Shown: in pieces, positions 1 through 64,000 of the stretch
Position numbering within the stretch: the stretch's first letter is position 1
Layout of the letters: every line of letters starts with the position of its first letter
Program-made: the position numbers and the translations under genes
The notes under the pieces: generated by a model
The model's database searches: none
Told to the model about the DNA's origin: nothing
Seen by the model: only the letters and a program-made list of their open reading frames with translations
DNA from: Gammaproteobacteria bacterium
GTDB lineage: Bacteria > Pseudomonadota > Gammaproteobacteria > JABABF01
Length of the DNA: 64,000 bases
Reading direction: 5' to 3'
NCBI GenBank assembly: GCA_965237805.1
Contig: OZ250153.1
Coordinates: 1,536,001-1,600,000, forward strand

Positions 1-1143
1 GATAATCAGACCATTGAGCGTATTGGGTCCGTCGGTAGGCAGCTGCCAGCCCAAGGTGCGATTGATGTCGTGTACCGGGGCACTGGCATCAATGATGAAG
101 CTGCCGTCAGCTTGGGGGTAGGCAACGCTCAGCCGGGTGTTGCTACCTAGGCCCATCTTGCCGACCATCTCCTCCAAGATGTCGTGCAACGTGACGATAC
201 CTTGGAAGACGCCGTACTCGTCGACGACGCAACCGGTATTGCTGCGCTGAGTGCGGAAAGCGAGCAGTTGGGCCAGTAGCGGGGTGCCTTCGGGGATAAA
301 ATACGGCTTTTGCATGACCCGCCGCAAGCGCCGCGCATGCCAAGTTCCCTGGAGCAGCTTGGGCGCATCGCTCAGCGTCAGCATGCCGACAATATTCTCG
401 TGCTGCTGGAAATGCAGCGGCACCTCGCTCAGGCGACTGTTGTCCAGTTGGCGTTCAAATTCTGCCCGCCCGGACTCGATGTCGATGCTGCGCACCTCGC
501 TGCGCGGCACCATGATGTGATCCACTGTGGTCTTCTCCAAGTTGAGCAGGTTGAGCAACAGATGGCGGTGCACATCCGGCAGTGCTTGGTTGTCCGGATC
601 CAACAACAGGATGCGCAGTTCCTCGCGCCCCAGCGTGCCCTCATTGGTGCCGTGCTTTTGCGGGTCGACCCCGAATAGGCCGAGCATCAAGTTGCTCATC
701 GTGTTCAGCACCCACACGGCTGGCCACAGCAGGTACAACAGTGGCAACAGCACCATGCTGGCGGGGGAGATGAAGGCCTCTGGGTGCAGGGCGGCGGCGG
801 TCTTGGGACCGATCTCGGCGAAGATGATGATGATCAGCGTCAGCGCGAGGGTGGCCACCGCCACACCGGCATCGCCGAATAGATTGAGCGCCAGTATGGT
901 GGTGATCGCCGAGGCACTGATATTGACCAAGTTGTTGCCGAGCAGGATCAGCCCGAGCAACCGGTCTTTACGGCGCAACAGGCGGGCGGTGCGCTGCGCC
1001 CCGCGATGCCCCTCACTCACCAGCACCTTGAGCCGGTAACGATCCAGTGCCAGCATCGCCGTTTCGGCACTGGAGAAGAAGCCCGATAGCAACAGCAGGC
1101 CACCCAAGGTGAGTAGCAGTGCGCCGGGGGAGATTTCGCTCAA
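1..1143 (-). CDS. yfjD: HlyC/CorC (CNNM) family transporter, YfjD-like; 3' end outside window
   Basis: Absent from the ORF track (no stop in window). Manual translation from TTG at 1143: SEISPGALLLTLGGLLLLSGFFSSAETAMLALDRYRLK...ILLGNNLVNI...TLHDILEEMVG...LPTDGPNTLNGLII. Adjacent to ypjD, as is usual. Confidence 0.9.
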   Translation of the reverse strand, partial: MSEISPGALLLTLGGLLLLSGFFSSAETAMLALDRYRLKVLVSEGHRGAQRTARLLRRKDRLLGLILLGNNLVNISASAITTILALNLFGDAGVAVATLALTLIIIIFAEIGPKTAAALHPEAFISPASMVLLPLLYLLWPAVWVLNTMSNLMLGLFGVDPQKHGTNEGTLGREELRILLLDPDNQALPDVHRHLLLNLLNLEKTTVDHIMVPRSEVRSIDIESGRAEFERQLDNSRLSEVPLHFQQHENIVGMLTLSDAPKLLQGTWHARRLRRVMQKPYFIPEGTPLLAQLLAFRTQRSNTGCVVDEYGVFQGIVTLHDILEEMVGKMGLGSNTRLSVAYPQADGSFIIDASAPVHDINRTLGWQLPTDGPNTLNGLII

Positions 1144-1253
1144 ATCAATTCAGGTGCCCGCTGGCACGGCCACTACTCGGCGCGAATATCAATCATGTAC
1201 CAGCCGCTTCCGTCTGGCAAGTGCGCCCGGTGGCAGCACCGCCAGACGAAGGC

Positions 1254-2039
1254 CTACAGGGCATCGGCTAGCTGGCCGCCGAAATAGCTCACCAGCAGGC
1301 AGGCGAAGCCGCCCACCACCAGCGCGGTACCGAGTCGCCCGCCCGCCTCGCCGTGGTGGCGCAAGACCAGCAATGTGCCGTAGAGCGCCAGCGCCAGCGC
1401 AGAGAATAGGATTTTCCATCGCAAGCCTGAGTGGAGACCCTGTTCCCCGGGCAGGAACAGCGCTCCGCTCAGCAGTGCCGCCAGTAGCAGCCCGGTGCCC
1501 AGTGCCAGCGTGTGGTCGGCGATTTCGCGTTGGCTCTGCAATGGCGGCAGATAGGGCAACAAGCCGCCGAGGCGGTGCTGTTTAAGTCGTTCCTGTAGAT
1601 GGTGCAGGCACAGCAGCTGCAGTGAGGCGATGCCGAGCAGTGCGAAGGATAGCACCGACAGCAGCACATGCAGCTGGATGCCGCCCCGCCACAGCCGTGG
1701 CGCGTGCTCTCCTGGTAGCACTGCCGCCAGTACCACGGCGACTGCCGCCAGCGGATAGAGCACTAGCAACAGGCGGTCGACCGAAGGGCGCAGGCGGCTG
1801 TAGGCCAGCGCCACGCCGCAGCTGACACAGAGAAATAGCGACAGAGCCTCGCCAGTACCCAGCGATGGCCCGGCGGGGGTTACCACCTGCCGCCACAACA
1901 GGGTGGCGTGACTGAGCACGGCCAGCGCACTGAACGCGAACAGCCACGGTGCGAGGCGGTACGCTGGGGCGCGCCCCAGCGCGAGTCCTTGGGCGGCAGC
2001 GGCGGCGAGGTAGAGTGCGACGGTGGCGGCATGTTGCAT
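1254..2039 (-). CDS. ypjD: CcsA-family inner membrane protein YpjD
   Basis: Multi-TM protein with HVLLS, RLKQH, LPPLQ and C-terminal LLVSYFGG motifs; upstream of yfjD. Confidence 0.8.
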   Translation of the reverse strand: MQHAATVALYLAAAAAQGLALGRAPAYRLAPWLFAFSALAVLSHATLLWRQVVTPAGPSLGTGEALSLFLCVSCGVALAYSRLRPSVDRLLLVLYPLAAVAVVLAAVLPGEHAPRLWRGGIQLHVLLSVLSFALLGIASLQLLCLHHLQERLKQHRLGGLLPYLPPLQSQREIADHTLALGTGLLLAALLSGALFLPGEQGLHSGLRWKILFSALALALYGTLLVLRHHGEAGGRLGTALVVGGFACLLVSYFGGQLADAL

Positions 2040-2198
2040 GTCGGCGATTGTAACGCGTCCCTGCTGGTGGGTGCACCGCGCCTCAACACTGCCGCCAGCG
2101 CCGCTTGTGCTATCATTTATCGGCGCTGGCAGGTTCGCGTTGTGGATTCAGAACGCCCCGCTCCCGCCCCCGCCCCGCTACTTTAAAAATGGGATCCG

Positions 2199-4799
2199 AT
2201 GGCGGAATTTGCCAAGGAAGTCCAGCCGGTCAGCATTGAGGACGAGCTGCGCCGCTCCTATCTTGACTACGCGATGAGCGTGATCGTCGGGCGCGCCCTG
2301 CCCGATGTTCGCGATGGCCTCAAGCCGGTGCACCGCCGTGTGCTGTTCGCGATGCGCGAGCTGAATAACAGCTTCAACGAGTCCTACAAGAAATCGGCGC
2401 GCGTCGTCGGCGATGTGATCGGTAAATACCATCCACATGGTGACTCTGCTGTCTACGATGCCATCGTGCGCATGGCGCAGCCCTTTTCGTTGCGCTATCT
2501 GCTGGTTGATGGCCAGGGCAACTTCGGCTCGGTGGACGGCGATTCCCCGGCGGCGATGCGCTACACCGAGGTGCGCATGACGCGCTTGGCCGGTGAGCTG
2601 TTGGCCGATATCGAACACGATACGGTCGACTTTGTTCCCAACTACGATGCCAGCGAACAGATGCCGTCGGTGTTGCCAGCGCGGGTGCCGAACCTGCTCA
2701 TCAACGGTGCCGCCGGTATCGCTGTCGGTATGGCGACCAATATTCCGCCGCACAATCTGGCCGAGGTCATCGCCGCCTGCTTGGCCCTGATCGATGACCC
2801 CGAGCTGGACTGCGAGCAGCTGATGGAATGCCTGCCCGGGCCAGATCTGCCCACCGCTGGCATCATCAATGGCTGTGCTGGCATCCGCCGCGCCTACCGC
2901 GAGGGGCGTGGCAGCATGCGCATCCGCGCCCGCGCCGAGCTGATCACGCCCGCCGATGCCGGTGGGCGTCAGCACATCGTCGTCAGCGAGATTCCCTATC
3001 AGGTCAACAAAGCGCGCTTGGTGGAGCGCATCGCCGCCTTGGTGCGCGCACGCAAATTGACTGGCATCAGCGAGCTGCGTGACGAATCGGACAAGGATGG
3101 TGTGCGCATCGTCATCGAGCTGCGGCGGGGCGAGATGGGGGATGTATTGCTCAACCGCCTCTACGCACTGACCGCGCTGGAGGTCTCCTTTGGCATCAAC
3201 ATGGTGGCGCTGGTGGATGGGGTGCCGCAGCGTTGCAATTTGAAGCAGCTGCTGGAGTATTTTCTCGCCCACCGCCGCGAGGTGATTACGCGGCGCTCGC
3301 TACATTTGCTGCGCAAGGCGCGGCTGCGCACGCGTTTGCTAGAGGGCTTGCTGGTCGCCTCGGCCAATATTGATGCCGTGGTCGAGTTGGTCCGCAAGGC
3401 GCCGTCGCCAGCGGTGGCGCGCGAGAGTTTGATGGGCTGCACTTGGCCGTGTCCAGTCGCTCAGTTGGCCGACCCGGCGTTGTTGCGCGACGAGCTCGAG
3501 CTCGCTGAGCCCACCGCTGAGCCCACCGCTGAGCCTCTGCGCGGCGAATACCAACTCTCCGAGCCCCAAGCCAATGCGATTCTCGAATTGCGTTTGCAGC
3601 GGCTGACCGGCTTGGAGCAGGGCAAAATTCTCGACGAGTACCACAAGAAAGTCGCGGAGATCGGCGGGCTACTGGAGATTCTGCGCGATCCCGACCGTCT
3701 GACCACGGTGCTGCGCGCCGAGCTGCACGAATTGCTCGAGCGCTATGGTGACGAGCGCCGCACCGAGCTGGTTGAGCACCAAGAGGATTTGGAGGAAGAA
3801 GACCTGATCCCGGACGAGCCGCGCATCGTCACCGTCAGCCGAGATGGCTACGCGCTGGCTCAGTCGCCGGACGAATTCCGTGCCCAGCGCCGCGGTGGCA
3901 CCGGCAAACAGGGTGCCGGTGTCGGCACCGAGGACTTGATGGCGACGTTGCTGGTGGCGCGCAGCCACAACACCCTGCTGTGTTTCAGCGATCATGGCCG
4001 CGTCTACTGGCTCAAGGTTTACCGCATCCCGATGGCCTCGCGTGGCACCCGCGGGCGCCCCTTGGTCAATCTGTTGTCGCTGGCCGACGGTGAGCGCGTG
4101 ACGGCTCTGCTACCGGTGTCGTCTTTTGAGGTTCCGGGCTGGGTACTGTTGGCGACCGCCCAAGGGCGCATCAAAAAAGTGCCGCTCAGCGCTTTCTCGC
4201 GTCCGCGCACCAGCGGTGTGCGCGCTATCGGTCTGTTGCCCGGCGACGAACTGGTGGCGGCACGGCTCAGTGAGACCGACGAGAGCCTGATGATGTTTGG
4301 CAGCAATGGGAAGGGCATCCGCTTCTCGACGGCGGAGGTGCGCGCCCAGCACCGCCCGGCGCGCGGTGTCATCGGTCTGCGCCTGCCGCCCGGCCAGCGC
4401 TTGGTGGCGATGGTGCTGGAACTGTCCCGAGCGGGAACGATGCTGATCGGTGTCACGCAGGCAGGTTATGGCAAGCTATTGCGTTGCGACGACTTCCCCC
4501 ATCGGCATCGCGGCGGGCAGGGGGTGATCGCGCTGCGTGTCGGCAAGCGCAACGGTGCGCTGGTCGCCGTATTGCCGGTGCAGCCCGGTGGCGAAGCCTG
4601 GGTGGTCAGCGATCGCGGCACTTTGCTGCGTATCCCGATCGACGAGGTACCTGTCTTGGGGCGCGGTGCCGCCGGGGTGCGCATCGCACGTCTGCGCAGC
4701 GCCGAGCAGGTGGCCGATGTGGCCTGTTTCCACAGCGTGTCTGCTGACGCTGAGGTGGCGTCGAGCGAAGCCGCCGCCGGGGATGCCGACCGGGCATGA
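2199..4799 (+). CDS. gyrA: DNA gyrase subunit A
   Basis: [39 protein letters not shown], catalytic AAMRYTE, GyrA-box-like QRRGGTG, C-terminal pinwheel repeats. Confidence 0.98.
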
Positions 4800-5893
4800 G
4801 CCGACCATTCAATTTTGCTGCTGGGCCAGCCGCCCTGCCCGAGGCGGTACTCGAGCGCGCACGTGAGGAGTTGCTCGACTGGCAGCACAGTGGTGGCTCG
4901 GTGTTGGAGCTCAGCCACCGCAGTGAGGCCTTCGTCGAGCTGGCCACCGCAACCGAGCGAAAGTTGCGGGCGTTGTTGGCTTTGCCAGAGGATTTTGCCG
5001 TGTTGTTCCTGCATGGCGGCGCACGCGGGCAGTTCGCCGCCGTGCCGATGAATTTACTCGGTGCGACCGATGGTGCTGACTACCTGCACAGCGGCTACTG
5101 GGCCGCCGGTGCCATCGATGAGGCGCGGCGCTACTGTGTGCCACACACCGTCGATGTGCGCTGTCGCCGCGAGGGGCGCGCTGCCCTCGACGACTTGTCG
5201 GATTGGCGACCGTCATCCGGTGCTGCCTATGTGCACTACACCGCCAACGAGACCATCGGCGGTCTGCAGTTCCAGACGCCGCCGGACACCGGTGTAGACC
5301 CACTCACTTTGCCTTTGGTGGCCGATATGTCCTCCGAATTGCTGACGCGGCGCTTAGATTGGAGCCGCTTGGGGCTGGTCTATGCCTGTGCGCAGAAGAA
5401 CTTGGGGCCAGCTGGCCTGACGGTGGTGCTGGTGCGCCGCGCATTGTTTGGCCGCGCTCGTCCCGAGACACCGAGTGTGTTGCACTACCAGTGTGTGGAC
5501 GCGGCCTCCTCGATGCAGAATACCCCGCCGGTCTTCTCTTGGTATATCACTGCGCTGATGCTGCGCTGGATCGGGGAGCAGGGCGGTTTGGATGCCATGG
5601 AGCAGTGTGTCCAGCGCAAGTCCGCACAGCTCTACGCGGCGCTGGATCAGAGTGATTTTTACGACAATCCGGTACATCCTAGCAGCCGTTCCCGCACCAG
5701 TGTGCCCTTCCTGCTGGCCAAGCCCGAGTTGGAGGGTGATTTTCTGCGCGAGTCGACGCATGCGGGCTTGCTCAACCTCAAAGGCCATCGCTCGGTCGGA
5801 GGTATGCGCGCTTGTCTCTACAACGGGGTGCCCGAGCAGGCGGTTGCCGCACTGGTGGAATTCATGGCCGATTTCGAGCGGCGACGGGGTTGA
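4796..5893 (+). CDS. serC: Phosphoserine aminotransferase
   Basis: [29 protein letters not shown] (PLP lysine), [10 protein letters not shown]. Confidence 0.97.
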
Positions 5894-6014
5894 GCGCCGT
5901 CTCCAGCCGCTGTAGCGCAAAGCCCGACTGAGTCGTCGTATGGTGCCTATGGAAATGGCTCAGCGCGGGTGCCGCACCCTATAATACCGCCTTGGGAATA
6001 TCGGGATTTGTGCT

Positions 6015-7103
6015 TTGACCGTGTCGGATGCTGCACGAGAATTGGAGCGCCTGCGCGCTGTGGTGGACAGCGTCGATGACCAGTTGCTGGTCTTGTTGCA
6101 GCGCCGCGCACAGCTGGCACTGGAGATCGGCGCAGCCAAACGCGCCCACGGCTTGGCACCCGAGGCATTCCACTCCCCGGTGCGCGAACGGGCCGTGGTG
6201 CAGCGCTTGGTCGATGCCGCCGATGGCTCCTTGCCGATCGGCGAGCTGGAGACGATTTTTCGTGCCATCATGGTCGCCAGCCTGCGCCTACAGCAGCCGC
6301 AGGCGGTGGCCTTCCTCGGTCCCAGCGGGACTTTCAGCGAGGAAGCTCTGATTGCGCATTTTGGTGCCGACGCGCCGGGTCTGGCCTGCACCACCATCGC
6401 CGAAGTGTTCCGTGCGGTGGTCTCGGAGGAGGTGGATTACGGCTTGGTGCCGCTGGAGAACTCCACTGGTGGTGTCGTCAGTGCCACGCTCGCCAGCTTG
6501 CGCGAATCCAGTCTGCTGCTCCAAGGCGAACGCCAGCTGCCGGTGCGCCTGCACCTGCTGGCCGCCGCCGAGGGCCCCGCTGTGCCGAGCTGCATCGCCG
6601 GTCACAGCCAGGCTCTGTCTCAGTGTCGGCGTTGGCTCGACCAGCACTGGCCAGGTATTCCGCGCCAAGCGGTGGAGAGTAGCGGTGAGGCGGCTCGCCA
6701 AGCCAGCGAGCAGGGCGGGCTGTTCGCTGTTGCTGGCAGCTTGGCCGAGCGCAGCCACACCCTGCGCGCCGTTGCCCGCAATATCCATGACGAGGCGGAT
6801 AACACCACTCGCTTTGTGGTCTTGGGACGGTATCCGGTGCCAGCTAGCGGTCGCGACCGCAGCTCGGTCCTGATCACTCTGCGCGATCGTAGCGGTGCCC
6901 TGCGCGACGCGCTGAGCCCCTTCGCCGATGCCGGCATTTCGCTGAGTCATTTGAGCAGCCACCCATGGCAGAGCGGCTACAGCTTCCTGCTCGAATTCGC
7001 TGGTCATCGCGATGACCGTGCCGTCGCCGCCACGCTCGCGGCTGTCGAGCGTCACTGTGCGTTGATGAAGGTACTCGGCTCCTATCCTCAGGCGAGCGAT
7101 TGA
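6015..7103 (+). CDS. pheA: Chorismate mutase / prephenate dehydratase (P-protein)
   Basis: N-terminal AroQ helix, AFLGPSGTFSE, VPLENSTGG, NTTRFVVLG, ACT domain ending LGSYP. Confidence 0.95.
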   Translation: MTVSDAARELERLRAVVDSVDDQLLVLLQRRAQLALEIGAAKRAHGLAPEAFHSPVRERAVVQRLVDAADGSLPIGELETIFRAIMVASLRLQQPQAVAFLGPSGTFSEEALIAHFGADAPGLACTTIAEVFRAVVSEEVDYGLVPLENSTGGVVSATLASLRESSLLLQGERQLPVRLHLLAAAEGPAVPSCIAGHSQALSQCRRWLDQHWPGIPRQAVESSGEAARQASEQGGLFAVAGSLAERSHTLRAVARNIHDEADNTTRFVVLGRYPVPASGRDRSSVLITLRDRSGALRDALSPFADAGISLSHLSSHPWQSGYSFLLEFAGHRDDRAVAATLAAVERHCALMKVLGSYPQASD

Positions 7104-8230
7104 TGGCGGTAGATCTTGCCGCGCTGGCCAACCCCGGCGCGGCGCGTCTGCGTCCCTACCGTCCCGGTATGCCAGAGGAGCAATTGCACCGCTGTCTCGG
7201 CTTGCCCGCCAGCTCCATCCTCAAGCTGGCCAGCAACGAAAACCCCTTGGGGCCGTCGCCACGCGCCGTCGCCGCGCTGCGCGGCGAGCTCGCCACCTTG
7301 CACCGCTATCCCGATGCCAGCGGCGATGCACTGAAGCGGGCGCTGGCCGAGCGACTTGAGGTGGATGCCGAGCGCGTCGTGCTCGGCTGTGGCTCCAACG
7401 AGTTGCTGTTGCTGTTGGCGCAGTGCTTTCTGTCGGCTGACAACTCGGCGATCTATTCTCAGCACGCATTCGTCGTCTACCCGATCGCGGTCGCGCTCAG
7501 CGGTGCCGAGGCGCTGGTGGCACCAGCGCGTGATTGGGGCGCGGATCCGGTCGCCATACTGCGCCTATTGCGTGCCGACACCCGCTTGGTCTACCTCGCC
7601 AACCCCAACAATCCCACCGGTACTTGGCTCGGTGCCGAGGCGCTTTTTCAGCTGCTGTCGGCGTTGCCGCCAGAGGTCATTTTGGTGTTGGACGAGGCCT
7701 ATTGCGAGTATGCTGAGTCGCCCGACTATCCGGATGGCATCGACCTGACGCGCCGTTTCCACAACTTGGTGTTGACCCGGACTTTTTCCAAGCTCCACGG
7801 CCTCGCTGGTCTGCGCGTGGGCTATGCGGTCGCCGACCCAGCCATCGCCGAGCTATTGGAGCGAGTGAGGGCACCATTCAGTGTCTCTTCTGTGGGTCAG
7901 CTGGCGGCGCTGGCCGCGCTGGACGACGCGGTTCACCAGCGCCGTAGCCGCGCCGTCAACCGTGCTGGCCATGAGCAGCTGCTGGACGGTTTGGCAGCTC
8001 TCGGGCTGCCGGTCATCCCCTCGGCTGGCAATTTCCTCTGCTTTGCCGTGCCAGATGGTGATGCTGGTGCCGCGCGCGTGTATGCCGCCCTGCTCGCCGC
8101 CGGTGTCATCGTGCGTCCGGTGGCCGAGGACTACGACTTGTCAGCGCGGCTGCGCGTCACCATCGGCACCGAGGCCGATAACCAGCGCTTCCTCAAGGCG
8201 CTGGCCGCCGCCCTCGGCAGCCAGCGCTGA
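7103..8230 (+). CDS. hisC: Histidinol-phosphate aminotransferase
   Basis: KLASNENPLGPS, NPNNPTG, LDEAY, RTFSKLHGLAGLRVGY. Confidence 0.95.
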   Translation: MAVDLAALANPGAARLRPYRPGMPEEQLHRCLGLPASSILKLASNENPLGPSPRAVAALRGELATLHRYPDASGDALKRALAERLEVDAERVVLGCGSNELLLLLAQCFLSADNSAIYSQHAFVVYPIAVALSGAEALVAPARDWGADPVAILRLLRADTRLVYLANPNNPTGTWLGAEALFQLLSALPPEVILVLDEAYCEYAESPDYPDGIDLTRRFHNLVLTRTFSKLHGLAGLRVGYAVADPAIAELLERVRAPFSVSSVGQLAALAALDDAVHQRRSRAVNRAGHEQLLDGLAALGLPVIPSAGNFLCFAVPDGDAGAARVYAALLAAGVIVRPVAEDYDLSARLRVTIGTEADNQRFLKALAAALGSQR

Positions 8231-8235
8231 GCGTC

Positions 8236-9243
8236 ATGTCGGGTCGTTTGGTCATCGTCGGCTTGGGGCTGATCGGCGCTTCGGTGGCCGCCGCCGCACG
8301 CGAGCGCCGGCACGGTGGACAGATTGTCGGCTGGGACAACTCGCCAGCGGCGGCGCGCGCCGCCTTGGATGCCAGCTTGGTCGATTGTGTCGTTGACGAT
8401 GCGGCTGCACTGCGGGCTGGGGACTTGGTCTTGTTGGCGGTGCCGCCGAGTGCGGTGCCGTCGGTATTTGCAGCGCTGGCGCAGCGTTCCGGGGTGCCGT
8501 TGGAGCAGCTGGTGATCAGCGACTGCGCCAGTGTCAAAGTCTGTGTGGTCGAGGCGGCACTGGATTTGTTTGGGCGGATGCCGCCGACACTGATCCCCGG
8601 GCACCCCTTGGCCGGTTCCGAGCGCAGCGGTGCGGCGGCGGCGGATGCCGCCTTGTTTGATGGGCATCGCGTGGTGCTGTGCCCGGCGGTGGATGCCGCA
8701 CCGGCCGCGCTGGCGCGTGTCGAGACGCTGTGGCGCGCACTGGGTGCCGAGCCGGTGCGGTTGGATGCGGCCGAGCACGACGAGCTGTTGGCACGCACCA
8801 GCCATCTGCCACATGTGGCAGCCCGCGCGCTGAGTTCGGTCGGCGCCAAGCTGCGTATCGCCACCAGCAATCCCTCCCTGTGGCGAGATATCGAGCACGC
8901 CAATCGTGCGCCACTGGCGGCGGCGTTGCGCGACCACCACCGTCAGCTGCGCAGTCTGGCGCGTGTCGCCGCTGCCGGTACCACACGCTGTGCTGAGCGC
9001 TTTGAAGCGGCGGCAGCGCTGTGTCGCCGCTTGGGTTTGGATGCCGCTGCCGCCGTCGATGCCGTGCCGCTGCAGCGCTTGGTGGCGGTGGCGGTGTTGG
9101 AATGCTTGCCGCAGCGCAGCGATGTGCTGTCTTATGCCGCTGGTGGGCTGCGCGACATCGCCGCTGCCGCCGCCGCGCCGCTGCCGGGTGTGGCGGTGGA
9201 TGAGCGCTCGTTGCAGCGCTATGTGGTGGCGCTCGCCGCCTGA
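8236..9243 (+). CDS. tyrA: Prephenate/arogenate dehydrogenase with atypical C-terminus
   Basis: GLGLIGAS Rossmann motif, DCASVK, GHPLAGSERSG, HDELLARTSHLPH; lies between hisC and aroA. Confidence 0.88.
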   Translation: MSGRLVIVGLGLIGASVAAAARERRHGGQIVGWDNSPAAARAALDASLVDCVVDDAAALRAGDLVLLAVPPSAVPSVFAALAQRSGVPLEQLVISDCASVKVCVVEAALDLFGRMPPTLIPGHPLAGSERSGAAAADAALFDGHRVVLCPAVDAAPAALARVETLWRALGAEPVRLDAAEHDELLARTSHLPHVAARALSSVGAKLRIATSNPSLWRDIEHANRAPLAAALRDHHRQLRSLARVAAAGTTRCAERFEAAAALCRRLGLDAAAAVDAVPLQRLVAVAVLECLPQRSDVLSYAAGGLRDIAAAAAAPLPGVAVDERSLQRYVVALAA

Positions 9244-9253
9244 GTGACGGGCG

Positions 9254-10564
9254 GTGAGTTCCTATCTGGTCGAGCCGGGCGGTGCCCTGCGCGGCGAGCT
9301 GCGCGTGCCGGGTGACAAATCGATCTCGCACCGAGCCGTGATGTTGGCTGCCATCGCTGAGGGAGAGACCCACATCGGCGGTTTTCTGTGCAGCGAGGAT
9401 TGTCTGGCCACGCTGGCGGCGGTGCGTGCGCTCGGCGTCGCCTGCGAGGGCCCCGGCGCGGGTGGCGAGCTGCGCATTGTCGGGCGTGGGCGGGCCGCCC
9501 TGCGTGCCCCTGATCACAGCTTGGACTTGGGCAATTCCGGCACCTCGATGCGCCTGTTGGCAGGGCTTTTGGCACCCTGTCCTTTCGCCGTCGTACTGGA
9601 CGGCGACAGCTCGCTACGGCGGCGGCCGATGGAGCGCATCGCGGTGCCGCTACGGCGCATGGGCGCGGTGGTGGAGACCGCCCCGGGCGGCACCGCGCCG
9701 ATCCGCTTGGCCGGTGTCGGTAGCGCGCTGTTGGCGATTCGCTGGTGCCTGCCGGTGGCCAGCGCCCAGCTCAAGTCCTGCCTGCTGCTGGCCGCTCTCG
9801 GTGCGGACGGTGAGACGCTGATCGAGGAGCCAGCACCCAGCCGCGACCACAGTGAGCGCTTGCTCGCACGGTATGGTCGCCCGACGCGGTACCGGGACGG
9901 TGCGCTGGCTATTGTCGGCGGGCCGCTGCGCGGCGATGTCGACTTGCAGCTACCGGGCGATATTTCCTCAGCCATGTTTCTGCTGGTCGGTGCCAGCCTC
10001 ACGCCCGGTTCGGAACTGCTGTTGCGCGGTGTTGGGGTCAATCCCTCCCGCACTGGCGGTTTGGACATTTTGCGCGCCATGGGTGCCGATCTGGGCGTGC
10101 ATGCAGTGCGCGATCAAGGCGGTGAGCCGGTGGCCGATATCTCGGTGCGCCACGCGCCGCTGCACGGCATCCGCATTGATCCGGCGGCGGTGCCCGGTAG
10201 CATCGATGAATTCCCGGCGCTGTGTGTGGCAGCCGCCGCTGCCAGCGGGGTCACCGAATTCGACGGTGCCAGCGAGCTGCGCCACAAAGAGAGCGACCGC
10301 CTGCGGAGCATGGCGCTCGCTCTCGCTGCACTGGGCATCGAAGTCGAGGAGCGCGCGGCGGGCTTGGCGATTCGTGGCGGGCAGCTGGGTGCCGGGCGCA
10401 TCCACAGTGCTGGCGACCACCGCGTGGCGCTGGCCTTTGCCTGCGCTGCCGGTGCCGCCCGCGGCACCATATGCATCGATGACTGCGATAATGTGCGCAC
10501 TTCATGGCCGGATTTCGCCGCCGATGCGGCGGCTCTCGGCTTGCCGTTGACGGTGGTGAGCTGA
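9254..10564 (+). CDS. aroA: EPSP synthase (3-phosphoshikimate 1-carboxyvinyltransferase)
   Basis: PGDKSISHR, GNSGTSMRL, SAQLKS, ELRHKESDR, GDHRVA. Confidence 0.97.
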   Translation: MSSYLVEPGGALRGELRVPGDKSISHRAVMLAAIAEGETHIGGFLCSEDCLATLAAVRALGVACEGPGAGGELRIVGRGRAALRAPDHSLDLGNSGTSMRLLAGLLAPCPFAVVLDGDSSLRRRPMERIAVPLRRMGAVVETAPGGTAPIRLAGVGSALLAIRWCLPVASAQLKSCLLLAALGADGETLIEEPAPSRDHSERLLARYGRPTRYRDGALAIVGGPLRGDVDLQLPGDISSAMFLLVGASLTPGSELLLRGVGVNPSRTGGLDILRAMGADLGVHAVRDQGGEPVADISVRHAPLHGIRIDPAAVPGSIDEFPALCVAAAAASGVTEFDGASELRHKESDRLRSMALALAALGIEVEERAAGLAIRGGQLGAGRIHSAGDHRVALAFACAAGAARGTICIDDCDNVRTSWPDFAADAAALGLPLTVVS

Positions 10565-10568
10565 GCCG

Positions 10569-11201
10569 GTGGTGGCACCGGTGATCGCGTTGGATGGCCC
10601 CAGTGGCTCGGGCAAGGGCACGGTGGCCGATTTGCTCGCTGCCGAATTGGGCTGGCACCGTCTGGACAGCGGCCGGTTGTATCGCGCGGTGGCTCTACTG
10701 TCCTTGGAGCGCGGCATTGCGCCCGACGACGAGGAGCTGCTGCTGTCCTCGGTCGACGCTGTGCCGGGTGTGCTGCAGCGCGACGATGCCGACAGCGCAC
10801 TGCGTAGTGAGCGGGTCGGTCGGCGCGCCTCCGAGGTTTCCCCGCTGTCAGCGCTGCGCCGCGCCTTGCTCGGCTATCAGCACCGTTGCCGACGTTTGCC
10901 AGGCTTGGTTGCCGATGGTCGCGATATCGGCACGGTGGTCTTTGCCGATGCTCCGTTGAAGATTTTTTTACTGGCTTCGCTGGCTGAGCGCGCCCGCCGC
11001 CGCCAGGCTCAGTTGAAAGAGTGCGGCGAGCTCGCTACTATAGAGGATGTTTTGGCTGATTTGCGTCGCCGCGACCGCCGTGATCGTTCACGTGCTTCAT
11101 CGCCGCTTTGTGCGGCACCGGACGCAGTCACCATCGATAGCAGCTCCTTGTCAGCTGTCCGAGTTGCAGCCTTGGTGTTGCAGCATTGGCAGGGATGCTG
11201 A
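10569..11201 (+). CDS. cmk: Cytidylate kinase
   Basis: DGPSGSGKGT P-loop, DSGRLYR, DGRDIGTVVF. Confidence 0.95.
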   Translation: MVAPVIALDGPSGSGKGTVADLLAAELGWHRLDSGRLYRAVALLSLERGIAPDDEELLLSSVDAVPGVLQRDDADSALRSERVGRRASEVSPLSALRRALLGYQHRCRRLPGLVADGRDIGTVVFADAPLKIFLLASLAERARRRQAQLKECGELATIEDVLADLRRRDRRDRSRASSPLCAAPDAVTIDSSSLSAVRVAALVLQHWQGC

Positions 11202-11233
11202 ATCACAGACGACAGGGCAGGGGAGACATCACG

Positions 11234-13024
11234 ATGACAGACAATACCAGCACAGACCTAGCGGCTGCAGACAGCGGCACCCTTGCCGGGGGAGCGCCCG
11301 ACTTCGCCACCCTCTTCAGCCAGAGTGCAAACACTTTGGACTGCGTGCCGGGCAAGCTGGTGACGGCGGTGGTGATGGCGCTGGACGATCAATATGTCAC
11401 TGTACACGCTGGCCTTAAATCTGAGGGCTTGATCCCGCGCCGCCAGTTCCTCGAAGAGGAGCGCGAGCGAGCGCTAGAGGTTGGCGATCCGGTGCAGGTG
11501 GTCCTCGAGACTATCGACGATGGCCTCGGTTGCACCCAGCTGTCACGCGAGAAAGCGCGGCGTCAAGAGGTTTGGGGGCGGCTTGAACAGTGCCACAAAG
11601 AGGGTGGCACGGTGACTGGGCTGATTTCGGGCAAGGTCAAGGGCGGCTACACCGTCGATGTCGAAGGCATGGTGCGTGGCTTTTTGCCCGGCTCCTTGGT
11701 GGAGCGTCGCCCGGTGCAGGACATCTCTGATTTGGAGGGGCAGACGCTGGAGTTCCGTATCATCCGTCTCGAGGCCGAGCGCAACAATGTGGTGTTATCG
11801 CGCCGCGCTGTGTTGGAGGAAGAGCACAGCGGTGAGCGCGAGGGCATCTTGGCGAAGATAGCCGTGGGGCAGGTGCTCAAGGGCACGGTCAAAAATATGA
11901 TGGATTACGGTGCCTTCATCGGTTTGGGCGGCGGGGTCGACGGCCTGTTGCATGTGACTGACATGTCGTGGAAGCGTGTCAACCGTCCCGAAGAGGTGGT
12001 GCAGACAGGTCAAGAACTAGAGGTCAAAGTCTTGCGTTTCGATCCCGAGACGCAACGTATCTCACTGGGGCTCAAGCAGCTCGCGGAGGATCCTTGGAAC
12101 AGCATTGAGCGCAAGTACCAGCCCGGTGCCCGGGTGCAGGTGCGGGTGACCAAGATCATGGAATACGGTTGCTTTGCCGAGCTGGAGCCCGGCGTTGAGG
12201 GATTGGTGCACGCCTCCGAGTTGGACTGGACCAGCCAGCATGTACAGCCCTCTCGCTATGTGCATGTCGGTCAAGAGGTTGAGGTCGAGGTGCTGGAGGT
12301 CAATGTCGAGCGCCACCGCATTTCGCTCAGCACCAAGCGTTGCCGGGGTAATCCGTGGCAGGATTTTGCCGGGCAGCACAAGAAGGGCGATCGCCTCGAA
12401 GGCATCGTGCGCTCGATCACCGATTTCGGCCTGTTTATCGAGCTGGAGGGCGGCATTTCCGGTCTGGCGCATGTCTCGGACTTGGCGGAGGAAGCCTCTG
12501 GTGCCGCGCCAGCGGAGCAGCAGAGCCTGCTACAGCGCTATTCCCGCGGCGAGAAGATCGAGGTCATGGTGATCGCCATCGACACCGATCGCGAGCGCAT
12601 CTCCCTAGGTGTCAAGCAGTTGAGCGATACGCTCAGCAGCTATATCAAGCAATACCCGATGGATTCAGTGGTGACCGCTATGGTGGAGAAAACCGGTGCC
12701 CGTTCAGCCACCTTGCTGCTGGACTGGGATGAGCCGGGCGAGGTGCGTGGTGTGTTGCGGGTTGCCGAGCTGGGTGAGGAATTGGCACCGGACGGCATGC
12801 GCGACTTGCTGTCCATTGGCCAGCGCATGCAGCTGCGCATCATCGATCTGGACCATCGGCAGCGTCGGGTGGTGTTGTCGCCGCGTGACTGCGAAGAGAC
12901 GCTCAAGGAGCTGGCGGAGACAGCGGCACCTCGTCGTGGTGCCATCGGCCAGCTGCTGGATGCCCAGGGAGCGGGAGTGGACAGTCAGCCCGATGATGAC
13001 TCGACCCCGGAGTCTGAGGCCTAG
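11234..13024 (+). CDS. rpsA: 30S ribosomal protein S1
   Basis: Repeated S1 domains (GLKSEG, LSREKA, DYGAF, DGLLHVTDMSW, RISLGLKQL). ATG 11234 follows GGGGAG. Confidence 0.96.
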   Translation: MTDNTSTDLAAADSGTLAGGAPDFATLFSQSANTLDCVPGKLVTAVVMALDDQYVTVHAGLKSEGLIPRRQFLEEERERALEVGDPVQVVLETIDDGLGCTQLSREKARRQEVWGRLEQCHKEGGTVTGLISGKVKGGYTVDVEGMVRGFLPGSLVERRPVQDISDLEGQTLEFRIIRLEAERNNVVLSRRAVLEEEHSGEREGILAKIAVGQVLKGTVKNMMDYGAFIGLGGGVDGLLHVTDMSWKRVNRPEEVVQTGQELEVKVLRFDPETQRISLGLKQLAEDPWNSIERKYQPGARVQVRVTKIMEYGCFAELEPGVEGLVHASELDWTSQHVQPSRYVHVGQEVEVEVLEVNVERHRISLSTKRCRGNPWQDFAGQHKKGDRLEGIVRSITDFGLFIELEGGISGLAHVSDLAEEASGAAPAEQQSLLQRYSRGEKIEVMVIAIDTDRERISLGVKQLSDTLSSYIKQYPMDSVVTAMVEKTGARSATLLLDWDEPGEVRGVLRVAELGEELAPDGMRDLLSIGQRMQLRIIDLDHRQRRVVLSPRDCEETLKELAETAAPRRGAIGQLLDAQGAGVDSQPDDDSTPESEA

Positions 13025-13071
13025 CGAGTGGGGCGCGCGGGCAGCAGTTGCTGGGTCGGGGTGCTGCGGCG

Positions 13072-13353
13072 ATGACGCGTGCCGAGCTCTGTGGCCGCCT
13101 GTATAGGCGGCATCCGGATCTCAATCGCGCCGACCTCGACGAGGCGGTTCGCATCGTCGTGCGCAGCGTGGCGGCATCCTTAGCCGCTGGCCAATCCGTC
13201 GAGCTGCGCGGCTTCGGCAGTTTCAGAGTCAGCATGCGCAAGGCCGGTTTGGCGCGCAACCCGCGTAGCGGCGAGCTGGTGTGGGTGAATGCTCGGCGCA
13301 CGGTGTTATTTCGCCCTGGGGCCTCGTTGCGCGCCCGCATTAACAATCGCTAG
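13072..13353 (+). CDS. ihfB: Integration host factor beta subunit
   Basis: VELRGFGSF, ARNPRSGE, FRPGASLRARIN; follows rpsA. Confidence 0.88.
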   Translation: MTRAELCGRLYRRHPDLNRADLDEAVRIVVRSVAASLAAGQSVELRGFGSFRVSMRKAGLARNPRSGELVWVNARRTVLFRPGASLRARINNR

Positions 13354-13379
13354 CACTGCTAGGGGGCGGTGGTGGCACC

Positions 13380-14348
13380 GTGAAATCCGGGTCGGTGGGG
13401 CATGGGGTGAGCCACCACGTGGTCAGCGCAGATCATTCCGGTCGGCGGCTGGACAATTATTTAGCTGGCCTGTTGCGCGGCGTGCCGCGCGGGCGACTCT
13501 ACCGTGCTGTGCGCAGCGGCGAGGTGCGCGTCGATGGTGGCCGGGTCGCGCCTTCCCACAGGTTGTGCGGTGGCGAGCGTGTGCGCATTCCACCGCTGCG
13601 CCTCTCGCCGCCGCCTGCGGCGCGGGTCTCCCGCGCGCTGGATCTGCCAGCGATGACGCTCTACAGCGATCGCGATCTACTGGTGTTGGACAAGCCTGCG
13701 GGGCTCGCGGTACATGGCGGTAGCGGGCTGCGCGACGGGCTGATCGAGCGTCTTCGCGCTACCTACCCGCAATGGCGTGGCATCGAGCTGGCGCACCGCC
13801 TCGACCGCGACACCTCCGGTTGCCTGTTGCTGGCACGTTGTGGCGAGCCCCTGCGCGCACTGCACAGCGCTCTGCGTGAGCACCGGGTCGGTCGCTGTTA
13901 TCTGGCCTTGGTGGTCGGTGCGTGGACGTCGGTGCACAACTGTATTTCCCTACCGCTTTCGCGTCCCGAGCGCTGTGCTGGCGGGCGGCGGGTGCGGGTG
14001 CAGCTCAGCGGCTATCCGTCTCGGAGTCGTTTTCGCCTCTGCGAGCACTTTCCGGCCGCCGGGCTCAGCTTGGTGGCAGCGCAGGCGCTAACTGGCCGCA
14101 CCCACCAGTTGCGAGTCCATTTGGAGGCGGTGGGGCACCCCATCGCTGGCGATGAGCGCTATGGTGACCGGCGCTGGAACCGTCGTCTCGCCAGCTGGGG
14201 TTTGCGGCGGCAATTCCTGCATGCCACTTCGCTGTCTCTGCGCCACGGCGGGCGACCGCTGAAAGTGCGTGCTGCGCTGCCGGAGGAGCTGCGTTGCGTG
14301 CTGGAGCGTCTGCGGCGCGGTGGCGGCGCTGGCCTCGCCAGCTGCTGA
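13380..14348 (+). CDS. rluC: 23S rRNA pseudouridine synthase RluC
   Basis: S4 domain (RLDNYL), KPAGLAVHGGSG, HRLDRDTSG, TGRTHQLRVH. Confidence 0.92.
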   Translation: MKSGSVGHGVSHHVVSADHSGRRLDNYLAGLLRGVPRGRLYRAVRSGEVRVDGGRVAPSHRLCGGERVRIPPLRLSPPPAARVSRALDLPAMTLYSDRDLLVLDKPAGLAVHGGSGLRDGLIERLRATYPQWRGIELAHRLDRDTSGCLLLARCGEPLRALHSALREHRVGRCYLALVVGAWTSVHNCISLPLSRPERCAGGRRVRVQLSGYPSRSRFRLCEHFPAAGLSLVAAQALTGRTHQLRVHLEAVGHPIAGDERYGDRRWNRRLASWGLRRQFLHATSLSLRHGGRPLKVRAALPEELRCVLERLRRGGGAGLASC

Positions 14349-14439
14349 TGAGGGAGTGGTGCGCTGAGCCTGCTAAAATGACGATGTCGTTGGTCGGGAG
14401 TGCCGTGGCACTCGCTGTCGTCACAGGAGGACAGGGCGC

Positions 14440-15435
14440 GTGGTCGAACATGATGATGCTTCCCGGCAAGCCGAGCGGACAGATGCACCGCTGAGTACGG
14501 CGGTGCTGGTGCAGTTGTTGCGCACGATCATCCTCGAACAGCGTCGCCGGCGGCGCTCGACCACTCTCTGGCGTCTTTTTAGCCTGCTCTTATTGGTGGT
14601 TCTGTTCACCGCGCTGACGACTTCGGTGCGGGGCGGCTTCGGCGGTGTGGCCTCATTTCCCGGTCGAGTCATCGATTGGTCGGGCGGTCACGCCGCTGTC
14701 GTGCATCTCGACGGGGTCATCTTGGCTGGCGAGCCAGCAGCTGCCGATCTGGTGGTTGCAGGTCTGCGCGATGCCTTTGCGCATGAGCAGACGCGGGCAG
14801 TGGTGCTGGCCATCGACAGCCCGGGCGGTAGCCCGGTTCAAGCGGATCTGATCCATGAGGAGATTTTGCGTCTGCGCACTGAGTATTCCGACACGCCAAT
14901 TTACGCCGTGGTTGGTGACACGGGGGTTTCCGCCGCCTACTATGTGGCGGTTGCCGCGGACAGTGTCTACGCTGCCCGCGCCAGCTTGATTGGCTCCATC
15001 GGTGTGGTCTACAACGGCTTCGGCCTCAGCGAGGCACTGGCCAAGTTCGGCGTCGAGCGTCGTTTGGTGGTCGCCGGCGAGGACAAGGGATTTTTGGATC
15101 CTTTTTCGCCGCTGAGCGAGGCGTCCCGTGCCGATTTACAGGCTATGCTCGACATCATCCACCAACAGTTCATCGAGCGGGTGCGTGCCGGACGTGGCGA
15201 CCGCTTGGTCAGTAGCGAGCAGTTGTTCAGCGGCAAGGTATGGACCGGTGAGCAGGCCTTGGAACTGGGCCTGATCGATGCACTTGGTAGCGTTGATTTT
15301 GTGGTCCGCGAGGTTGTGGAGACCGAGTCGTCGGTCGATTTCACCCGGCAGGAGGAATTGACCAGCCGACTGCTCAATCGCTTCGCCTCGCATTTTGCTC
15401 AGCGCTTAAGTGCGCTGTTGACCGGTTTGCGCTGA
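14440..15435 (+). CDS. sppA: S49 family peptidase (SppA-like, short form)
   Basis: N-terminal TM, IDSPGGSPV, SAAYY, GSIGV, FSGKVWTGEQA. Confidence 0.88.
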   Translation: MVEHDDASRQAERTDAPLSTAVLVQLLRTIILEQRRRRRSTTLWRLFSLLLLVVLFTALTTSVRGGFGGVASFPGRVIDWSGGHAAVVHLDGVILAGEPAAADLVVAGLRDAFAHEQTRAVVLAIDSPGGSPVQADLIHEEILRLRTEYSDTPIYAVVGDTGVSAAYYVAVAADSVYAARASLIGSIGVVYNGFGLSEALAKFGVERRLVVAGEDKGFLDPFSPLSEASRADLQAMLDIIHQQFIERVRAGRGDRLVSSEQLFSGKVWTGEQALELGLIDALGSVDFVVREVVETESSVDFTRQEELTSRLLNRFASHFAQRLSALLTGLR

Positions 15436-15878
15436 TGCCGGGCGGCGAGCTGCCGCATCGGCTGCGCCCACAACGATTGGTCGGCAGCCACATCTGCGGC
15501 GACTTGTCGCTGGCGCGTCTGCCGCGTTTGGCCGCGCTGTCCACAGCTGGCACGGTGTCGCTGAGCTTGCAATTTTCAGAGGATGGCGCGCGGCGCTGCT
15601 TGGTGACCGGCATGGTGCGGGCGCTGTTGCGCCTGCCCTGCCAGCGTTGCTTAGATGAGATGGACTGGTGCTTTGAGTCCCGCGTCCAGTGGGGTGTGGT
15701 GGCCGATGATGCCGCCGCCGCCCGCCTGCCCAAATCGCTCGATCCGGTGTTGCTCGAAAGTGATGGTTCGATGGACTTGGACTGGGTGGTGGGTGACGAA
15801 GTACTACTCGGCACCCCGATGAACGCGATGCACGATCTCAGTATTTGTCCGGCGCGTTACAATAATCTGCTGAAGTGA
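15435..15878 (+). CDS. yceD: DUF177/YceD family protein
   Basis: LPCQRCL and DEVLLGTP motifs; directly upstream of rpmF. Confidence 0.85.
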   Translation: MPGGELPHRLRPQRLVGSHICGDLSLARLPRLAALSTAGTVSLSLQFSEDGARRCLVTGMVRALLRLPCQRCLDEMDWCFESRVQWGVVADDAAAARLPKSLDPVLLESDGSMDLDWVVGDEVLLGTPMNAMHDLSICPARYNNLLK

Positions 15879-15910
15879 CGAGTTTCAGCCCCACATAGGA
15901 GACTTGCTTG

Positions 15911-16141
15911 ATGGCAGTGCAGAAAGGGCGCAAGAGCAGTTCAAAGCGCGATATGCGACGCTCCCATGATGGCTTGCGGCCACCGACGCTGGCGGTGGAT
16001 CCGCTCAGCGGTGAGCCCCACCGGCGCCATGCCGTCACCGCAGACGGTTTCTACCGCGGGCGACGACTGTTCGAACCGCTGCCGGAGCGCGCCGCCGATG
16101 GCGATGAAGCCGAGCCACAGGAGCATGCCAGCCCCTCTTGA
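15911..16141 (+). CDS. rpmF: 50S ribosomal protein L32 (Cys-free form, short acidic extension)
   Basis: [20 protein letters not shown]...GEPHRRH...GFYRGR. Confidence 0.95.
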
Positions 16142-17127
16142 TGGTGTCGGCTGAGCCCTCATCTCGCCCCGCTTTCGCGCTACTGTTTCCGGGACAGGGC
16201 TCGCAGCGCGTTGGCATGCTCGGCGCACTCGCCGACGATGCCGAGCTGCGTACGACTTTCGCTGAGGCGGGCGATATATTGGGTGAGGACTTATGGCAGC
16301 TCGCCGCCGAGGGTCCGGAGGAGCGCCTGCGGCTGACGGTCAACACTCAGCCGGTACTGTTGACTGCTGGGGTGGCGTTGTGGCGCTCGTGGCGCACGGC
16401 TGGCGGCCCGGTGCCGCAGCTGATGGCCGGGCACAGCCTCGGCGAATTCACCGCCTTGGTCTGCGCCGGTGCCTTGGACTTTGCAGCTGCCCTGCGTCTG
16501 GTGCGCTTGCGAGCCATGGCGATGCAAGAGGCGGTGCCGGTCGGGCAGGGGGCGATGGCCGCGATCATCGGCTTGGACGATGAGCGTGTCGAGGAGCTAT
16601 GTGTCGCAGCTGGAGGTGACGGCGACGAGTGTGTTGCCGCCGTCAACTACAACGCCCCCGGCCAAGTGGCGATCGCTGGCCATGTGGCGGCGGTTGAGCG
16701 GGCGGTGGCGCTGTGCCGCGCAGCTGGCGCACGGCGCGCCTTGCCACTGCCGGTCAGTGCGCCGTTCCACTCGCCGCTGATGCGCCCGGTGGTCGAGCGG
16801 CTACAGGCGGCGCTGGCACCGCTGGCGATCGCCGAAGCCGAGCCACCGGTCGTGCGCAATGTCGATGCCGATCACGGTGGCGGTCCCGAGCGGATGCGTG
16901 CCGCGTTGGCACGCCAAGCAGCGAGTCCAGTGCTGTGGTCGCGCAGTGTCGAGCGCATCGCCGCCGCCGGTGTCACCACTTTTTTGGAATGCGGTCCGGG
17001 GCGGGTGCTATGCGGCTTGGTCGGGCGCATCCTCAACGGCGTCGAACACAGCGTCTTCGGATTAGAAGAGCCAGCGCGACGCGATGCGGCGCTGCGCCAT
17101 CTCCTCGGCAGCGCAGAGCTGGCATGA
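16141..17127 (+). CDS. fabD: Malonyl CoA-ACP transacylase
   Basis: FPGQGSQ, GHSLGE, VSAPFHS, ECGPG. Confidence 0.96.
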   Translation: MVSAEPSSRPAFALLFPGQGSQRVGMLGALADDAELRTTFAEAGDILGEDLWQLAAEGPEERLRLTVNTQPVLLTAGVALWRSWRTAGGPVPQLMAGHSLGEFTALVCAGALDFAAALRLVRLRAMAMQEAVPVGQGAMAAIIGLDDERVEELCVAAGGDGDECVAAVNYNAPGQVAIAGHVAAVERAVALCRAAGARRALPLPVSAPFHSPLMRPVVERLQAALAPLAIAEAEPPVVRNVDADHGGGPERMRAALARQAASPVLWSRSVERIAAAGVTTFLECGPGRVLCGLVGRILNGVEHSVFGLEEPARRDAALRHLLGSAELA

Positions 17128-17873
17128 GCGGCGACGGCCCGCTGGCGGGACAAGTGGCGCTGGTCACCGGTGCCAGCCGCGGTATTGGCAGTGCCATCGC
17201 CGCACGGCTGGCGGCTGACGGTGCCGTGGTGGTCGGCACTTCGCGCAATGCCTCCGGTGCCGATAGTATCAGCCGTCAGCTGAGCGCTAGCGGTGGCTTT
17301 GGCTTGGTGCTGGATGCCTGCGATGCCGAGGCGTTGCCAGCCGCATTGACAGAGCTCGAGCAACGCGCTGGCGAGGCTCCCAGCATCTTGGTCAACAATG
17401 CGGGCATCACCCGCGACACCCTGTTGCTCCGCATGGGCGAGGCGGCTTGGGGAGAAGTGTTGGAGACCAACCTCAGCGCTGCCTATCGCCTGTGCCGCGC
17501 CATCGCCCGGTCGATGTTGCGCCGCCGAGTTGGGCGCATCATCAATATCAGCTCGGTGGTCGGTAGCGCTGGCAATCCGGGTCAGTCGAACTATGCCGCC
17601 TCCAAGGCAGGGCTGGAAGGCTTCAGCCGGGCGCTGGCCTTGGAGCTCGGCTCACGTGGCATCACGGTCAACGCGGTGGCACCGGGCTACATCGACACCG
17701 ATATGACACGTGCCATGTCGGACTCGGCGGCTCAGGAGCTACGCCAGCGCATCCCGCTGGGGCGACTGGGTGCGCCCGATGATGTGGCCGCTACGGTCGC
17801 CTTTTTGGCTGGTCCCGGCGGTTCCTACATCACTGGTGCCACGCTGCATGTCAACGGTGGACTCCACCTCTAG
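17124..17873 (+). CDS. fabG: 3-oxoacyl-ACP reductase
   Basis: ATG 17124 overlaps the fabD stop; TGASRGIG, NNAGITRD, NYAASKAG, VNGG. Confidence 0.96.
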   Translation: MSGDGPLAGQVALVTGASRGIGSAIAARLAADGAVVVGTSRNASGADSISRQLSASGGFGLVLDACDAEALPAALTELEQRAGEAPSILVNNAGITRDTLLLRMGEAAWGEVLETNLSAAYRLCRAIARSMLRRRVGRIINISSVVGSAGNPGQSNYAASKAGLEGFSRALALELGSRGITVNAVAPGYIDTDMTRAMSDSAAQELRQRIPLGRLGAPDDVAATVAFLAGPGGSYITGATLHVNGGLHL

Positions 17874-17883
17874 CCGCGATGGC

Positions 17884-17912
17884 TTGACTTGAGTGCCGCA
17901 CGGCATTAGTAT
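17884..17912 (+). promoter_or_regulatory. Putative sigma70 promoter for the pilus locus
   Basis: TTGACT-N17-TAGTAT in the intergenic gap after fabG. Confidence 0.55.
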
Positions 17913-18007
17913 TTATCGACCCCAGCTGCGGAATCTTCGTAGATTTTCGTAACAGCGGTGACAGCTACAGTAGCGTTGACAGTCTCGAAAAAGCGGTCAA
18001 AAAGATC

Positions 18008-18892
18008 ATGTCTATAACAGCAAAAAAAGTGGCGATAGAAGCGGTGATATTTGCCACCTTAGAGCGTTGCTGGACTGGCTCTAGAGGCGCTGGCAGTGTG
18101 TTGGCGACGCTTGCTCTCGCAGTCAGTCTCAGCAGCCTCGCCGCCTCGCCAGTAGGGCGTGCGCAGAGCTCCGCGCAGGCTCAAGTGTTCAAGCCGACTT
18201 TGGTGCAGTTCGCACAGGCACAGAGTATCAATCCGGGTGGCTTCACTCCGCCCGGTAGCGCTGCCAGCGGCACGGCGGCCTCCGCTCTGCGTGGCTTCGA
18301 GCAATTGCAGGAATTGCAAGGCATGCTGGAAAAATACAATATTTCCCTGCCGCCCGAATTGCGCTTCTCTCAGGAGTTGCGCACTTTGGCGCAGCAGACC
18401 CAGCTGATTGATGCTCGTATTTCTCTGCTCGAGCGCATTGCCCAACTGACCGGCACTCACCGCGATGTGATGGAGCAGGTGCAGGGTCGGATCAAAAGTC
18501 TGCCACCAGAGGTTTTGGTGCTGATGTATGAGATCGGTGACATCTCCTCAATATTGCGTGCCGGGCGCACGTATTCGCCGGTTCGTAGCGCAACTCTCAA
18601 TGGTGATGCGGCACTAGCTGACGATGATGATGATGTTGCCCAAGAGATTACAGCCGACCAAGCCGGCTTGGCCTTGGTCGACGAATTGGTTAGCGTCCAC
18701 TGGGCTAGCAACTTGAGCGGCGGCGAAGTGGTGCCCGAACAGCCCGTGCGCTTGGTAGCCTCTTTTGGCGGTCAGTACTATGAGATCAAGACTGGCGATC
18801 ATATCGCGGGTTTTGAGATTGGCTTGGCCGACGAGCTCGGTGTTGGTGTTATCGTCTTCCGAGGCGAGGATCGTTTTTCGATGAAGTTCTGA
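18008..18892 (+). CDS. Exported pilus accessory protein, PilP(R64)-like
   Basis: Hydrophobic signal segment, coiled-coil middle, small C-terminal beta domain (YEIKTGDHIAGFEI...GVIV); sits before the ATPase. Family call rests largely on position. Confidence 0.45.
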   Translation: MSITAKKVAIEAVIFATLERCWTGSRGAGSVLATLALAVSLSSLAASPVGRAQSSAQAQVFKPTLVQFAQAQSINPGGFTPPGSAASGTAASALRGFEQLQELQGMLEKYNISLPPELRFSQELRTLAQQTQLIDARISLLERIAQLTGTHRDVMEQVQGRIKSLPPEVLVLMYEIGDISSILRAGRTYSPVRSATLNGDAALADDDDDVAQEITADQAGLALVDELVSVHWASNLSGGEVVPEQPVRLVASFGGQYYEIKTGDHIAGFEIGLADELGVGVIVFRGEDRFSMKF

Positions 18893-19035
18893 AATCGGCC
18901 ATTTGGACTTGGGCTGGTTTTTGCGGGTGAGCGGTAAACGCCAACAGATTTTTGATGCTGGCTGATGGGGGTGGCTGGTGTCTTTGGGGGCATGCGGGGG
19001 GCACCTTGAATCACTGAGATCCGTGGAGCTGCGTC

Positions 19036-20874
19036 ATGGCTACAAAAGAGCAAGAGCAAGAGCAAGAGCAAGAGCAAGAGCAAGAGACAGGTTTCTTGTC
19101 TCGCCTATTCAGCGGTAGGAGCAATGTCGGTGCCGATAACGATGCCGCCGCACGGGCATCGGGTCCTAGCGAAGGCACCACCGAGGTTGATTTTATCATC
19201 GAGCAGGCCGAATGGCTCGGTGTCGCTCCGATCATAGCGCGCAAAGACCTGCCAGACCAGCACCCGATCAGCTCTGCCCACCCGCAGCTCTACGAGTGGG
19301 CCATGGGTCATCCGGAGTTCCTCTGTCTGTTGTCAGATGGCGTGACGCTGGTCAGCTCGAAACCCTCCCATCCGGCGGTGCAAACGGCCAAGAATATGCT
19401 GGCTAGCATGGGGCGCCAGCCCGTGGTGCGTCCAGCGGTGCAGAACATCGTGCGCCATTTGCGCGACATCATGGTGGCCGAGCCAACGCCGGGGGAGGAG
19501 GGCGCCCGGCAGTTGGAGCAAATCTCCGCCGCCGCTACTGACGTGCAGCGTCTCTTTCACGCCATCGTCGAGGCGGCGCTCAATCGCGGTGCATCGGATA
19601 TCCACATGGAGATGCGCGAGCAGCAGACAAACATCAAGTTCCGCATCGACGGTCGCCTGATTTTGTTCGATACCGTGGGGCGCGATGAGCTGCTGGCACT
19701 GGGGAACTACATGTTCAATGCCGAGGCCAAACGTGGCTCTTTGCAGTTTATGCTGGACAAGCCCTTGCACGGTTCGCTCGATTTCCGCATGGGCACGACA
19801 GTGGTGCCGATCCGTCTCAGCACCGCCCCCGATGTGCGCGGTGTCGATATCTTCCTGCGCGTTTGGCGCCCCAACACCAGCGGTATCAAGATTGAGGAAG
19901 CTGGCTATTCGACCTTGCAGATCTCACTGCTGCAAGAGGCCATGTCTCGTCCCTATGGTGTGATAGTGATGTCTGGCCCCACTGGCTCTGGCAAGAGCAC
20001 ATCACTGACAGCATTGTTGGAGACGGTGGATCCGCAACACAAGATCATCTCACTTGAGGAGCCGGTCGAGCGCATGTTGCCCAATGTGACCCATGTCCCG
20101 ATCGCCATCCATGTCCGTGAGAGCGGCTGGGATGTCCTGCGTGCCTCGCTGAACCGGTGGGACACCAATATCAATTTTCTCGGTGAGGTCAAAGATCGCA
20201 ACACGGCCGAGGCGATCAAGGATTTGGCCACTTCGGGTAAGTTATGCGTGACCACCCTGCATGCTTCCAATGTCTTGTCGATCCCCTCCCGACTCGAGGA
20301 TCTTGGTGTCGAGGCCTCAATGATCTACGATCCGAATTTCCTGATTTGTCTGATCAACCAGCGCCTGTTGCCACAGAATTGTACGCACTGCCGTGTGCCG
20401 TTGGAAAAGCAGGCCGCACGGCTGGATCGCTACACGCTGAATCGCTACAAGAAATTATTCAAGGGCCATGAGAGCGAGGTCTACTTTATGGGACCCGGTT
20501 GCAATCATTGTGATGGTACGGGTATTGCCGGGCGACGCTTGGCGGCCGAGGTGGTCATGCTCGACGATGATGGCCGCACTTTCATTCGCGAACGCGACCA
20601 AATGGGCTGGCGCGCATACCTGTTGGAGCGCGGTTTTCAACCGATCAGCACACATGTGCTGAGATATGTCCTCAGCGGTGATGCCGATCCCGTTGTCGCC
20701 GAACGCGCCGTCGGCTTGCTTGATTCCTCTCACCAAGTACAGTTTGATTACCGATTGCGCCAAGATGCCTTGGATGCCGCTCTCCGGGAGAGTGACACGA
20801 CGGCCCATCGCGATACTACGCTTGGTGCTGGCAAGGATACGGGTGCCGCCACCCGACAGCAGGCGGCCTCTTAG
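19036..20874 (+). CDS. Type IV pilus/T2SS assembly ATPase (PilQ/GspE family)
   Basis: ASDIH, FRIDG, Walker A GPTGSGKS, LEEPVE, GEVKD, TTLHAS, Zn motif CTHC...CNHC. Confidence 0.93.
   Translation: MATKEQEQEQEQEQEQETGFLSRLFSGRSNVGADNDAAARASGPSEGTTEVDFIIEQAEWLGVAPIIARKDLPDQHPISSAHPQLYEWAMGHPEFLCLLSDGVTLVSSKPSHPAVQTAKNMLASMGRQPVVRPAVQNIVRHLRDIMVAEPTPGEEGARQLEQISAAATDVQRLFHAIVEAALNRGASDIHMEMREQQTNIKFRIDGRLILFDTVGRDELLALGNYMFNAEAKRGSLQFMLDKPLHGSLDFRMGTTVVPIRLSTAPDVRGVDIFLRVWRPNTSGIKIEEAGYSTLQISLLQEAMSRPYGVIVMSGPTGSGKSTSLTALLETVDPQHKIISLEEPVERMLPNVTHVPIAIHVRESGWDVLRASLNRWDTNINFLGEVKDRNTAEAIKDLATSGKLCVTTLHASNVLSIPSRLEDLGVEASMIYDPNFLICLINQRLLPQNCTHCRVPLEKQAARLDRYTLNRYKKLFKGHESEVYFMGPGCNHCDGTGIAGRRLAAEVVMLDDDGRTFIRERDQMGWRAYLLERGFQPISTHVLRYVLSGDADPVVAERAVGLLDSSHQVQFDYRLRQDALDAALRESDTTAHRDTTLGAGKDTGAATRQQAAS
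19045..19086 (+). repeat. Hexanucleotide microsatellite (CAAGAG)6 plus one variant unit, encoding EQEQEQ
   Basis: Directly visible at the 5' end of the ATPase gene. Confidence 0.95.
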
Positions 20875-20956
20875 CATGCGCTGCGTCGCGTGTTGTGAGC
20901 AGCGCGGCGCGGCGCGGCACCGCCCAGACCCAGCCCAGCTTCGCTGAGGCCCGACC

Positions 20957-21994
20957 ATGAGCCTCTACGACAGTTTTAACGACGGCCTGTTGCGCCTGCA
21001 GTTTGGGCGCAAGGCACAGGCCGACTATGTGCGCGCTTTCTTTTCCCTACTCGACGAAGGGGTGCCCCTGCGCGATGCATTGATCAATATCCGTGCCATT
21101 GGCAATCCGGTGGAGCAGATGGTTGCCAAGCGCATGTACCAAGCTTTACGCGCTGGCCAGCCGGTGGCGCGGGGCATGCAAGGCCTGTTCGATCCGGTGG
21201 TTGTGGGGTCGCTGGCGGCTGGTGAGCAGACCCCAAATTTCATCCCCAATGGCTTGCGCATCGCCGATGTGATGGAGAGTGAGCTCGGTGTGTTCGGTGA
21301 GGTGGTAGGCAAGCTGTTGCCACCGATACTCTTTATGGCTCTGGTGTTGGCGATGTTCACCCAGATGCGGTTGCGTTTCTATCCGCTGATCCTGCATATC
21401 AAGCCGATAGAGCAGTGGACTTTGCCGGGTCGGATCGTCTACCACACTGGCGACTTCCTCGCCTCCCACTGGCTGGTAGTCATCATTGGTATCGTTGTGG
21501 GCATAGCGTTGTTCGGCTCTTTTATCACGCGCTATACGGGGGTCGGTCGCCAGTTGCTCGATCGGATGCCGCTCTTCGCGCTCTACCGGGAAAATACCGC
21601 GGCCAAGAGCCTCGAGTCGATGGCGCTGGTGTTGTCTTCCGGCATGGAGATGCGCAATACCTTGCGCCTGATGCACGACAGCTCGCCGCCGCTGGCACGG
21701 CTCTACCTGCGCAAGATGATGGGGCGTCTGCAAGAGGGTGGCACACTGGCCGATGTCATTGATGTCGGCTTTCTCGGCAGAGAAGAGATCTCCTTGTTGA
21801 AGTTGCTGGCCCAGCACCGGGGCTTCATGGATGCTATGCAGCGCGTCGCGCGCAAGAGTGGCGAAGCCGTGCGACGGCGGGTGCGGCTCACCGTGCGGCC
21901 GCTTCAAGTCATCCTGTTTGGCGTGGTCGGCTTGGGCTACGGTCTGATGATCTTTGCCGTCTATACCAATACCCAGAACTTGGCCTCGTTCTGA
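20957..21994 (+). CDS. Pilus inner-membrane platform protein (PilR/GspF family)
   Basis: Two T2SSF-like halves (LLDEGVPLRDAL; LSSGMEMRNTL), three TM segments; follows the ATPase. Confidence 0.88.
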   Translation: MSLYDSFNDGLLRLQFGRKAQADYVRAFFSLLDEGVPLRDALINIRAIGNPVEQMVAKRMYQALRAGQPVARGMQGLFDPVVVGSLAAGEQTPNFIPNGLRIADVMESELGVFGEVVGKLLPPILFMALVLAMFTQMRLRFYPLILHIKPIEQWTLPGRIVYHTGDFLASHWLVVIIGIVVGIALFGSFITRYTGVGRQLLDRMPLFALYRENTAAKSLESMALVLSSGMEMRNTLRLMHDSSPPLARLYLRKMMGRLQEGGTLADVIDVGFLGREEISLLKLLAQHRGFMDAMQRVARKSGEAVRRRVRLTVRPLQVILFGVVGLGYGLMIFAVYTNTQNLASF

Positions 21995-22019
21995 ATTTGG
22001 CATCGAGGGGTGGCAGGGC

Positions 22020-22049
22020 TTGACGCGCTGGCCAAGTGGATGTTACAAT
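22020..22049 (+). promoter_or_regulatory. Putative sigma70 promoter for the major pilin
   Basis: TTGACG-N18-TACAAT with extended -10 TG. Confidence 0.55.
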
Positions 22050-22145
22050 TGCCGACAGAAGTTGATTTCTGGCACACACGATCACGATCAGACCACCTCA
22101 AGATCCTTAAATCTTAAATACTGTAAGCCAACGGGGGCAGCACAT

Positions 22146-22787
22146 ATGACAACCAGATTCAATAACAGCTTGCAAGAAGCACGGTATTCGCGCGGTGCCA
22201 CCCTGATTGAACTCTCGGTGGTGGTGGTGATCATCGCATTGATCGTGGCGGGTGCCTTGGTCTCTTTCAGACAGGTGCAGCGCTCCCAGACCATTACCGA
22301 GGCTGCGAGCATCAATTCGCAGATTGTCTCGGCGGTCGCACGCATCTCCGGTGCCGTCGGCCCCTCTGGTTCTGGATTGATCGCTTGCGTGACTAATTGT
22401 GAGATGCAGGGAACTGCGGCGGTGATTATCGCCCAGACGCTGGGCAACACCGGTTTGGAAGAAAAAGCAAACAACTGTTGTGCTCTCATCTCAGGCAGCA
22501 ATCCCGGTGCCCAAACTGGTTTCACGAATGCCAATTCTTGGGGCGGAAATATCGTCCTCTATGCATACAATGCACGCTCTATCATCGTCCGCCATACCGC
22601 TGTGCCAGACTATGCGCTCACATCGCTGACCAACGCTTTGGAATTGGGGGCGCAGTCCATTGTGACCAGCGACGCTCAGCTGACATCGCTGACTAGTAGC
22701 AGCGCGCTTAACTACACGGGGTCTAATTACGCTAGCGGCCTATATAATGGCACAGCTGGTCATGTCGACGGGCTCTATCAGTTCTGA
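22146..22787 (+). CDS. Probable major pilin, type IVb (PilS-like)
   Basis: 17-aa leader ending YSRG|ATLIELSVVVVII (Glu5), ~196-aa mature chain, PilS-like NSWGGNI and VPDYA motifs, own promoter. Confidence 0.85.
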   Translation: MTTRFNNSLQEARYSRGATLIELSVVVVIIALIVAGALVSFRQVQRSQTITEAASINSQIVSAVARISGAVGPSGSGLIACVTNCEMQGTAAVIIAQTLGNTGLEEKANNCCALISGSNPGAQTGFTNANSWGGNIVLYAYNARSIIVRHTAVPDYALTSLTNALELGAQSIVTSDAQLTSLTSSSALNYTGSNYASGLYNGTAGHVDGLYQF

Positions 22788-22937
22788 AGCAGGCCTTGCC
22801 AGCTCGCGGTCGGTGCCGCACTGAGCCACCACTTTAGCGCTGTCTGTAGTCTGTATCAGCCTATCGGCTTGGCTTGAGGGCGCACTTGTTGCCCAGCGGC
22901 ATAGAGCGGGCTGTTTTGAGCCTGAGTTGGGGTTCCT

Positions 22938-23777
22938 GTGATGGCTGAGGCGACCCAGTGGCCGGGGGCGTTCTCGCTGTGGTTGCTCGAATGGCAGCTG
23001 TTGCTCCAAGCGCAGCCTTGGCTGGTGCTGGTGCTGGCCGCGTTGGCTGGTGCCTGTGCTGGTAGTTTTCTCAATATGATGGTGTACCGGCTACCCCTGA
23101 TGGCAGAGCGCAGCTTGGCTTTGGCACGCGGTGTGGCACCACAGCAGCTGCCTGGTGGCGAGGCCCCCTACAACTTGGCCGTGCCCCGTTCGCACTGTCC
23201 GCATTGTCGGCAGCCGATTCCACTGTGGTACAACATCCCGCTGCTGAGCTATCTGTGGTTGCGCGGGCGTTGTGCAGCCTGTGGTGTAGCCATCCCGCCG
23301 CGCTATCTGTGGCTGGAATTGTCGACGGTGGTACTCTTTGTGCTCGCCGCGCAACGCACCAGCGGCGCACTGATGCCGCTGCTCGCCCTGTGGCTGGCGC
23401 TGGGTACATGGTTAGCAGCGCTGTGCCTCGCGCTGGAGCGGGACTACTTGCCGACAGCCATCGCTTGGTTGCCGTTGTGGCTTGGCCTGTTGCTGGTGGC
23501 GGGTGATCCCGCCCCCGCCGCCCCCGCACTGTGGGCAGCGGCGGTGGCGGCGGGGCTGGCGGCGTTGTGGCTACGGTGGCTACAACGCCACCCAGCCTCG
23601 CCAGAGCTGCTGGCGTTGTCAGCCGCCGCTGGGGCTTGGGGCGCTTGGCTCGGGCTCGCCTGTCTCGTCGTGCTGTGGGCTGTGGCCGCCCTGTGGGCGC
23701 GCTGGCGAGGAGCCCCCGCCACCGCCTCAGTGCCGTTGTTGGCACTGGCTGGTATTGCTGCGGCGCTGCTCGCCTGA
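22938..23777 (+). CDS. pilD: PilD-like prepilin peptidase/methylase homologue with degenerate peptidase domain
   Basis: GSFLNMMVYRLP, PRSHCPHC, NIPLLSYLWLRGRCAAC, GAWG; catalytic Asp motifs not found. Confidence 0.85.
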   Translation: MMAEATQWPGAFSLWLLEWQLLLQAQPWLVLVLAALAGACAGSFLNMMVYRLPLMAERSLALARGVAPQQLPGGEAPYNLAVPRSHCPHCRQPIPLWYNIPLLSYLWLRGRCAACGVAIPPRYLWLELSTVVLFVLAAQRTSGALMPLLALWLALGTWLAALCLALERDYLPTAIAWLPLWLGLLLVAGDPAPAAPALWAAAVAAGLAALWLRWLQRHPASPELLALSAAAGAWGAWLGLACLVVLWAVAALWARWRGAPATASVPLLALAGIAAALLA

Positions 23778-23947
23778 ATCGATACCGCACGGCCAGCTCG
23801 GCCGCAATGCTTTCGGTCGCCAGCATGCATCGGTTATACTCCAGATCGCATTGGACAGTTTTTTCCCTGTGCCCATTGCGGTGGCAAGTGGCGGCGGCAA
23901 GTGGTCGCGAAAACCGCCATCCAGAGCGAGTTGCTGTGTCCCGAACC

Positions 23948-24682
23948 GTGCCGAAAAAACCACCACCCCATTCCCGCCACCCGGCGGCATTCGCGCCGCG
24001 CCACCCTGCGCTTGCTTTCACCCTGCTTGAAATGTCGATCGCGTTGACGGTGATCGTCAGCGCGATCCTCTATTCTGCGCTCTACTTGCGCGACGCATCG
24101 CGTCAATATGCGTTGGGGGGGCGAGCTTTTGCCACCATGCAGGAGATCGCACTCAGCGCGGACACTTTTTACTGGCAGAACTGCAGTGCTATCCAGCAGG
24201 CATTCGCTGCCAGCGGTGCACTCGTGCCCAGGGTGGTGGTGGCCAGCAATAATGCGCTGCTCAGCGCCCATCCCACCCTGCGCATGACGCTTCGTGGCAA
24301 CCAAAACTCGGTGAATCCGCTGAGCGGCACCACTTATGATGTCTATTATGAGCGCCACCGCAGGGATGGCGTGGTGGACAGCTATGGCATCACCATTCCG
24401 CCAACAGATGTGGTCTACCGTGTCGTGCAGTTCCCGGCACCGCCCGACCGCTCGGTGGCCGATGCCGTGGCGGACTATCAGCGCTATATGGATACCGCAC
24501 AACTGGTGGTGACAGCGGACAGTGACCGCACCGTTCTCTACCTCGCCCAAGTGCAGCGCAGTCCCATCGCCGACGATGTCTCCCTGCAGGCTTTTACCGC
24601 GGGGGCGCGCAGAATTGCCGCCAGCAGCTCGGCCTCGGTGTCGATCAACCCAGCCTGTGCCGCCACTGCCCCGGTGCGGTAG
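23948..24682 (+). CDS. Minor pilin-like protein (start uncertain: GTG 23948 or ATG 23807)
   Basis: Class III signal PALA|FTLLEMSIALTVIVSAIL; two Cys in the mature region. Confidence 0.75.
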   Translation: MPKKPPPHSRHPAAFAPRHPALAFTLLEMSIALTVIVSAILYSALYLRDASRQYALGGRAFATMQEIALSADTFYWQNCSAIQQAFAASGALVPRVVVASNNALLSAHPTLRMTLRGNQNSVNPLSGTTYDVYYERHRRDGVVDSYGITIPPTDVVYRVVQFPAPPDRSVADAVADYQRYMDTAQLVVTADSDRTVLYLAQVQRSPIADDVSLQAFTAGARRIAASSSASVSINPACAATAPVR

Positions 24683-24736
24683 CTGCTGGCACAACCCACA
24701 TGTCGCAGGCAATTTTCCATATCTTGGCCCGCGTGT

Positions 24737-24745
24737 TGTTATACT
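24737..24745 (+). promoter_or_regulatory. Putative extended -10 element upstream of the giant pilin genes
   Basis: TGtTATACT in the intergenic gap. Confidence 0.4.
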
Positions 24746-24797
24746 GTGGTTTAATGCACGAAGTGGATTTTAGCGATACGACGAGGCTTGGCACGTG

Positions 24798-27449
24798 ATG
24801 CTCTCGACGCTTACTGACGATCTGCAACAGCACGTTTCTATGACTGTGGCTGCCAGTGGTGCTGCCAGCACAGCGCAACAATGGCACAAGTCCACTCGGC
24901 GGTGCCTGCCCGCTCACCCGCCGCGCCGTCGTCGTCGGGGAATCACACTGATCGATATGTCGGTGCTGCTGACATTTGCCGCCATCGTGGTGGGTGTGGC
25001 GGCGATGGAGCGGGTGCGCGGCCAAGCTCGTGATTTCGCCATCTCCAGCGGTTTGGAATTGCGTGAGGTGCTGGATGCGGCGATGGTCTACCGCTACCAG
25101 ACCGGTGAGTGGCCACTGAATCAATGCTCGCGTTCCTATGCCCAAGGTCTGGGCAATGACTGCAATGGCGATGGCAGTGCGGACAGCGGTGATCTCAGCG
25201 GCCTGACACAGCTGGTGGAGGTGGGGCGTCTGCCGGACTTACAGCGCCACCGGAACAACCAGGGGCGCGACGGCCAATGGATCTCGCTACAGCCATGGGA
25301 TGCTGCCACCGCTGCCGTCTCTACTAACTCGGCGGACATCGCCTCGGTGCTGCGTTCCGACAGTCTGCGCATGGAGACCGTGGTGGGCTCGAATCTCAGT
25401 GCCTATGCGAACTACATCGCCCGCTTGGTGCCGGGTACTGAGGTTGAGCAACGGGGTGCTGATACCGTCCTTGTCACCACCCTCCAGTTCGGCGGCTACA
25501 GCGCCATTCTGCTCTCGCAGCTGGGCCTTAGCACCGGCTACTTCAATTCCCTGCGGGTCCCAGAAGTGGTGCTGAGTCGGCGGGTGATATTAGATGCCCC
25601 GCAACCCGGTCTGCTACGGATACGCCCCTATATAGAGACCGATCCATCGCTGCTGGGGTCTCACCCCCGCCGGGTGCGCGTCAACACAAGCGGTGAGCGT
25701 CTCTCCGATCAGTCTACGGCTGCCCTGGCTGATGGTGATGACGATCCTCTTGTCATTACGAATGAAACTGGTGAACTCTATACTTCAGAGATTTCGATCA
25801 ACTTGGCTGATGCCTCTCGGCAGGCCGTCAGAATCAGTCCCTCACCAGCGTTGGTCTTCGGTGTCGCGGCCTTGGAGGACAGCGTGGGTATGCCGAGCAG
25901 CGACAGCGGTGACCGCGTCGAACTGCGGGCAATTTCGGGTAATCGTCTGCAAATTGTCGAGCGTGACACCGCCGTTTTCATGCCCGATGGCACCACGCCG
26001 CTGCGCCAAGACAATTTCGATGGTCGTCCGTTACGCAAACTCTATCGCACCGCAACTCATTTTCTCAGCTTCGATTATGTGAACAACTCCAATGAGACTT
26101 ATTACTATCTCAGGCAAACCAATCGCGCCACTCAAAGCTATGAGCCGCGACCGCACTTCATCGATTCCGGTAGCTTTTCTGGCTCGGCCTATGATGGCTT
26201 ACCACCTTATTTGATTACCGCACAGATTGATGGCGGTTATCCTGGTCGGAGATTGTTAGGCGCGACGCGCACCGCGCTGATGTTCGCTGGCATCTATGAC
26301 CATCCCGACACCAGCCCGGCGCTCTTTCCCAATGGTGCCCCCGCTGGCACCTCTGCTCTCACCGCCACGGCCAGGGAGGGGCATGCTCGCATTATCTTGG
26401 CTCATAGGGTTGGTCAACATTCATATATACAAGCTGTACGCCGCGTGGTTGGAGGTGCCCTTAACAACCTAACGGACATTATGTTTAACATGGATCTGTG
26501 GGGATCTATGGAGCCTGCTTTCGCTGAGCAGCTGTTCTTGGACGACGCGCCGGCGGTGCAAAATGCCGATATCCCCGGTCGCTCCTACGATAGAGCAGTC
26601 TACAGCCGTACAATCGATGGTCTGTTCGTGATATGCCACCTGCCGGAGCTGTTGACAGCGAGCGGCAATACCGATTGCGGTAACCCGCGAGCTGGTGCGA
26701 CAGGGCCGATGGATGTGCTCGGCAATCAGACCGGTGATCTGGGCTGGGTCATCCCGCGGCTCAGCGTCTATTTCAGCGCTACCGGAGGCTATATGAATCT
26801 CCACCACGTATTTAAGGACATTAACAGCGATACGAACGATCGCTATGGAGAAATCGAGTTGTGGTCCGACGGAGATAGTGGCAATCAGGCGGGTCGCACG
26901 GTGCAGCGGGAGCCCGGACGGCACCGTCGCGTCTGGATCAGTGGTAGATTCGGGCTGCGCATTGGTGACAACGATGATGCTTACCAAAACTACCAAGATT
27001 CCCGGGCACTGCGCGTCCGCCAGCTTGATGTGGGCATTGGGACAGCATATAGATTTGCCCTCCACCCTTACATCACCCCCGAGGGCGCCTCGAATGCGCT
27101 CTTTCTAGATGGCAACACGGAGGGCGTTTCTTTTGTGGGCATCGGTGTCGCTGGCCAAACCGAAACCGCGATCATCGATTTTGGCGGCTCCACTGACGGT
27201 GCCCGCACCCCGCTGAGGCTGCAGGGTAGCCCGCAGATCCTCGTCACAGACCCCAGCACCGGATCGCCTTCGTTGAACTTGTGGTACGGGGCGAGTGACC
27301 ACCCGGTTGTTGACGATAGCCGCGTGCCCTTCATGAATGTCAGGAATCTCGCGGTGGAGTCACTGAATGCTTTGGACTGTTTTAAGTGCGCTGGCGGTAC
27401 CGCCAGCGACTGCCCTCATGTGAGCTATACTGATTATGGTTGCCCCTAA
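24798..27449 (+). CDS. Giant pilin-like adhesin 1 (PilV-like)
   Basis: RRRRRG|ITLIDMSVLLTFAAIVVG prepilin motif (Asp5); N-domain shared with the next two genes; Cys-rich C-terminus. Confidence 0.75.
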   Translation: MLSTLTDDLQQHVSMTVAASGAASTAQQWHKSTRRCLPAHPPRRRRRGITLIDMSVLLTFAAIVVGVAAMERVRGQARDFAISSGLELREVLDAAMVYRYQTGEWPLNQCSRSYAQGLGNDCNGDGSADSGDLSGLTQLVEVGRLPDLQRHRNNQGRDGQWISLQPWDAATAAVSTNSADIASVLRSDSLRMETVVGSNLSAYANYIARLVPGTEVEQRGADTVLVTTLQFGGYSAILLSQLGLSTGYFNSLRVPEVVLSRRVILDAPQPGLLRIRPYIETDPSLLGSHPRRVRVNTSGERLSDQSTAALADGDDDPLVITNETGELYTSEISINLADASRQAVRISPSPALVFGVAALEDSVGMPSSDSGDRVELRAISGNRLQIVERDTAVFMPDGTTPLRQDNFDGRPLRKLYRTATHFLSFDYVNNSNETYYYLRQTNRATQSYEPRPHFIDSGSFSGSAYDGLPPYLITAQIDGGYPGRRLLGATRTALMFAGIYDHPDTSPALFPNGAPAGTSALTATAREGHARIILAHRVGQHSYIQAVRRVVGGALNNLTDIMFNMDLWGSMEPAFAEQLFLDDAPAVQNADIPGRSYDRAVYSRTIDGLFVICHLPELLTASGNTDCGNPRAGATGPMDVLGNQTGDLGWVIPRLSVYFSATGGYMNLHHVFKDINSDTNDRYGEIELWSDGDSGNQAGRTVQREPGRHRRVWISGRFGLRIGDNDDAYQNYQDSRALRVRQLDVGIGTAYRFALHPYITPEGASNALFLDGNTEGVSFVGIGVAGQTETAIIDFGGSTDGARTPLRLQGSPQILVTDPSTGSPSLNLWYGASDHPVVDDSRVPFMNVRNLAVESLNALDCFKCAGGTASDCPHVSYTDYGCP

Positions 27450-29448
27450 GATCGCGCCGGGCGAGCATCGCCGCGGCGCGACGCTGTTTGAGATGGCCAT
27501 TGTGGTTGCTCTGATCGGCGCTATAGCCAGCCTGCATTTCGAGCGCGAGCAGGCAGCGGTGCGGCAGCAGATTGTCGGCAAAATGGCCGCCGAGCTGCAG
27601 CGGGTCTTGGATGCCGCCATGGCCTATCAGCTAGACCACGGCGAATGGCCGCTGGACAGCTGTAGCGCAGCGGCCTATGCCGCTGGCAGCCTGCGCGATT
27701 GCAATGGTGATGGGGACAGGCAATCAGACGATATCAATGGTGTGCGGCGGCTAGTCGACTCGGGTTATCTGCATGCTGGCGGCATTGCGATAGACGATGC
27801 TGGCACCCGCAACCTTGCCACTGCCCGCACGCTGATGGGGGCATCGCTCGTCATGCATCCGGTGCAGGAGATCGTGCCCGCCGCAGCCACCGATCTCGGT
27901 AGTGGGCGCTCGCTCTACCACACCACCGCCTATTGGCAGAGCTATCTGCCCGGCACGCTGGCGGCGACCAACAGCTCGCCTACGCTTGCGCCCGGGCTGC
28001 GGGTGCGCTATGCCTTGCCCCGAAGCGCCGGTTGGTCTTGCTACGCCCGCGAACTCGCTCACCATATCATCGGTGCCAAGCCGATCCGGCTCGCAGATCC
28101 GCTGCTGACGCCGCCCGCACCCACCGAACTCTCGCAGGAGCCGCAGCTGCCCATCAGTTTGGGCAATTGTCGGCAGCTGAATGCTGCGGGGGATGCCGAT
28201 GAGGCCTTTGCGGTTGAGGTGTTGCTGCGCCGCTGGCAGGAGTCGACGGCGACTGTCATGATTCCCTCCATTGACGGTCGCTTGCATGTCTCAGGACTAC
28301 GTCTGGGTGGGTCAACTGGCGTCCCGATGTGGCTGGAGGCAGCGGCTAGCGGTGAATTGCGGTTGCGCGCTGCCGTGCGCACCGCCAGCGATTTGCCGAC
28401 CACCGATGCGATGATTCAATTCGCCAAGGCCGACAACCATCCGACGGCACCGCGCGGCGGCATCGTCACCCTGCGCGGGGTCGACGAGGGGCATTTGGGC
28501 ATCATGTCGGGCTATGTGCCGGGTGGAGGGGATGCCGTGCGCCCTACCATCGACAGTGTGGGCAGCGATCATCGGCACTTGTCCTCGCTGGTCTTTGAGC
28601 GTCCCGACGGCAGCCACATTGGCATGCTGAGTGGCGATTTGCTGGGCTATGACAGATTCGTGTCCCCCGATGCGGCGATCTTTGGGGGCACTGCCGTGAC
28701 GCTGTCGGTTGGTGATGCGGCGCGCGCCAGCCGACACGCCGGTTGGCGTGCCGAGCTGCTGCATTACCCGGCCGGTCAAGTGCATGGCCTCGATGCTTCC
28801 CACTCGCTGATACAGCCGGATACCACTGGTCTGCGTCTCTACAATGTGGTCAAGTTTGAATATGCGGGTGTGCGCATCTACGGTGGGCGGATGACGATCA
28901 TGCCGGGCAATACTTTCTACGCCGGATTTAACTCAGGCGCACAACGTTACTTCACCATGGACTCCGCCGATAACCCCCCCGTCTCCGCTGAGACCGAGGC
29001 TTATCAACATCCTGGAGAGGGTGTTCAAGTCAATCGATTGACGGTCTACAGAGATTTGGTCTACGATCCGCCTGATACAACATTGCTTTCTGCCGGTGTG
29101 GTGCGGCCCGCGGGGCTCGGTGGCTCTGCCAAGCGCGTACCGCTGGTCGGTGCTGGTGCACCACACGACAACTATCCAGCTAATTTCATCATGCGCCCTG
29201 CTACCGGCATCTACCTGCGAACCAACGGTCACCGTCTCACACTGGATCTCGTGGGAAAGAATCTAGAGCTGCACGAGGCCTCTATCAGTCTGCACGGTCT
29301 CGACGCCACTCGCATCGACTTCGCTGTCACCGGTGCCGATGCACCCTTTGAGCAGTCTGCTGCCACGGTTCAAGTGCTCAACGGTGGCATCCAGGATCTG
29401 CGCACCCTCCGCTGTGCTGGCTCCGCTACGCAATGCCCCACCCCATGA
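27436..29448 (+). CDS. Giant pilin-like adhesin 2 (PilV-like)
   Basis: HRRG|ATLFEMAIVVALIG; LDAAMAY...GEWPL..C...DCNGDG; C-terminal C-x6-C. Confidence 0.78.
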   Translation: MVAPKIAPGEHRRGATLFEMAIVVALIGAIASLHFEREQAAVRQQIVGKMAAELQRVLDAAMAYQLDHGEWPLDSCSAAAYAAGSLRDCNGDGDRQSDDINGVRRLVDSGYLHAGGIAIDDAGTRNLATARTLMGASLVMHPVQEIVPAAATDLGSGRSLYHTTAYWQSYLPGTLAATNSSPTLAPGLRVRYALPRSAGWSCYARELAHHIIGAKPIRLADPLLTPPAPTELSQEPQLPISLGNCRQLNAAGDADEAFAVEVLLRRWQESTATVMIPSIDGRLHVSGLRLGGSTGVPMWLEAAASGELRLRAAVRTASDLPTTDAMIQFAKADNHPTAPRGGIVTLRGVDEGHLGIMSGYVPGGGDAVRPTIDSVGSDHRHLSSLVFERPDGSHIGMLSGDLLGYDRFVSPDAAIFGGTAVTLSVGDAARASRHAGWRAELLHYPAGQVHGLDASHSLIQPDTTGLRLYNVVKFEYAGVRIYGGRMTIMPGNTFYAGFNSGAQRYFTMDSADNPPVSAETEAYQHPGEGVQVNRLTVYRDLVYDPPDTTLLSAGVVRPAGLGGSAKRVPLVGAGAPHDNYPANFIMRPATGIYLRTNGHRLTLDLVGKNLELHEASISLHGLDATRIDFAVTGADAPFEQSAATVQVLNGGIQDLRTLRCAGSATQCPTP

Positions 29449-31535
29449 GACAGCGCCGAGCTCAGGCCATGTCCCCGAGCTGCGACACGCAGCCCCGTCG
29501 TCGCGCCTCGGCAGCGTGCGGGGCGACTTTGGTCGAGCTATCCCTGGTGGTGACGGTGTTGGCGCTTTTCTTTGCCCTGGATCTGCAGTCGCGCCGAGAG
29601 GATCGGCTGTTCTATCTCGCCGACTTGGCGGCCGCCGAGCTGAATGAGATCGTCTCGGCCTCGCTGTCCTATAGGACCAACACCGGCAAGTGGCCACTGG
29701 ATCACTGTGCTGAAGACTATCTGTTGCCCCCGTCGCCGCCCTCTCCCCTGAGTAGCAACTGCGACGGCGATAGCGGAGGCTTAATCGACGAAAACGACCT
29801 CTCCGGTGTGCGGCGTCTCTTCAGAGAGGGCTATATTCCGCTGAGCGATTGGCGCACCGAGCTGTCATCGACCGATGCCCCCATGGGCGGTAGCCGAGCC
29901 CTGTCGCTCAACTCCGTGCTCGGTGGTCGCCTGTTATTGCAGCCAGTGCCGACGACGGGGACGACTTCTTGGACCTTGCTGCCCACCGGTATGTCATATG
30001 CAGCTCTCGCCACCAGTATCGACAGTCCCGCCGAGCTCGATGCCCTCGTCTCCCGCCAAGGTTTGCGCCTGTGGATGGCACTGCCTGTGCCCTTTGCCTG
30101 CATGGCGCGCTATATCTCCGGCTTGGTGCCGTCTTCGCGCGTCCTCGTCGACGGCACGCCCATCGTCGACGGCATGCCGCTCGCCGGCATGCGTACCATC
30201 GCTGGCGTGCAGACCGCCTCGTGTCCCCAAGCTGGCAATGTCAGCGTTGAAATCCTGCGTCGCAACGCGCCCTATACCCGCTCGGAGGATGCCTTGGTGG
30301 CCGGGGGTGTGGATACCGATGTCGAGCTGGGGACGGTACTGCGGGTTGAACGCTTGATTATCGGCGACAATGTCAGCCTTGATGCCCCCGGTAACCGCAT
30401 CTTTTTCGAGGCGGAGAACACTTATAGCCCCTACTATGGGGTATTGCGTTTGGCTCCCTACGGCCTCAGCTCTACTGAGGCCACGACCGTGGAGACTGCC
30501 ATACAATTCGCACGTTCGTCCGTGGATACAACAGCGCCATCGGGCGGTTTGGCGGTGTTGGCTGCGCGCCCTGGAGGCGGCCCCCAAGCGACAGAATGTT
30601 GCGTTGAGCACTACCGCCTGGTCCCCGGCGACAGCACATCCCCCGCCTCCGGCATAGACTACTTCCCCTTCGGTGTGGCACCCTATAGTCCGCTGGATCG
30701 CAATTGGCAGAACAATGTGCTGATCATGCGTCCCGGTGCGCGTGCCGATCTGGCCACCAATACCGAGCTCGAGCTGCAAGATGCCAACACCCGTGAGATT
30801 GCACTCAGCTTGGAGATGCTGTCTAAATATCGCCAATACCCCAGCTCGATCGACGCGGGACAGCGTGCTTTCGGGCAGCCGCAGGGGCTGACTTACCACG
30901 GTGCCAGATCGGTCTCCGGGCGGGCTTCTGGTGTCGCTTTTGCTGTTCCAAGAGACTCGGTACAGACTGACATAGAGCTGGTGATCGGCGGTCTACCTGT
31001 GGCGAGTGGTGCCAATCAGGGTCTGCGTCACCGCAGCGCCTTCGACTTGTACAACAATCCGGCGGTACTCATGGGGCCGAGCACGCTATTGCGATACGAC
31101 CATTCCTATGTGGCCAACCTTTTCCTTGGCGACACCGACCTCATTCTCGGCTACGGACCGCGTTATTGGCGGTGGGATCCCTTGGGTTATCGAGATGCCG
31201 CGACGCCCTACCAGACCGCCTTGGACACACCACCGGATACGATTTGGTTGGATGAGGATTATGGGTTGATCAATTTCCAGCATAGTTTTACCAATATATA
31301 TTTTCAACGGCCCACCCGTCTGCTGGGCGTGGATTTCATCGACACAGGATACGCTTCGCTTCACCTCAATGATTCGATCCCACTGAAGATCGGGCGGGAA
31401 AACAGCGGTAGTAGCGCCACCCACACGCTGGCGAGTGATGCCATCATTGAGGGACGTAATATCACCGATCTTTCGTGCCTGCAGTGCACCGACAGCACTC
31501 GATGTCCCGCCGATGCCTCGGCCACTGCCTGTTGA
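29445..31535 (+). CDS. Giant pilin-like adhesin 3 (PilV-like)
   Basis: AACG|ATLVELSLVVTVLALF; GKWPLDHC; C-terminal CLQC...CP; ATGA overlap with the previous gene. Confidence 0.78.
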   Translation: MRQRRAQAMSPSCDTQPRRRASAACGATLVELSLVVTVLALFFALDLQSRREDRLFYLADLAAAELNEIVSASLSYRTNTGKWPLDHCAEDYLLPPSPPSPLSSNCDGDSGGLIDENDLSGVRRLFREGYIPLSDWRTELSSTDAPMGGSRALSLNSVLGGRLLLQPVPTTGTTSWTLLPTGMSYAALATSIDSPAELDALVSRQGLRLWMALPVPFACMARYISGLVPSSRVLVDGTPIVDGMPLAGMRTIAGVQTASCPQAGNVSVEILRRNAPYTRSEDALVAGGVDTDVELGTVLRVERLIIGDNVSLDAPGNRIFFEAENTYSPYYGVLRLAPYGLSSTEATTVETAIQFARSSVDTTAPSGGLAVLAARPGGGPQATECCVEHYRLVPGDSTSPASGIDYFPFGVAPYSPLDRNWQNNVLIMRPGARADLATNTELELQDANTREIALSLEMLSKYRQYPSSIDAGQRAFGQPQGLTYHGARSVSGRASGVAFAVPRDSVQTDIELVIGGLPVASGANQGLRHRSAFDLYNNPAVLMGPSTLLRYDHSYVANLFLGDTDLILGYGPRYWRWDPLGYRDAATPYQTALDTPPDTIWLDEDYGLINFQHSFTNIYFQRPTRLLGVDFIDTGYASLHLNDSIPLKIGRENSGSSATHTLASDAIIEGRNITDLSCLQCTDSTRCPADASATAC

Positions 31536-31555
31536 GTGGCTTGCACCGAGCTGCC

Positions 31556-31584
31556 TTGCACTGGCTCTGTTCTTGTGATATTCT
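31556..31584 (+). promoter_or_regulatory. Putative sigma70 promoter for the lipoprotein/secretin genes
   Basis: TTGCAC-N17-TATTCT with extended -10 TG. Confidence 0.45.
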
Positions 31585-31799
31585 AGAGGAATACACGTTT
31601 TAGTTTGTTTGCAATATCGTCTAACAGGCCATTGTTCGCTGAGAATTTTAGCGCCGTTGCCGAGCAAACGGACAGGGTGGCGGCTGTTCAGATCGATTCG
31701 CAGCTGCTCAGCGTGGCCTTGGTTTCAAAACGCAGGTGGCTATTTGGAGGTGTTGGGGTGGTAGGGCTTGGGAGACAGCGGATCATGCAGGGGGAGCCT

Positions 31800-33278
31800 A
31801 TGCATAGCCGGTGGTGGAGATTGACAGCCGCACCGCGCCCGTTGTGGTCGGGTTCGGGCGTGTTGCTCGCCACGGCCACGGTCGTTCTGATGCTCGGGGG
31901 CTGTTCCTCGCTCGGCTCTGGGGTCGGATTGTGGAATCGTGCCACAACGCCCAGCACTGAGACTGATGCCGTCGCGCTGAACAGCTTGGCATCGGTCGCC
32001 GAGCACCCTGTTGCAGCAGCGGGTGGTGCCGCCGTCATCGCGTCGATCAAAGGCTCTCCCGCCAGCTCGCATGACAACACTCCAGAGACCGCCAATGTCG
32101 TGCCGATTCGGCGCTTGCATTGCCTTGAGGTCAAGGCCACCGATCTGTCTGCCAGCTTCCAGCGGCTCGCCACCCATTATGGCCTGCGCCTCGAGTGGTT
32201 ACCGGAGGATGATCGCCGTATATTACAGGGCTACAAGCTGCGCTTTGATTGCTTTGAGGAGGGTTTGCGCCAGTTGTTATTACTCAATCCCCTGTTGGTG
32301 GCCGATATTTACTACCCCAACCGTGTGTTGGTGGTGCGCGATGCCGACCGGCATACCACGGTCGATGCCACGCCATTGCGTTGCGAGACTTCCCCGATAC
32401 GCTTGGCGCGCCCCTTGCCAGTCTGTGCGGGTGAGCGTCCACAGGCGGCCTTGCCGCGCCGGGCACGCCCGATAGTAGCGAAACCGGATGCCGCAAGCGT
32501 TGCCCCTGCGATAGATAACCGTCGCTCCAGAGCGCAGAGTCGTCGGCAGGCGCGCGCCGAGCGTGCCAAAGCCCGCCAGGAGGCCAAAGTCCAAGAGGCC
32601 AAAGCCCGCCAGGAGGCCAAAGCCCAAGAGGCCAAAGCCCGCCAGGAGGCCAAAGCCCGCAAGGAGGCCAGCACCCAAGAGGCCAGCCCCCAAGAGGCTG
32701 GCATCCAAGAGGAACGCAGCAGACAGCGCGCTGAGCGTGACAGAGCTCGTGAGGAACGCAGCCAACGCCGCGCCGAGCGCGTTCGCGCCCGCGAGGAACA
32801 GCGCAGCCAACGCCGTACCGAAAGTGCTGGACGCGCCGCCGCTGCCGAGGCCACACGACGCCTTGGCGAGACCGCCCGCCGCGCCGCTGCTGCCGAGGCC
32901 ACACGTAGCGCCATTCCGGCTCCTGCGACGCGTTCCGACCGCGTTGAACGTTCCGAGCGCGTTGAACGCTCCGAGCGTGTCGACCGGGAACTCCGAGCCG
33001 CTCGGGCTGTTAGCAAGCGCAATCAGTGGACGGTGCGCGTCGCTGTCTACGACCGGCCAACCGGTGCGCAGCGTATGCTGGGGCGCCTGCGCGCCGACAA
33101 TTTCATGGCTTATGTGGCATCTGTCAAGAGCGGTGCACGGACTTTCAGTGGGCTCTATGTCGGTAAGGCCCTGAGCAAACACCGCGCCGAGCGCTTGGCG
33201 AAGGAGTTGGATCGGCGCTATGGCTTGGCCACACTGGTTGTCATGCGCACCAGCCCACCAGCCGAGGCGGCTCGATAG
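31800..33278 (+). CDS. Lipoprotein with TcpQ/PilL-like domain, charged helical linker and C-terminal SPOR domain
   Basis: Lipobox LGGC; LSASFQRLATHYGLRLEW...FEEGLRQLL...YYPNRVLVV resembles TcpQ; WTVRVAVY...LYVG...A..LAKEL resembles SPOR. Start uncertain. Confidence 0.65.
   Translation: MHSRWWRLTAAPRPLWSGSGVLLATATVVLMLGGCSSLGSGVGLWNRATTPSTETDAVALNSLASVAEHPVAAAGGAAVIASIKGSPASSHDNTPETANVVPIRRLHCLEVKATDLSASFQRLATHYGLRLEWLPEDDRRILQGYKLRFDCFEEGLRQLLLLNPLLVADIYYPNRVLVVRDADRHTTVDATPLRCETSPIRLARPLPVCAGERPQAALPRRARPIVAKPDAASVAPAIDNRRSRAQSRRQARAERAKARQEAKVQEAKARQEAKAQEAKARQEAKARKEASTQEASPQEAGIQEERSRQRAERDRAREERSQRRAERVRAREEQRSQRRTESAGRAAAAEATRRLGETARRAAAAEATRSAIPAPATRSDRVERSERVERSERVDRELRAARAVSKRNQWTVRVAVYDRPTGAQRMLGRLRADNFMAYVASVKSGARTFSGLYVGKALSKHRAERLAKELDRRYGLATLVVMRTSPPAEAAR
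32565..32990 (+). repeat. In-frame short tandem repeats (AKARQE/AKxQE, EERSQRRAE, RAAAAEATR, ERVERS)
   Basis: Visible DNA repeats such as GCCAAAGCCCGCCAGGAG x3. Confidence 0.85.
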
Positions 33279-33280
33279 TC

Positions 33281-33787
33281 ATGGCTACGGGCAGGCCTGC
33301 ACTCGCCAGCGCTCAGCGGCCATTATTCATCGCTGTACTCTCAGCGTTGGTGTTGTCGCTTGCGGCCTGTGCCGGAGTGCCCAGTAGTGAGCGAGCTGCG
33401 ACTGGCCAATCCACTGTTGATGCCATGACGCCGTCTACGGGCACAACAAAACGCCGGATGCGGCGGGGCGACAAAGAGTTACTTGCCCGCAAGCATGCCG
33501 TTTCCCTGCGTCGAGCTGAGGTTTCCTGTGAGCGGGCAGGTTCCGAGGCGGAGCTCAACCAGTGGACCCTACGTATCGAGCTCTACAGCGATGCGCAGGC
33601 CGCACGCGAGCAGTATGAAGTCCTCAGTCGGGTGGGTTTCCCAGTGTACCTGCAGGAAGTTTCTGCAACGGATGGCCAAGTAGGGCTTTATACCGGGCGC
33701 GAGGTGACTTGTTGGCAGGCTCTGGAGGCCAAGCGCCTCTTGGACCCCAGCTATTCATTGGATACGACGATTGTCCGTGTTCGCTGA
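33281..33787 (+). CDS. Small SPOR-domain lipoprotein
   Basis: Lipobox LAAC; NQWTLRIELY...GLYTG...LD..Y.L.T.IV parallels the SPOR domain of the preceding gene. Confidence 0.65.
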   Translation: MATGRPALASAQRPLFIAVLSALVLSLAACAGVPSSERAATGQSTVDAMTPSTGTTKRRMRRGDKELLARKHAVSLRRAEVSCERAGSEAELNQWTLRIELYSDAQAAREQYEVLSRVGFPVYLQEVSATDGQVGLYTGREVTCWQALEAKRLLDPSYSLDTTIVRVR

Positions 33788-33805
33788 TCTTCGGTACGAC
33801 ACAGA

Positions 33806-35527
33806 GTGAAAGCGATGGCGATATTAGCACAGACAAAGGCACAGGTGGCGGTTTTGGCGGGCCGTTGTGGCGCGATCCCAAGCCAAAGGATCCCAAGCCA
33901 AAGATTGTGCAACACACTATTATTGGCGGTATCCTTGGCTTTGTTGTCTGGCTGTGGCCTGATTGCCGACTTGAGTGGCAGCGCTCTCTCCAAGCAGGTA
34001 GATGGACACCGCGATCATATCAAAGGTCAGCTGGAAAAACTGGTTCAATCGCAGACGCCGAAACGTCCCTTGGTGCGCTTTCACGATTCCCCCTATACTG
34101 CTTTTGATTGGGTATCACGCGATGACATGGCGTGGTTGCAACAGCGGGTGCTGGTCAATGCGCGGCAGCTGCCGCTGAATTTGCTGATGGATCAAGTCAT
34201 GCGGCAGCTCGATGCCCCGCCCTTGGTGCGTTACGGCGATGTGGCCGAACAGGTGGACGCGGAGCGCCTGCGGCGGGAGCTCCGCTTTGGCGGAAAACTG
34301 TCGGCGGAGTTGGCCAACGTACGCTTGGAGTCGCTGGCGGCGAGCAAGACTTGGGTCGACACGTGGCGCCCGGTGACGCTGCGTTTCTCAGGCACGATGC
34401 TGGAGCTGCTGGAGCGCCTAGCATTGCTGAGCGACTATGCCTACACCACCAATGCTGATGATAACAGCCTGCATTGGCAGGCTTATTTGACCCGTTCTTT
34501 CCGCTTGGTTCACCCACAGGGCGACCAAGAATACGACATCGGCTTTTCTTCTGGTGGTGGTGGCGGTTCGGCGTCGGGTGGGGGTGTGACCACCGGTGGT
34601 AGCGGTGGGATCAGTGGCTCTTTCCGTTCGGATAACCAATATGTCGGCTTCGAAGAGAACGGCGGCGAATTCTGGGATGATCTGGAAACGGCGGTCGAGG
34701 CCATCCTCGACGGCGATGGTGACATAGATCGCTATATCAGTCGGTCAACTATCATCGTCACTGCTCCGGCCTCCAAAGTGCTGGCCGTGGGGCGTTTCGT
34801 GCGCGAGCTGAATGAAGATCTACAGCGCAAGATGCTGATCGAGTTCCGGGTCATCGAAGTCGCATTGAATGACTCGCATACTTTCGGCATCGATTGGTCC
34901 GTGATTCAATCCCAGCTGACCGGGCAGGATCTTGAAGTCATACTTCGTGGCAATTCGCTGACCATCGGTGGCGGTCAGCCGCCGGAGAATGTTGGCACAC
35001 ACGATCACTATGTCAACACGGTGCTGACCGCCCTGCGCACTCAAGGTGAGGTCAGTGTGGAGACGGCACCGCGGGCGTTGATCTATAACCATCAGGCGGT
35101 GGAAGTGCGTCGCACCGAGACCCAGTCCTACATTTCCCAAGTCTCTCGCTCTGTCGATAGCTTTGGCTCCAATGTCAGCGTGACTCCTGGTACCATCGAC
35201 TCTGGTGTCAGCTTCTATGCGCTGGCGAATATCCTCGACAGTCGGCGCGTCGTGCTACAGGTGTCCGGCTCCTTGCGCGATGCAATTATCGGCGAGGCAG
35301 TCGATATTGGCGGTGGATCGCAGGTCAACCTGCCTTCACTGACCGAGAATGTGTTCAATCAGCGCGCCATTTTGAACTCTGGGCAGTCCCTTTTGCTGAG
35401 CGGCCTGCGACGCCGCCGTGGTAATTATGCCAAGACCACGCGCTCCGATCTCGACTACAACAAGAACCAGAATTGGTCTCAGGTGGAGACCATCGTCATG
35501 ATCACGCCAGTTGTGGTGAGTGACTGA
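33806..35527 (+). CDS. Lipoprotein secretin (PilN/BfpB type)
   Basis: Lipobox LSGC, Gly/Ser-rich N3 loop, FWDDLE, RVIEVAL...GIDW, SGQSLLLSG, terminal IVMITPVVV. Confidence 0.9.
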   Translation: MKAMAILAQTKAQVAVLAGRCGAIPSQRIPSQRLCNTLLLAVSLALLSGCGLIADLSGSALSKQVDGHRDHIKGQLEKLVQSQTPKRPLVRFHDSPYTAFDWVSRDDMAWLQQRVLVNARQLPLNLLMDQVMRQLDAPPLVRYGDVAEQVDAERLRRELRFGGKLSAELANVRLESLAASKTWVDTWRPVTLRFSGTMLELLERLALLSDYAYTTNADDNSLHWQAYLTRSFRLVHPQGDQEYDIGFSSGGGGGSASGGGVTTGGSGGISGSFRSDNQYVGFEENGGEFWDDLETAVEAILDGDGDIDRYISRSTIIVTAPASKVLAVGRFVRELNEDLQRKMLIEFRVIEVALNDSHTFGIDWSVIQSQLTGQDLEVILRGNSLTIGGGQPPENVGTHDHYVNTVLTALRTQGEVSVETAPRALIYNHQAVEVRRTETQSYISQVSRSVDSFGSNVSVTPGTIDSGVSFYALANILDSRRVVLQVSGSLRDAIIGEAVDIGGGSQVNLPSLTENVFNQRAILNSGQSLLLSGLRRRRGNYAKTTRSDLDYNKNQNWSQVETIVMITPVVVSD

Positions 35528-35665
35528 GAGCTGGGGCGATCGATCGGGCTGTTGCATGCGCAGGCTTGGCCGCTGTTGTCTTGACATCGGCAGGACAACG
35601 GGGACGGATCACTGAGCTGGGTCTGAGCGTGGGATGCTGGGGTAGCGCAGGGGAGGTGTAGACTG

Positions 35666-37738
35666 ATGGCAGATGAGATCGATCCCCGCACAGCGGGGTC
35701 TGTGGGCGAGCCTGAGAATGTCATGGCGGGCTCTAAAGATGGTGCCGACGCTGCTGCTCGGGTTGAGGCAGCGCTGGGCTTGGACGAATCCGCCACCGAT
35801 ACGGACGGCGCAGCATCGGAACTGGAACCGAGCAAGGGTGGCCGCCGCCGATTCCGACGCTCTATCACCACGGGTCTGTTGCCGGACAAGATGCTGTCCG
35901 GTGATATCCTGACAGCGCCAGCCAGTCTTAGCGATTTTGCCAGTGCCCCGGTGCGGGAGACCATCCCCTACACCGCAGATCCGAAGACAGCAGTGCGCCA
36001 GCGGGCGCGCGAGATGGCCAAGCTCTACGGTGAGGAAGAGGATGGCCCCTATGTGAACTTTGTCGTCCGTCCGGGGCTTATTTCGGCGGTCTTCTATCCG
36101 CGTGAAGCGCATTTGCTGGGCGAGAGCGTGTGCGACATGATCGGCGATCGCGGTGGTAAGAACTATATCTGGTGTGAACGTGCGCTCTCCGATTGTCATA
36201 TTGTGGTGGTCATGGATGGCGAGGTGCGCGCTGATTTGGCGCAAGCACAGCAAAATTCTGGTCAAGAAGTGCGCCAGTGGCTCTTTACCATGCGCCGTCA
36301 CCTGAGCCAATCAACGACGCCGAGCGGTGCCGATAGCGCGGCAGATGCCCCCGCAGCACCGCTACAGACACCCAAATTATTTCTGCACAATATTACGCTG
36401 GCCGAGCTCGGCATCAGCGGCAGTACGGCCGCTCAGGTCGAGACCCTCGACCAAGACATCTTGGAATGGTGCTGGGATAATACCTCGCACCTCTATCCAC
36501 TGTTGCCGGTTCAGCGTGCCCTGCGCTTGGTATTTAGCCGCGAGAGCCGTGTGTTGCGCTCTGTGGTGTTCAATATCGCTGGCGTTATTTTGTTGCTCAG
36601 CGGTGCGCTGTATGCCTACACGACTATCTACCAATTCTTCCAGCAGAGGGAGATTGCGCAACAGCTGGCTGCCGCGCAACAGAGCCGCGAGCTGTTGGAT
36701 GACGAGTTGGTGCAAGCAACAGATGAGGGATCGGTAACGGCTGAGACCGTCGCTGATTCCGTGGTCGACCGGCAGGCTGAGTTGGTCAACCAACCGCTGG
36801 CAGACTTCACTGCCAACCAACGGGATGCCGGGGTGCTTTTGGAGTGGGTATTACAGAGCATTCTGGATCTCGGCAGCTATGTCAATTCGGATCCCAGCGG
36901 CGGCGGACACAGTTTTTACCGTTTGATGCAGAATGCGACTTGGTCCGATCTTGATCAACAGCTGGCCGTGCGCATCGTGGGTAGCGTCGGCCGCGTCACT
37001 CGCCTGTATCAAGTGGTGTCTGAAGAGCCGGATCTCCCTTTCAGAGTGCGCTCTTATTCCACCCGTCGAGGAGGCGGGAAATTGACCTTGCAGCACAGTC
37101 CGGTGCGCGCTGTGCCGCGCTTGAACGAACTGTGGTTGTCATCGCAAAGTGCGTTGGCCAATGTTGACGACGACTCTGCCAGCGCTGAGGTGGAGGATTA
37201 TGAGGCATTGCTCTTGCTGGACGATGCCGATAGCGGCCTTGTGACAGCGGATGATCGCTGGGAGCTGGGTGACGATCACTGGTCGGCAGCGACGGTCAAG
37301 CAGGGCGCACAAGCCCTGCCCGAGTTGCCGCAGCGTGAGCAATGGTTGTTGCGCGAGTGGGTGCTGTTGCTGGACTCGATGAACGGTAAAAACATCAGGT
37401 TGTACGAGGAGCAACGTTTGCATTACCGACTCTACGAAGTGTGGGCTGACCTGCCAGCGGTTAGCTTGGAGTCATGGCACTGGTTCGGGCAGTTGCTCAA
37501 AGGGCGCGATGTGCTGTTGCGTTATGTTGATATGGCGTTTGACCCCAATGACCCGCAACGTATGCAGGCGCAGGTACACCTCGGCATTACCTTGCCTTTG
37601 CGCAGTGGCGAAGTCCTGCAGCAGGTGGATCCCCGCATCCCCATCGCGCCCTTGCCCAAACAGGAGCTCGCCGATTGGGATCGCAACGTCGACGATGCAG
37701 ATCAGCGTACCCGCGGTCGTCGGCGTACGCTTCGTTAG
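35666..37738 (+). CDS. Bitopic membrane pilus accessory protein, PilO(R64)-like
   Basis: ~300-aa cytoplasmic domain, one central TM (IAGVILLLSGALYAY), periplasmic domain; follows the secretin. Family call rests on topology and position. Confidence 0.45.
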   Translation: MADEIDPRTAGSVGEPENVMAGSKDGADAAARVEAALGLDESATDTDGAASELEPSKGGRRRFRRSITTGLLPDKMLSGDILTAPASLSDFASAPVRETIPYTADPKTAVRQRAREMAKLYGEEEDGPYVNFVVRPGLISAVFYPREAHLLGESVCDMIGDRGGKNYIWCERALSDCHIVVVMDGEVRADLAQAQQNSGQEVRQWLFTMRRHLSQSTTPSGADSAADAPAAPLQTPKLFLHNITLAELGISGSTAAQVETLDQDILEWCWDNTSHLYPLLPVQRALRLVFSRESRVLRSVVFNIAGVILLLSGALYAYTTIYQFFQQREIAQQLAAAQQSRELLDDELVQATDEGSVTAETVADSVVDRQAELVNQPLADFTANQRDAGVLLEWVLQSILDLGSYVNSDPSGGGHSFYRLMQNATWSDLDQQLAVRIVGSVGRVTRLYQVVSEEPDLPFRVRSYSTRRGGGKLTLQHSPVRAVPRLNELWLSSQSALANVDDDSASAEVEDYEALLLLDDADSGLVTADDRWELGDDHWSAATVKQGAQALPELPQREQWLLREWVLLLDSMNGKNIRLYEEQRLHYRLYEVWADLPAVSLESWHWFGQLLKGRDVLLRYVDMAFDPNDPQRMQAQVHLGITLPLRSGEVLQQVDPRIPIAPLPKQELADWDRNVDDADQRTRGRRRTLR

Positions 37739-37787
37739 CCCAGCCTGAGCTTGCGCCAATCGCCGCAGCTGCTGGCGAGTCCCGCGC

Positions 37788-38612
37788 CTAGCCCGCGCCC
37801 GCCTGCACCATGAAGCCGCCATCGCTGACCACCACTGAGCCGGTGGTATAGCTGGCGGCGGCATCGCTGCCCAGAAACAGGGCTGCGCCGATGATTTCGC
37901 TACCGTGGGCCACGCGCCGCATGGCGGTGGATTTGGCGCTGAGCTCCATAAAACCCGGTGCCACTTGCTCGGCCTTGCGTAGCATATCGGTGTCGTAGGG
38001 TCCAGGGGCGAGCGCATTGATGCGTATCCGCCACGGTGCCCATTCTGCCGCCATGCTCTGGGTCAATGCAGCCAATCCAGCCTTGGCCGCACAGTAGATG
38101 GCGACCCCGGGGCCGGGCCGCAAACCGCCCACCGAAATGACATTGATGATGGCACCGCCCCCGGCATCGCGCATTTTCGGAGCTGAGCGTGCCGCCAGAT
38201 ACCACGGGCCGCGCAGATTGACGTTGATGATCTTCTCCCATAGCCCCAAGTCGGCATTTTCCAGCGGCGCGCCGAGGCCGACGCCAGCATTGTTGACCAG
38301 CACATCGATGCACCCACAATGGCTCCATGCCGCTTCGACCAGCCGATCGAGCTGGGCGGCATCGCCAGTGTCTGCGGTGATGGCCACAGCGCGACCGCCG
38401 CGCTCTTCGATCTCCCGCACCACGGTATCGCAGGCATCGGCCTTGCGGCTGGACACCACCACCTGTGCGCCGGCTGCCGCGAAGCCCAGTGCCATGCTGC
38501 GTCCGATGCCGCGGCTACCGCCGGTGATCAGCACACTGCGACCGCTGTAATCGAACAGCGCCGCCGGGGTTTGGATCGCTTCCCGCTCTGCCTGCGTGGC
38601 CTTCGCTCGCAT
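37788..38612 (-). CDS. Short-chain dehydrogenase/reductase
   Basis: TGGSRGIG, NNAG, YCAAK, INALAPG. Confidence 0.93.
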   Translation of the reverse strand: MRAKATQAEREAIQTPAALFDYSGRSVLITGGSRGIGRSMALGFAAAGAQVVVSSRKADACDTVVREIEERGGRAVAITADTGDAAQLDRLVEAAWSHCGCIDVLVNNAGVGLGAPLENADLGLWEKIINVNLRGPWYLAARSAPKMRDAGGGAIINVISVGGLRPGPGVAIYCAAKAGLAALTQSMAAEWAPWRIRINALAPGPYDTDMLRKAEQVAPGFMELSAKSTAMRRVAHGSEIIGAALFLGSDAAASYTTGSVVVSDGGFMVQAGAG

Positions 38613-38617
38613 CGTCT

Positions 38618-39856
38618 TCAGGCGATGTCGAAAGCGATGGGCATGCGCTTGATGCCGTTGATGAAGTGCGAGCGCAACCACTCAACCGAGCCGTCAAAGC
38701 GCGGCTGGCGGATGCGTTCGACCACCGCCGCCATCGTCACCCGCAGCTCGAGCCGAGCCAAGTGGGTGCCGAGGCAGAAATGTTCCCCATAGCCAAAAGG
38801 CCGCGCTTCTCCCGCCACCGCTTCACGTTGCGGGCGGGTGATATCAAATATATCCGGTTGCTCGAAATGAGTCTCATCGGCGCTAGCCGATTGATAGAAC
38901 ATCACGATCTTGTCGTCCTTGGCGATCTGCTGGCCGCCCAGCTCGGTGTCTGCGGTGGCGGTGCGGCGGAAGGCGATCACCGGGGAGCAGTAGCGCAGCC
39001 CCTCTTCCACCGCATCGGGGATCAGACTGGGGTCATCGACCAGCATCTGGTACTGCGCTGGGTGTTCGATTAGCAGCCGCATCAGCTGGGAGGTCTGGTT
39101 GCGCGTGGTCTCGTTGCCAGCCACGATCAACAGCATCATAAAAGCGTGGAATTCATCGATGCTGAGTTGCTCACCTTCGACATTGCTATGCAGCAGGGTG
39201 TAGACCAAATTGTGTGCAGGGGCATCGTCTTGGTACCGTTCCGCCAGCTGGTCGGCGTAGCTGTACAAGGCGGTCGTGGCATTGATCTGCGCGTCGAGGC
39301 CGTGGCTGTACTCAGGGTCGTCGCCGCCGATCAACGTATTGCTCCACTCGAAGAATTGACGGCGATCTTCCTGTGGTACGCCGAGGATTTCGCAGATTGC
39401 CATCAGGGGCAGTTCGGCGGCGATGTCGGCGACGAATTCGCAACGCCCGCCCGCCAACGCTTTTTCGACCAAGCTGTGCGCACGTTGCTCGAAGCGGGGG
39501 CGGTAGCTGTCCACCATCGTCGGCGTGAAGGCGCTGCGCACGATGCGTCGGTATTTGATATGCCGAGGCGGATCCATGCACAGCAGGTTTTTGCGCTGCA
39601 TTTCGAGCTGATCTGGTGCGGTCTCATTTAGGTAGGGCAGCCGCACCTCCGAGGAGAACAGCTTGGCGTTCTTGGAGACGATGTCCACTTCGGCTTGTTT
39701 GGTGACCGCCCAGTAGCCACTGTCGGTGTAGGGGTCGTCCAGCCAGCAGACTGGCTGGTTCTGTCGCAGCTCGCGATATTGCTCGCGCGGCGGTCCGTTG
39801 AGGAAAAGATCGGCATCCAACAATTGAATGTGGGGACACTGACTCGCTTTGTTCAT
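38618..39856 (-). CDS. Cytochrome P450, CYP125/CYP124-like
   Basis: MDPPRH, I-helix VAGNETTRN, EEGLR (ExxR), SPVIAFRRTAT, heme motif FGYGEHFCLG, RSHFINGIK. Confidence 0.93.
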   Translation of the reverse strand: MNKASQCPHIQLLDADLFLNGPPREQYRELRQNQPVCWLDDPYTDSGYWAVTKQAEVDIVSKNAKLFSSEVRLPYLNETAPDQLEMQRKNLLCMDPPRHIKYRRIVRSAFTPTMVDSYRPRFEQRAHSLVEKALAGGRCEFVADIAAELPLMAICEILGVPQEDRRQFFEWSNTLIGGDDPEYSHGLDAQINATTALYSYADQLAERYQDDAPAHNLVYTLLHSNVEGEQLSIDEFHAFMMLLIVAGNETTRNQTSQLMRLLIEHPAQYQMLVDDPSLIPDAVEEGLRYCSPVIAFRRTATADTELGGQQIAKDDKIVMFYQSASADETHFEQPDIFDITRPQREAVAGEARPFGYGEHFCLGTHLARLELRVTMAAVVERIRQPRFDGSVEWLRSHFINGIKRMPIAFDIA

Positions 39857-40087
39857 GATGTATGGACCTCTATACGCTGCTTCGGTACCGTGACAGTTTG
39901 ATCACCGTTGCGTTGCCCCTCTCACGCATCTTGCATTATAGGATTGATCGGGCATGGTGTGTGGTGCGAGCTGTATCCCGCGCCACAGTCGGTGGGTGGC
40001 ATCGTCTGGGCTGCCGAGCTGAGCCTATAATCTCAGGCGGATGATCTGACTCGCCACTGTCGTCGGCGCGCCCCGGTTTTCGAGCTG

Positions 40088-42991
40088 ATGCCACGCCATT
40101 CCCCATCCCACCATACCGCCTCCACGCCGCATTTCCCGCTGCACAGTTTTTGGGCGCTCTACGCCGTCTCTGTCGCTGGCTTGGCCTGGTCGATCCAGCT
40201 GGGGGTCGCGCCGCTCGGCGCGGTGTTGGGAAGTGCTGTCCGCGGCCTCAGTCTGCCAGTGTTTGCGCTCGCCGCCGCAGCGCTGGGCGCTTGGCTGTCG
40301 TCGATCCAAGCGCGTCGTGGCGGCGCGGCCTTGTTGGGGGCGATGGCGGTGCTGGCGCTGTCGGCGCTGTGGCTAGTTTTTGTAGTCGTGGCTGTGCGGG
40401 GGGATGTTGGCGCTGCGGTCAAGCACGGTGCTAGCTGGTGGTGGTATGCACTGGCGCTGACGGCGATCCCTGCCGCACTGTGTGGTGTGTTCGCAGCCCT
40501 ATTCGCGGCTGGCTTGCGTCGCCATTGTGGGATTGCGCCGAGCCTGTTGGTGGCGCGGATGTTGCTGTTGGGCAGCGGTGCTGCCGCGCTCGGCCTGCTG
40601 ATCTCGGTGCTGCCGTCCTCGGGGCGCTTCGACAGCAACCGCTTGCCGGCGATCGCCGGCCTCGTCCTAGGGGCTTGTGCGGTGTTCGGCTACGCCCTAT
40701 TTCGCCGCTTCTCTCCGCTCGGCAGTCGCCGTCCCGGCGCAGCGATGCCAGCACTTGCCATGCTGCCGTCCCGTATTGCACTGCCGCTCGCCGGGGTCGC
40801 CGCCGGCGCAGCGCTCGGCGCTTGGCACGACTTGGCGCTGGCTTGGGATGCCTGGTACGATGCCAGTCTATGGTTGGCCATTTGTTGCCTGTTGGCACTG
40901 GCTGCCGGTGTTGGCAGCGGGTTGCGCCGAGGCGGGGCGTGGCCGCCATCGGGGTGGCTGCTGTGGGCCGCTGCGCTCGCGGTGGCCACCCCTTGGTTGC
41001 TGAGTGCAGTCGCCCTGCTCGGCGATACCATCGCTCTCGGTGCATCCCAGTCCGATATCGCACCAGCCTACGGCGGCTACCGCGCCTTGGCTGGGCTCTG
41101 CTCGGTGCTGCTGGCGGTGCCGATGGCGGCGCTGGGGGCGGTGTTGCCGGGGCTACTCGGCGGCGCAGTGCAGCGCGTCGGACACGATGGCGGTTGGGGT
41201 ACCGCCCTCGCGACGCTTTTGTTGGGTAGCGCTGTTGGCATCGCTTGGAGCCAAGGCTATCTGCTCCCCGCTTGGGGTCCGGCCGCCGGACTGTTGCCAG
41301 CCGTCGTACTGCTGAGCTACGCCGCCGTCCTCAAGCCGCTGTCTCAGCGCTTCGGCAGCTGTCTGGCAGCCTGCGCTACGGTAGTTGTGGTGCTGGTGCT
41401 GGTGCTGGGCGTGGTGGTGGCTCCGTCACCATCGGCGCAGCTGGCCGAGCGGCGCGCGCAGCGCCTCGGTGACGGGGCGCAGTTGCTGTGGCAGCGTCGC
41501 GGCCATGCCGGCGAGACGCGCCTCTACCGCTATCCTGAGCTGAGCTTGCGCGCGCTGTTTGTCGGTGGGCGGCAGCGGGCGGTGACGCGTGATGGCCGCG
41601 CCCTCGAATTGCCGTTGGCGGCGGCGCTGGGCCTGCTGTCGGCACCGGCTGCACGCCGTGTGCTGGCCATCGGCGCGGAGCTCAACGCCGCCACTGTGTT
41701 GGCTTCTCGCGAGCTGTTGCAACTCGATCTCCTAGTGCCAGACGACATCGCTTTAGAGGCTGTGCGGGAACTGGGTGCGCCGCTGGACCGCCTGGTGTTG
41801 GATCCGAGGGTGTTCTCGCACAATATTCCGCCGCGCCGATTTTTGCTGGCTCAGGGGCACCGCTACCCGTTGATCTTGTCCGCAGAGTACGGTGACGGGG
41901 GTCGCTACACTCAAGCTTTCTACCGTCTGGTGCACGCTCGCCTCAAGGATGGCGGTATCTTCGTCCAACGCTTGCCGCCCTTGGGAATGACGGCTTTTGT
42001 CGCCGTCTACAAGGCGCTGAACTTCGCTTTTACCGACCTGTCGCTGTTTGTTGGCGGCGGCGGCCTAGTAGTGGTAGCGCGGCGCGGCGGGACTTTGCCC
42101 CCGCTCCCCTCGCAGCTGTGGCAACACCCGTCCACGGCAGCTTTTTTTGCCCGTCATGGCTTGGCGCATGCCAACGATGTGCAGCTCAGGTTTATCGGTA
42201 ACCGTCTGTGGTTGAACAGCTACTACCCGGTGCTCTCAGTGCCCAGCGCACAGGACCGGCTACGCTTCGTGTCGCGTCACTTGGCGCGGGCGCGATTTGC
42301 TGGTGCCCCATCGCCAGAACAGCGCCAGTTTCTGGCTCTGCGTGGCAGTGATGGCATCTCGCTGAGCGCGGTGCTCAGCCAGCGACCGCTGCATTCCTCA
42401 ACGCAGACACCAAGCGTAGCCAGCGACCCGCCGGATCTCTATTTGGCTGCGAGAGCGCGCGCTTTGGCAGAGGCGTTGGCGCAAGGTGATATCGCCGCTA
42501 TCCCCACTGTCGCCGCGCTGAGCCGCCCCTGCGCTGCGGGCGCACCGCTGTGCGGCGACGATTGGCCGCCACTGATTCGTCACCAGCTCTTGCCCCTGTT
42601 GCCGTGGTTGAGCGATGCCGAAGCCATCCGCTTGGGCGCGGCCTTAGGGCGTTGGCGCAAGGGACGCGAGCTCGGTGCTGTTGGCGAGGCCGAGCACCAG
42701 CTATTGCTGGCGCTGTGTCGCCGCGATTGGGAGCAGGTGGGCGACTTGGCCGAGGCGATGTTGCCACCGCCCGATGTGGCGCTCTCCACTGCAGCTCAGC
42801 GCCGCCACGCCCGCACTGCGCTGTTGGCCCACTTCCTCGAACTCGAGCTGCAGTCGGTACTACGCCTCGCGAATAGGCTGGGTGCAGATGGCCGCCAGCT
42901 GCCCTTTGCGGTCTATTTCGCCATCGCCTCGACGCAGGGGCAGCTCGAGATTTTCAAGCGGATACGCATCGGTGCCACGAGCGAGCAATAG
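40088..42991 (+). CDS. Degenerate fused multi-TM / spermidine-synthase-like methyltransferase-fold protein
   Basis: About 13 hydrophobic segments, then RRVLAIG, YPLILS, YTQAFYRLVHARLKDGGIFVQ. Confidence 0.7.
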   Translation: MPRHSPSHHTASTPHFPLHSFWALYAVSVAGLAWSIQLGVAPLGAVLGSAVRGLSLPVFALAAAALGAWLSSIQARRGGAALLGAMAVLALSALWLVFVVVAVRGDVGAAVKHGASWWWYALALTAIPAALCGVFAALFAAGLRRHCGIAPSLLVARMLLLGSGAAALGLLISVLPSSGRFDSNRLPAIAGLVLGACAVFGYALFRRFSPLGSRRPGAAMPALAMLPSRIALPLAGVAAGAALGAWHDLALAWDAWYDASLWLAICCLLALAAGVGSGLRRGGAWPPSGWLLWAAALAVATPWLLSAVALLGDTIALGASQSDIAPAYGGYRALAGLCSVLLAVPMAALGAVLPGLLGGAVQRVGHDGGWGTALATLLLGSAVGIAWSQGYLLPAWGPAAGLLPAVVLLSYAAVLKPLSQRFGSCLAACATVVVVLVLVLGVVVAPSPSAQLAERRAQRLGDGAQLLWQRRGHAGETRLYRYPELSLRALFVGGRQRAVTRDGRALELPLAAALGLLSAPAARRVLAIGAELNAATVLASRELLQLDLLVPDDIALEAVRELGAPLDRLVLDPRVFSHNIPPRRFLLAQGHRYPLILSAEYGDGGRYTQAFYRLVHARLKDGGIFVQRLPPLGMTAFVAVYKALNFAFTDLSLFVGGGGLVVVARRGGTLPPLPSQLWQHPSTAAFFARHGLAHANDVQLRFIGNRLWLNSYYPVLSVPSAQDRLRFVSRHLARARFAGAPSPEQRQFLALRGSDGISLSAVLSQRPLHSSTQTPSVASDPPDLYLAARARALAEALAQGDIAAIPTVAALSRPCAAGAPLCGDDWPPLIRHQLLPLLPWLSDAEAIRLGAALGRWRKGRELGAVGEAEHQLLLALCRRDWEQVGDLAEAMLPPPDVALSTAAQRRHARTALLAHFLELELQSVLRLANRLGADGRQLPFAVYFAIASTQGQLEIFKRIRIGATSEQ

Positions 42992-43111
42992 CCGACGGCG
43001 TCGGCGAGCTGTTGCGCCCGTTATTTGTGTTGGTGTTAGGCTACAGCTACTTTTGGAGCGCAGGGATGGCGTGTATAGTACCGTCACGATGGCTGGGGAC
43101 AGAGCGAGCAG

Positions 43112-44335
43112 ATGACTAGACAAAAACGCGAGATACGCTATGGCGGTGCCATGATGGGGCAGGCCGAGATCGATGCCGTGACGGCGGTGATGCGCCGCGA
43201 GCACGGCCTTGTCGTCGGCGAGCATGTCGCCCGCTTCGAGCAGCGCGTTGCTGCCTTGATGGGCAAGCGCTATGGTGCGATGGTCAATTCTGGCAGCTCC
43301 GCCCTGATGGTTGCGTTGCGCCTGCTCGATCTGAAGCCGGGCGATGAAGTCATCACCCCAGCGCTGACTTTCAGCTCCGATATTGCCGCCATTGTCCATA
43401 CTGGTGGGGTGCCAGTACTGGCCGATGTCGAGCCCGACACTTACCAGATTGACCCTGGCCGCATCGAGCCTCTGATCACCGCCAAGACCCGCGCTCTGTT
43501 GGTGCCGGATCTGATCGGCGGCATGCCGGACTGGGATCTGCTACGCGACATCGCCGATCGCCACAAACTGATCTTGGTCGAGGACAGCGCCGATACCCTC
43601 GGCGGCACTTTTCGCGGCCAGCCGAGCGGAGCTCGCGCCGACATCGGCATCACCAGCTTCTCTATCTTTCACATCATGACCTGCTTGGGCAATGGTGGCA
43701 TGGTCTGCGTCGACGACGAGGCCGAGTGGGATCGCTCGTTGATGTTGCGCGCTTGGGGGCGCTCCTCAGAGAAGTATCTGTTCGGCAGCCTGCAGCAGGA
43801 CAGCGACGGACGCTTTTTCGAAGATCTGGACGGCTTGCCCTACGACGGGATGTTCATCTTCGAGGAGCTGGCCTACGGCTTTATCCCCAACGAGGCCGGT
43901 GCTGCCTTTGGCTTGGCTCAACTCGATCAGCTGGCGCACTTCGCCGAGCTGCGCGATCGCAACTTCCAAGCACACCAAAAGTTTTTGCAACAATATGACG
44001 ATCTCTTCCTGCGCCCGCGGATCCTCGATGATGTCGTCACCACTTGGATCTGCTATCCGTTGCAGCTGCGAGCCGAAGTGGGTTGGGACCGCCGTGAGTT
44101 GCAAGTGCATCTGGAGGACGCTGGTATCTTTACTCGCGTCATTTTCTCCGGCAACATCGCCCGCCAGCCGATGATGCGCGGTGTCGATTTCCGTGCCGAC
44201 CCGCAGGGCCTGCCCGGTGCCGACCAAGTGATGGAGCACGGGCTGATGCTGCCCTGCCATCCGACGATGGACGAAGACGACTGCGGCTATCTCTACGAGG
44301 TGCTGGAGGAGTTCATCGCCGCCCGCCGCAGCTGA
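43112..44335 (+). CDS. DegT/DnrJ/EryC1 family PLP enzyme, RfbH/ColD-like NDP-sugar dehydratase
   Basis: VNSGSSAL, VEDSADTLG, SFSIFHIMTCLGNGG, LRAWGR, TRVIFSGNI. Confidence 0.88.
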   Translation: MTRQKREIRYGGAMMGQAEIDAVTAVMRREHGLVVGEHVARFEQRVAALMGKRYGAMVNSGSSALMVALRLLDLKPGDEVITPALTFSSDIAAIVHTGGVPVLADVEPDTYQIDPGRIEPLITAKTRALLVPDLIGGMPDWDLLRDIADRHKLILVEDSADTLGGTFRGQPSGARADIGITSFSIFHIMTCLGNGGMVCVDDEAEWDRSLMLRAWGRSSEKYLFGSLQQDSDGRFFEDLDGLPYDGMFIFEELAYGFIPNEAGAAFGLAQLDQLAHFAELRDRNFQAHQKFLQQYDDLFLRPRILDDVVTTWICYPLQLRAEVGWDRRELQVHLEDAGIFTRVIFSGNIARQPMMRGVDFRADPQGLPGADQVMEHGLMLPCHPTMDEDDCGYLYEVLEEFIAARRS

Positions 44336-44350
44336 GTTGTCGCGACGGCT

Positions 44351-45175
44351 GTGCCGCGCCGCGGAACTTCGCCCGCACTCGCCAGCTCGCCGCTAGGGCG
44401 CGAAGCGGCTACAGCGCAGCGCTACGACCCCGCCCAGCTATGCTCCTTGCCGCGCTCGGCGAGGGGCGGGGTGGGCTTCGATCTGTGGCGTGCGTGGGAG
44501 CTCTCTTGGCTCGATTCGAGCAATCGCCCACAGCTGGTGCGCGGGGCCTTTTGGGTGCCTGCCGATTCGCCGCGTCTGCTCGAATCAAAGTCCGTCAAGC
44601 TCTACCTCAACTCGTTCAACCAGCATCGTTTGGCGAGCCGTTCCACCCTCGTCGAGCTGTTGCGAGCTGATCTCTCCGCTGCCGTCGGCGCACCGGTGCG
44701 GGTGGCGCTGGCCCCGCCCGACAGTGAGTGCGCGCCGTGGGGCACTCCACCACCGGTCGGGCGCTGCTTGGATCGCGCCGCCGGTGACTTTGCCGTGCGC
44801 CGTGCACCACGAGCGCAGCTGCTCGCCATCGTCCCCGGACGCTGGCGGCGCGAGGCTCTGCACAGCTGGTTGTTTCGCTCTCTGTGTCCGGTGACTGGCC
44901 AGCCGGATTGGGCGCTGATCTGCCTGCGCTACGAAGGCCCGGCGCTGGATGCGGCCGGGCTACTGTCCTATTTGGTGTCCTATCGCCGCCACCGCGCCTT
45001 CCACGAGTATTGCGTGGCGCGTATCCGCGATGACATCGTCCGTCGCTGCCGCCCGCAACGGCTGGAGGTGGCGGCTCTTTTCCATCGCCGTGGTGGCCTC
45101 GACATCAATCCCGTGCGCTATTTGCCGGGCACGCCACCGGGACAGCTGCGCCGGCATCTGCTGGCCCCCGCCTGA
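44351..45175 (+). CDS. queF: NADPH-dependent 7-cyano-7-deazaguanine reductase (bimodular)
   Basis: ESKSVKLYLNSFN, SLCPVTGQPDWA, FHEYCV, RRGGLDINP. Confidence 0.95.
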   Translation: MPRRGTSPALASSPLGREAATAQRYDPAQLCSLPRSARGGVGFDLWRAWELSWLDSSNRPQLVRGAFWVPADSPRLLESKSVKLYLNSFNQHRLASRSTLVELLRADLSAAVGAPVRVALAPPDSECAPWGTPPPVGRCLDRAAGDFAVRRAPRAQLLAIVPGRWRREALHSWLFRSLCPVTGQPDWALICLRYEGPALDAAGLLSYLVSYRRHRAFHEYCVARIRDDIVRRCRPQRLEVAALFHRRGGLDINPVRYLPGTPPGQLRRHLLAPA

Positions 45176-45237
45176 GGCCAACTGGTTTATAATTTGCCAT
45201 TGCAGCGCGGCACGACACAATCGCATGCTGGCTTTCC

Positions 45238-46737
45238 ATGCTGTCTAAAGATGCCATCCGCGACATCGCGCTAACTTTTGACGATGTCCTGATCCTGCCC
45301 GCTGCCTCGGATATCTTGCCCGCTGAGGCGCAGCTCGGCACCCGCCTTGCGGCCGACTTCGAGCTCGGCATTCCCTTGCTGTCGGCGGCCATGGACACGG
45401 TCACCGAATCGCAACAGGCCATCGCCATGGCACAGCACGGCGGCATCGGAGTCATCCATCGCAACCTCTCGGTAGAGCGCCAAGCCGAGGAGGTGCGGCG
45501 GGTCAAAAAATACGAGAGCGCCATCGTCCGCGACCCGGTCGCCGTGGCACCGGGTGACTCCCTCGACCACTTGCTGCAATTGCAGCACCGCTTGGGCATT
45601 TCGAGCATGCCGGTACTGGATTCCGGGCGCTTGGTCGGCATCGTGACCAGCCGCGATCTGCGGCTGTGCCACGAAGGCAACCGCCGCCCCGACCGTGTCG
45701 TCGACATCATGACCAGCAAGTTGATCACTGCGCCGGAAGGCACTGGCTTCTCTGCGGTGCAAGCGCTGATGCACGAGCATCGTGTCGAGAAAATCCTGCT
45801 GGTCGACCCTGCCGAGCCGACGCGGTTGTGCGGTTTGATCACCAGCCGCGACTTGGAAAAAGCGCAGCGCTATCCCAATGCTTGCAAGGATCGCGAGGGT
45901 CATCTGCGGGTCGCTGCCGCCGTCGGTGTCGGCCCGGACAGCGCGGAGCGCGTCGCGGCCTTGGTGGCGGCCGGCAGCGACGCACTGGTGGTTGACACCG
46001 CCCACGGTCATGCCTCGCGGGTGATCGCACGGCTGCGCGAGCTGCGTACTGCGCACCCAGATCTGTGCCTGATCGGCGGCAACATTGCCACTGCCGAGGC
46101 GGCTTTGGCGCTGGCCGAGACCGGCGTCAACGCGGTCAAAGTCGGCATCGGCCCCGGCTCGATCTGCACGACCCGCGTTGTGACTGGTGTCGGCGTGCCG
46201 CAGATCACCGCCTTGGCCTTGGTGCGCGAGGCTCTGGCTGGGCGTGGCATCGGCATCATCGCCGACGGCGGCATACGTCATTCCGGCGATGCCGCCAAGG
46301 CCATCGCCGCTGGCGCGGATGCTGTCATGCTGGGCAATCTCTTGGCCGGCACCACCGAATCGCCGGGTCAAGTGGAACTCTACGAGGGGCGCAGCTACAA
46401 GGCCTATCGCGGCATGGGCTCGGCGGCGGCGATGGGGGAGTACGGCGGCGACCGCTATTTCCAATTCCAAGACGAGGGCGCGGGGGCGTGCGGCGACAGC
46501 GACAAGCTGGTGCCGGAGGGCGTCGAGGGGCGGGTGCCGTTTCGTGGCCCGGTGGCGGGGGTGCTGCAGCAATTTTTAGGTGGGTTGCGCGCTTGCATGG
46601 GCTATACCGGCTGCCCGACTATCACCGAGCTGCGCGATCGCACGCAGTTCATTCGCATTAGCAATGCCGCTTGGATTGAGGGTCATGTCCACGATGTCAG
46701 CGTCACCCGCGAGGCCGTCAACTATCCCCGCAGCTGA
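45238..46737 (+). CDS. guaB: IMP dehydrogenase
   Basis: [19 protein letters not shown] pair, [24 protein letters not shown]. Confidence 0.98.
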
Positions 46738-48298
46738 AGCCGATGCCTTGCTGGTGGTCGATTTCGGCTCCCAGTATTCGCAGCTGATCGCCCGTCGGGT
46801 GCGCGCGGCGGGGGTTTATTGCGAGCTGTGCGCAGCGCAGGCACTCGATGACGATATCCTGCGCCGCCTGGCACCGCGCGGAGTGATCCTCTCCGGCGGC
46901 CCGGACACAGTGCTCTCCGCCACAGCGCTGTCGGTGCCGGTGGAGCTGTTCGCATTGGGGGTGCCAGTGCTGGGCATCTGCTACGGCATGCAGGCGATGG
47001 CGGTGCATTTTGGCGGTCGCGTCGAACGGGCCAGCGCTGCCAGCGAGTTTGGCCGCGCCGACGCGCACTTGGTCGGTGACGGTGGCGATCTGCTGGGCGG
47101 CTTGGAGGACGATACCGACGACCGCCAGTGCTGGGAGCTGTGGATGAGTCACGGCGATATGGTCGCCGAGTTGCCGCCGGGCTTCGCTGTCTCCGCTGCC
47201 ACCGACGCGGTGGCTATCGCGGCCATGCACGATCCAGTGCGGCGTTGCTATGGCCTCCAATTCCACCCCGAAGTGACGCATACGCCGCGCGGTGCGGCCA
47301 TCATCGCCAGCTTTGCCCACCAGATCTGCGGTTGCGCGGGGCACTGGACGGCGCGCAACATCGTCGCCCAAGAGCTGGCTGCCGTGCGGCGGCAGGTCAG
47401 CGATTCTCCAGTGTTGCTGGCGCTGTCGGGCGGCGTCGACTCGGCGGTGGCGGCGGTGCTGTTGCGGCGCGCCATCGGTGACCAGCTGCACTGCATTTTT
47501 GTCGACAACGGGCTGCTGAGGGCGGCTGAGGCCGAGCAGGTTCGCGCCATGGCGCGGCAGCTGCTCGGCGATTCCCTGATTTTCGTCGACGCTGCTGAGG
47601 AATTCCTCGGCGCGTTGGCCGGTATCACCGACCCCGAAAGCAAGCGCCGCGTCATCGGCGGCAAGTTCATCGAGGTCTTCGAACGCGAGGCGCAGAGCTT
47701 GGGCGCGGTCGATTTCCTCGCCCAAGGCACGATCTATCCGGATGTGATCGAGTCCGCCTCCTCCTCGGCATCGGCGCGGCTGATCAAATCGCACCACAAT
47801 GTTGGTGGCCTGCCAGAGCGCATGCGGATGCGCTTGGTCGAGCCTCTGCGCCGCCTGTTCAAGGACGAGGTGCGCCGAGTCGGTGCCGAGCTCGGCCTGC
47901 CAGCGGCGCAGCTCAGTCGCCACCCCTTCCCCGGGCCGGGCTTGGCAGTGCGCATTTTGGGCGAGATCACACCGGCGGCTCTGGCGACGCTACGCGTTGC
48001 CGATGCCATCTTTCTCGAGGAGTTGCGCCGCCGCCGCTGGTATCGCCGCGTCGCGCAGGCCTTCGCTGTCTTCCTGCCGGTGCGCTCGGTGGGGGTCACT
48101 GGCGATGCGCGCCGCTACGAGCCGGTCATCGCCTTGCGGGCGGTGGAGACCGACGATTTCATGACAGCGCGCTGGGCGCGCTTGCCGCCAGCACTGTTGG
48201 CGGCGGTGGCCGAGCGCATCGTCAACCAGCTGCCGGGGGTCTCGCGCGTGGTCTACGACATCACGAGCAAGCCACCGGCCACGGTGGAATGGGAGTAG
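46685..48298 (+). CDS. guaA: GMP synthase (glutamine-hydrolysing)
   Basis: DFGSQY, GICYGMQ, QFHPEV, SGGVDS, IKSHHNVGG, KPPATVEWE. Start overlaps the guaB 3' end and is uncertain. Confidence 0.97.
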   Translation: MSTMSASPARPSTIPAAEADALLVVDFGSQYSQLIARRVRAAGVYCELCAAQALDDDILRRLAPRGVILSGGPDTVLSATALSVPVELFALGVPVLGICYGMQAMAVHFGGRVERASAASEFGRADAHLVGDGGDLLGGLEDDTDDRQCWELWMSHGDMVAELPPGFAVSAATDAVAIAAMHDPVRRCYGLQFHPEVTHTPRGAAIIASFAHQICGCAGHWTARNIVAQELAAVRRQVSDSPVLLALSGGVDSAVAAVLLRRAIGDQLHCIFVDNGLLRAAEAEQVRAMARQLLGDSLIFVDAAEEFLGALAGITDPESKRRVIGGKFIEVFEREAQSLGAVDFLAQGTIYPDVIESASSSASARLIKSHHNVGGLPERMRMRLVEPLRRLFKDEVRRVGAELGLPAAQLSRHPFPGPGLAVRILGEITPAALATLRVADAIFLEELRRRRWYRRVAQAFAVFLPVRSVGVTGDARRYEPVIALRAVETDDFMTARWARLPPALLAAVAERIVNQLPGVSRVVYDITSKPPATVEWE

Positions 48299-48801
48299 TG
48301 GGAGCCGCCCCCGGTCGCGCCGACGATCCCGCGACCCAGCTGTTTGAGGATCGCCGCTGGATGCGCTGCGCGCTGGATTTGGCGCGGCGCGGCGCGGCGG
48401 CGGGCGAGGTGCCGGTCGGCGCGGTGTTGGTGCGCGATGGCCAATTGCTGGGCAGCGGCTGGAATCAGCCGTGCACAGCGCGCGACCCCAGCGCACATGC
48501 CGAGATCGTCGCGCTGCGTGCGGCAGCGCTGGCGGTGGGCAATTACCGTCTGCCGGGCAGTGTGCTATTTGTCAGCGTCGAACCTTGTGCCATGTGCGCT
48601 GGCGCTCTGCTCCATGCCCGCGTGTCGCGTTTGGTCTTCGCCGCCTTCGAGCCCAAGGCTGGCGCAGTGCACAGTCGCTTGCACTTGCTCGACGAGGCGC
48701 ATCTGAACCATCGCGTTGCTTGGTGCGGCGGTGTGCTGGCGACGCAGAGTAGCGCCCTGCTGCGGGATTTCTTCGCCGCCCGGCGCGGGAGTGGCAGCTA
48801 G
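48289..48801 (+). CDS. tadA: tRNA adenosine(34) deaminase
   Basis: GEVPVGAV, AHAEI, EPCAMCAGA. Confidence 0.95.
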   Translation: MGVVGAAPGRADDPATQLFEDRRWMRCALDLARRGAAAGEVPVGAVLVRDGQLLGSGWNQPCTARDPSAHAEIVALRAAALAVGNYRLPGSVLFVSVEPCAMCAGALLHARVSRLVFAAFEPKAGAVHSRLHLLDEAHLNHRVAWCGGVLATQSSALLRDFFAARRGSGS

Positions 48802-48804
48802 GGT

Positions 48805-51800
48805 ATGGCAGCGCAGCTGTTCTGCTTGGGTCCCGCTCGCGCCGATTTTCAGCTGGCGGCGTTGCGGGAGAAATTGGCCGAACGAGGCATTGTGGTACAC
48901 AGGGTAGAGGCACAGTATTTTTGCCTCGCCGAGTTCAGCACACCACCGCCCGATGGCTTGGCTACGCTGCTCGGTGCCACTGCATCGTCACTGCCCGACT
49001 GGCCAGCGGCTGAGCAGCGATTCGCTGTGCCTCGACGGGGGATGATCTCCGCTTGGGCTGACAAGGCAGAGGCGATTGTGCGTCGCGCTGGGATGGGGGA
49101 TTCCTGTGAGCGCCTTGAGCGTGTTGTCGCATGGCATATCGCACCGGCACCAAATTGGGATGCGTTACGAGAGATGATCTGCGATCGTATGATGGAAGAG
49201 TTGGTGGACGGCCCTGATCAGTTGACTGCCTTGCTAACGGCACAAGAGCCAGACAGATTGGAGCATGTTTATGTGATGGAGTCCGCTGGCTGGGAAAGTC
49301 TGCAGAGGGAGAGTCAGCGGCTTGGCTTGGAACTAACAAATCATGAGCTGCGCCATTTATATGACTTGTTCAAGAATCAGCTGGCGCGCAATCCTAGCGA
49401 TGTGGAGTTGATGAGCTACGCTCAGATCCACTCTGAGCACTGTCGGCATAAAGTCTTCAATATGTCGAGGTCTGTTGAAGATCAAAAGTCTACTGTAACT
49501 TATTCACTGATGGATCTGATTCGCCGAACCAGCCATGATGAGAAGGGTAGTGTCCTCCCCCATATTATTAGCGCTTACAGAGACAATGCAGCGGTGTTCT
49601 CCAGCTTGCCGTTGGCCGAGTTTACCCCTGAGCAAACACCGACTGGCTATTTCTATCGTCAGAGATCACGGCAGCTACATTTATTGGCCAAAGTAGAGAC
49701 CCACAACCATCCGACTGCCATTTCGCCCTTCCCGGGAGCAGGCACTGGCATCGGCGGCGAGTTACGCGATGAGGCAGCAGTCGGTCGGGGTGGGCGCAGC
49801 GTGGCAGGGTTGTGCGGCTTTAGCGTCTCCCATTTGCGCTTGCCGAATGCAGAGCAACCTTGGGAGGGGGAGCCTCTGCCAGCCCCAGCGCTGGCTTCGC
49901 CTCTGGACATCATGCTACAGGCGCCGTTAGGTGGTGCCGCATTCGCTAATGAATTTGGTCGCCCGACGCTGTGTGGGTATTTTCGCAGTTTCGAGCAGCT
50001 ACGGCGCCAGCGTTCCGATGAGGATCAGGAGTCCCGCCACGGCTACCACAAGCCAATCATGTTGGCAGGTGGCCTCGGTGTCATTCGCCCAGAGCATGTC
50101 AACGGCCAAGTGGAAGCGCTGAGCGATGGCGATTGTCTGGTCGTGCTTGGTGGCCCAGCGCTGCGCATCGGTCTGGGTGGCGGTAGCAGTTCCTCGCGTC
50201 CTACCGGGTCTGCCGACGCAGCTTTAGCATTCGCTTCGGTGCAACGGCAGAATCCGGAGATGCAGCGTCGTTGCCAGGAACTGATTGATCGCTGTCGGCA
50301 GTTGGGCAAGGACAACCCCATAGCATTGATCCACGATGTCGGTGCTGGCGGGCTGTGTAATGCTCTGCCCGAGTTGGTCTGGGAGTTAAGTGTTGGTGAG
50401 CCAGTACGGAATCTGGTGGCATATGGCTCAGCGGATCGCCAGCGGTTGGCGAAACAGTTGCTGGAGGAGGAGCAATGGGCAGCTCGCTTTGGTGCTGAAG
50501 TCGATTTGCGTGCCATCCCCAAGGCCGATTCCAGTCTGTCTCCACTGGAGTTGTGGTGCAATGAAGCCCAAGAGCGTTTTGTATTAGTTGTACGGCGCAA
50601 GTCTCTAGACACTTTTATAGCGTTGTGTGCACGGGAGGACTGTCCGTGTGCTAAGGTCGGTGAGTTGCGCGGTCGCCAGTTGGGCACAAGCCGTTTTGTG
50701 GTGCGTGATGGTGATTCACAAGTCCCACTAGATTTGCCGCTAGCCTACCTGTTCCTGCCAGCACCCCTCAGTTCGACCTTAGGAAACAATTGGAATTTTT
50801 CCCTTCATCGTTAGTTGACAAGCTGTTCGCTACAAAACTATTGCCGGAACCGGATCAAGATAGTGTTGCTACCCCCCCGCAGTCTCCGATGTTGCCCGAC
50901 CAACAATATGGAGCTTTTCCCCAAGCAGCCAGATCGTCTCAATATCAACGAAGCCGTACGTCGCATTCTGAAATTCCCCGACGGTAGCGGCCAAGCACTT
51001 TTTGATCACCATTGGTGATCGCACAGTGGGGGGGTTGTCCTGCCGCGATCAGTTGGTGGGGCCATGGCAAGTGCCAGTAGCTGATGTTGCTGTGGTGGCG
51101 CTGGACTACGACGGCTACCTCGGCGGCGCATTGGCGCTGGGCGAGCGCACGCCTTTAGCCGTGCGCAGCCCGGCCGCCGCCGCCCGCATGGCCGTCGGCG
51201 AGGCGCTGACCAATCTCGCCGCCGTGCCGCTGCGCGCCGCCACACCGCAGAAGGCACTGGCCGCCGCTGTACTGTCGGCCAATTGGATGTCCGCCAGCAC
51301 CAAAGGCAATCAGAGTGCTCCGGCACTGAATGATTTACAACATGCAGTTATAGCGCTGAGCAAGCTGTGCGTAGACTTGGGCATCGCGGTGCCGGTGGGC
51401 AAGGACTCGCTGTCAATGGAGGTGCGTTGGACGACTCCCAACGGTAGCCGCCACCGCGTCGCCGCGCCGCTGTCGCCAGTGGTGAGCGCCTTCGCACCAG
51501 TGGCTGATGTGCGCGCCGCGCTGACACCGCAACTCCGCGCCGAGTCGGGCGCATCGCTGCTGTTGATCGATCTGGCTGCGGGTCACACGCGTCTGGGGGG
51601 CTCTTGCTTGGCGCAGGTCTTCACTCGCGAGCTGGGAGCGGTACCGGATTTAGACAGCGTCCAGCGCTTCGCCGCCTTCTTCGCAGCCGTGCAGGACTGC
51701 CTCGCCGAGGGGCTTCTATTGGCCTATCACGACCGCTCCGACGGTGGTTTGTTCGCCTGTCTGTGCGAGATGGCCTTCGCCAGCCGCCTCGGCTTCGATG

Positions 51801-52966
51801 TCGAGCTGCCGCCGGGCGATGCCATCGCGCAGCTATTCAATGAGGAGCTGGGGGCGGTTTTGCAGTGTCGTGACGAGGCGGCGGTGCGCGAGCGCTGCCG
51901 TCGTCACGGGTTGCCTGCCAATTGCCTGCACCAGCTCGGCACCGCCACCGGCGCGGGTGCGCCGTTGCGCTTTCTCAGCGGTGGCGAGGAGCTGCTGTGC
52001 GGCGATCGCGCCGAGTGGCAGTCGCTGTGGCAAGGGACCAGTTACCACATGCAATCCCTGCGCGACCATCCAGACTGCGCACGCGAGGAGTTCGAGGCCG
52101 TTGGCGACGAAGCGGATGGTGGTCTATGTGCCCAGCTGAGTTTCGACCCCGCCGTCGCCCCGGCGATCAACACCGGTGCCCGCCCGCGGCTGGCCGTGCT
52201 GCGCGACCGCGGCAGCAACGGCCACTACGAGATGGCGGCGGCCTTCGACCGCGCTGGCTTTGACTGCCTCGATGTGCACAGCACCGACTTGGCGAGCGGT
52301 CGCCAGACGCTGGCCGATTGTCAAGGGCTGGCCGCCTGTGGTGGCTTTTCCTGCGGCGATGTGCTCGGTGCGGGTCGCGGCTGGGCCGCCGCGCTGGCCG
52401 GGGATGAGCGCAGCCGCGAGGCCTTGGCGGCTTTCCTCAGCCGCCCGGACAGCTTCGCTCTCGGTGTCTGCAACGGCTGCCAGCTGCTCTGTGATCCGCT
52501 GTGGCGCGAGTGGATCCCAGGCAGCGAGGACTGGCCGCGCTTTGCCGTCAACAGCTCGCGGCGCTTCGAGTCGCGCTGGGTGATGGTCGAGATTCCCCCC
52601 TCGCCCTCACTGTTGCTGGATGGCATGGCTGGCAGTCGGCTGCCGGTGCCAGTCGCTCACGCCGAGGGCCGCGCCGATTTCAGTGCTGCCGCCGACGGCG
52701 CGCTGGCTCGGCTCAAACTCGCCTCAGCGGTGGCCTTGCGCTATGTCGATCACTGCGGGCAAATCGCCGAGCGCTATCCGGCCAACCCGGCCGGTGCCCC
52801 CGCTGGCCTCGCTGGCCTGTGCTCCAGCGATGGCCGAGTGACGATTATGATGCCGCACCCAGAGCGCGCCTTCCGCACCGTACAGTATTCCTATGCGCCT
52901 GCGGATTGGGGCGAGAGCGCGCCTTGGCTGCGCTTGTTCCGCAACGCCCGCAGGCAGCTCGGCTAG
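48805..52966 (+). CDS. purL: Phosphoribosylformylglycinamidine synthase (large PurL), reading frame interrupted at ~50790-50980
   Basis: 5' ORF: [29 protein letters not shown]. 3' ORF: [38 protein letters not shown]. In-frame TAG at 50812-50814 and a frameshift near CCCC 50976-50979. Confidence 0.93.
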
Positions 52967-52991
52967 AATTTGCCAGCGATCGGAAATAGCG

Positions 52992-54923
52992 ATGCCAGTC
53001 AAACAGTCACCACAGCGCCTCAATTACTACGCTTGGTGGCAGAATGTCCTCATCCTGCTGGTGGTGAGCTTGGGCATTCTCTATTCGATGCCGAATCTGT
53101 TCCGGCCTCAGGCGGCTATCCAAGTGCGCACTGAGAGCAGCCGTGGGCAGTTGGGGGCCACCGAGCTGGCCGGTGTCCAGCGGGCGCTGAGTGCGGCTGA
53201 CATCGCCTTCGGCATGGTTGAGTGGGATGACGGTGGCTTCCTGCTGCGGCTATCGCGTGACGAAGACCAGCTGCGCGCCCGCGATCTGGCCGAGCAGGCG
53301 CTAGGTGCTGGCCATGTGGTGGCCCTGAACCGCGCCGACACCACCCCCGACTGGCTGTCCGCCATCGGTGGCAAGCCGATGAACTTGGGCTTGGATCTGA
53401 GCGGTGGCGTCCACTTCCTGTTGCAGGTGGACACCCGCGGTTATCTCAGCGGGCTGATGAAGAACCGCGCCGACGAGCTGCGCCGCGCCCTGCGCGAGCG
53501 CCGCCTGCGCGCCGTCGTCGATCTCTCTCCGCCAGCGGACAGCGGCGGCCACATCCTGTTGCGTGCTGGCGACCCCGAGCTCCTGCGCACCCTGCGTGAA
53601 CTGCTGGTCGAGGACTTCGCCGATCTGCGCATCACCCGCGAAGAAGACGACAGCGGCTTCTCGCTGCTGCTGGACTTCGCCTCGGCGCAGCGTCAAGAGT
53701 TCATCACCTACGCCGTCGAGCAGAACCTCGGCATCCTGCGCAACCGCGTCAACGAACTCGGCGTAGCCGAGCCGCTGGTGCAGCGCCAAGGGCGCACGCG
53801 CGTCGTGGTCGAGCTGCCCGGTGTGCAGGATACCGCTCAGGCCAAGCGTGTGCTGGGAAAATTTGCCAACTTGGAGTTTCGCCTCGAGGCCTTGTCCACC
53901 ACGCCGCCGCTGGAGCGCGAGTTCTTTCGCTTTCGCGATGCCGCTACCGGTGCCGAGGGCGCTTGGCTACTGCGCCGTACCATCGTCAAGGGCGAGAGCG
54001 TGACCGGTGCATCGCCGGGCTACGATGAGAACAGCCAGCCAGCGGCGGTCATCTCGCTGGACAGCCCTGGCGGTGCGTCGATGAATCAGGCCTCGCGCGA
54101 CAATGTGGGGCGGCGTATGGGGGTGCTGTTTATCGAGCGGCGCACGCGCACCGCCGCCACCACGGAGCTGGCGGCAGCGCTGGTCGGCATCGGCGAGAAA
54201 TACCAGAGCCGGGAGTTGATCAGCTTGGCTGTGATCCGCAGTGCGCTGGGCTCACGCTTCCAGATTACTGGTCTCGACTCATCGGCAGAGGCATCCGAGT
54301 TGGCGCTGTTATTGCGCGCTGGTGCGCTGTCCGCGCCGCTGGAATTCATTGAGGAGCGCACGGTCGGCCCCTCGCTGGGAGCCGAGAATGTGTCGCTGGG
54401 TCTGCGTGCGGTACAAATGGGCCTGCTGATGGTGTTGCTGTTCATGGTTGCCTGGTACCGGCTCTTCGGCCTTGCCGCCGCCGTGGCACTGATCGCCAAT
54501 TTGTCGCTGTTGGTAGCGCTGATGTCGCTGTTGTCGGCGACGCTGACATTGCCCGGCATCGCTGGCATCGTGCTGACAGTGGGCATGGCCGTGGACGCCA
54601 ATGTGCTGATCTTCTCGCGCATCCGCGAGGAATTGCAGGACGGCCTGTCGCCGCAGCGCGCCATCCACGCTGGCTACTCGCGCGCCCTGACCACCATCCT
54701 AGATGCCAATCTGACCACATTGCTGGTGGCGTTGATCCTCTACATCGTCGGTACCGGGCCGGTGCGCGGCTTCGCCGTCACGCTCTCGCTGGGCATCATC
54801 AGCTCGCTGTTCTGCTCCATCCTGCTGACCCGCGCCCTCGTCAACTGGGTCTATGGGGGACGCCGCCTCAAGCAGCTGCGGCTGGGTTGGTCGGGGCAGG
54901 ACAGCAAGGTGCTGCCATCGTGA
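52992..54923 (+). CDS. secD: Protein translocase subunit SecD
   Basis: LGLDLSGG, RVNELGVAEP, ERTVGPSLG, GMAVDANVLI, DANLTT. Confidence 0.97.
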   Translation: MPVKQSPQRLNYYAWWQNVLILLVVSLGILYSMPNLFRPQAAIQVRTESSRGQLGATELAGVQRALSAADIAFGMVEWDDGGFLLRLSRDEDQLRARDLAEQALGAGHVVALNRADTTPDWLSAIGGKPMNLGLDLSGGVHFLLQVDTRGYLSGLMKNRADELRRALRERRLRAVVDLSPPADSGGHILLRAGDPELLRTLRELLVEDFADLRITREEDDSGFSLLLDFASAQRQEFITYAVEQNLGILRNRVNELGVAEPLVQRQGRTRVVVELPGVQDTAQAKRVLGKFANLEFRLEALSTTPPLEREFFRFRDAATGAEGAWLLRRTIVKGESVTGASPGYDENSQPAAVISLDSPGGASMNQASRDNVGRRMGVLFIERRTRTAATTELAAALVGIGEKYQSRELISLAVIRSALGSRFQITGLDSSAEASELALLLRAGALSAPLEFIEERTVGPSLGAENVSLGLRAVQMGLLMVLLFMVAWYRLFGLAAAVALIANLSLLVALMSLLSATLTLPGIAGIVLTVGMAVDANVLIFSRIREELQDGLSPQRAIHAGYSRALTTILDANLTTLLVALILYIVGTGPVRGFAVTLSLGIISSLFCSILLTRALVNWVYGGRRLKQLRLGWSGQDSKVLPS

Positions 54924-55840
54924 GCAACCGCCGCCGCCTTGTCGCGCTGGACTTCATGGCGCTGGTACCGGCGGCGGCGCTGTGCTCGGTGGCGCTGTTG
55001 CTGGCCTCGCTGGCCTCGCTGAGCCTGCAGGGCTTGGCGCTGGGCTTGGACTTCACCGGCGGCACCTTGGTCGAATACGGCTATTCGTCGGCGGTGGATT
55101 TGGACCCGCTACGCGAGCGCTTGTCCGCGGGCGGCTACGCGGGTGCCCGCACGGTACACTTCGGCTCCGAGCGCGAGTTGCTGGTGCGCCTGCCCGGCAA
55201 CTCGGTGCACGATGACGGCAGCGAGCTGGTGGAGCTGTTGTCGGGAGCGGCTCCGGGCGGCACCCTGCGCCGCCTCGAGTTTGTCGGTCCGCAGGTTGGC
55301 TCCGAGTTGCGAGAGAGTGGTGGTTTGGCCTTATTGGCCGCTCTGGCGCTGGTGCTGATCTATGTTGCTTTACGCTTTCAGCTGAAGTTTGCCGTCGGCG
55401 CCGTCCTCGCCCTGTTCCACGATGTGCTGCTCACCCTTGGGCTGTTCTCGCTGTTGCGCTGGGACTTCGACCTCACTGTGCTGGCGGCGCTGTTGGCGGT
55501 GATCGGCTATTCCCTCAACGACAGCTTGGTGATCTCCGACCGCATCCGCGAGAATTTCCGCCGTCGGCGCCGCGCCAAGCCGCGCGAGGTCATCAACCTG
55601 TCGCTGACGCAGACGCTGGGGCGCACCTTGATCACCTCCCTGACCACGCTGTTGGTCTTGATGGCGCTGTTGCTGGCGGGCGGCGAGCTGATTCGCGGCT
55701 TCGCGCTGGCGCTCAGCATCGGTGTTGTGATCGGCACCTACTCGTCGATTTATGTGACCGCCTCGACGCTACTATGGTTGCGGCTCAGCTCCGTCGATTT
55801 GGCTCCGCCCGAAAGCGAGGGTGGCGATGGCGGCAGCTGA
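54920..55840 (+). CDS. secF: Protein translocase subunit SecF
   Basis: LGLDFTGG, VGPQVG, GYSLND, DRIREN, GTYSSIY. Confidence 0.96.
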   Translation: MSNRRRLVALDFMALVPAAALCSVALLLASLASLSLQGLALGLDFTGGTLVEYGYSSAVDLDPLRERLSAGGYAGARTVHFGSERELLVRLPGNSVHDDGSELVELLSGAAPGGTLRRLEFVGPQVGSELRESGGLALLAALALVLIYVALRFQLKFAVGAVLALFHDVLLTLGLFSLLRWDFDLTVLAALLAVIGYSLNDSLVISDRIRENFRRRRRAKPREVINLSLTQTLGRTLITSLTTLLVLMALLLAGGELIRGFALALSIGVVIGTYSSIYVTASTLLWLRLSSVDLAPPESEGGDGGS

Positions 55841-55861
55841 GCGCGGCGCTGCCGCCTCGGT

Positions 55862-58800
55862 CTAGTTCGCCAAGAATTGGCTGATCGCCGCTGCTACCGC
55901 CGCCGTATCGCGTCCGGCCAGTGATGCGCCGGAGCCGCCGAGCAGCTCCGGCGGCGCGCCGCTCAGCTGAGCCAACACCAACAGCAGATCGTCGCGGTCT
56001 TGGTTGCCGTCGCCGTTGACATCCAGTGCGCTGTCGGCGAGCAGGGAGCGGCTCAGCGCCAGCACGGTGGCGGGGTTGGCGCTGTCTGGCAGCGCGATGT
56101 TGTATACCATATCTACCGCCTCAAAGCCGCTCAGCATACGCAGTGCGATGACAAAGTCATCGGCGTCCCAAGCATCGTTCATATTGGGGGTCAGCGGTGC
56201 GGCCTGCACCTGTTGCAATAGCCGATGCGCGTTGAGCCGCCGCCCGCTGGCCACATACTGCTGTGCGATGGGTGCGCCGACGCCGATCTCGTAGAGTCGC
56301 AGGGCGGGCGTTTGGGCCTCGTTGTCGAAATTTCCCGGCAGGCTGAGGCTGAACACCAAGCGCAGGCCAGCGCTCAGCTGGCCGCTGGGGATGGCGCCAG
56401 TCAGCTGGCGTGATATCGCGGTGGTCGTGCTGATCGTCGTTGTGCTGAGCACGGTTTCATTGCCGCCGCTATCCAAGAGCGAAATGACCAGCCCATCGGC
56501 GATGGGAGCCGCTAATGGCCAGCCTGAGAACACGACGGTTACGCCAAACTGCGCCGCGCTGAGCCCGGACAGATCGAAGGGGGTGGAGACCAGTCGCAGG
56601 GTGCTGCTGCTGTGGTTGCCGCCAGCGGGGGCCAGCTGCCAGAAATAGTGCTTGCGTCCTCCCGCTGGCGGCAAGTCGCTGGCGCTGGCGATGTGCCAGC
56701 CAATCGCATCACTGCCCAGATCGCTCAGTGCGGCATCCCACGCCCCCGCATCGCTGCGCATATTGTCGTAGAAAGCATCGCCCACTTGCGGCAGGTAGTA
56801 GTCGCTACTGCCCGTGACCGTCGCCGCCAAGCTGGCGACACCATCGGCGCTCTGTAGCAAGCGGTGGCGCAGCTCGGCCGCCGCCATCGTCGGGCGCAGG
56901 CTCAGTGCTAGTGCGGCGGCACCAGCCACTTGCGGGGCGGCCATTGAGGTGCCGGTCCTGAGCTCGATAGCCACGGCGCTGGTAGCAGCGGTGGCCGCAC
57001 CAAATTTGATAAATTGGATAAAGATATCGTCGGCACTATCTGTGTGACCGAAGATTCCCAGCTGCGCCCCCGTGGTGAAAAATGTCGAGGGGACGGTCAA
57101 ATACAAATTTATAAAGTTGCCTTTCTCCCACCAATTGAACACATCGTCCATCAGAATGATAGAAGCGTCTCCAAAATCGGCGGCTATGGAGTTGGCACCG
57201 GAGCGGGTCAGGCCGGAGTTGCTGTCCCCATCAGTGTCTGCGCTGAGCACGATAGTGAGCTCGTCATCGCTGTTGAACTCGAGGCGTCGCATAAAGAAGT
57301 GCAGTGCCACATGCTCTTCACCGACAAATTGGCTGAGATCAAAAGTCGGGCTGTGCAGATAGAAAGTGCCGGTGCTGGTCTTGCTGAGATTTCTGCCGTC
57401 GAAGGTGGTGATTGCATCGAAACCCTGATGTTCCCAGCCATTCAGCGAGCTGATGCTGCCGATATCCGCCGCGGCACTCAGCGCTGGATTTTGCCGTTCC
57501 AAACTGAGGATCAAGCTGCCGGGCGCGGCGATTGGCACGGCGCTGCTGCCGAAACTGCTGCTGCCGGCGAGCTGGTCTCTGAAGTTGCTGTTAGCGACCG
57601 CCAGCACATTGCGCAGTGGCTCCACCAGCGGGTAATTGCTGCCGTCGCCGTAGCTGGCGAGATAAGCCGCATCGCCCAACAGGCTGACATTGCTAGCGCT
57701 GTTGCCGGCGGAGGTGACGAATAGCACACCGCGCTGCTCCAGCGCAGCGATGGCATCGTACAGCGCCTGGCTGTAGCTGCCGCCGCCCCAGCTATTGTTG
57801 ATCACGCGCAACGGGACCCCGCTGTCGACCATTGCCGCCGCATAGTTCAGGCAGGCTATCGCATCGCTGGTGAAGCCTCTGTTGACGGTGATGAAGCGCA
57901 GTATCATCAGGCTGAGCCGATGGTTGACGCCGACCACGCTCTTTTGATTGTCGCCGATGGCACCGGCGATGCCCGCCACATGGCTGCCGTGGCCGTCATC
58001 GTCCCACGGCGTGCCGCTGGCGGCGGCGCTGCGGCGAGCGTTGGTGCCAACGCAGTCCGCGCCGTGCACATCGTCCACATAGCCGTTGCCGTCGTTGTCC
58101 ACCCCGTCGTAGCTATTGTCCAACGGGTTGACCCACAGATTGGCGCGCAGCTCCTCGTGATCCAGCTGCGCGCCGCTGTCGAGTACGGCCATCACCACCG
58201 AGCTGCTACCGGTGCTGATAGCCCAAGCCTCCACGCTATCTATATCGGCAGCTGCGACGGTTAGACCAGCGATTGCGGCACCGATGGAGCTGCTGCCGTC
58301 AGAGTTTTGGGTGACTATGATTGGGATCGATTGACCGGTGTTGTTGTGTCCCCAGAGGTAGCGGAAGTGGGCATCGTCAGGACTTGCATGGTGCTGGACG
58401 ATATAGTCCGGCTCGGCGTACTCCACCAGCCCGGCACGCTCCAGCACACGCGCCATCTCCGCTGCGTTGTGCCCCGCTGGCAGTCGCAGCACCGTCAGTT
58501 CGGTCGCCCCGTGCAGCTGGTTCAAAATGCCGATGCCGAAGCGCTGGTACAGCTCCTCAGCCCGCGCCTGCGCCCCGCTCGCGCCACCGGCAAAGCGCGC
58601 CAGCAACACGCCGGGGCGGTGTGCGGCTTGGTCGTTGATGGCGTGCTGCCGCGTGGCGGTCATACGCATCGGGATGGCCTCCCCACGTGGTGTCGGTGTC
58701 ACCACTGCCGCCGCCCGCCCGCTCGCCGCCGCGGCTGGCCGCGGCTGGCCGGTGTCGTGGCTGGTGCTTTGAGCTTGGGGCTCGGGGGCGGGCAACGGCG

Positions 58801-58876
58801 CTCGCCATGCCACCACCGCAGCGATGACGAGGCCGACCAGCACGAACAGTGCCGCCAGTCGCCACTGCCCGCTCAT
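55862..58876 (-). CDS. Membrane-anchored or secreted S8 subtilase with inserted beta domains and dockerin-like C-terminus
   Basis: N-terminal TM, propeptide (VEYAEPDY), triad VLDSG / HGSHVAG / GTSMAAP, oxyanion SAGN, tail LDVNGDGNQDRDDLLLVL. Confidence 0.92.
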   Translation of the reverse strand: MSGQWRLAALFVLVGLVIAAVVAWRAPLPAPEPQAQSTSHDTGQPRPAAAASGRAAAVVTPTPRGEAIPMRMTATRQHAINDQAAHRPGVLLARFAGGASGAQARAEELYQRFGIGILNQLHGATELTVLRLPAGHNAAEMARVLERAGLVEYAEPDYIVQHHASPDDAHFRYLWGHNNTGQSIPIIVTQNSDGSSSIGAAIAGLTVAAADIDSVEAWAISTGSSSVVMAVLDSGAQLDHEELRANLWVNPLDNSYDGVDNDGNGYVDDVHGADCVGTNARRSAAASGTPWDDDGHGSHVAGIAGAIGDNQKSVVGVNHRLSLMILRFITVNRGFTSDAIACLNYAAAMVDSGVPLRVINNSWGGGSYSQALYDAIAALEQRGVLFVTSAGNSASNVSLLGDAAYLASYGDGSNYPLVEPLRNVLAVANSNFRDQLAGSSSFGSSAVPIAAPGSLILSLERQNPALSAAADIGSISSLNGWEHQGFDAITTFDGRNLSKTSTGTFYLHSPTFDLSQFVGEEHVALHFFMRRLEFNSDDELTIVLSADTDGDSNSGLTRSGANSIAADFGDASIILMDDVFNWWEKGNFINLYLTVPSTFFTTGAQLGIFGHTDSADDIFIQFIKFGAATAATSAVAIELRTGTSMAAPQVAGAAALALSLRPTMAAAELRHRLLQSADGVASLAATVTGSSDYYLPQVGDAFYDNMRSDAGAWDAALSDLGSDAIGWHIASASDLPPAGGRKHYFWQLAPAGGNHSSSTLRLVSTPFDLSGLSAAQFGVTVVFSGWPLAAPIADGLVISLLDSGGNETVLSTTTISTTTAISRQLTGAIPSGQLSAGLRLVFSLSLPGNFDNEAQTPALRLYEIGVGAPIAQQYVASGRRLNAHRLLQQVQAAPLTPNMNDAWDADDFVIALRMLSGFEAVDMVYNIALPDSANPATVLALSRSLLADSALDVNGDGNQDRDDLLLVLAQLSGAPPELLGGSGASLAGRDTAAVAAAISQFLAN

Positions 58877-59709
58877 GTCGTCGTCGAGGCTCGCTGCGAG
58901 TCGGGTCGATCGGTGCCGTAGACGGATTGCAGTAGCGGCAGCAGCTGGCTGTAGCAGGCCGGTGCGCCGCAGACGATCGCATCGATCCCCAGCGGCTCAT
59001 CGCTTCCCCACTGCCCGCGGATCAGTCCGCCAGCCTCCTGCACCAGCAAGGCACCGGCGGCCATATCCCAAGTTTTGAGCCCTACATCCCACATCGCGTC
59101 CAGCCGTCCGGCCGCCACATAGGCCAAGTCCAGTGCCGCCGAGCCACTGCGCCTCAGGGTCGCGCCGCGCTCGCCAGCGCGCAGCATGCAGCGTGCAGTT
59201 TCCTCGCTGTGATCGGCGCTGCGCTCACTGTCCAGCGAGCAGCTGCTGATCAGCGACGCGGCCAAGCCCTGCTGTTCGCTGACCCGGATGCGGCGACCAT
59301 CGAGCATTGCGCCGCCGCCGCGGCTAGCGCTGAATTCTTCATCCCGCATCACATCGAGTACGACCGCATGCTCTGTCTGGCCGTGGTGTAAACAGGCGAT
59401 GGAGACGGCAAAATGGGGTAGCCCGTGCACAAAGTTGCCAGTGCCGTCCAGCGGGTCGATGACCCACTGCCAGGCAGTATCCTTGGGCAAAGAGCCGCGC
59501 TCCTCGCTGAGGATACTGTGTTGTGGGTAGCTCTCTTGCAGCTGCTCGATGATCTGATGCTCGGCCTCTATATCCACTGAGGTGACATAGTCGGCGGGGG
59601 ATTTCTCGTAGACCGCCACCCGATCCAAATTGCGGAAAGAGCGCATGATCATGCGGGCGGCGTTGCGGGCGATGCGGCGTGCTATGACGAGTGTCGGTGC
59701 TACAGCCAT
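58873..59709 (-). CDS. suhB: Inositol monophosphatase family protein SuhB
   Basis: DYVT, ILSEE, WVIDPLDGT, GSAALDLAYVAAGR, WDMAAG; divergent from trmJ. Confidence 0.95.
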   Translation of the reverse strand: MAVAPTLVIARRIARNAARMIMRSFRNLDRVAVYEKSPADYVTSVDIEAEHQIIEQLQESYPQHSILSEERGSLPKDTAWQWVIDPLDGTGNFVHGLPHFAVSIACLHHGQTEHAVVLDVMRDEEFSASRGGGAMLDGRRIRVSEQQGLAASLISSCSLDSERSADHSEETARCMLRAGERGATLRRSGSAALDLAYVAAGRLDAMWDVGLKTWDMAAGALLVQEAGGLIRGQWGSDEPLGIDAIVCGAPACYSQLLPLLQSVYGTDRPDSQRASTTT

Positions 59710-59909
59710 CGCATATTCATCTGTTGTGCGCCAGTGGACATCTGCTGATCCCACTGCCTTTGCGCACCTGACCACCTGGTCGGTAGACGCGGGCGAAGAG
59801 GGCGGTAGTTTGGTGCTTCCCGCAAGCCGCTCCGCATTGTTGCTCGCCCCTTTCAGCGTGGCTAATGATAGCATTTTCAGCTGTGCAACCAAATATGGAG
59901 CCCAGAGCC

Positions 59910-60674
59910 ATGTCGATGTCGCCCCTCTCGCACTTGCGTGTTGTGCTGATCGAGCCCTCCCACCCGGGCAATATCGGCGCAGCAGCCCGCGCACTGGCCA
60001 ATATGGGCCTTGAGCATTTGGTGTTGGTCGCGCCGCGCTGCGCCGTCGACGACGAGGCGCGCGCACGTGCGGCGGGTGGCGCATCCTTGCTGGAGCGGGC
60101 GCGCTTGGTCCCCAGCCTAGATGAGGCGCTGAGCGGTTGCCGGCTGTTGATCGGTGTCAGCGCACGGCAGCGCAGTCTGGCGTGGCCACGGTGGTCGCCG
60201 CGCGAAGCCGCTGGCCATGCCATCGCCGCGGCCACTGGCGCTGAGGTAGCGCTGCTGTTCGGGCGCGAGGACTGCGGCCTGAACAACGCGGAATTGCAGC
60301 GCTGCCACGCTCAACTCCAGATTCCCAGCGATCCCGACTGCCCCTCGTTGAATTTGGCGATGGCGGTGTTGTTGGTCAGCTACGAGTTGCGGCTGGCGGT
60401 GCTGGCTGCCACCGGGTCGCCGCCGCCCGCCCCACTGCTGGAAGATGCGGCTACCGCCGAGCAGATTGCTGGCTTCCACCGCCACTTGGAGCAGACTTTG
60501 GTGCAGCTCGGCTGCTTGAATCCCGCTGCGCCGCGCCAGCTGCTGGCTCGCATCAAACGGCTCTTCGCCCGCACTGGGCTGGACTGCACAGAAGTCGGCA
60601 TCCTCCGCGGCCTGCTGAGCGCCGTGCAACGCAGCGCTGGCGGCGGTTCCTCGCCAGAGCGGCTGGGGCGATAG
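59910..60674 (+). CDS. trmJ: tRNA (C32/U32-2'-O)-methyltransferase
   Basis: SHPGNIGAAARA, FGRE, SLNLAMAV, EVGILRG. Confidence 0.93.
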   Translation: MSMSPLSHLRVVLIEPSHPGNIGAAARALANMGLEHLVLVAPRCAVDDEARARAAGGASLLERARLVPSLDEALSGCRLLIGVSARQRSLAWPRWSPREAAGHAIAAATGAEVALLFGREDCGLNNAELQRCHAQLQIPSDPDCPSLNLAMAVLLVSYELRLAVLAATGSPPPAPLLEDAATAEQIAGFHRHLEQTLVQLGCLNPAAPRQLLARIKRLFARTGLDCTEVGILRGLLSAVQRSAGGGSSPERLGR

Positions 60675-61020
60675 GCCACAGCTGATTTGGGGTGCCTGTG
60701 CGCACTGCCTCGCCGCCCCAGCGCTTGCCCCATAAATGGCCATCTGTTAGACTAGAGCAATGTATGCTTACGATGCGTAGTGTGGCCACGAGCGATGTTT
60801 CTCGCGTGCTCCGCTCTCTGCAACAGCCGAGTTGATCGCGATGCGAACGGCAGCTGCTTTGTCTTTTGTTGTGGCGCTCAGGTGGCGAGTGGGTCGCTGT
60901 GGCATAAATCAACAATTATTTGCGCATTGCATACATGACAGCTAGCAGGTTACGAGGCTCCCCTTTGGCTTTTGCAGCTGGGCGGGAGCCACGGCACAGA
61001 TTGGTTTTGGAGAATGGACC

Positions 61021-64000
61021 ATGAGATTGAAGCAGTTTGCTAAGCCGAAGTGGGTGGGGGTCAGTTCGCATTCGCAACTGAGTGCGGCTTCCCCGCGACG
61101 CGCCCGCGTCGGTCTGAGTTTGTTGTGGCGCTGCTGTTCGTCACCAAAGCGAGTGTTTTTCAGCGGCCTGTTATTGCTGGCAGCGCTGTATTCCGCTGTG
61201 GTTGCGCCCATCGCCGATGCCGCGACGACCGCGTCCTATCAAGGCGTGGTGTTGCCCTATGCGGATACGCCGGACTTCGAGGGAGCGGACGGGCTCATTG
61301 GCCAGACTTCCAATGCCCAGTCCGTGACGCTGCCCAGCGGCACCGCTGCCAGCTACCAAGTGGCCGAGAACAGCAGCTTTTCGCTGACCATTGGCTTTCG
61401 CATGACAGCCATCTCCCCCGAACCCACGACGATGACTGGCGAGATCAGATCTCTGACTTTCGAGCTGGTCTATTCCTCCGACAGCCGCTTCGTGTTTGAG
61501 GGCCATGAAATCCTTGACAGCGCTGCCGTCAATACTGGTGATAGCTGGGAGGACTACAGTGATCTCACTGTCTCTGAAGAGACTGGTAACGGCGGTAGCA
61601 CTAGCGGGATTACCATCTCGGCCGCGGTGACTGGCAGTGACGAGACCAGCATCCTCTGCGGTAAATTTTGCCTGTGGCCTGCTTTGGTGCGGCTCAACTT
61701 CTCCGTCGGTGCGCTCGACAGTGCGTCTGAGGAGCTGGATTTTGATTTACAGAGCCGCGTGCTATCTGTCGTCCACACCTACGGCGACTCCCCCGAGATC
61801 AGCTATCTCAGCAGCACCGCTGCCTTGGTGGTCACGCGGCCGACCGTTCTGCGTCTGCGCGATCTGTCCGACCCCTTGCTGGTGTCTGCTGAGGAGTTTG
61901 TTCGCGTCGAGGCAGCACTGGACAGCGACGGGGATGCACTCTACGGCGCCCCCAGCATTGGCGACTTTACTGTCTCTTTGACTGCGACATCGACCGTTTC
62001 ACTTGCTCCCAGCACCGCCAGCGGCGACAGCTTCAGCTTGGAGGTGCTGACAGCGACTGACGGCGAGCAGGCTTTGTTGACATTCACCGACAACGATCGT
62101 GCTCTCAGCGCCACGGCGACGGTGACACTGGATGTGGTGGCGACGGCGCTGACGGTATCGGCGCCGTCGACGGTGACATCGGGCGTGATCTTTGCGCTGA
62201 CGGTGACGGGGATGGACAGCAATAGCAATGAGGACACGGCCTACAGCCGGTCGGCGGCGACGACGGTGACGGCTTCGGCGGGGACGCTGGTGGTGGAGTC
62301 GAGCACGGCGAGCAGTATTGATCTGCGTTTGAGCGAGGTGACGGACGGCGATACGGTAACGCTGACGGTGACGGATGGCAGCGTGTCGGGCACGGCTGAT
62401 GTGGCGGTGAATGTGGTGGCGACAGCGCTGACGGTGAGTGCTTCACCGGATCCGGTGGTGTCGGGTCAGTCCTTCACGCTGACGGTGACGGGAGTCGATG
62501 CTGATGGCGCGACGGACACGGGCTACAGCCGGTCGGCGGCGACGACGGTGACGGCTTCGGTGGGGACGCTGGTGGAGGAGTCGAGTACAGCGACCAGTAT
62601 TGATCTGCGTTTGAGCGAGGTGGCGGACGGCGCTGATGTGACGCTGACGGTGACGGATGGCAGCGTGTCGGGCACGGCAGCTGTGACGGTGAATGTGGTG
62701 GCGACAGCGCTGACGGTGAGTGCTTCACCGGATCCGGTGGTGTCGGGTCAGTCCTTCACGCTGACGGTGACGGGAGTCGATGCCGATGGCGCGACGGACA
62801 CGGGCTACAGCCGGTCGGCGGCGACGACGGTGACGGCTTCGGTGGGGACGCTGGTGGAGGAGTCGAGTACAGCGACCAGTATTGATCTGCGTTTGAGCGA
62901 GGTGGCGGACGGCGCTGATGTGACGCTGACGGTGACGGATGGCAGCGTGTCGGGCACGGCAGCTGTGACGGTGAATGTGGTGGCGACAGCGCTGACGGTG
63001 AGTGCTTCACCGGATCCGGTGGTGTCGGGTCAGTCCTTCACGCTGACGGTGACGGGAGTCGATGCTGATGGCGCGACGGACACGGGCTACAGCCGGTCGG
63101 CGGCGACGACGGTGACGGCTTCGGTGGGGACGCTGGTGGAGGAGTCGAGTACAGCGACCAGTATTGATCTGCGTTTGAGCGAGGTGGCGGACGGCGCTGA
63201 TGTGACGCTGACGGTGACGGATGGCAGCGTGTCGGGCACGGCAGCTGTGACGGTGAATGTGGTGGCGACAGCGCTGACGGTGAGTGCTTCACCGGATCCG
63301 GTGGTGTCGGGTCAGTCCTTCACGCTGACGGTGACGGGAGTCGATGCCGATGGCGCGACGGACACGGGCTACAGCCGGTCGGCGGCGACGACGGTGACGG
63401 CTTCGGTGGGGACGCTGGTGGAGGAGTCGAGCACGGCGACCAGTATTGATCTGCGTTTGAGCGAGGTGGCGGACGGCGCTGATGTGACGCTGACGGATGG
63501 CAGTGAGCTGTGACGGTGAATGTGGTGGCGACAGCGCTGACGGTGAGTGCTTCACCGGATCCGGTGGTGTCGGGTCACGGACGGTGACGGGAGTCGATGC
63601 CGATGGCGCGACGGACACGGGCTACAGCCGGTCGGCGTGGCTTCGGTGGGGACGCTGGTGGAGGAGTCGAGCACGGCGACCAGTATTGATCTGCGTTTGA
63701 GCGAGGTGGCGGACGGCGCTGATGTGACGCTGACGGTGACAGATGGCAGCGTGTCGGGCACGGCAGCTGTGACGGTGAATGTGGTGGCGACAGCGCTGAC
63801 GGTGAGTGCTTCACCGGATCCGGTGGTGTCGGGTCAGTCCTTCACGCTGACGGTGACGGGAGTCGATGCCGATGGCGCGACGGACACGGGCTACAGCCGG
63901 TCGGCGGCGACGACGGTGACGGCTTCGGTGGGGACGCTGGTGGAGGAGTCGAGTACAGCGACCAGTATTGATCTGCGTTTGAGCGAGGTGGCGGACGCGC
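61021..64000 (+). CDS. Large repetitive surface protein / adhesin with Ig-like tandem repeats; frame broken at ~63500-63640, continues past the window end
   Basis: Signal peptide ending IADA|A, Ser/Thr/Asp/Val-rich beta-type sequence, 94-aa repeats. The ORF stops at 63513 but the original frame resumes in the last repeat. Confidence 0.8.
62131..64000 (+). repeat. 282-bp tandem repeat, about 6.6 units
   Basis: Unit starts (AATGTGGTGGCGAC) at 62410, 62692, 62974, 63256, 63519, 63778, plus a diverged first unit from ~62131. Confidence 0.95.

Follow-up and report, generated by a model that had tools for sequence, protein, structure and literature searches.

A candidate chromosomal type IVb-like pilus system of a divergent lineage in a small-genome gammaproteobacterium

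A 13-gene cluster encoding a probable type IVb-like pilus machine

A cluster of 13 genes in the chromosome of an uncultured, small-genome gammaproteobacterium probably encodes a non-conjugative type IVb-like (T4b-like) pilus machine of a divergent lineage, as judged from sequence. We analysed a window of 64,000 nucleotides, in which the cluster occupies positions 18008-37738 and consists of 13 co-oriented ORFs (g1 to g13) on the + strand, with short gaps between them or overlapping ends. This operon of ~20 kb is located in a genome (G000) of 1.73 Mb and is flanked by fabD-fabG, an SDR gene, a P450 gene and a gene for a polytopic membrane protein. Its GC content is 58-62%, compared with 63-67% in the flanks. 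The initial annotation had described the cluster as encoding an assembly ATPase, a platform protein, a lipoprotein secretin, five proteins with prepilin motifs, a PilD homologue, a TcpQ-like lipoprotein and two SPOR domains, and ORF positions, family matches, signal motifs and lipoboxes agreed with this inventory.

Searches of the 13 ORFs against Pfam and NCBIfam returned zero matches to retraction ATPase, integrase, recombinase, transglycosylase or conjugation families, which confirmed for these ORFs the absences noted in the initial annotation. In the whole genome, none of four PilT-family matches was above the cut-off; with no PilT-type ATPase in the genome, any retraction would have to be motor-independent. 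The products of g1, g11 and g13 had no family match of any sort in either database.

A second species (G001) carries intact copies of all 13 genes, in the same order and with the same flanks, and in both species the cluster is inserted at an identical position, between fabG and the SDR gene. The cluster proteins of the two species share 39-78% identity, all 13 ORFs being intact in both. For the 10 of 13 genes in which dN/dS could be computed it was 0.10-0.33, values that are rough because dS is saturated. A third lineage of the genus retains g5 (P0142) and g8 (P0138). Given the conserved order and flanks in G001, the 13-gene set is more than a chance assembly. Homologue searches found the complete set in this genus only. 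Two relatives from the ATPase clade, G126 and G221, have the canonical T4b gene order.

The assembly ATPase lies towards T4b in a quick tree but outside the characterised T4b group

The assembly ATPase is encoded by g2 (19036..20874, + strand), a member of the GspE/PilB superfamily of 612 residues (Pfam T2SSE, 6e-60) with an invariant tetracysteine motif (C449/C452/C489/C492). Its homologues comprised 87 close clusters, followed by a gap. Every NCBIfam equivalog scored under its cut-off against g2, including TIGR02538 (163.8, cut-off 675.65) and TIGR02533 (181.9, cut-off 630.25). We placed g2 in a tree of 76 rows, obtained by a quick LG+G4 search with SH-aLRT support only and an outgroup root, in which the reference branches are long. 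The T2SS, T4aP and MSH references formed one clade (SH-aLRT 98), and g2 was found on the opposite side (SH-aLRT 92) with R64 PilQ, BfpD, LngH and a Stutzerimonas plasmid PilQ. The group containing g2 (SH-aLRT 93) was sister to the four characterised T4b references (97), none of which lay inside it. The tree places g2 in a discrete clade, whose sister group holds the classical T4b ATPases (R64, BFP, Longus) and which is separate from T4aP, MSH and T2SS.

Formal membership of the T4b class is borderline, because the T4b ATPases characterised so far form a clade that excludes g2, and all NCBIfam equivalogs are below cut-off. In the excerpted text of its description, the T4bP class comprises R64, TCP, BFP, Longus and Cof, and the TFFscan T4bP model has pilA, pilB, pilC, pilQ and pilD as its mandatory set, with pilD permitted as a loner (PMC6668835). 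By family matches, the cluster contains equivalents of pilA, pilB, pilC and pilQ, and a canonical pilD is present elsewhere in the genome.

Two other assignments were rejected. For an MSH pilus, the MshL score of the secretin is well below both its own cut-off and the PilN score, and g2 is apart from two MshL-adjacent ATPases in the tree. For a type IVa pilus or T2SS, the PilB and GspE equivalogs are far below cut-off, and g2 lies outside the clade of five cut-off-passing PilB proteins and EtpE.

The platform protein g3 (20957..21994, + strand; 345 residues) matches Pfam T2SSF in two stretches (1.9e-16) and is 78% identical to its orthologue in G001. Directly upstream of the ATPase gene, at the PilP/BfpU position, g1 (18008..18892, + strand) encodes 294 residues with a hydrophobic N-terminal anchor (residues 28-46), and the G001 orthologue is 51% identical across residues 106-294. 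Comparison with PilP and BfpU by hhalign gave nothing, and we infer a PilP/BfpU-equivalent role from position only. The gene directly after the secretin, g13 (35666..37738, + strand), encodes a bitopic inner-membrane protein of 690 residues with a single transmembrane segment at ~299-317, a pattern common to R64 PilO, Stutzerimonas PilO2, BfpC and L015_435. An exhaustive HMMER search yielded 2 matches, hhalign against PilO and BfpC was negative and the AF2 model was unusable (pLDDT 41.9). Among its language-model neighbours in the Atlas, 28 of 30 were PAP_PilO clusters (score 0.91). From position, topology and this language-model lead only, we infer that g13 is PilO2/BfpC-like.

A PilN/BfpB-type secretin accompanied by SPOR lipoproteins

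The outer-membrane lipoprotein secretin g12 (33806..35527, + strand; lipobox LSGC; Pfam Secretin, 1.2e-6) is of the PilN/BfpB (T4b) type. Its best NCBIfam match was TIGR02520, PilN type IVB (4.7e-37), with 127.7 bits under a cut-off of 287.65, followed by MshL (3.4e-23) with 82.1 bits against a cut-off of 250.2. In the PDB, BfpB was the sole match (9.3e-20).

Two lipoprotein genes precede g12. The product of g10 (31800..33278, + strand; longest ORF from 31605) has a lipobox LGGC with the Cys at ORF residue 100 and consists of a TcpQ-like domain, a repetitive charged linker of ~190 residues encoded by tandem repeats at 32565-32977, and a C-terminal SPOR domain (PF05036, residues 473-537, 8.2e-5, 23.3 bits, cut-off 21). 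The G001 orthologue, at 350 residues, is too short to hold the whole linker. The TcpQ-like domain had no Pfam or NCBIfam match; by hhalign, the g10 pair aligned with the TcpQ-domain protein of Longus (Prob 69.5, E 4.2e-5, 90 columns) and, more weakly, with L015_260 (E 0.003) and own3_453 (E 0.017), and did not match R64 PilL. The small lipoprotein g11 (33281..33787, + strand; 168 residues, lipobox LAAC) occupies the position of R64 pilM, between the pilL-like gene and the secretin. Its SPOR-like domain had no Pfam match of its own and is 31% identical to the SPOR domain of g10 across 74 residues (E 9e-7).

One major prepilin and four minor prepilins, three of them giant

Class-III signal motifs are present in five products of the cluster (g4, g6, g7, g8 and g9). 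The major prepilin g4 (22146..22787, + strand; longest ORF from 21954) matches Pfam N_methyl and carries the motif RG|ATLIE, with a leader of 17 residues from the ATG at 22146, G(-1), A(+1) and E(+5), and a mature length of 196 residues. Major pilins of T4b systems have leaders of about 15-30 residues, a residue other than Phe at +1 and a mature size of about 180-200 residues, and g4 agrees with these values in leader, +1 residue and size. The long leader and non-Phe +1 residue of g4, along with the PilN/BfpB-type secretin, uphold the assignment of a chromosomal, non-conjugative T4b-type system made in the initial annotation. G001 has two tandem copies of g4, with leaders of 16 and 25 residues. 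A promoter-like site was seen upstream of g4 at 22020-22049; the number of such sites is not above chance.

The small minor prepilin g6 (23936..24682, + strand; 221 mature residues) has the motif LA|FTLLE with Ala at -1. Its start codon is uncertain, the longest ORF beginning at 23531, and its G001 orthologue (46% identity) has the motif RA|TTLIE. The remaining three are giants: g7 (24795..27449, + strand; 835 mature residues; RG|ITLID, with Asp at +5; 39% identical to its G001 orthologue), g8 (27436..29448, + strand; 656 mature residues; RG|ATLFE) and g9 (29433..31535, + strand; 670 mature residues; CG|ATLVE). They are paralogous, sharing WPL..C, DCNGD and C-terminal CxxC..CP motifs in the alignment.

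The N-terminal ~265 residues of g8 model as a type IV pilin fold: AF2 gave pLDDT values of 54-83 for residues 15-265 and <40 for the C-terminal ~400 residues past that. This model appears closest to CofA and TcpA, which head the VIA-align rows (CofA pilus Z 7.4, TcpA pilus Z 6.8; Z<8 is the common range according to the tool), and CofB and TcpB also occur in the structure-match lists. The 10 top-ranked Foldseek rows were without exception pilins of CFA/III or TCP, every one with E above 0.001. Atlas neighbours include Shufflon_N (0.90) and TcpB/CofB_C (0.87) clusters, and the C-terminal regions of the giant pilins had no detectable similarity to CofB or TcpB.

The PilD homologue g5 is a candidate pseudo-peptidase

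Catalysis by A24 peptidases depends on two aspartates, one in the ID..LPD motif and one in GxGD. The A24 prepilin-peptidase homologue g5 (22938..23777, + strand) matches only the N-terminal domain A24_N_bact (PF06750; 2.7e-28, 98.3 bits against a cut-off of 23), in which two CxxC pairs (C87, C90, C112 and C115) are invariant. PF01478 was not detected in g5, and a genome-wide PF01478 search also missed it. Among the 120 homologues listed, the three from this genus (g5 itself, P0142 and P0143) have PF06750 only and the other 117 have both domains.

We read the catalytic motifs from an alignment (A5) of four same-genus sequences from three lineages with 12 canonical proteins. Both Asp motifs are present in all 12 canonical homologues and missing in all four same-genus sequences, which have Ala or Val at the position of the first catalytic Asp and a deletion in place of the GxGD loop. 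Like canonical PilD proteins (PF06750 and PF01478), g5 has a four-Cys N-terminal domain and a polytopic, hydrophobic C-terminal half, and it is 31-39% identical to the 12 aligned peptidases; unlike them, it has a C-terminus that is ~20 residues shorter, in addition to the changes above. Conserved acidic residues adjoin both lost positions (E-R/H-D at one, and E one residue before the position of the GxGD aspartate), and the catalytic residues may have migrated to these neighbours. The two halves of g5 have dN/dS values of about 0.18 and 0.21, with dS saturated, and the gene looks to be under purifying selection. The PilD homologue of the initial annotation is thus retained as a homologue, by its PF06750 domain, but with both catalytic Asp motifs missing it is probably not an active peptidase, and g5 is a candidate pseudo-peptidase.

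One canonical Peptidase_A24 is encoded outside the cluster in G000 and one in G001. As both catalytic aspartates are absent from g5, the leaders would most likely be cleaved by this PilD encoded elsewhere, and we assume that the housekeeping enzyme acts on the prepilins of the cluster. Some T4b prepilins require their own dedicated peptidase.

Proposed assembly pathway and alternative explanations

In the pilus machine that we favour, g2 and g3 would polymerise mature g4 from the inner membrane, and the minor pilins would prime assembly and come to sit at its tip. A binding surface may be formed by the ~400-600 residues that g7-g9 have in excess, perhaps as a three-part tip resembling the one that CFA/III builds from its single large minor pilin. 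The fibre would exit via g12. The SPOR domains of g10 and g11 could tether the secretin to peptidoglycan, a task for which R64, BFP and Longus would have their lytic transglycosylase, and might also direct the machine to division sites. The inner-membrane motor would be connected to the secretin by g13 and g1, and g5 may have been kept as a methyltransferase-only or scaffold protein.

It is unlikely that the cluster is instead a T4b-derived secretion machine in which a short pseudopilus or pilus exports one or more soluble proteins, like TcpF of TCP or CofJ of CFA/III, and adhesion is not the main role. Such a machine would fit the absence of a retraction ATPase and the four minor pilins, which recall the four pseudopilins of T2SS, and secretion of partner proteins through a minor pilin is described for T4b systems in excerpts of PMC6048534. 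However, no candidate gene for a secreted substrate was found inside or beside the cluster, where the flanking genes are those listed above; a major pilin of 196 residues is of the pilus type; and a different ATPase, encoded elsewhere in the genome beside a GspD-like secretin, clusters with EtpE, the reference for T2SS. We give little credence to a role in DNA uptake or to another non-adhesive type IV filament. Type IV filaments are versatile and function is deduced here from family only, but no competence genes adjoin the cluster (13 ORFs and neighbours scanned), tip pilins as large and variable as these suggest ligand binding, and characterised T4b pili serve in adhesion, aggregation or mating.

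The closest match in gene order is the thin-pilus operon of R64, the best-covering plasmid matches to g2 are PilQ genes of conjugative plasmids and the GC content of the cluster is below that of its flanks, as might be expected if the cluster made a thin pilus that stabilises mating pairs for an integrated conjugative element of the R64/PAPI-1 type. We find this scarcely credible, given that relaxase, coupling protein, T4SS, integrase and shufflon recombinase genes are absent from the 13 cluster genes and six neighbours scanned, that the 64-kb window is free of tRNA genes, that the insertion site at the fabG/SDR gene is the same in two species and that g2 lies outside the plasmid PilQ clade. 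It is also very unlikely that the system is decaying or inactive, with the loss of both catalytic Asp residues from g5 as a first step towards pseudogenes in a genome that is shrinking and measures only 1.73 Mb. All 13 ORFs have stayed intact in G000 and G001 in spite of the protein divergence, dN/dS is 0.10-0.33 where it could be computed (about 0.2 for each half of g5), g5 and g8 are retained in the third lineage, and the genome supplies a canonical PilD from another locus.

Comparison with described T4b systems

The order of the 13 genes is a cyclic permutation of R64 pilL-M-N-O-P-Q-R-S-U-V, with genes mapping one-to-one by position, and after permutation it also fits BFP and plasmid T4b loci. 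The cluster shares with the R64/IncI1 thin pilus one block that runs from a PilL-like lipoprotein through a small protein and a lipoprotein PilN-type secretin to a bitopic protein, and another that starts with a small anchored protein and continues with the ATPase, the platform, a major pilin of ~200 residues, the A24 homologue and large minor pilin(s). In contrast to R64, the cluster is chromosomal, has neither conjugation genes nor the PilT lytic transglycosylase nor a shufflon, carries SPOR domains on the proteins at the PilL and PilM positions, and has four minor pilins (three of 656-835 residues) where R64 has one PilV. Compared with PilU, g5 has an additional N-terminal domain but lacks the Asp pair, and g2 is 29% identical to PilQ and outside its clade. 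The parts list is less exotic than the initial annotation held, since the order is that of R64 permuted: it can be matched to R64 gene by gene, G126 and G221 are canonical, and T4b systems normally carry both a TcpQ-like lipoprotein and a bitopic protein that follows the secretin.

The bundle-forming pilus of EPEC (bfpA-L) similarly has a secretin, the bitopic BfpC, BfpU, an ATPase, a platform, a peptidase and then several minor pilins, and BfpG, like g10, is a lipoprotein encoded upstream of the secretin. BFP differs in having the retraction ATPase BfpF, the transglycosylase BfpH and an active BfpP; its three minor pilins are small (about 160-180 residues), whereas our cluster has three giants and one small one, and BfpD is only a weak match to g2 (2.7e-27). 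With TCP, CFA/III and Longus the cluster shares the lack of a retraction ATPase, a putative TcpQ-domain protein (g10, which aligns with that of Longus) and, as in TcpB, CofB and LngB, large minor pilins made of a pilin domain with C-terminal extensions. It departs from them in its three paralogous giants plus one small minor pilin, its SPOR domains and its accessory order, and from Longus also in having no transglycosylase.

The cluster differs from described systems in its in-cluster PilD homologue without the catalytic aspartates, a point that the initial annotation had missed, its three giant minor-pilin paralogues, and its SPOR lipoproteins where R64, BFP and Longus carry a transglycosylase. 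The unusual combination claimed in the initial annotation stands for the SPOR domains and the three giants and not for the rest of the parts list; "undescribed system" was an overstatement for a variant of T4bP, and the labels "domesticated" and "adhesion or secretion" are interpretive.

That these features together define a distinct T4b-derived lineage, with a pseudo-protease g5, a three-giant tip replacing the single tip pilin and SPOR lipoproteins instead of a transglycosylase, is a tentative and doubtful proposal. If it held, g5 would have been kept by selection for methylating pilins on its own or for chaperoning prepilins, with cleavage outsourced to the housekeeping PilD. The products of g7-g9 would assemble into a heterotrimer that serves as a rapidly evolving adhesin at the tip, with domains of ~400-600 residues, and both the insertion of the secretin at septal peptidoglycan and its placement there would fall to the SPOR lipoproteins, in a T4b parallel to the AMIN domains of T4aP PilQ.

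A type IVb pilus cluster beside fabD-fabG

The initial annotation had described a type IVb (T4b)-like pilus cluster of 13 genes, and family searches, a motif scan and the gene order confirmed it as noted. The 13 co-oriented ORFs (g1 to g13) occupy 18008-37738 of the + strand, between fabD-fabG (16138-17873) and an SDR gene on the minus strand (37788-38681), and their GC content is 58-62% compared with 63-67% across most flanking bins; no tRNA gene was found in the window. After fabD-fabG of the yceD...fab neighbourhood, acpP-fabF usually come next. Here the pilus cluster adjoins fabD-fabG directly (16138-18008), and the site is identical in G001, a second species of the same genus. A synteny comparison with two genomes of the same family (G002 and G003) matched no window ORF downstream of fabG. 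The source genome (G000), a single contig of 1.73 Mb in which the window spans C1:1536001-1600000, encodes four T2SSE ATPases of the assembly type and four secretins, and a PilT-family ATPase had no match above cut-off anywhere in it.

The term 'undescribed system' used in that annotation is too strong, because the parts list maps onto those of the R64 thin pilus and BFP. The cluster is a T4b-type pilus machine and represents a distinct T4b sub-lineage with three real departures, none of which overturns current models: an A24 homologue (g5) without the catalytic aspartates, three giant minor-pilin paralogues (g7 to g9), and SPOR lipoproteins (g10 and g11) instead of the transglycosylase found in R64, BFP and Longus. 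To our knowledge, what is known of type IVb pili comes almost wholly from enteric pathogens and IncI plasmids; the cluster provides a view of the family in an uncultured, genome-reduced gammaproteobacterium. We infer that the pilus functions in adhesion or colonisation. For g1, g11 and g13, too, the roles are putative.

The order of genes in the window (g1, ATPase, platform, pilin, A24 homologue, minor pilins, g10, g11, secretin, g13) is an R64-type circle (pilL-M-N-O-P-Q-R-S-T-U-V) opened between the 'O' and 'P' positions. BFP is arranged as bfpG, B (secretin), C, U, D (ATPase), E, F, P, H, I-J-K, and the Stutzerimonas plasmid as PilN, PilO2, PilP, ATPase, platform, pilin, second ATPase, PilV. 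G126 and G221, relatives from the ATPase clade of g2, share the order TcpQ-like protein, secretin, a protein of ~435 residues, (small protein), ATPase, platform, pilins.

The ATPase belongs to a group sister to the T4b references

Family searches identified g2 (19036-20874, + strand) as a T2SSE ATPase (6e-60) and g3 (20957-21994, + strand) as a T2SSF platform protein. A word-based search with g2 returned 87 clusters at E <= 6.5e-99 with 37-74% identity, mostly metagenome proteins and two of them named 'Gammaproteobacteria bacterium'; a gap followed, and then ordinary GspE/PilB-family proteins. A perfect (AAGAGC) x 6.8 repeat at 19046-19086 gives g2 an N-terminal (EQ)n run. This tract is possibly variable in length, and the G001 orthologue begins differently.

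We placed g2 in a tree of 76 rows (quick IQ-TREE, LG+G4, SH-aLRT), with two retraction ATPases as outgroup. As references we used five PilB proteins scoring above the TIGR02538 cut-off for T4aP, two ATPases adjoining MshL-type secretins for MSH (one of them above cut-off), and EtpE, R64 PilQ, BfpD, LngH and the PilQ of the Stutzerimonas plasmid. T2SS, T4aP and MSH formed one clade (SH-aLRT 98). The opposite side (92) had two branches. One (97) held the four T4b references and 10 database proteins; the other (93) was a group containing the g2 clade, a further clade contributed by 16 class genomes, and the ATPase encoded in the source genome's second T4b-like cluster. Within the weight that long reference branches and a quick method allow the tree, g2 stands apart from T4aP, MSH and T2SS, and its group is sister to the T4b references, without being nested among them. 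The tree agrees with a published study that has T4bP at the base of the PilB phylogeny (PMC6668835).

The full set is shared by two species of the genus and the ATPase clade is patchy

All 13 genes, in the same order and with the same fabD-fabG flank, are present in G001, with protein identities between the two species from 39% (g7) to 78% (platform). Cluster proteins of a third lineage of the genus were found on a 20.6-kb contig. Among 41 relatives, G001 alone had an ATPase more than 34% identical to g2. A profile of the clade ATPase matched 25 of 400 class genomes at E <= 1e-90, and in the trees G056, G126 and G221 were the only class genomes to join the g2 clade. G056 and G412 have just the ATPase-platform-pilin trio at that locus; the clade is patchy, since this trio occurs in only 2 of the 16 genomes of their genus. 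Scanning genome contigs with the ATPase alignment (Walker A motif) gave three clade members among the 80 loci listed (L014-L016). A scan of metagenome contigs with the degenerate motif NRWDxNIN yielded at least 113 stretches, and none of those listed encodes a relative of the 13 proteins (E <= 1e-5).

The secretin is accompanied by SPOR lipoproteins

The secretin g12 (33806-35527, + strand) carries the lipobox LSGC. Its best NCBIfam family was the PilN type IVB secretin at 127.7 bits (cut-off 287.65), with MshL behind at 82.1, and BfpB was its sole solved relative (9.3e-20). The lipoprotein g10 (lipobox LGGC) combines a TcpQ-like N-terminal domain with a C-terminal SPOR domain (8.2e-5 in family searches). 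In hhalign comparisons the N-terminal domain matched the TcpQ-domain protein of Longus (Prob 69.5, E 4.2e-5, 90 columns) and, more weakly, L015_260 (E 0.003) and own3_453 (E 0.017), each encoded ahead of the secretin in a related cluster. A charged linker of ~190 residues joins the two domains; its DNA consists of nested 15-, 18-, 33- and 42-bp tandem repeats (32565-32977), and its length varies within the genus, because the G001 orthologue has 350 residues and is too short for the whole linker. The second lipoprotein, g11 (lipobox LAAC), had no match in family searches, and its residues 93-165 align to the g10 SPOR domain with 31% identity (E 9e-7). Neither g1, g11 nor the N-terminal domain of g10 matched anything in Pfam even at E <= 10. 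SPOR domains in place of a transglycosylase suggest an alternative route by which the secretin machine crosses, or is positioned in, the cell wall. A literature search on SPOR domains with T4b pili found nothing relevant, which is not proof of absence from print.

Three giant minor pilins are paralogues

The motif scan detected five class-III signal sequences (a slash separates leader and mature protein). The major prepilin g4, which matches the N_methyl pilin family, has RG/ATLIE with a leader of 17 residues from the ATG at 22146 and 196 mature residues. The small minor prepilin g6 has LA/FTLLE, with Ala at -1, an uncertain start and 221 mature residues. The giant minor prepilins have RG/ITLID, with Asp at +5 (g7; leader 32-49 by start codon, 835 mature residues), RG/ATLFE (g8; leader 14, 656 mature residues) and CG/ATLVE (g9; leader 18-30 by start codon, 670 mature residues). 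These three are paralogues with common W-P-L..C, D-C-N-G-D and C-terminal CxxC...CP motifs, with overlaps of 14 and 16 bases between their reading frames. Family searches gave no match for g6, g7 or g9 and, as the sole match for g8, a weak one of its N-terminus to GspG; a word search with g8 returned four matches including itself, all from the same genus.

An AF2 model of g8 (8 sequences) was confident only at residues ~15-265 (pLDDT 54-83) and gave no usable structure for the C-terminal ~400 residues. In a structural search the model matched the CFA/III pilus subunit first (Z 7.4, 162 residues aligned), the TCP subunit second (Z 6.8, 154 aligned) and then other type IV pilins, with Z values in the range that the tool calls common. 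The top ten Foldseek rows were all CofA, CofB, TcpA or TcpB, with 0 matches at E <= 0.001. We read the N-terminal part of g8 only as a predicted pilin fold with a T4b-like head, and nothing more from the Z values. Language-model neighbours of g8 included Shufflon_N (0.90) and TcpB/CofB_C (0.87) clusters, which are leads only.

The G126 locus (L015) also has a trio of paralogous large minor pilins (460, 444 and 432 residues); the triplication therefore predates the genus of the window, and the size increase is genus-specific. The tip formed by CofB is trimeric. A set of three giant paralogues is relevant to how assembly of a tip complex starts and how a ligand is chosen.

Major-pilin genes vary in number: G001 has two in tandem (6450-8347 of its locus L117, G001:C88), 49% and 36% identical to g4, and the source genome has one. 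The G126 cluster (L015 12882-18648 and 19675-20598) comprises two major-pilin copies and three minor-pilin paralogues of ~440 residues, with a canonical peptidase gene nearby. A sigma-70-like site at 22020-22049 (TTGACG, 18 bases, TACAAT, with TG), the best of its region, lies ~97 bases 5' of the g4 ATG and suggests an internal pilin promoter, with a site count not above the shuffled expectation.

The A24 homologue has lost both aspartate motifs

The two aspartates of A24 peptidases are catalytic, and the N-terminal domain of PilD has the methyltransferase role. The A24 homologue g5 (22938-23777, + strand) matched A24_N_bact (PF06750) only; a six-frame search of the genome for PF01478 missed it and found one gene, at 579833-580168. 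Canonical Peptidase_A24 is single-copy in the source genome and also in G001, where it lies on another contig. Among the 120 g5 homologues listed, 117 have both domains, and the three with PF06750 alone are all from the same genus (the window's own, P0142 at 78% and P0143 at 70% identity). We aligned 16 sequences, four of them from the window group and representing three lineages, as P0143 is nearly identical to the G001 locus. The I-D...L-P-D and G-x-G-D motifs were present in all 12 canonical proteins. In all four window-group sequences the first Asp is replaced by Ala or Val, LPD has become LPT, a 5-residue deletion removes GxGD and the C-terminus is shorter.

Between the source genome and G001, dN/dS (NG86) was ~0.18 for the N-terminal half of g5 and 0.21 for the C-terminal half, with 0.14 for fabD and 0.13 for the ATPase, all rough values given a saturated dS of 1.1-1.4; g5 is apparently under purifying selection. 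Because the Asp motifs are lost, dN/dS is low and a canonical Peptidase_A24 is encoded elsewhere, we read g5 from its sequence as a retained pseudo-peptidase, and leader cleavage is probably carried out in trans. Next to both lost positions there are conserved Glu and Asp residues, which leave room for catalytic residues that have migrated. In Vibrio, some T4b prepilins need their own peptidase. The canonical peptidase gene near the G126 cluster is convergent to it, and its product has both Asp motifs. As a retained pseudo-peptidase, g5 would be a natural means of separating the peptidase role of PilD from its methyltransferase role. A literature search for an inactive prepilin peptidase found nothing relevant, which is again not proof of absence from print.

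Terminal genes and genome context

Neither g1 nor g13 matched a family, and hhalign comparisons of g1 with PilP, BfpU and 17 other accessory proteins were negative. The bitopic protein g13 is almost an orphan, as exhaustive HMMER searching of 1.84 billion representatives returned two proteins (61% identity; E 2.3e-5). A PilO-like identity for g13 was considered. All three orthologues have a single central TM segment, common to four of five comparators (R64 PilO, PilO2 of the Stutzerimonas plasmid, BfpC and L015_435 of the G126 locus); the fifth, own3_407 of the second T4b-like cluster, had none at the threshold used. PAP_PilO clusters made up 28 of its 30 Atlas neighbours. Neither the profile comparisons nor the AF2 model supports this identity: hhalign against R64 PilO, BfpC, L015_435 and own3_407 was negative, and the model (4 sequences) reached pLDDT 41.9 and was kept out of the fold search.

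Downstream of the cluster, at 40088-42991, lies a gene for a polytopic membrane protein of 967 residues that has no Pfam match. Its G001 counterpart is 51% identical, and G002 and G003 yielded none. We rejected the protein as a pilus substrate, as it is membrane-embedded.

Outside the window, the second compact T4b-like cluster of the source genome (G000:C1:1354700-1364140, minus strand) follows the canonical T4b order: first a 453-aa protein and a 486-aa lipoprotein secretin, next proteins of 407 and 305 aa, a 501-aa ATPase and a 344-aa platform protein, then small pilins. Together with ATPases of G002 and G003, the ATPase encoded here makes up the paralogous clade nearest to g2; all of them have the Walker A sequence GPTNSGKS, with Asn for Gly.
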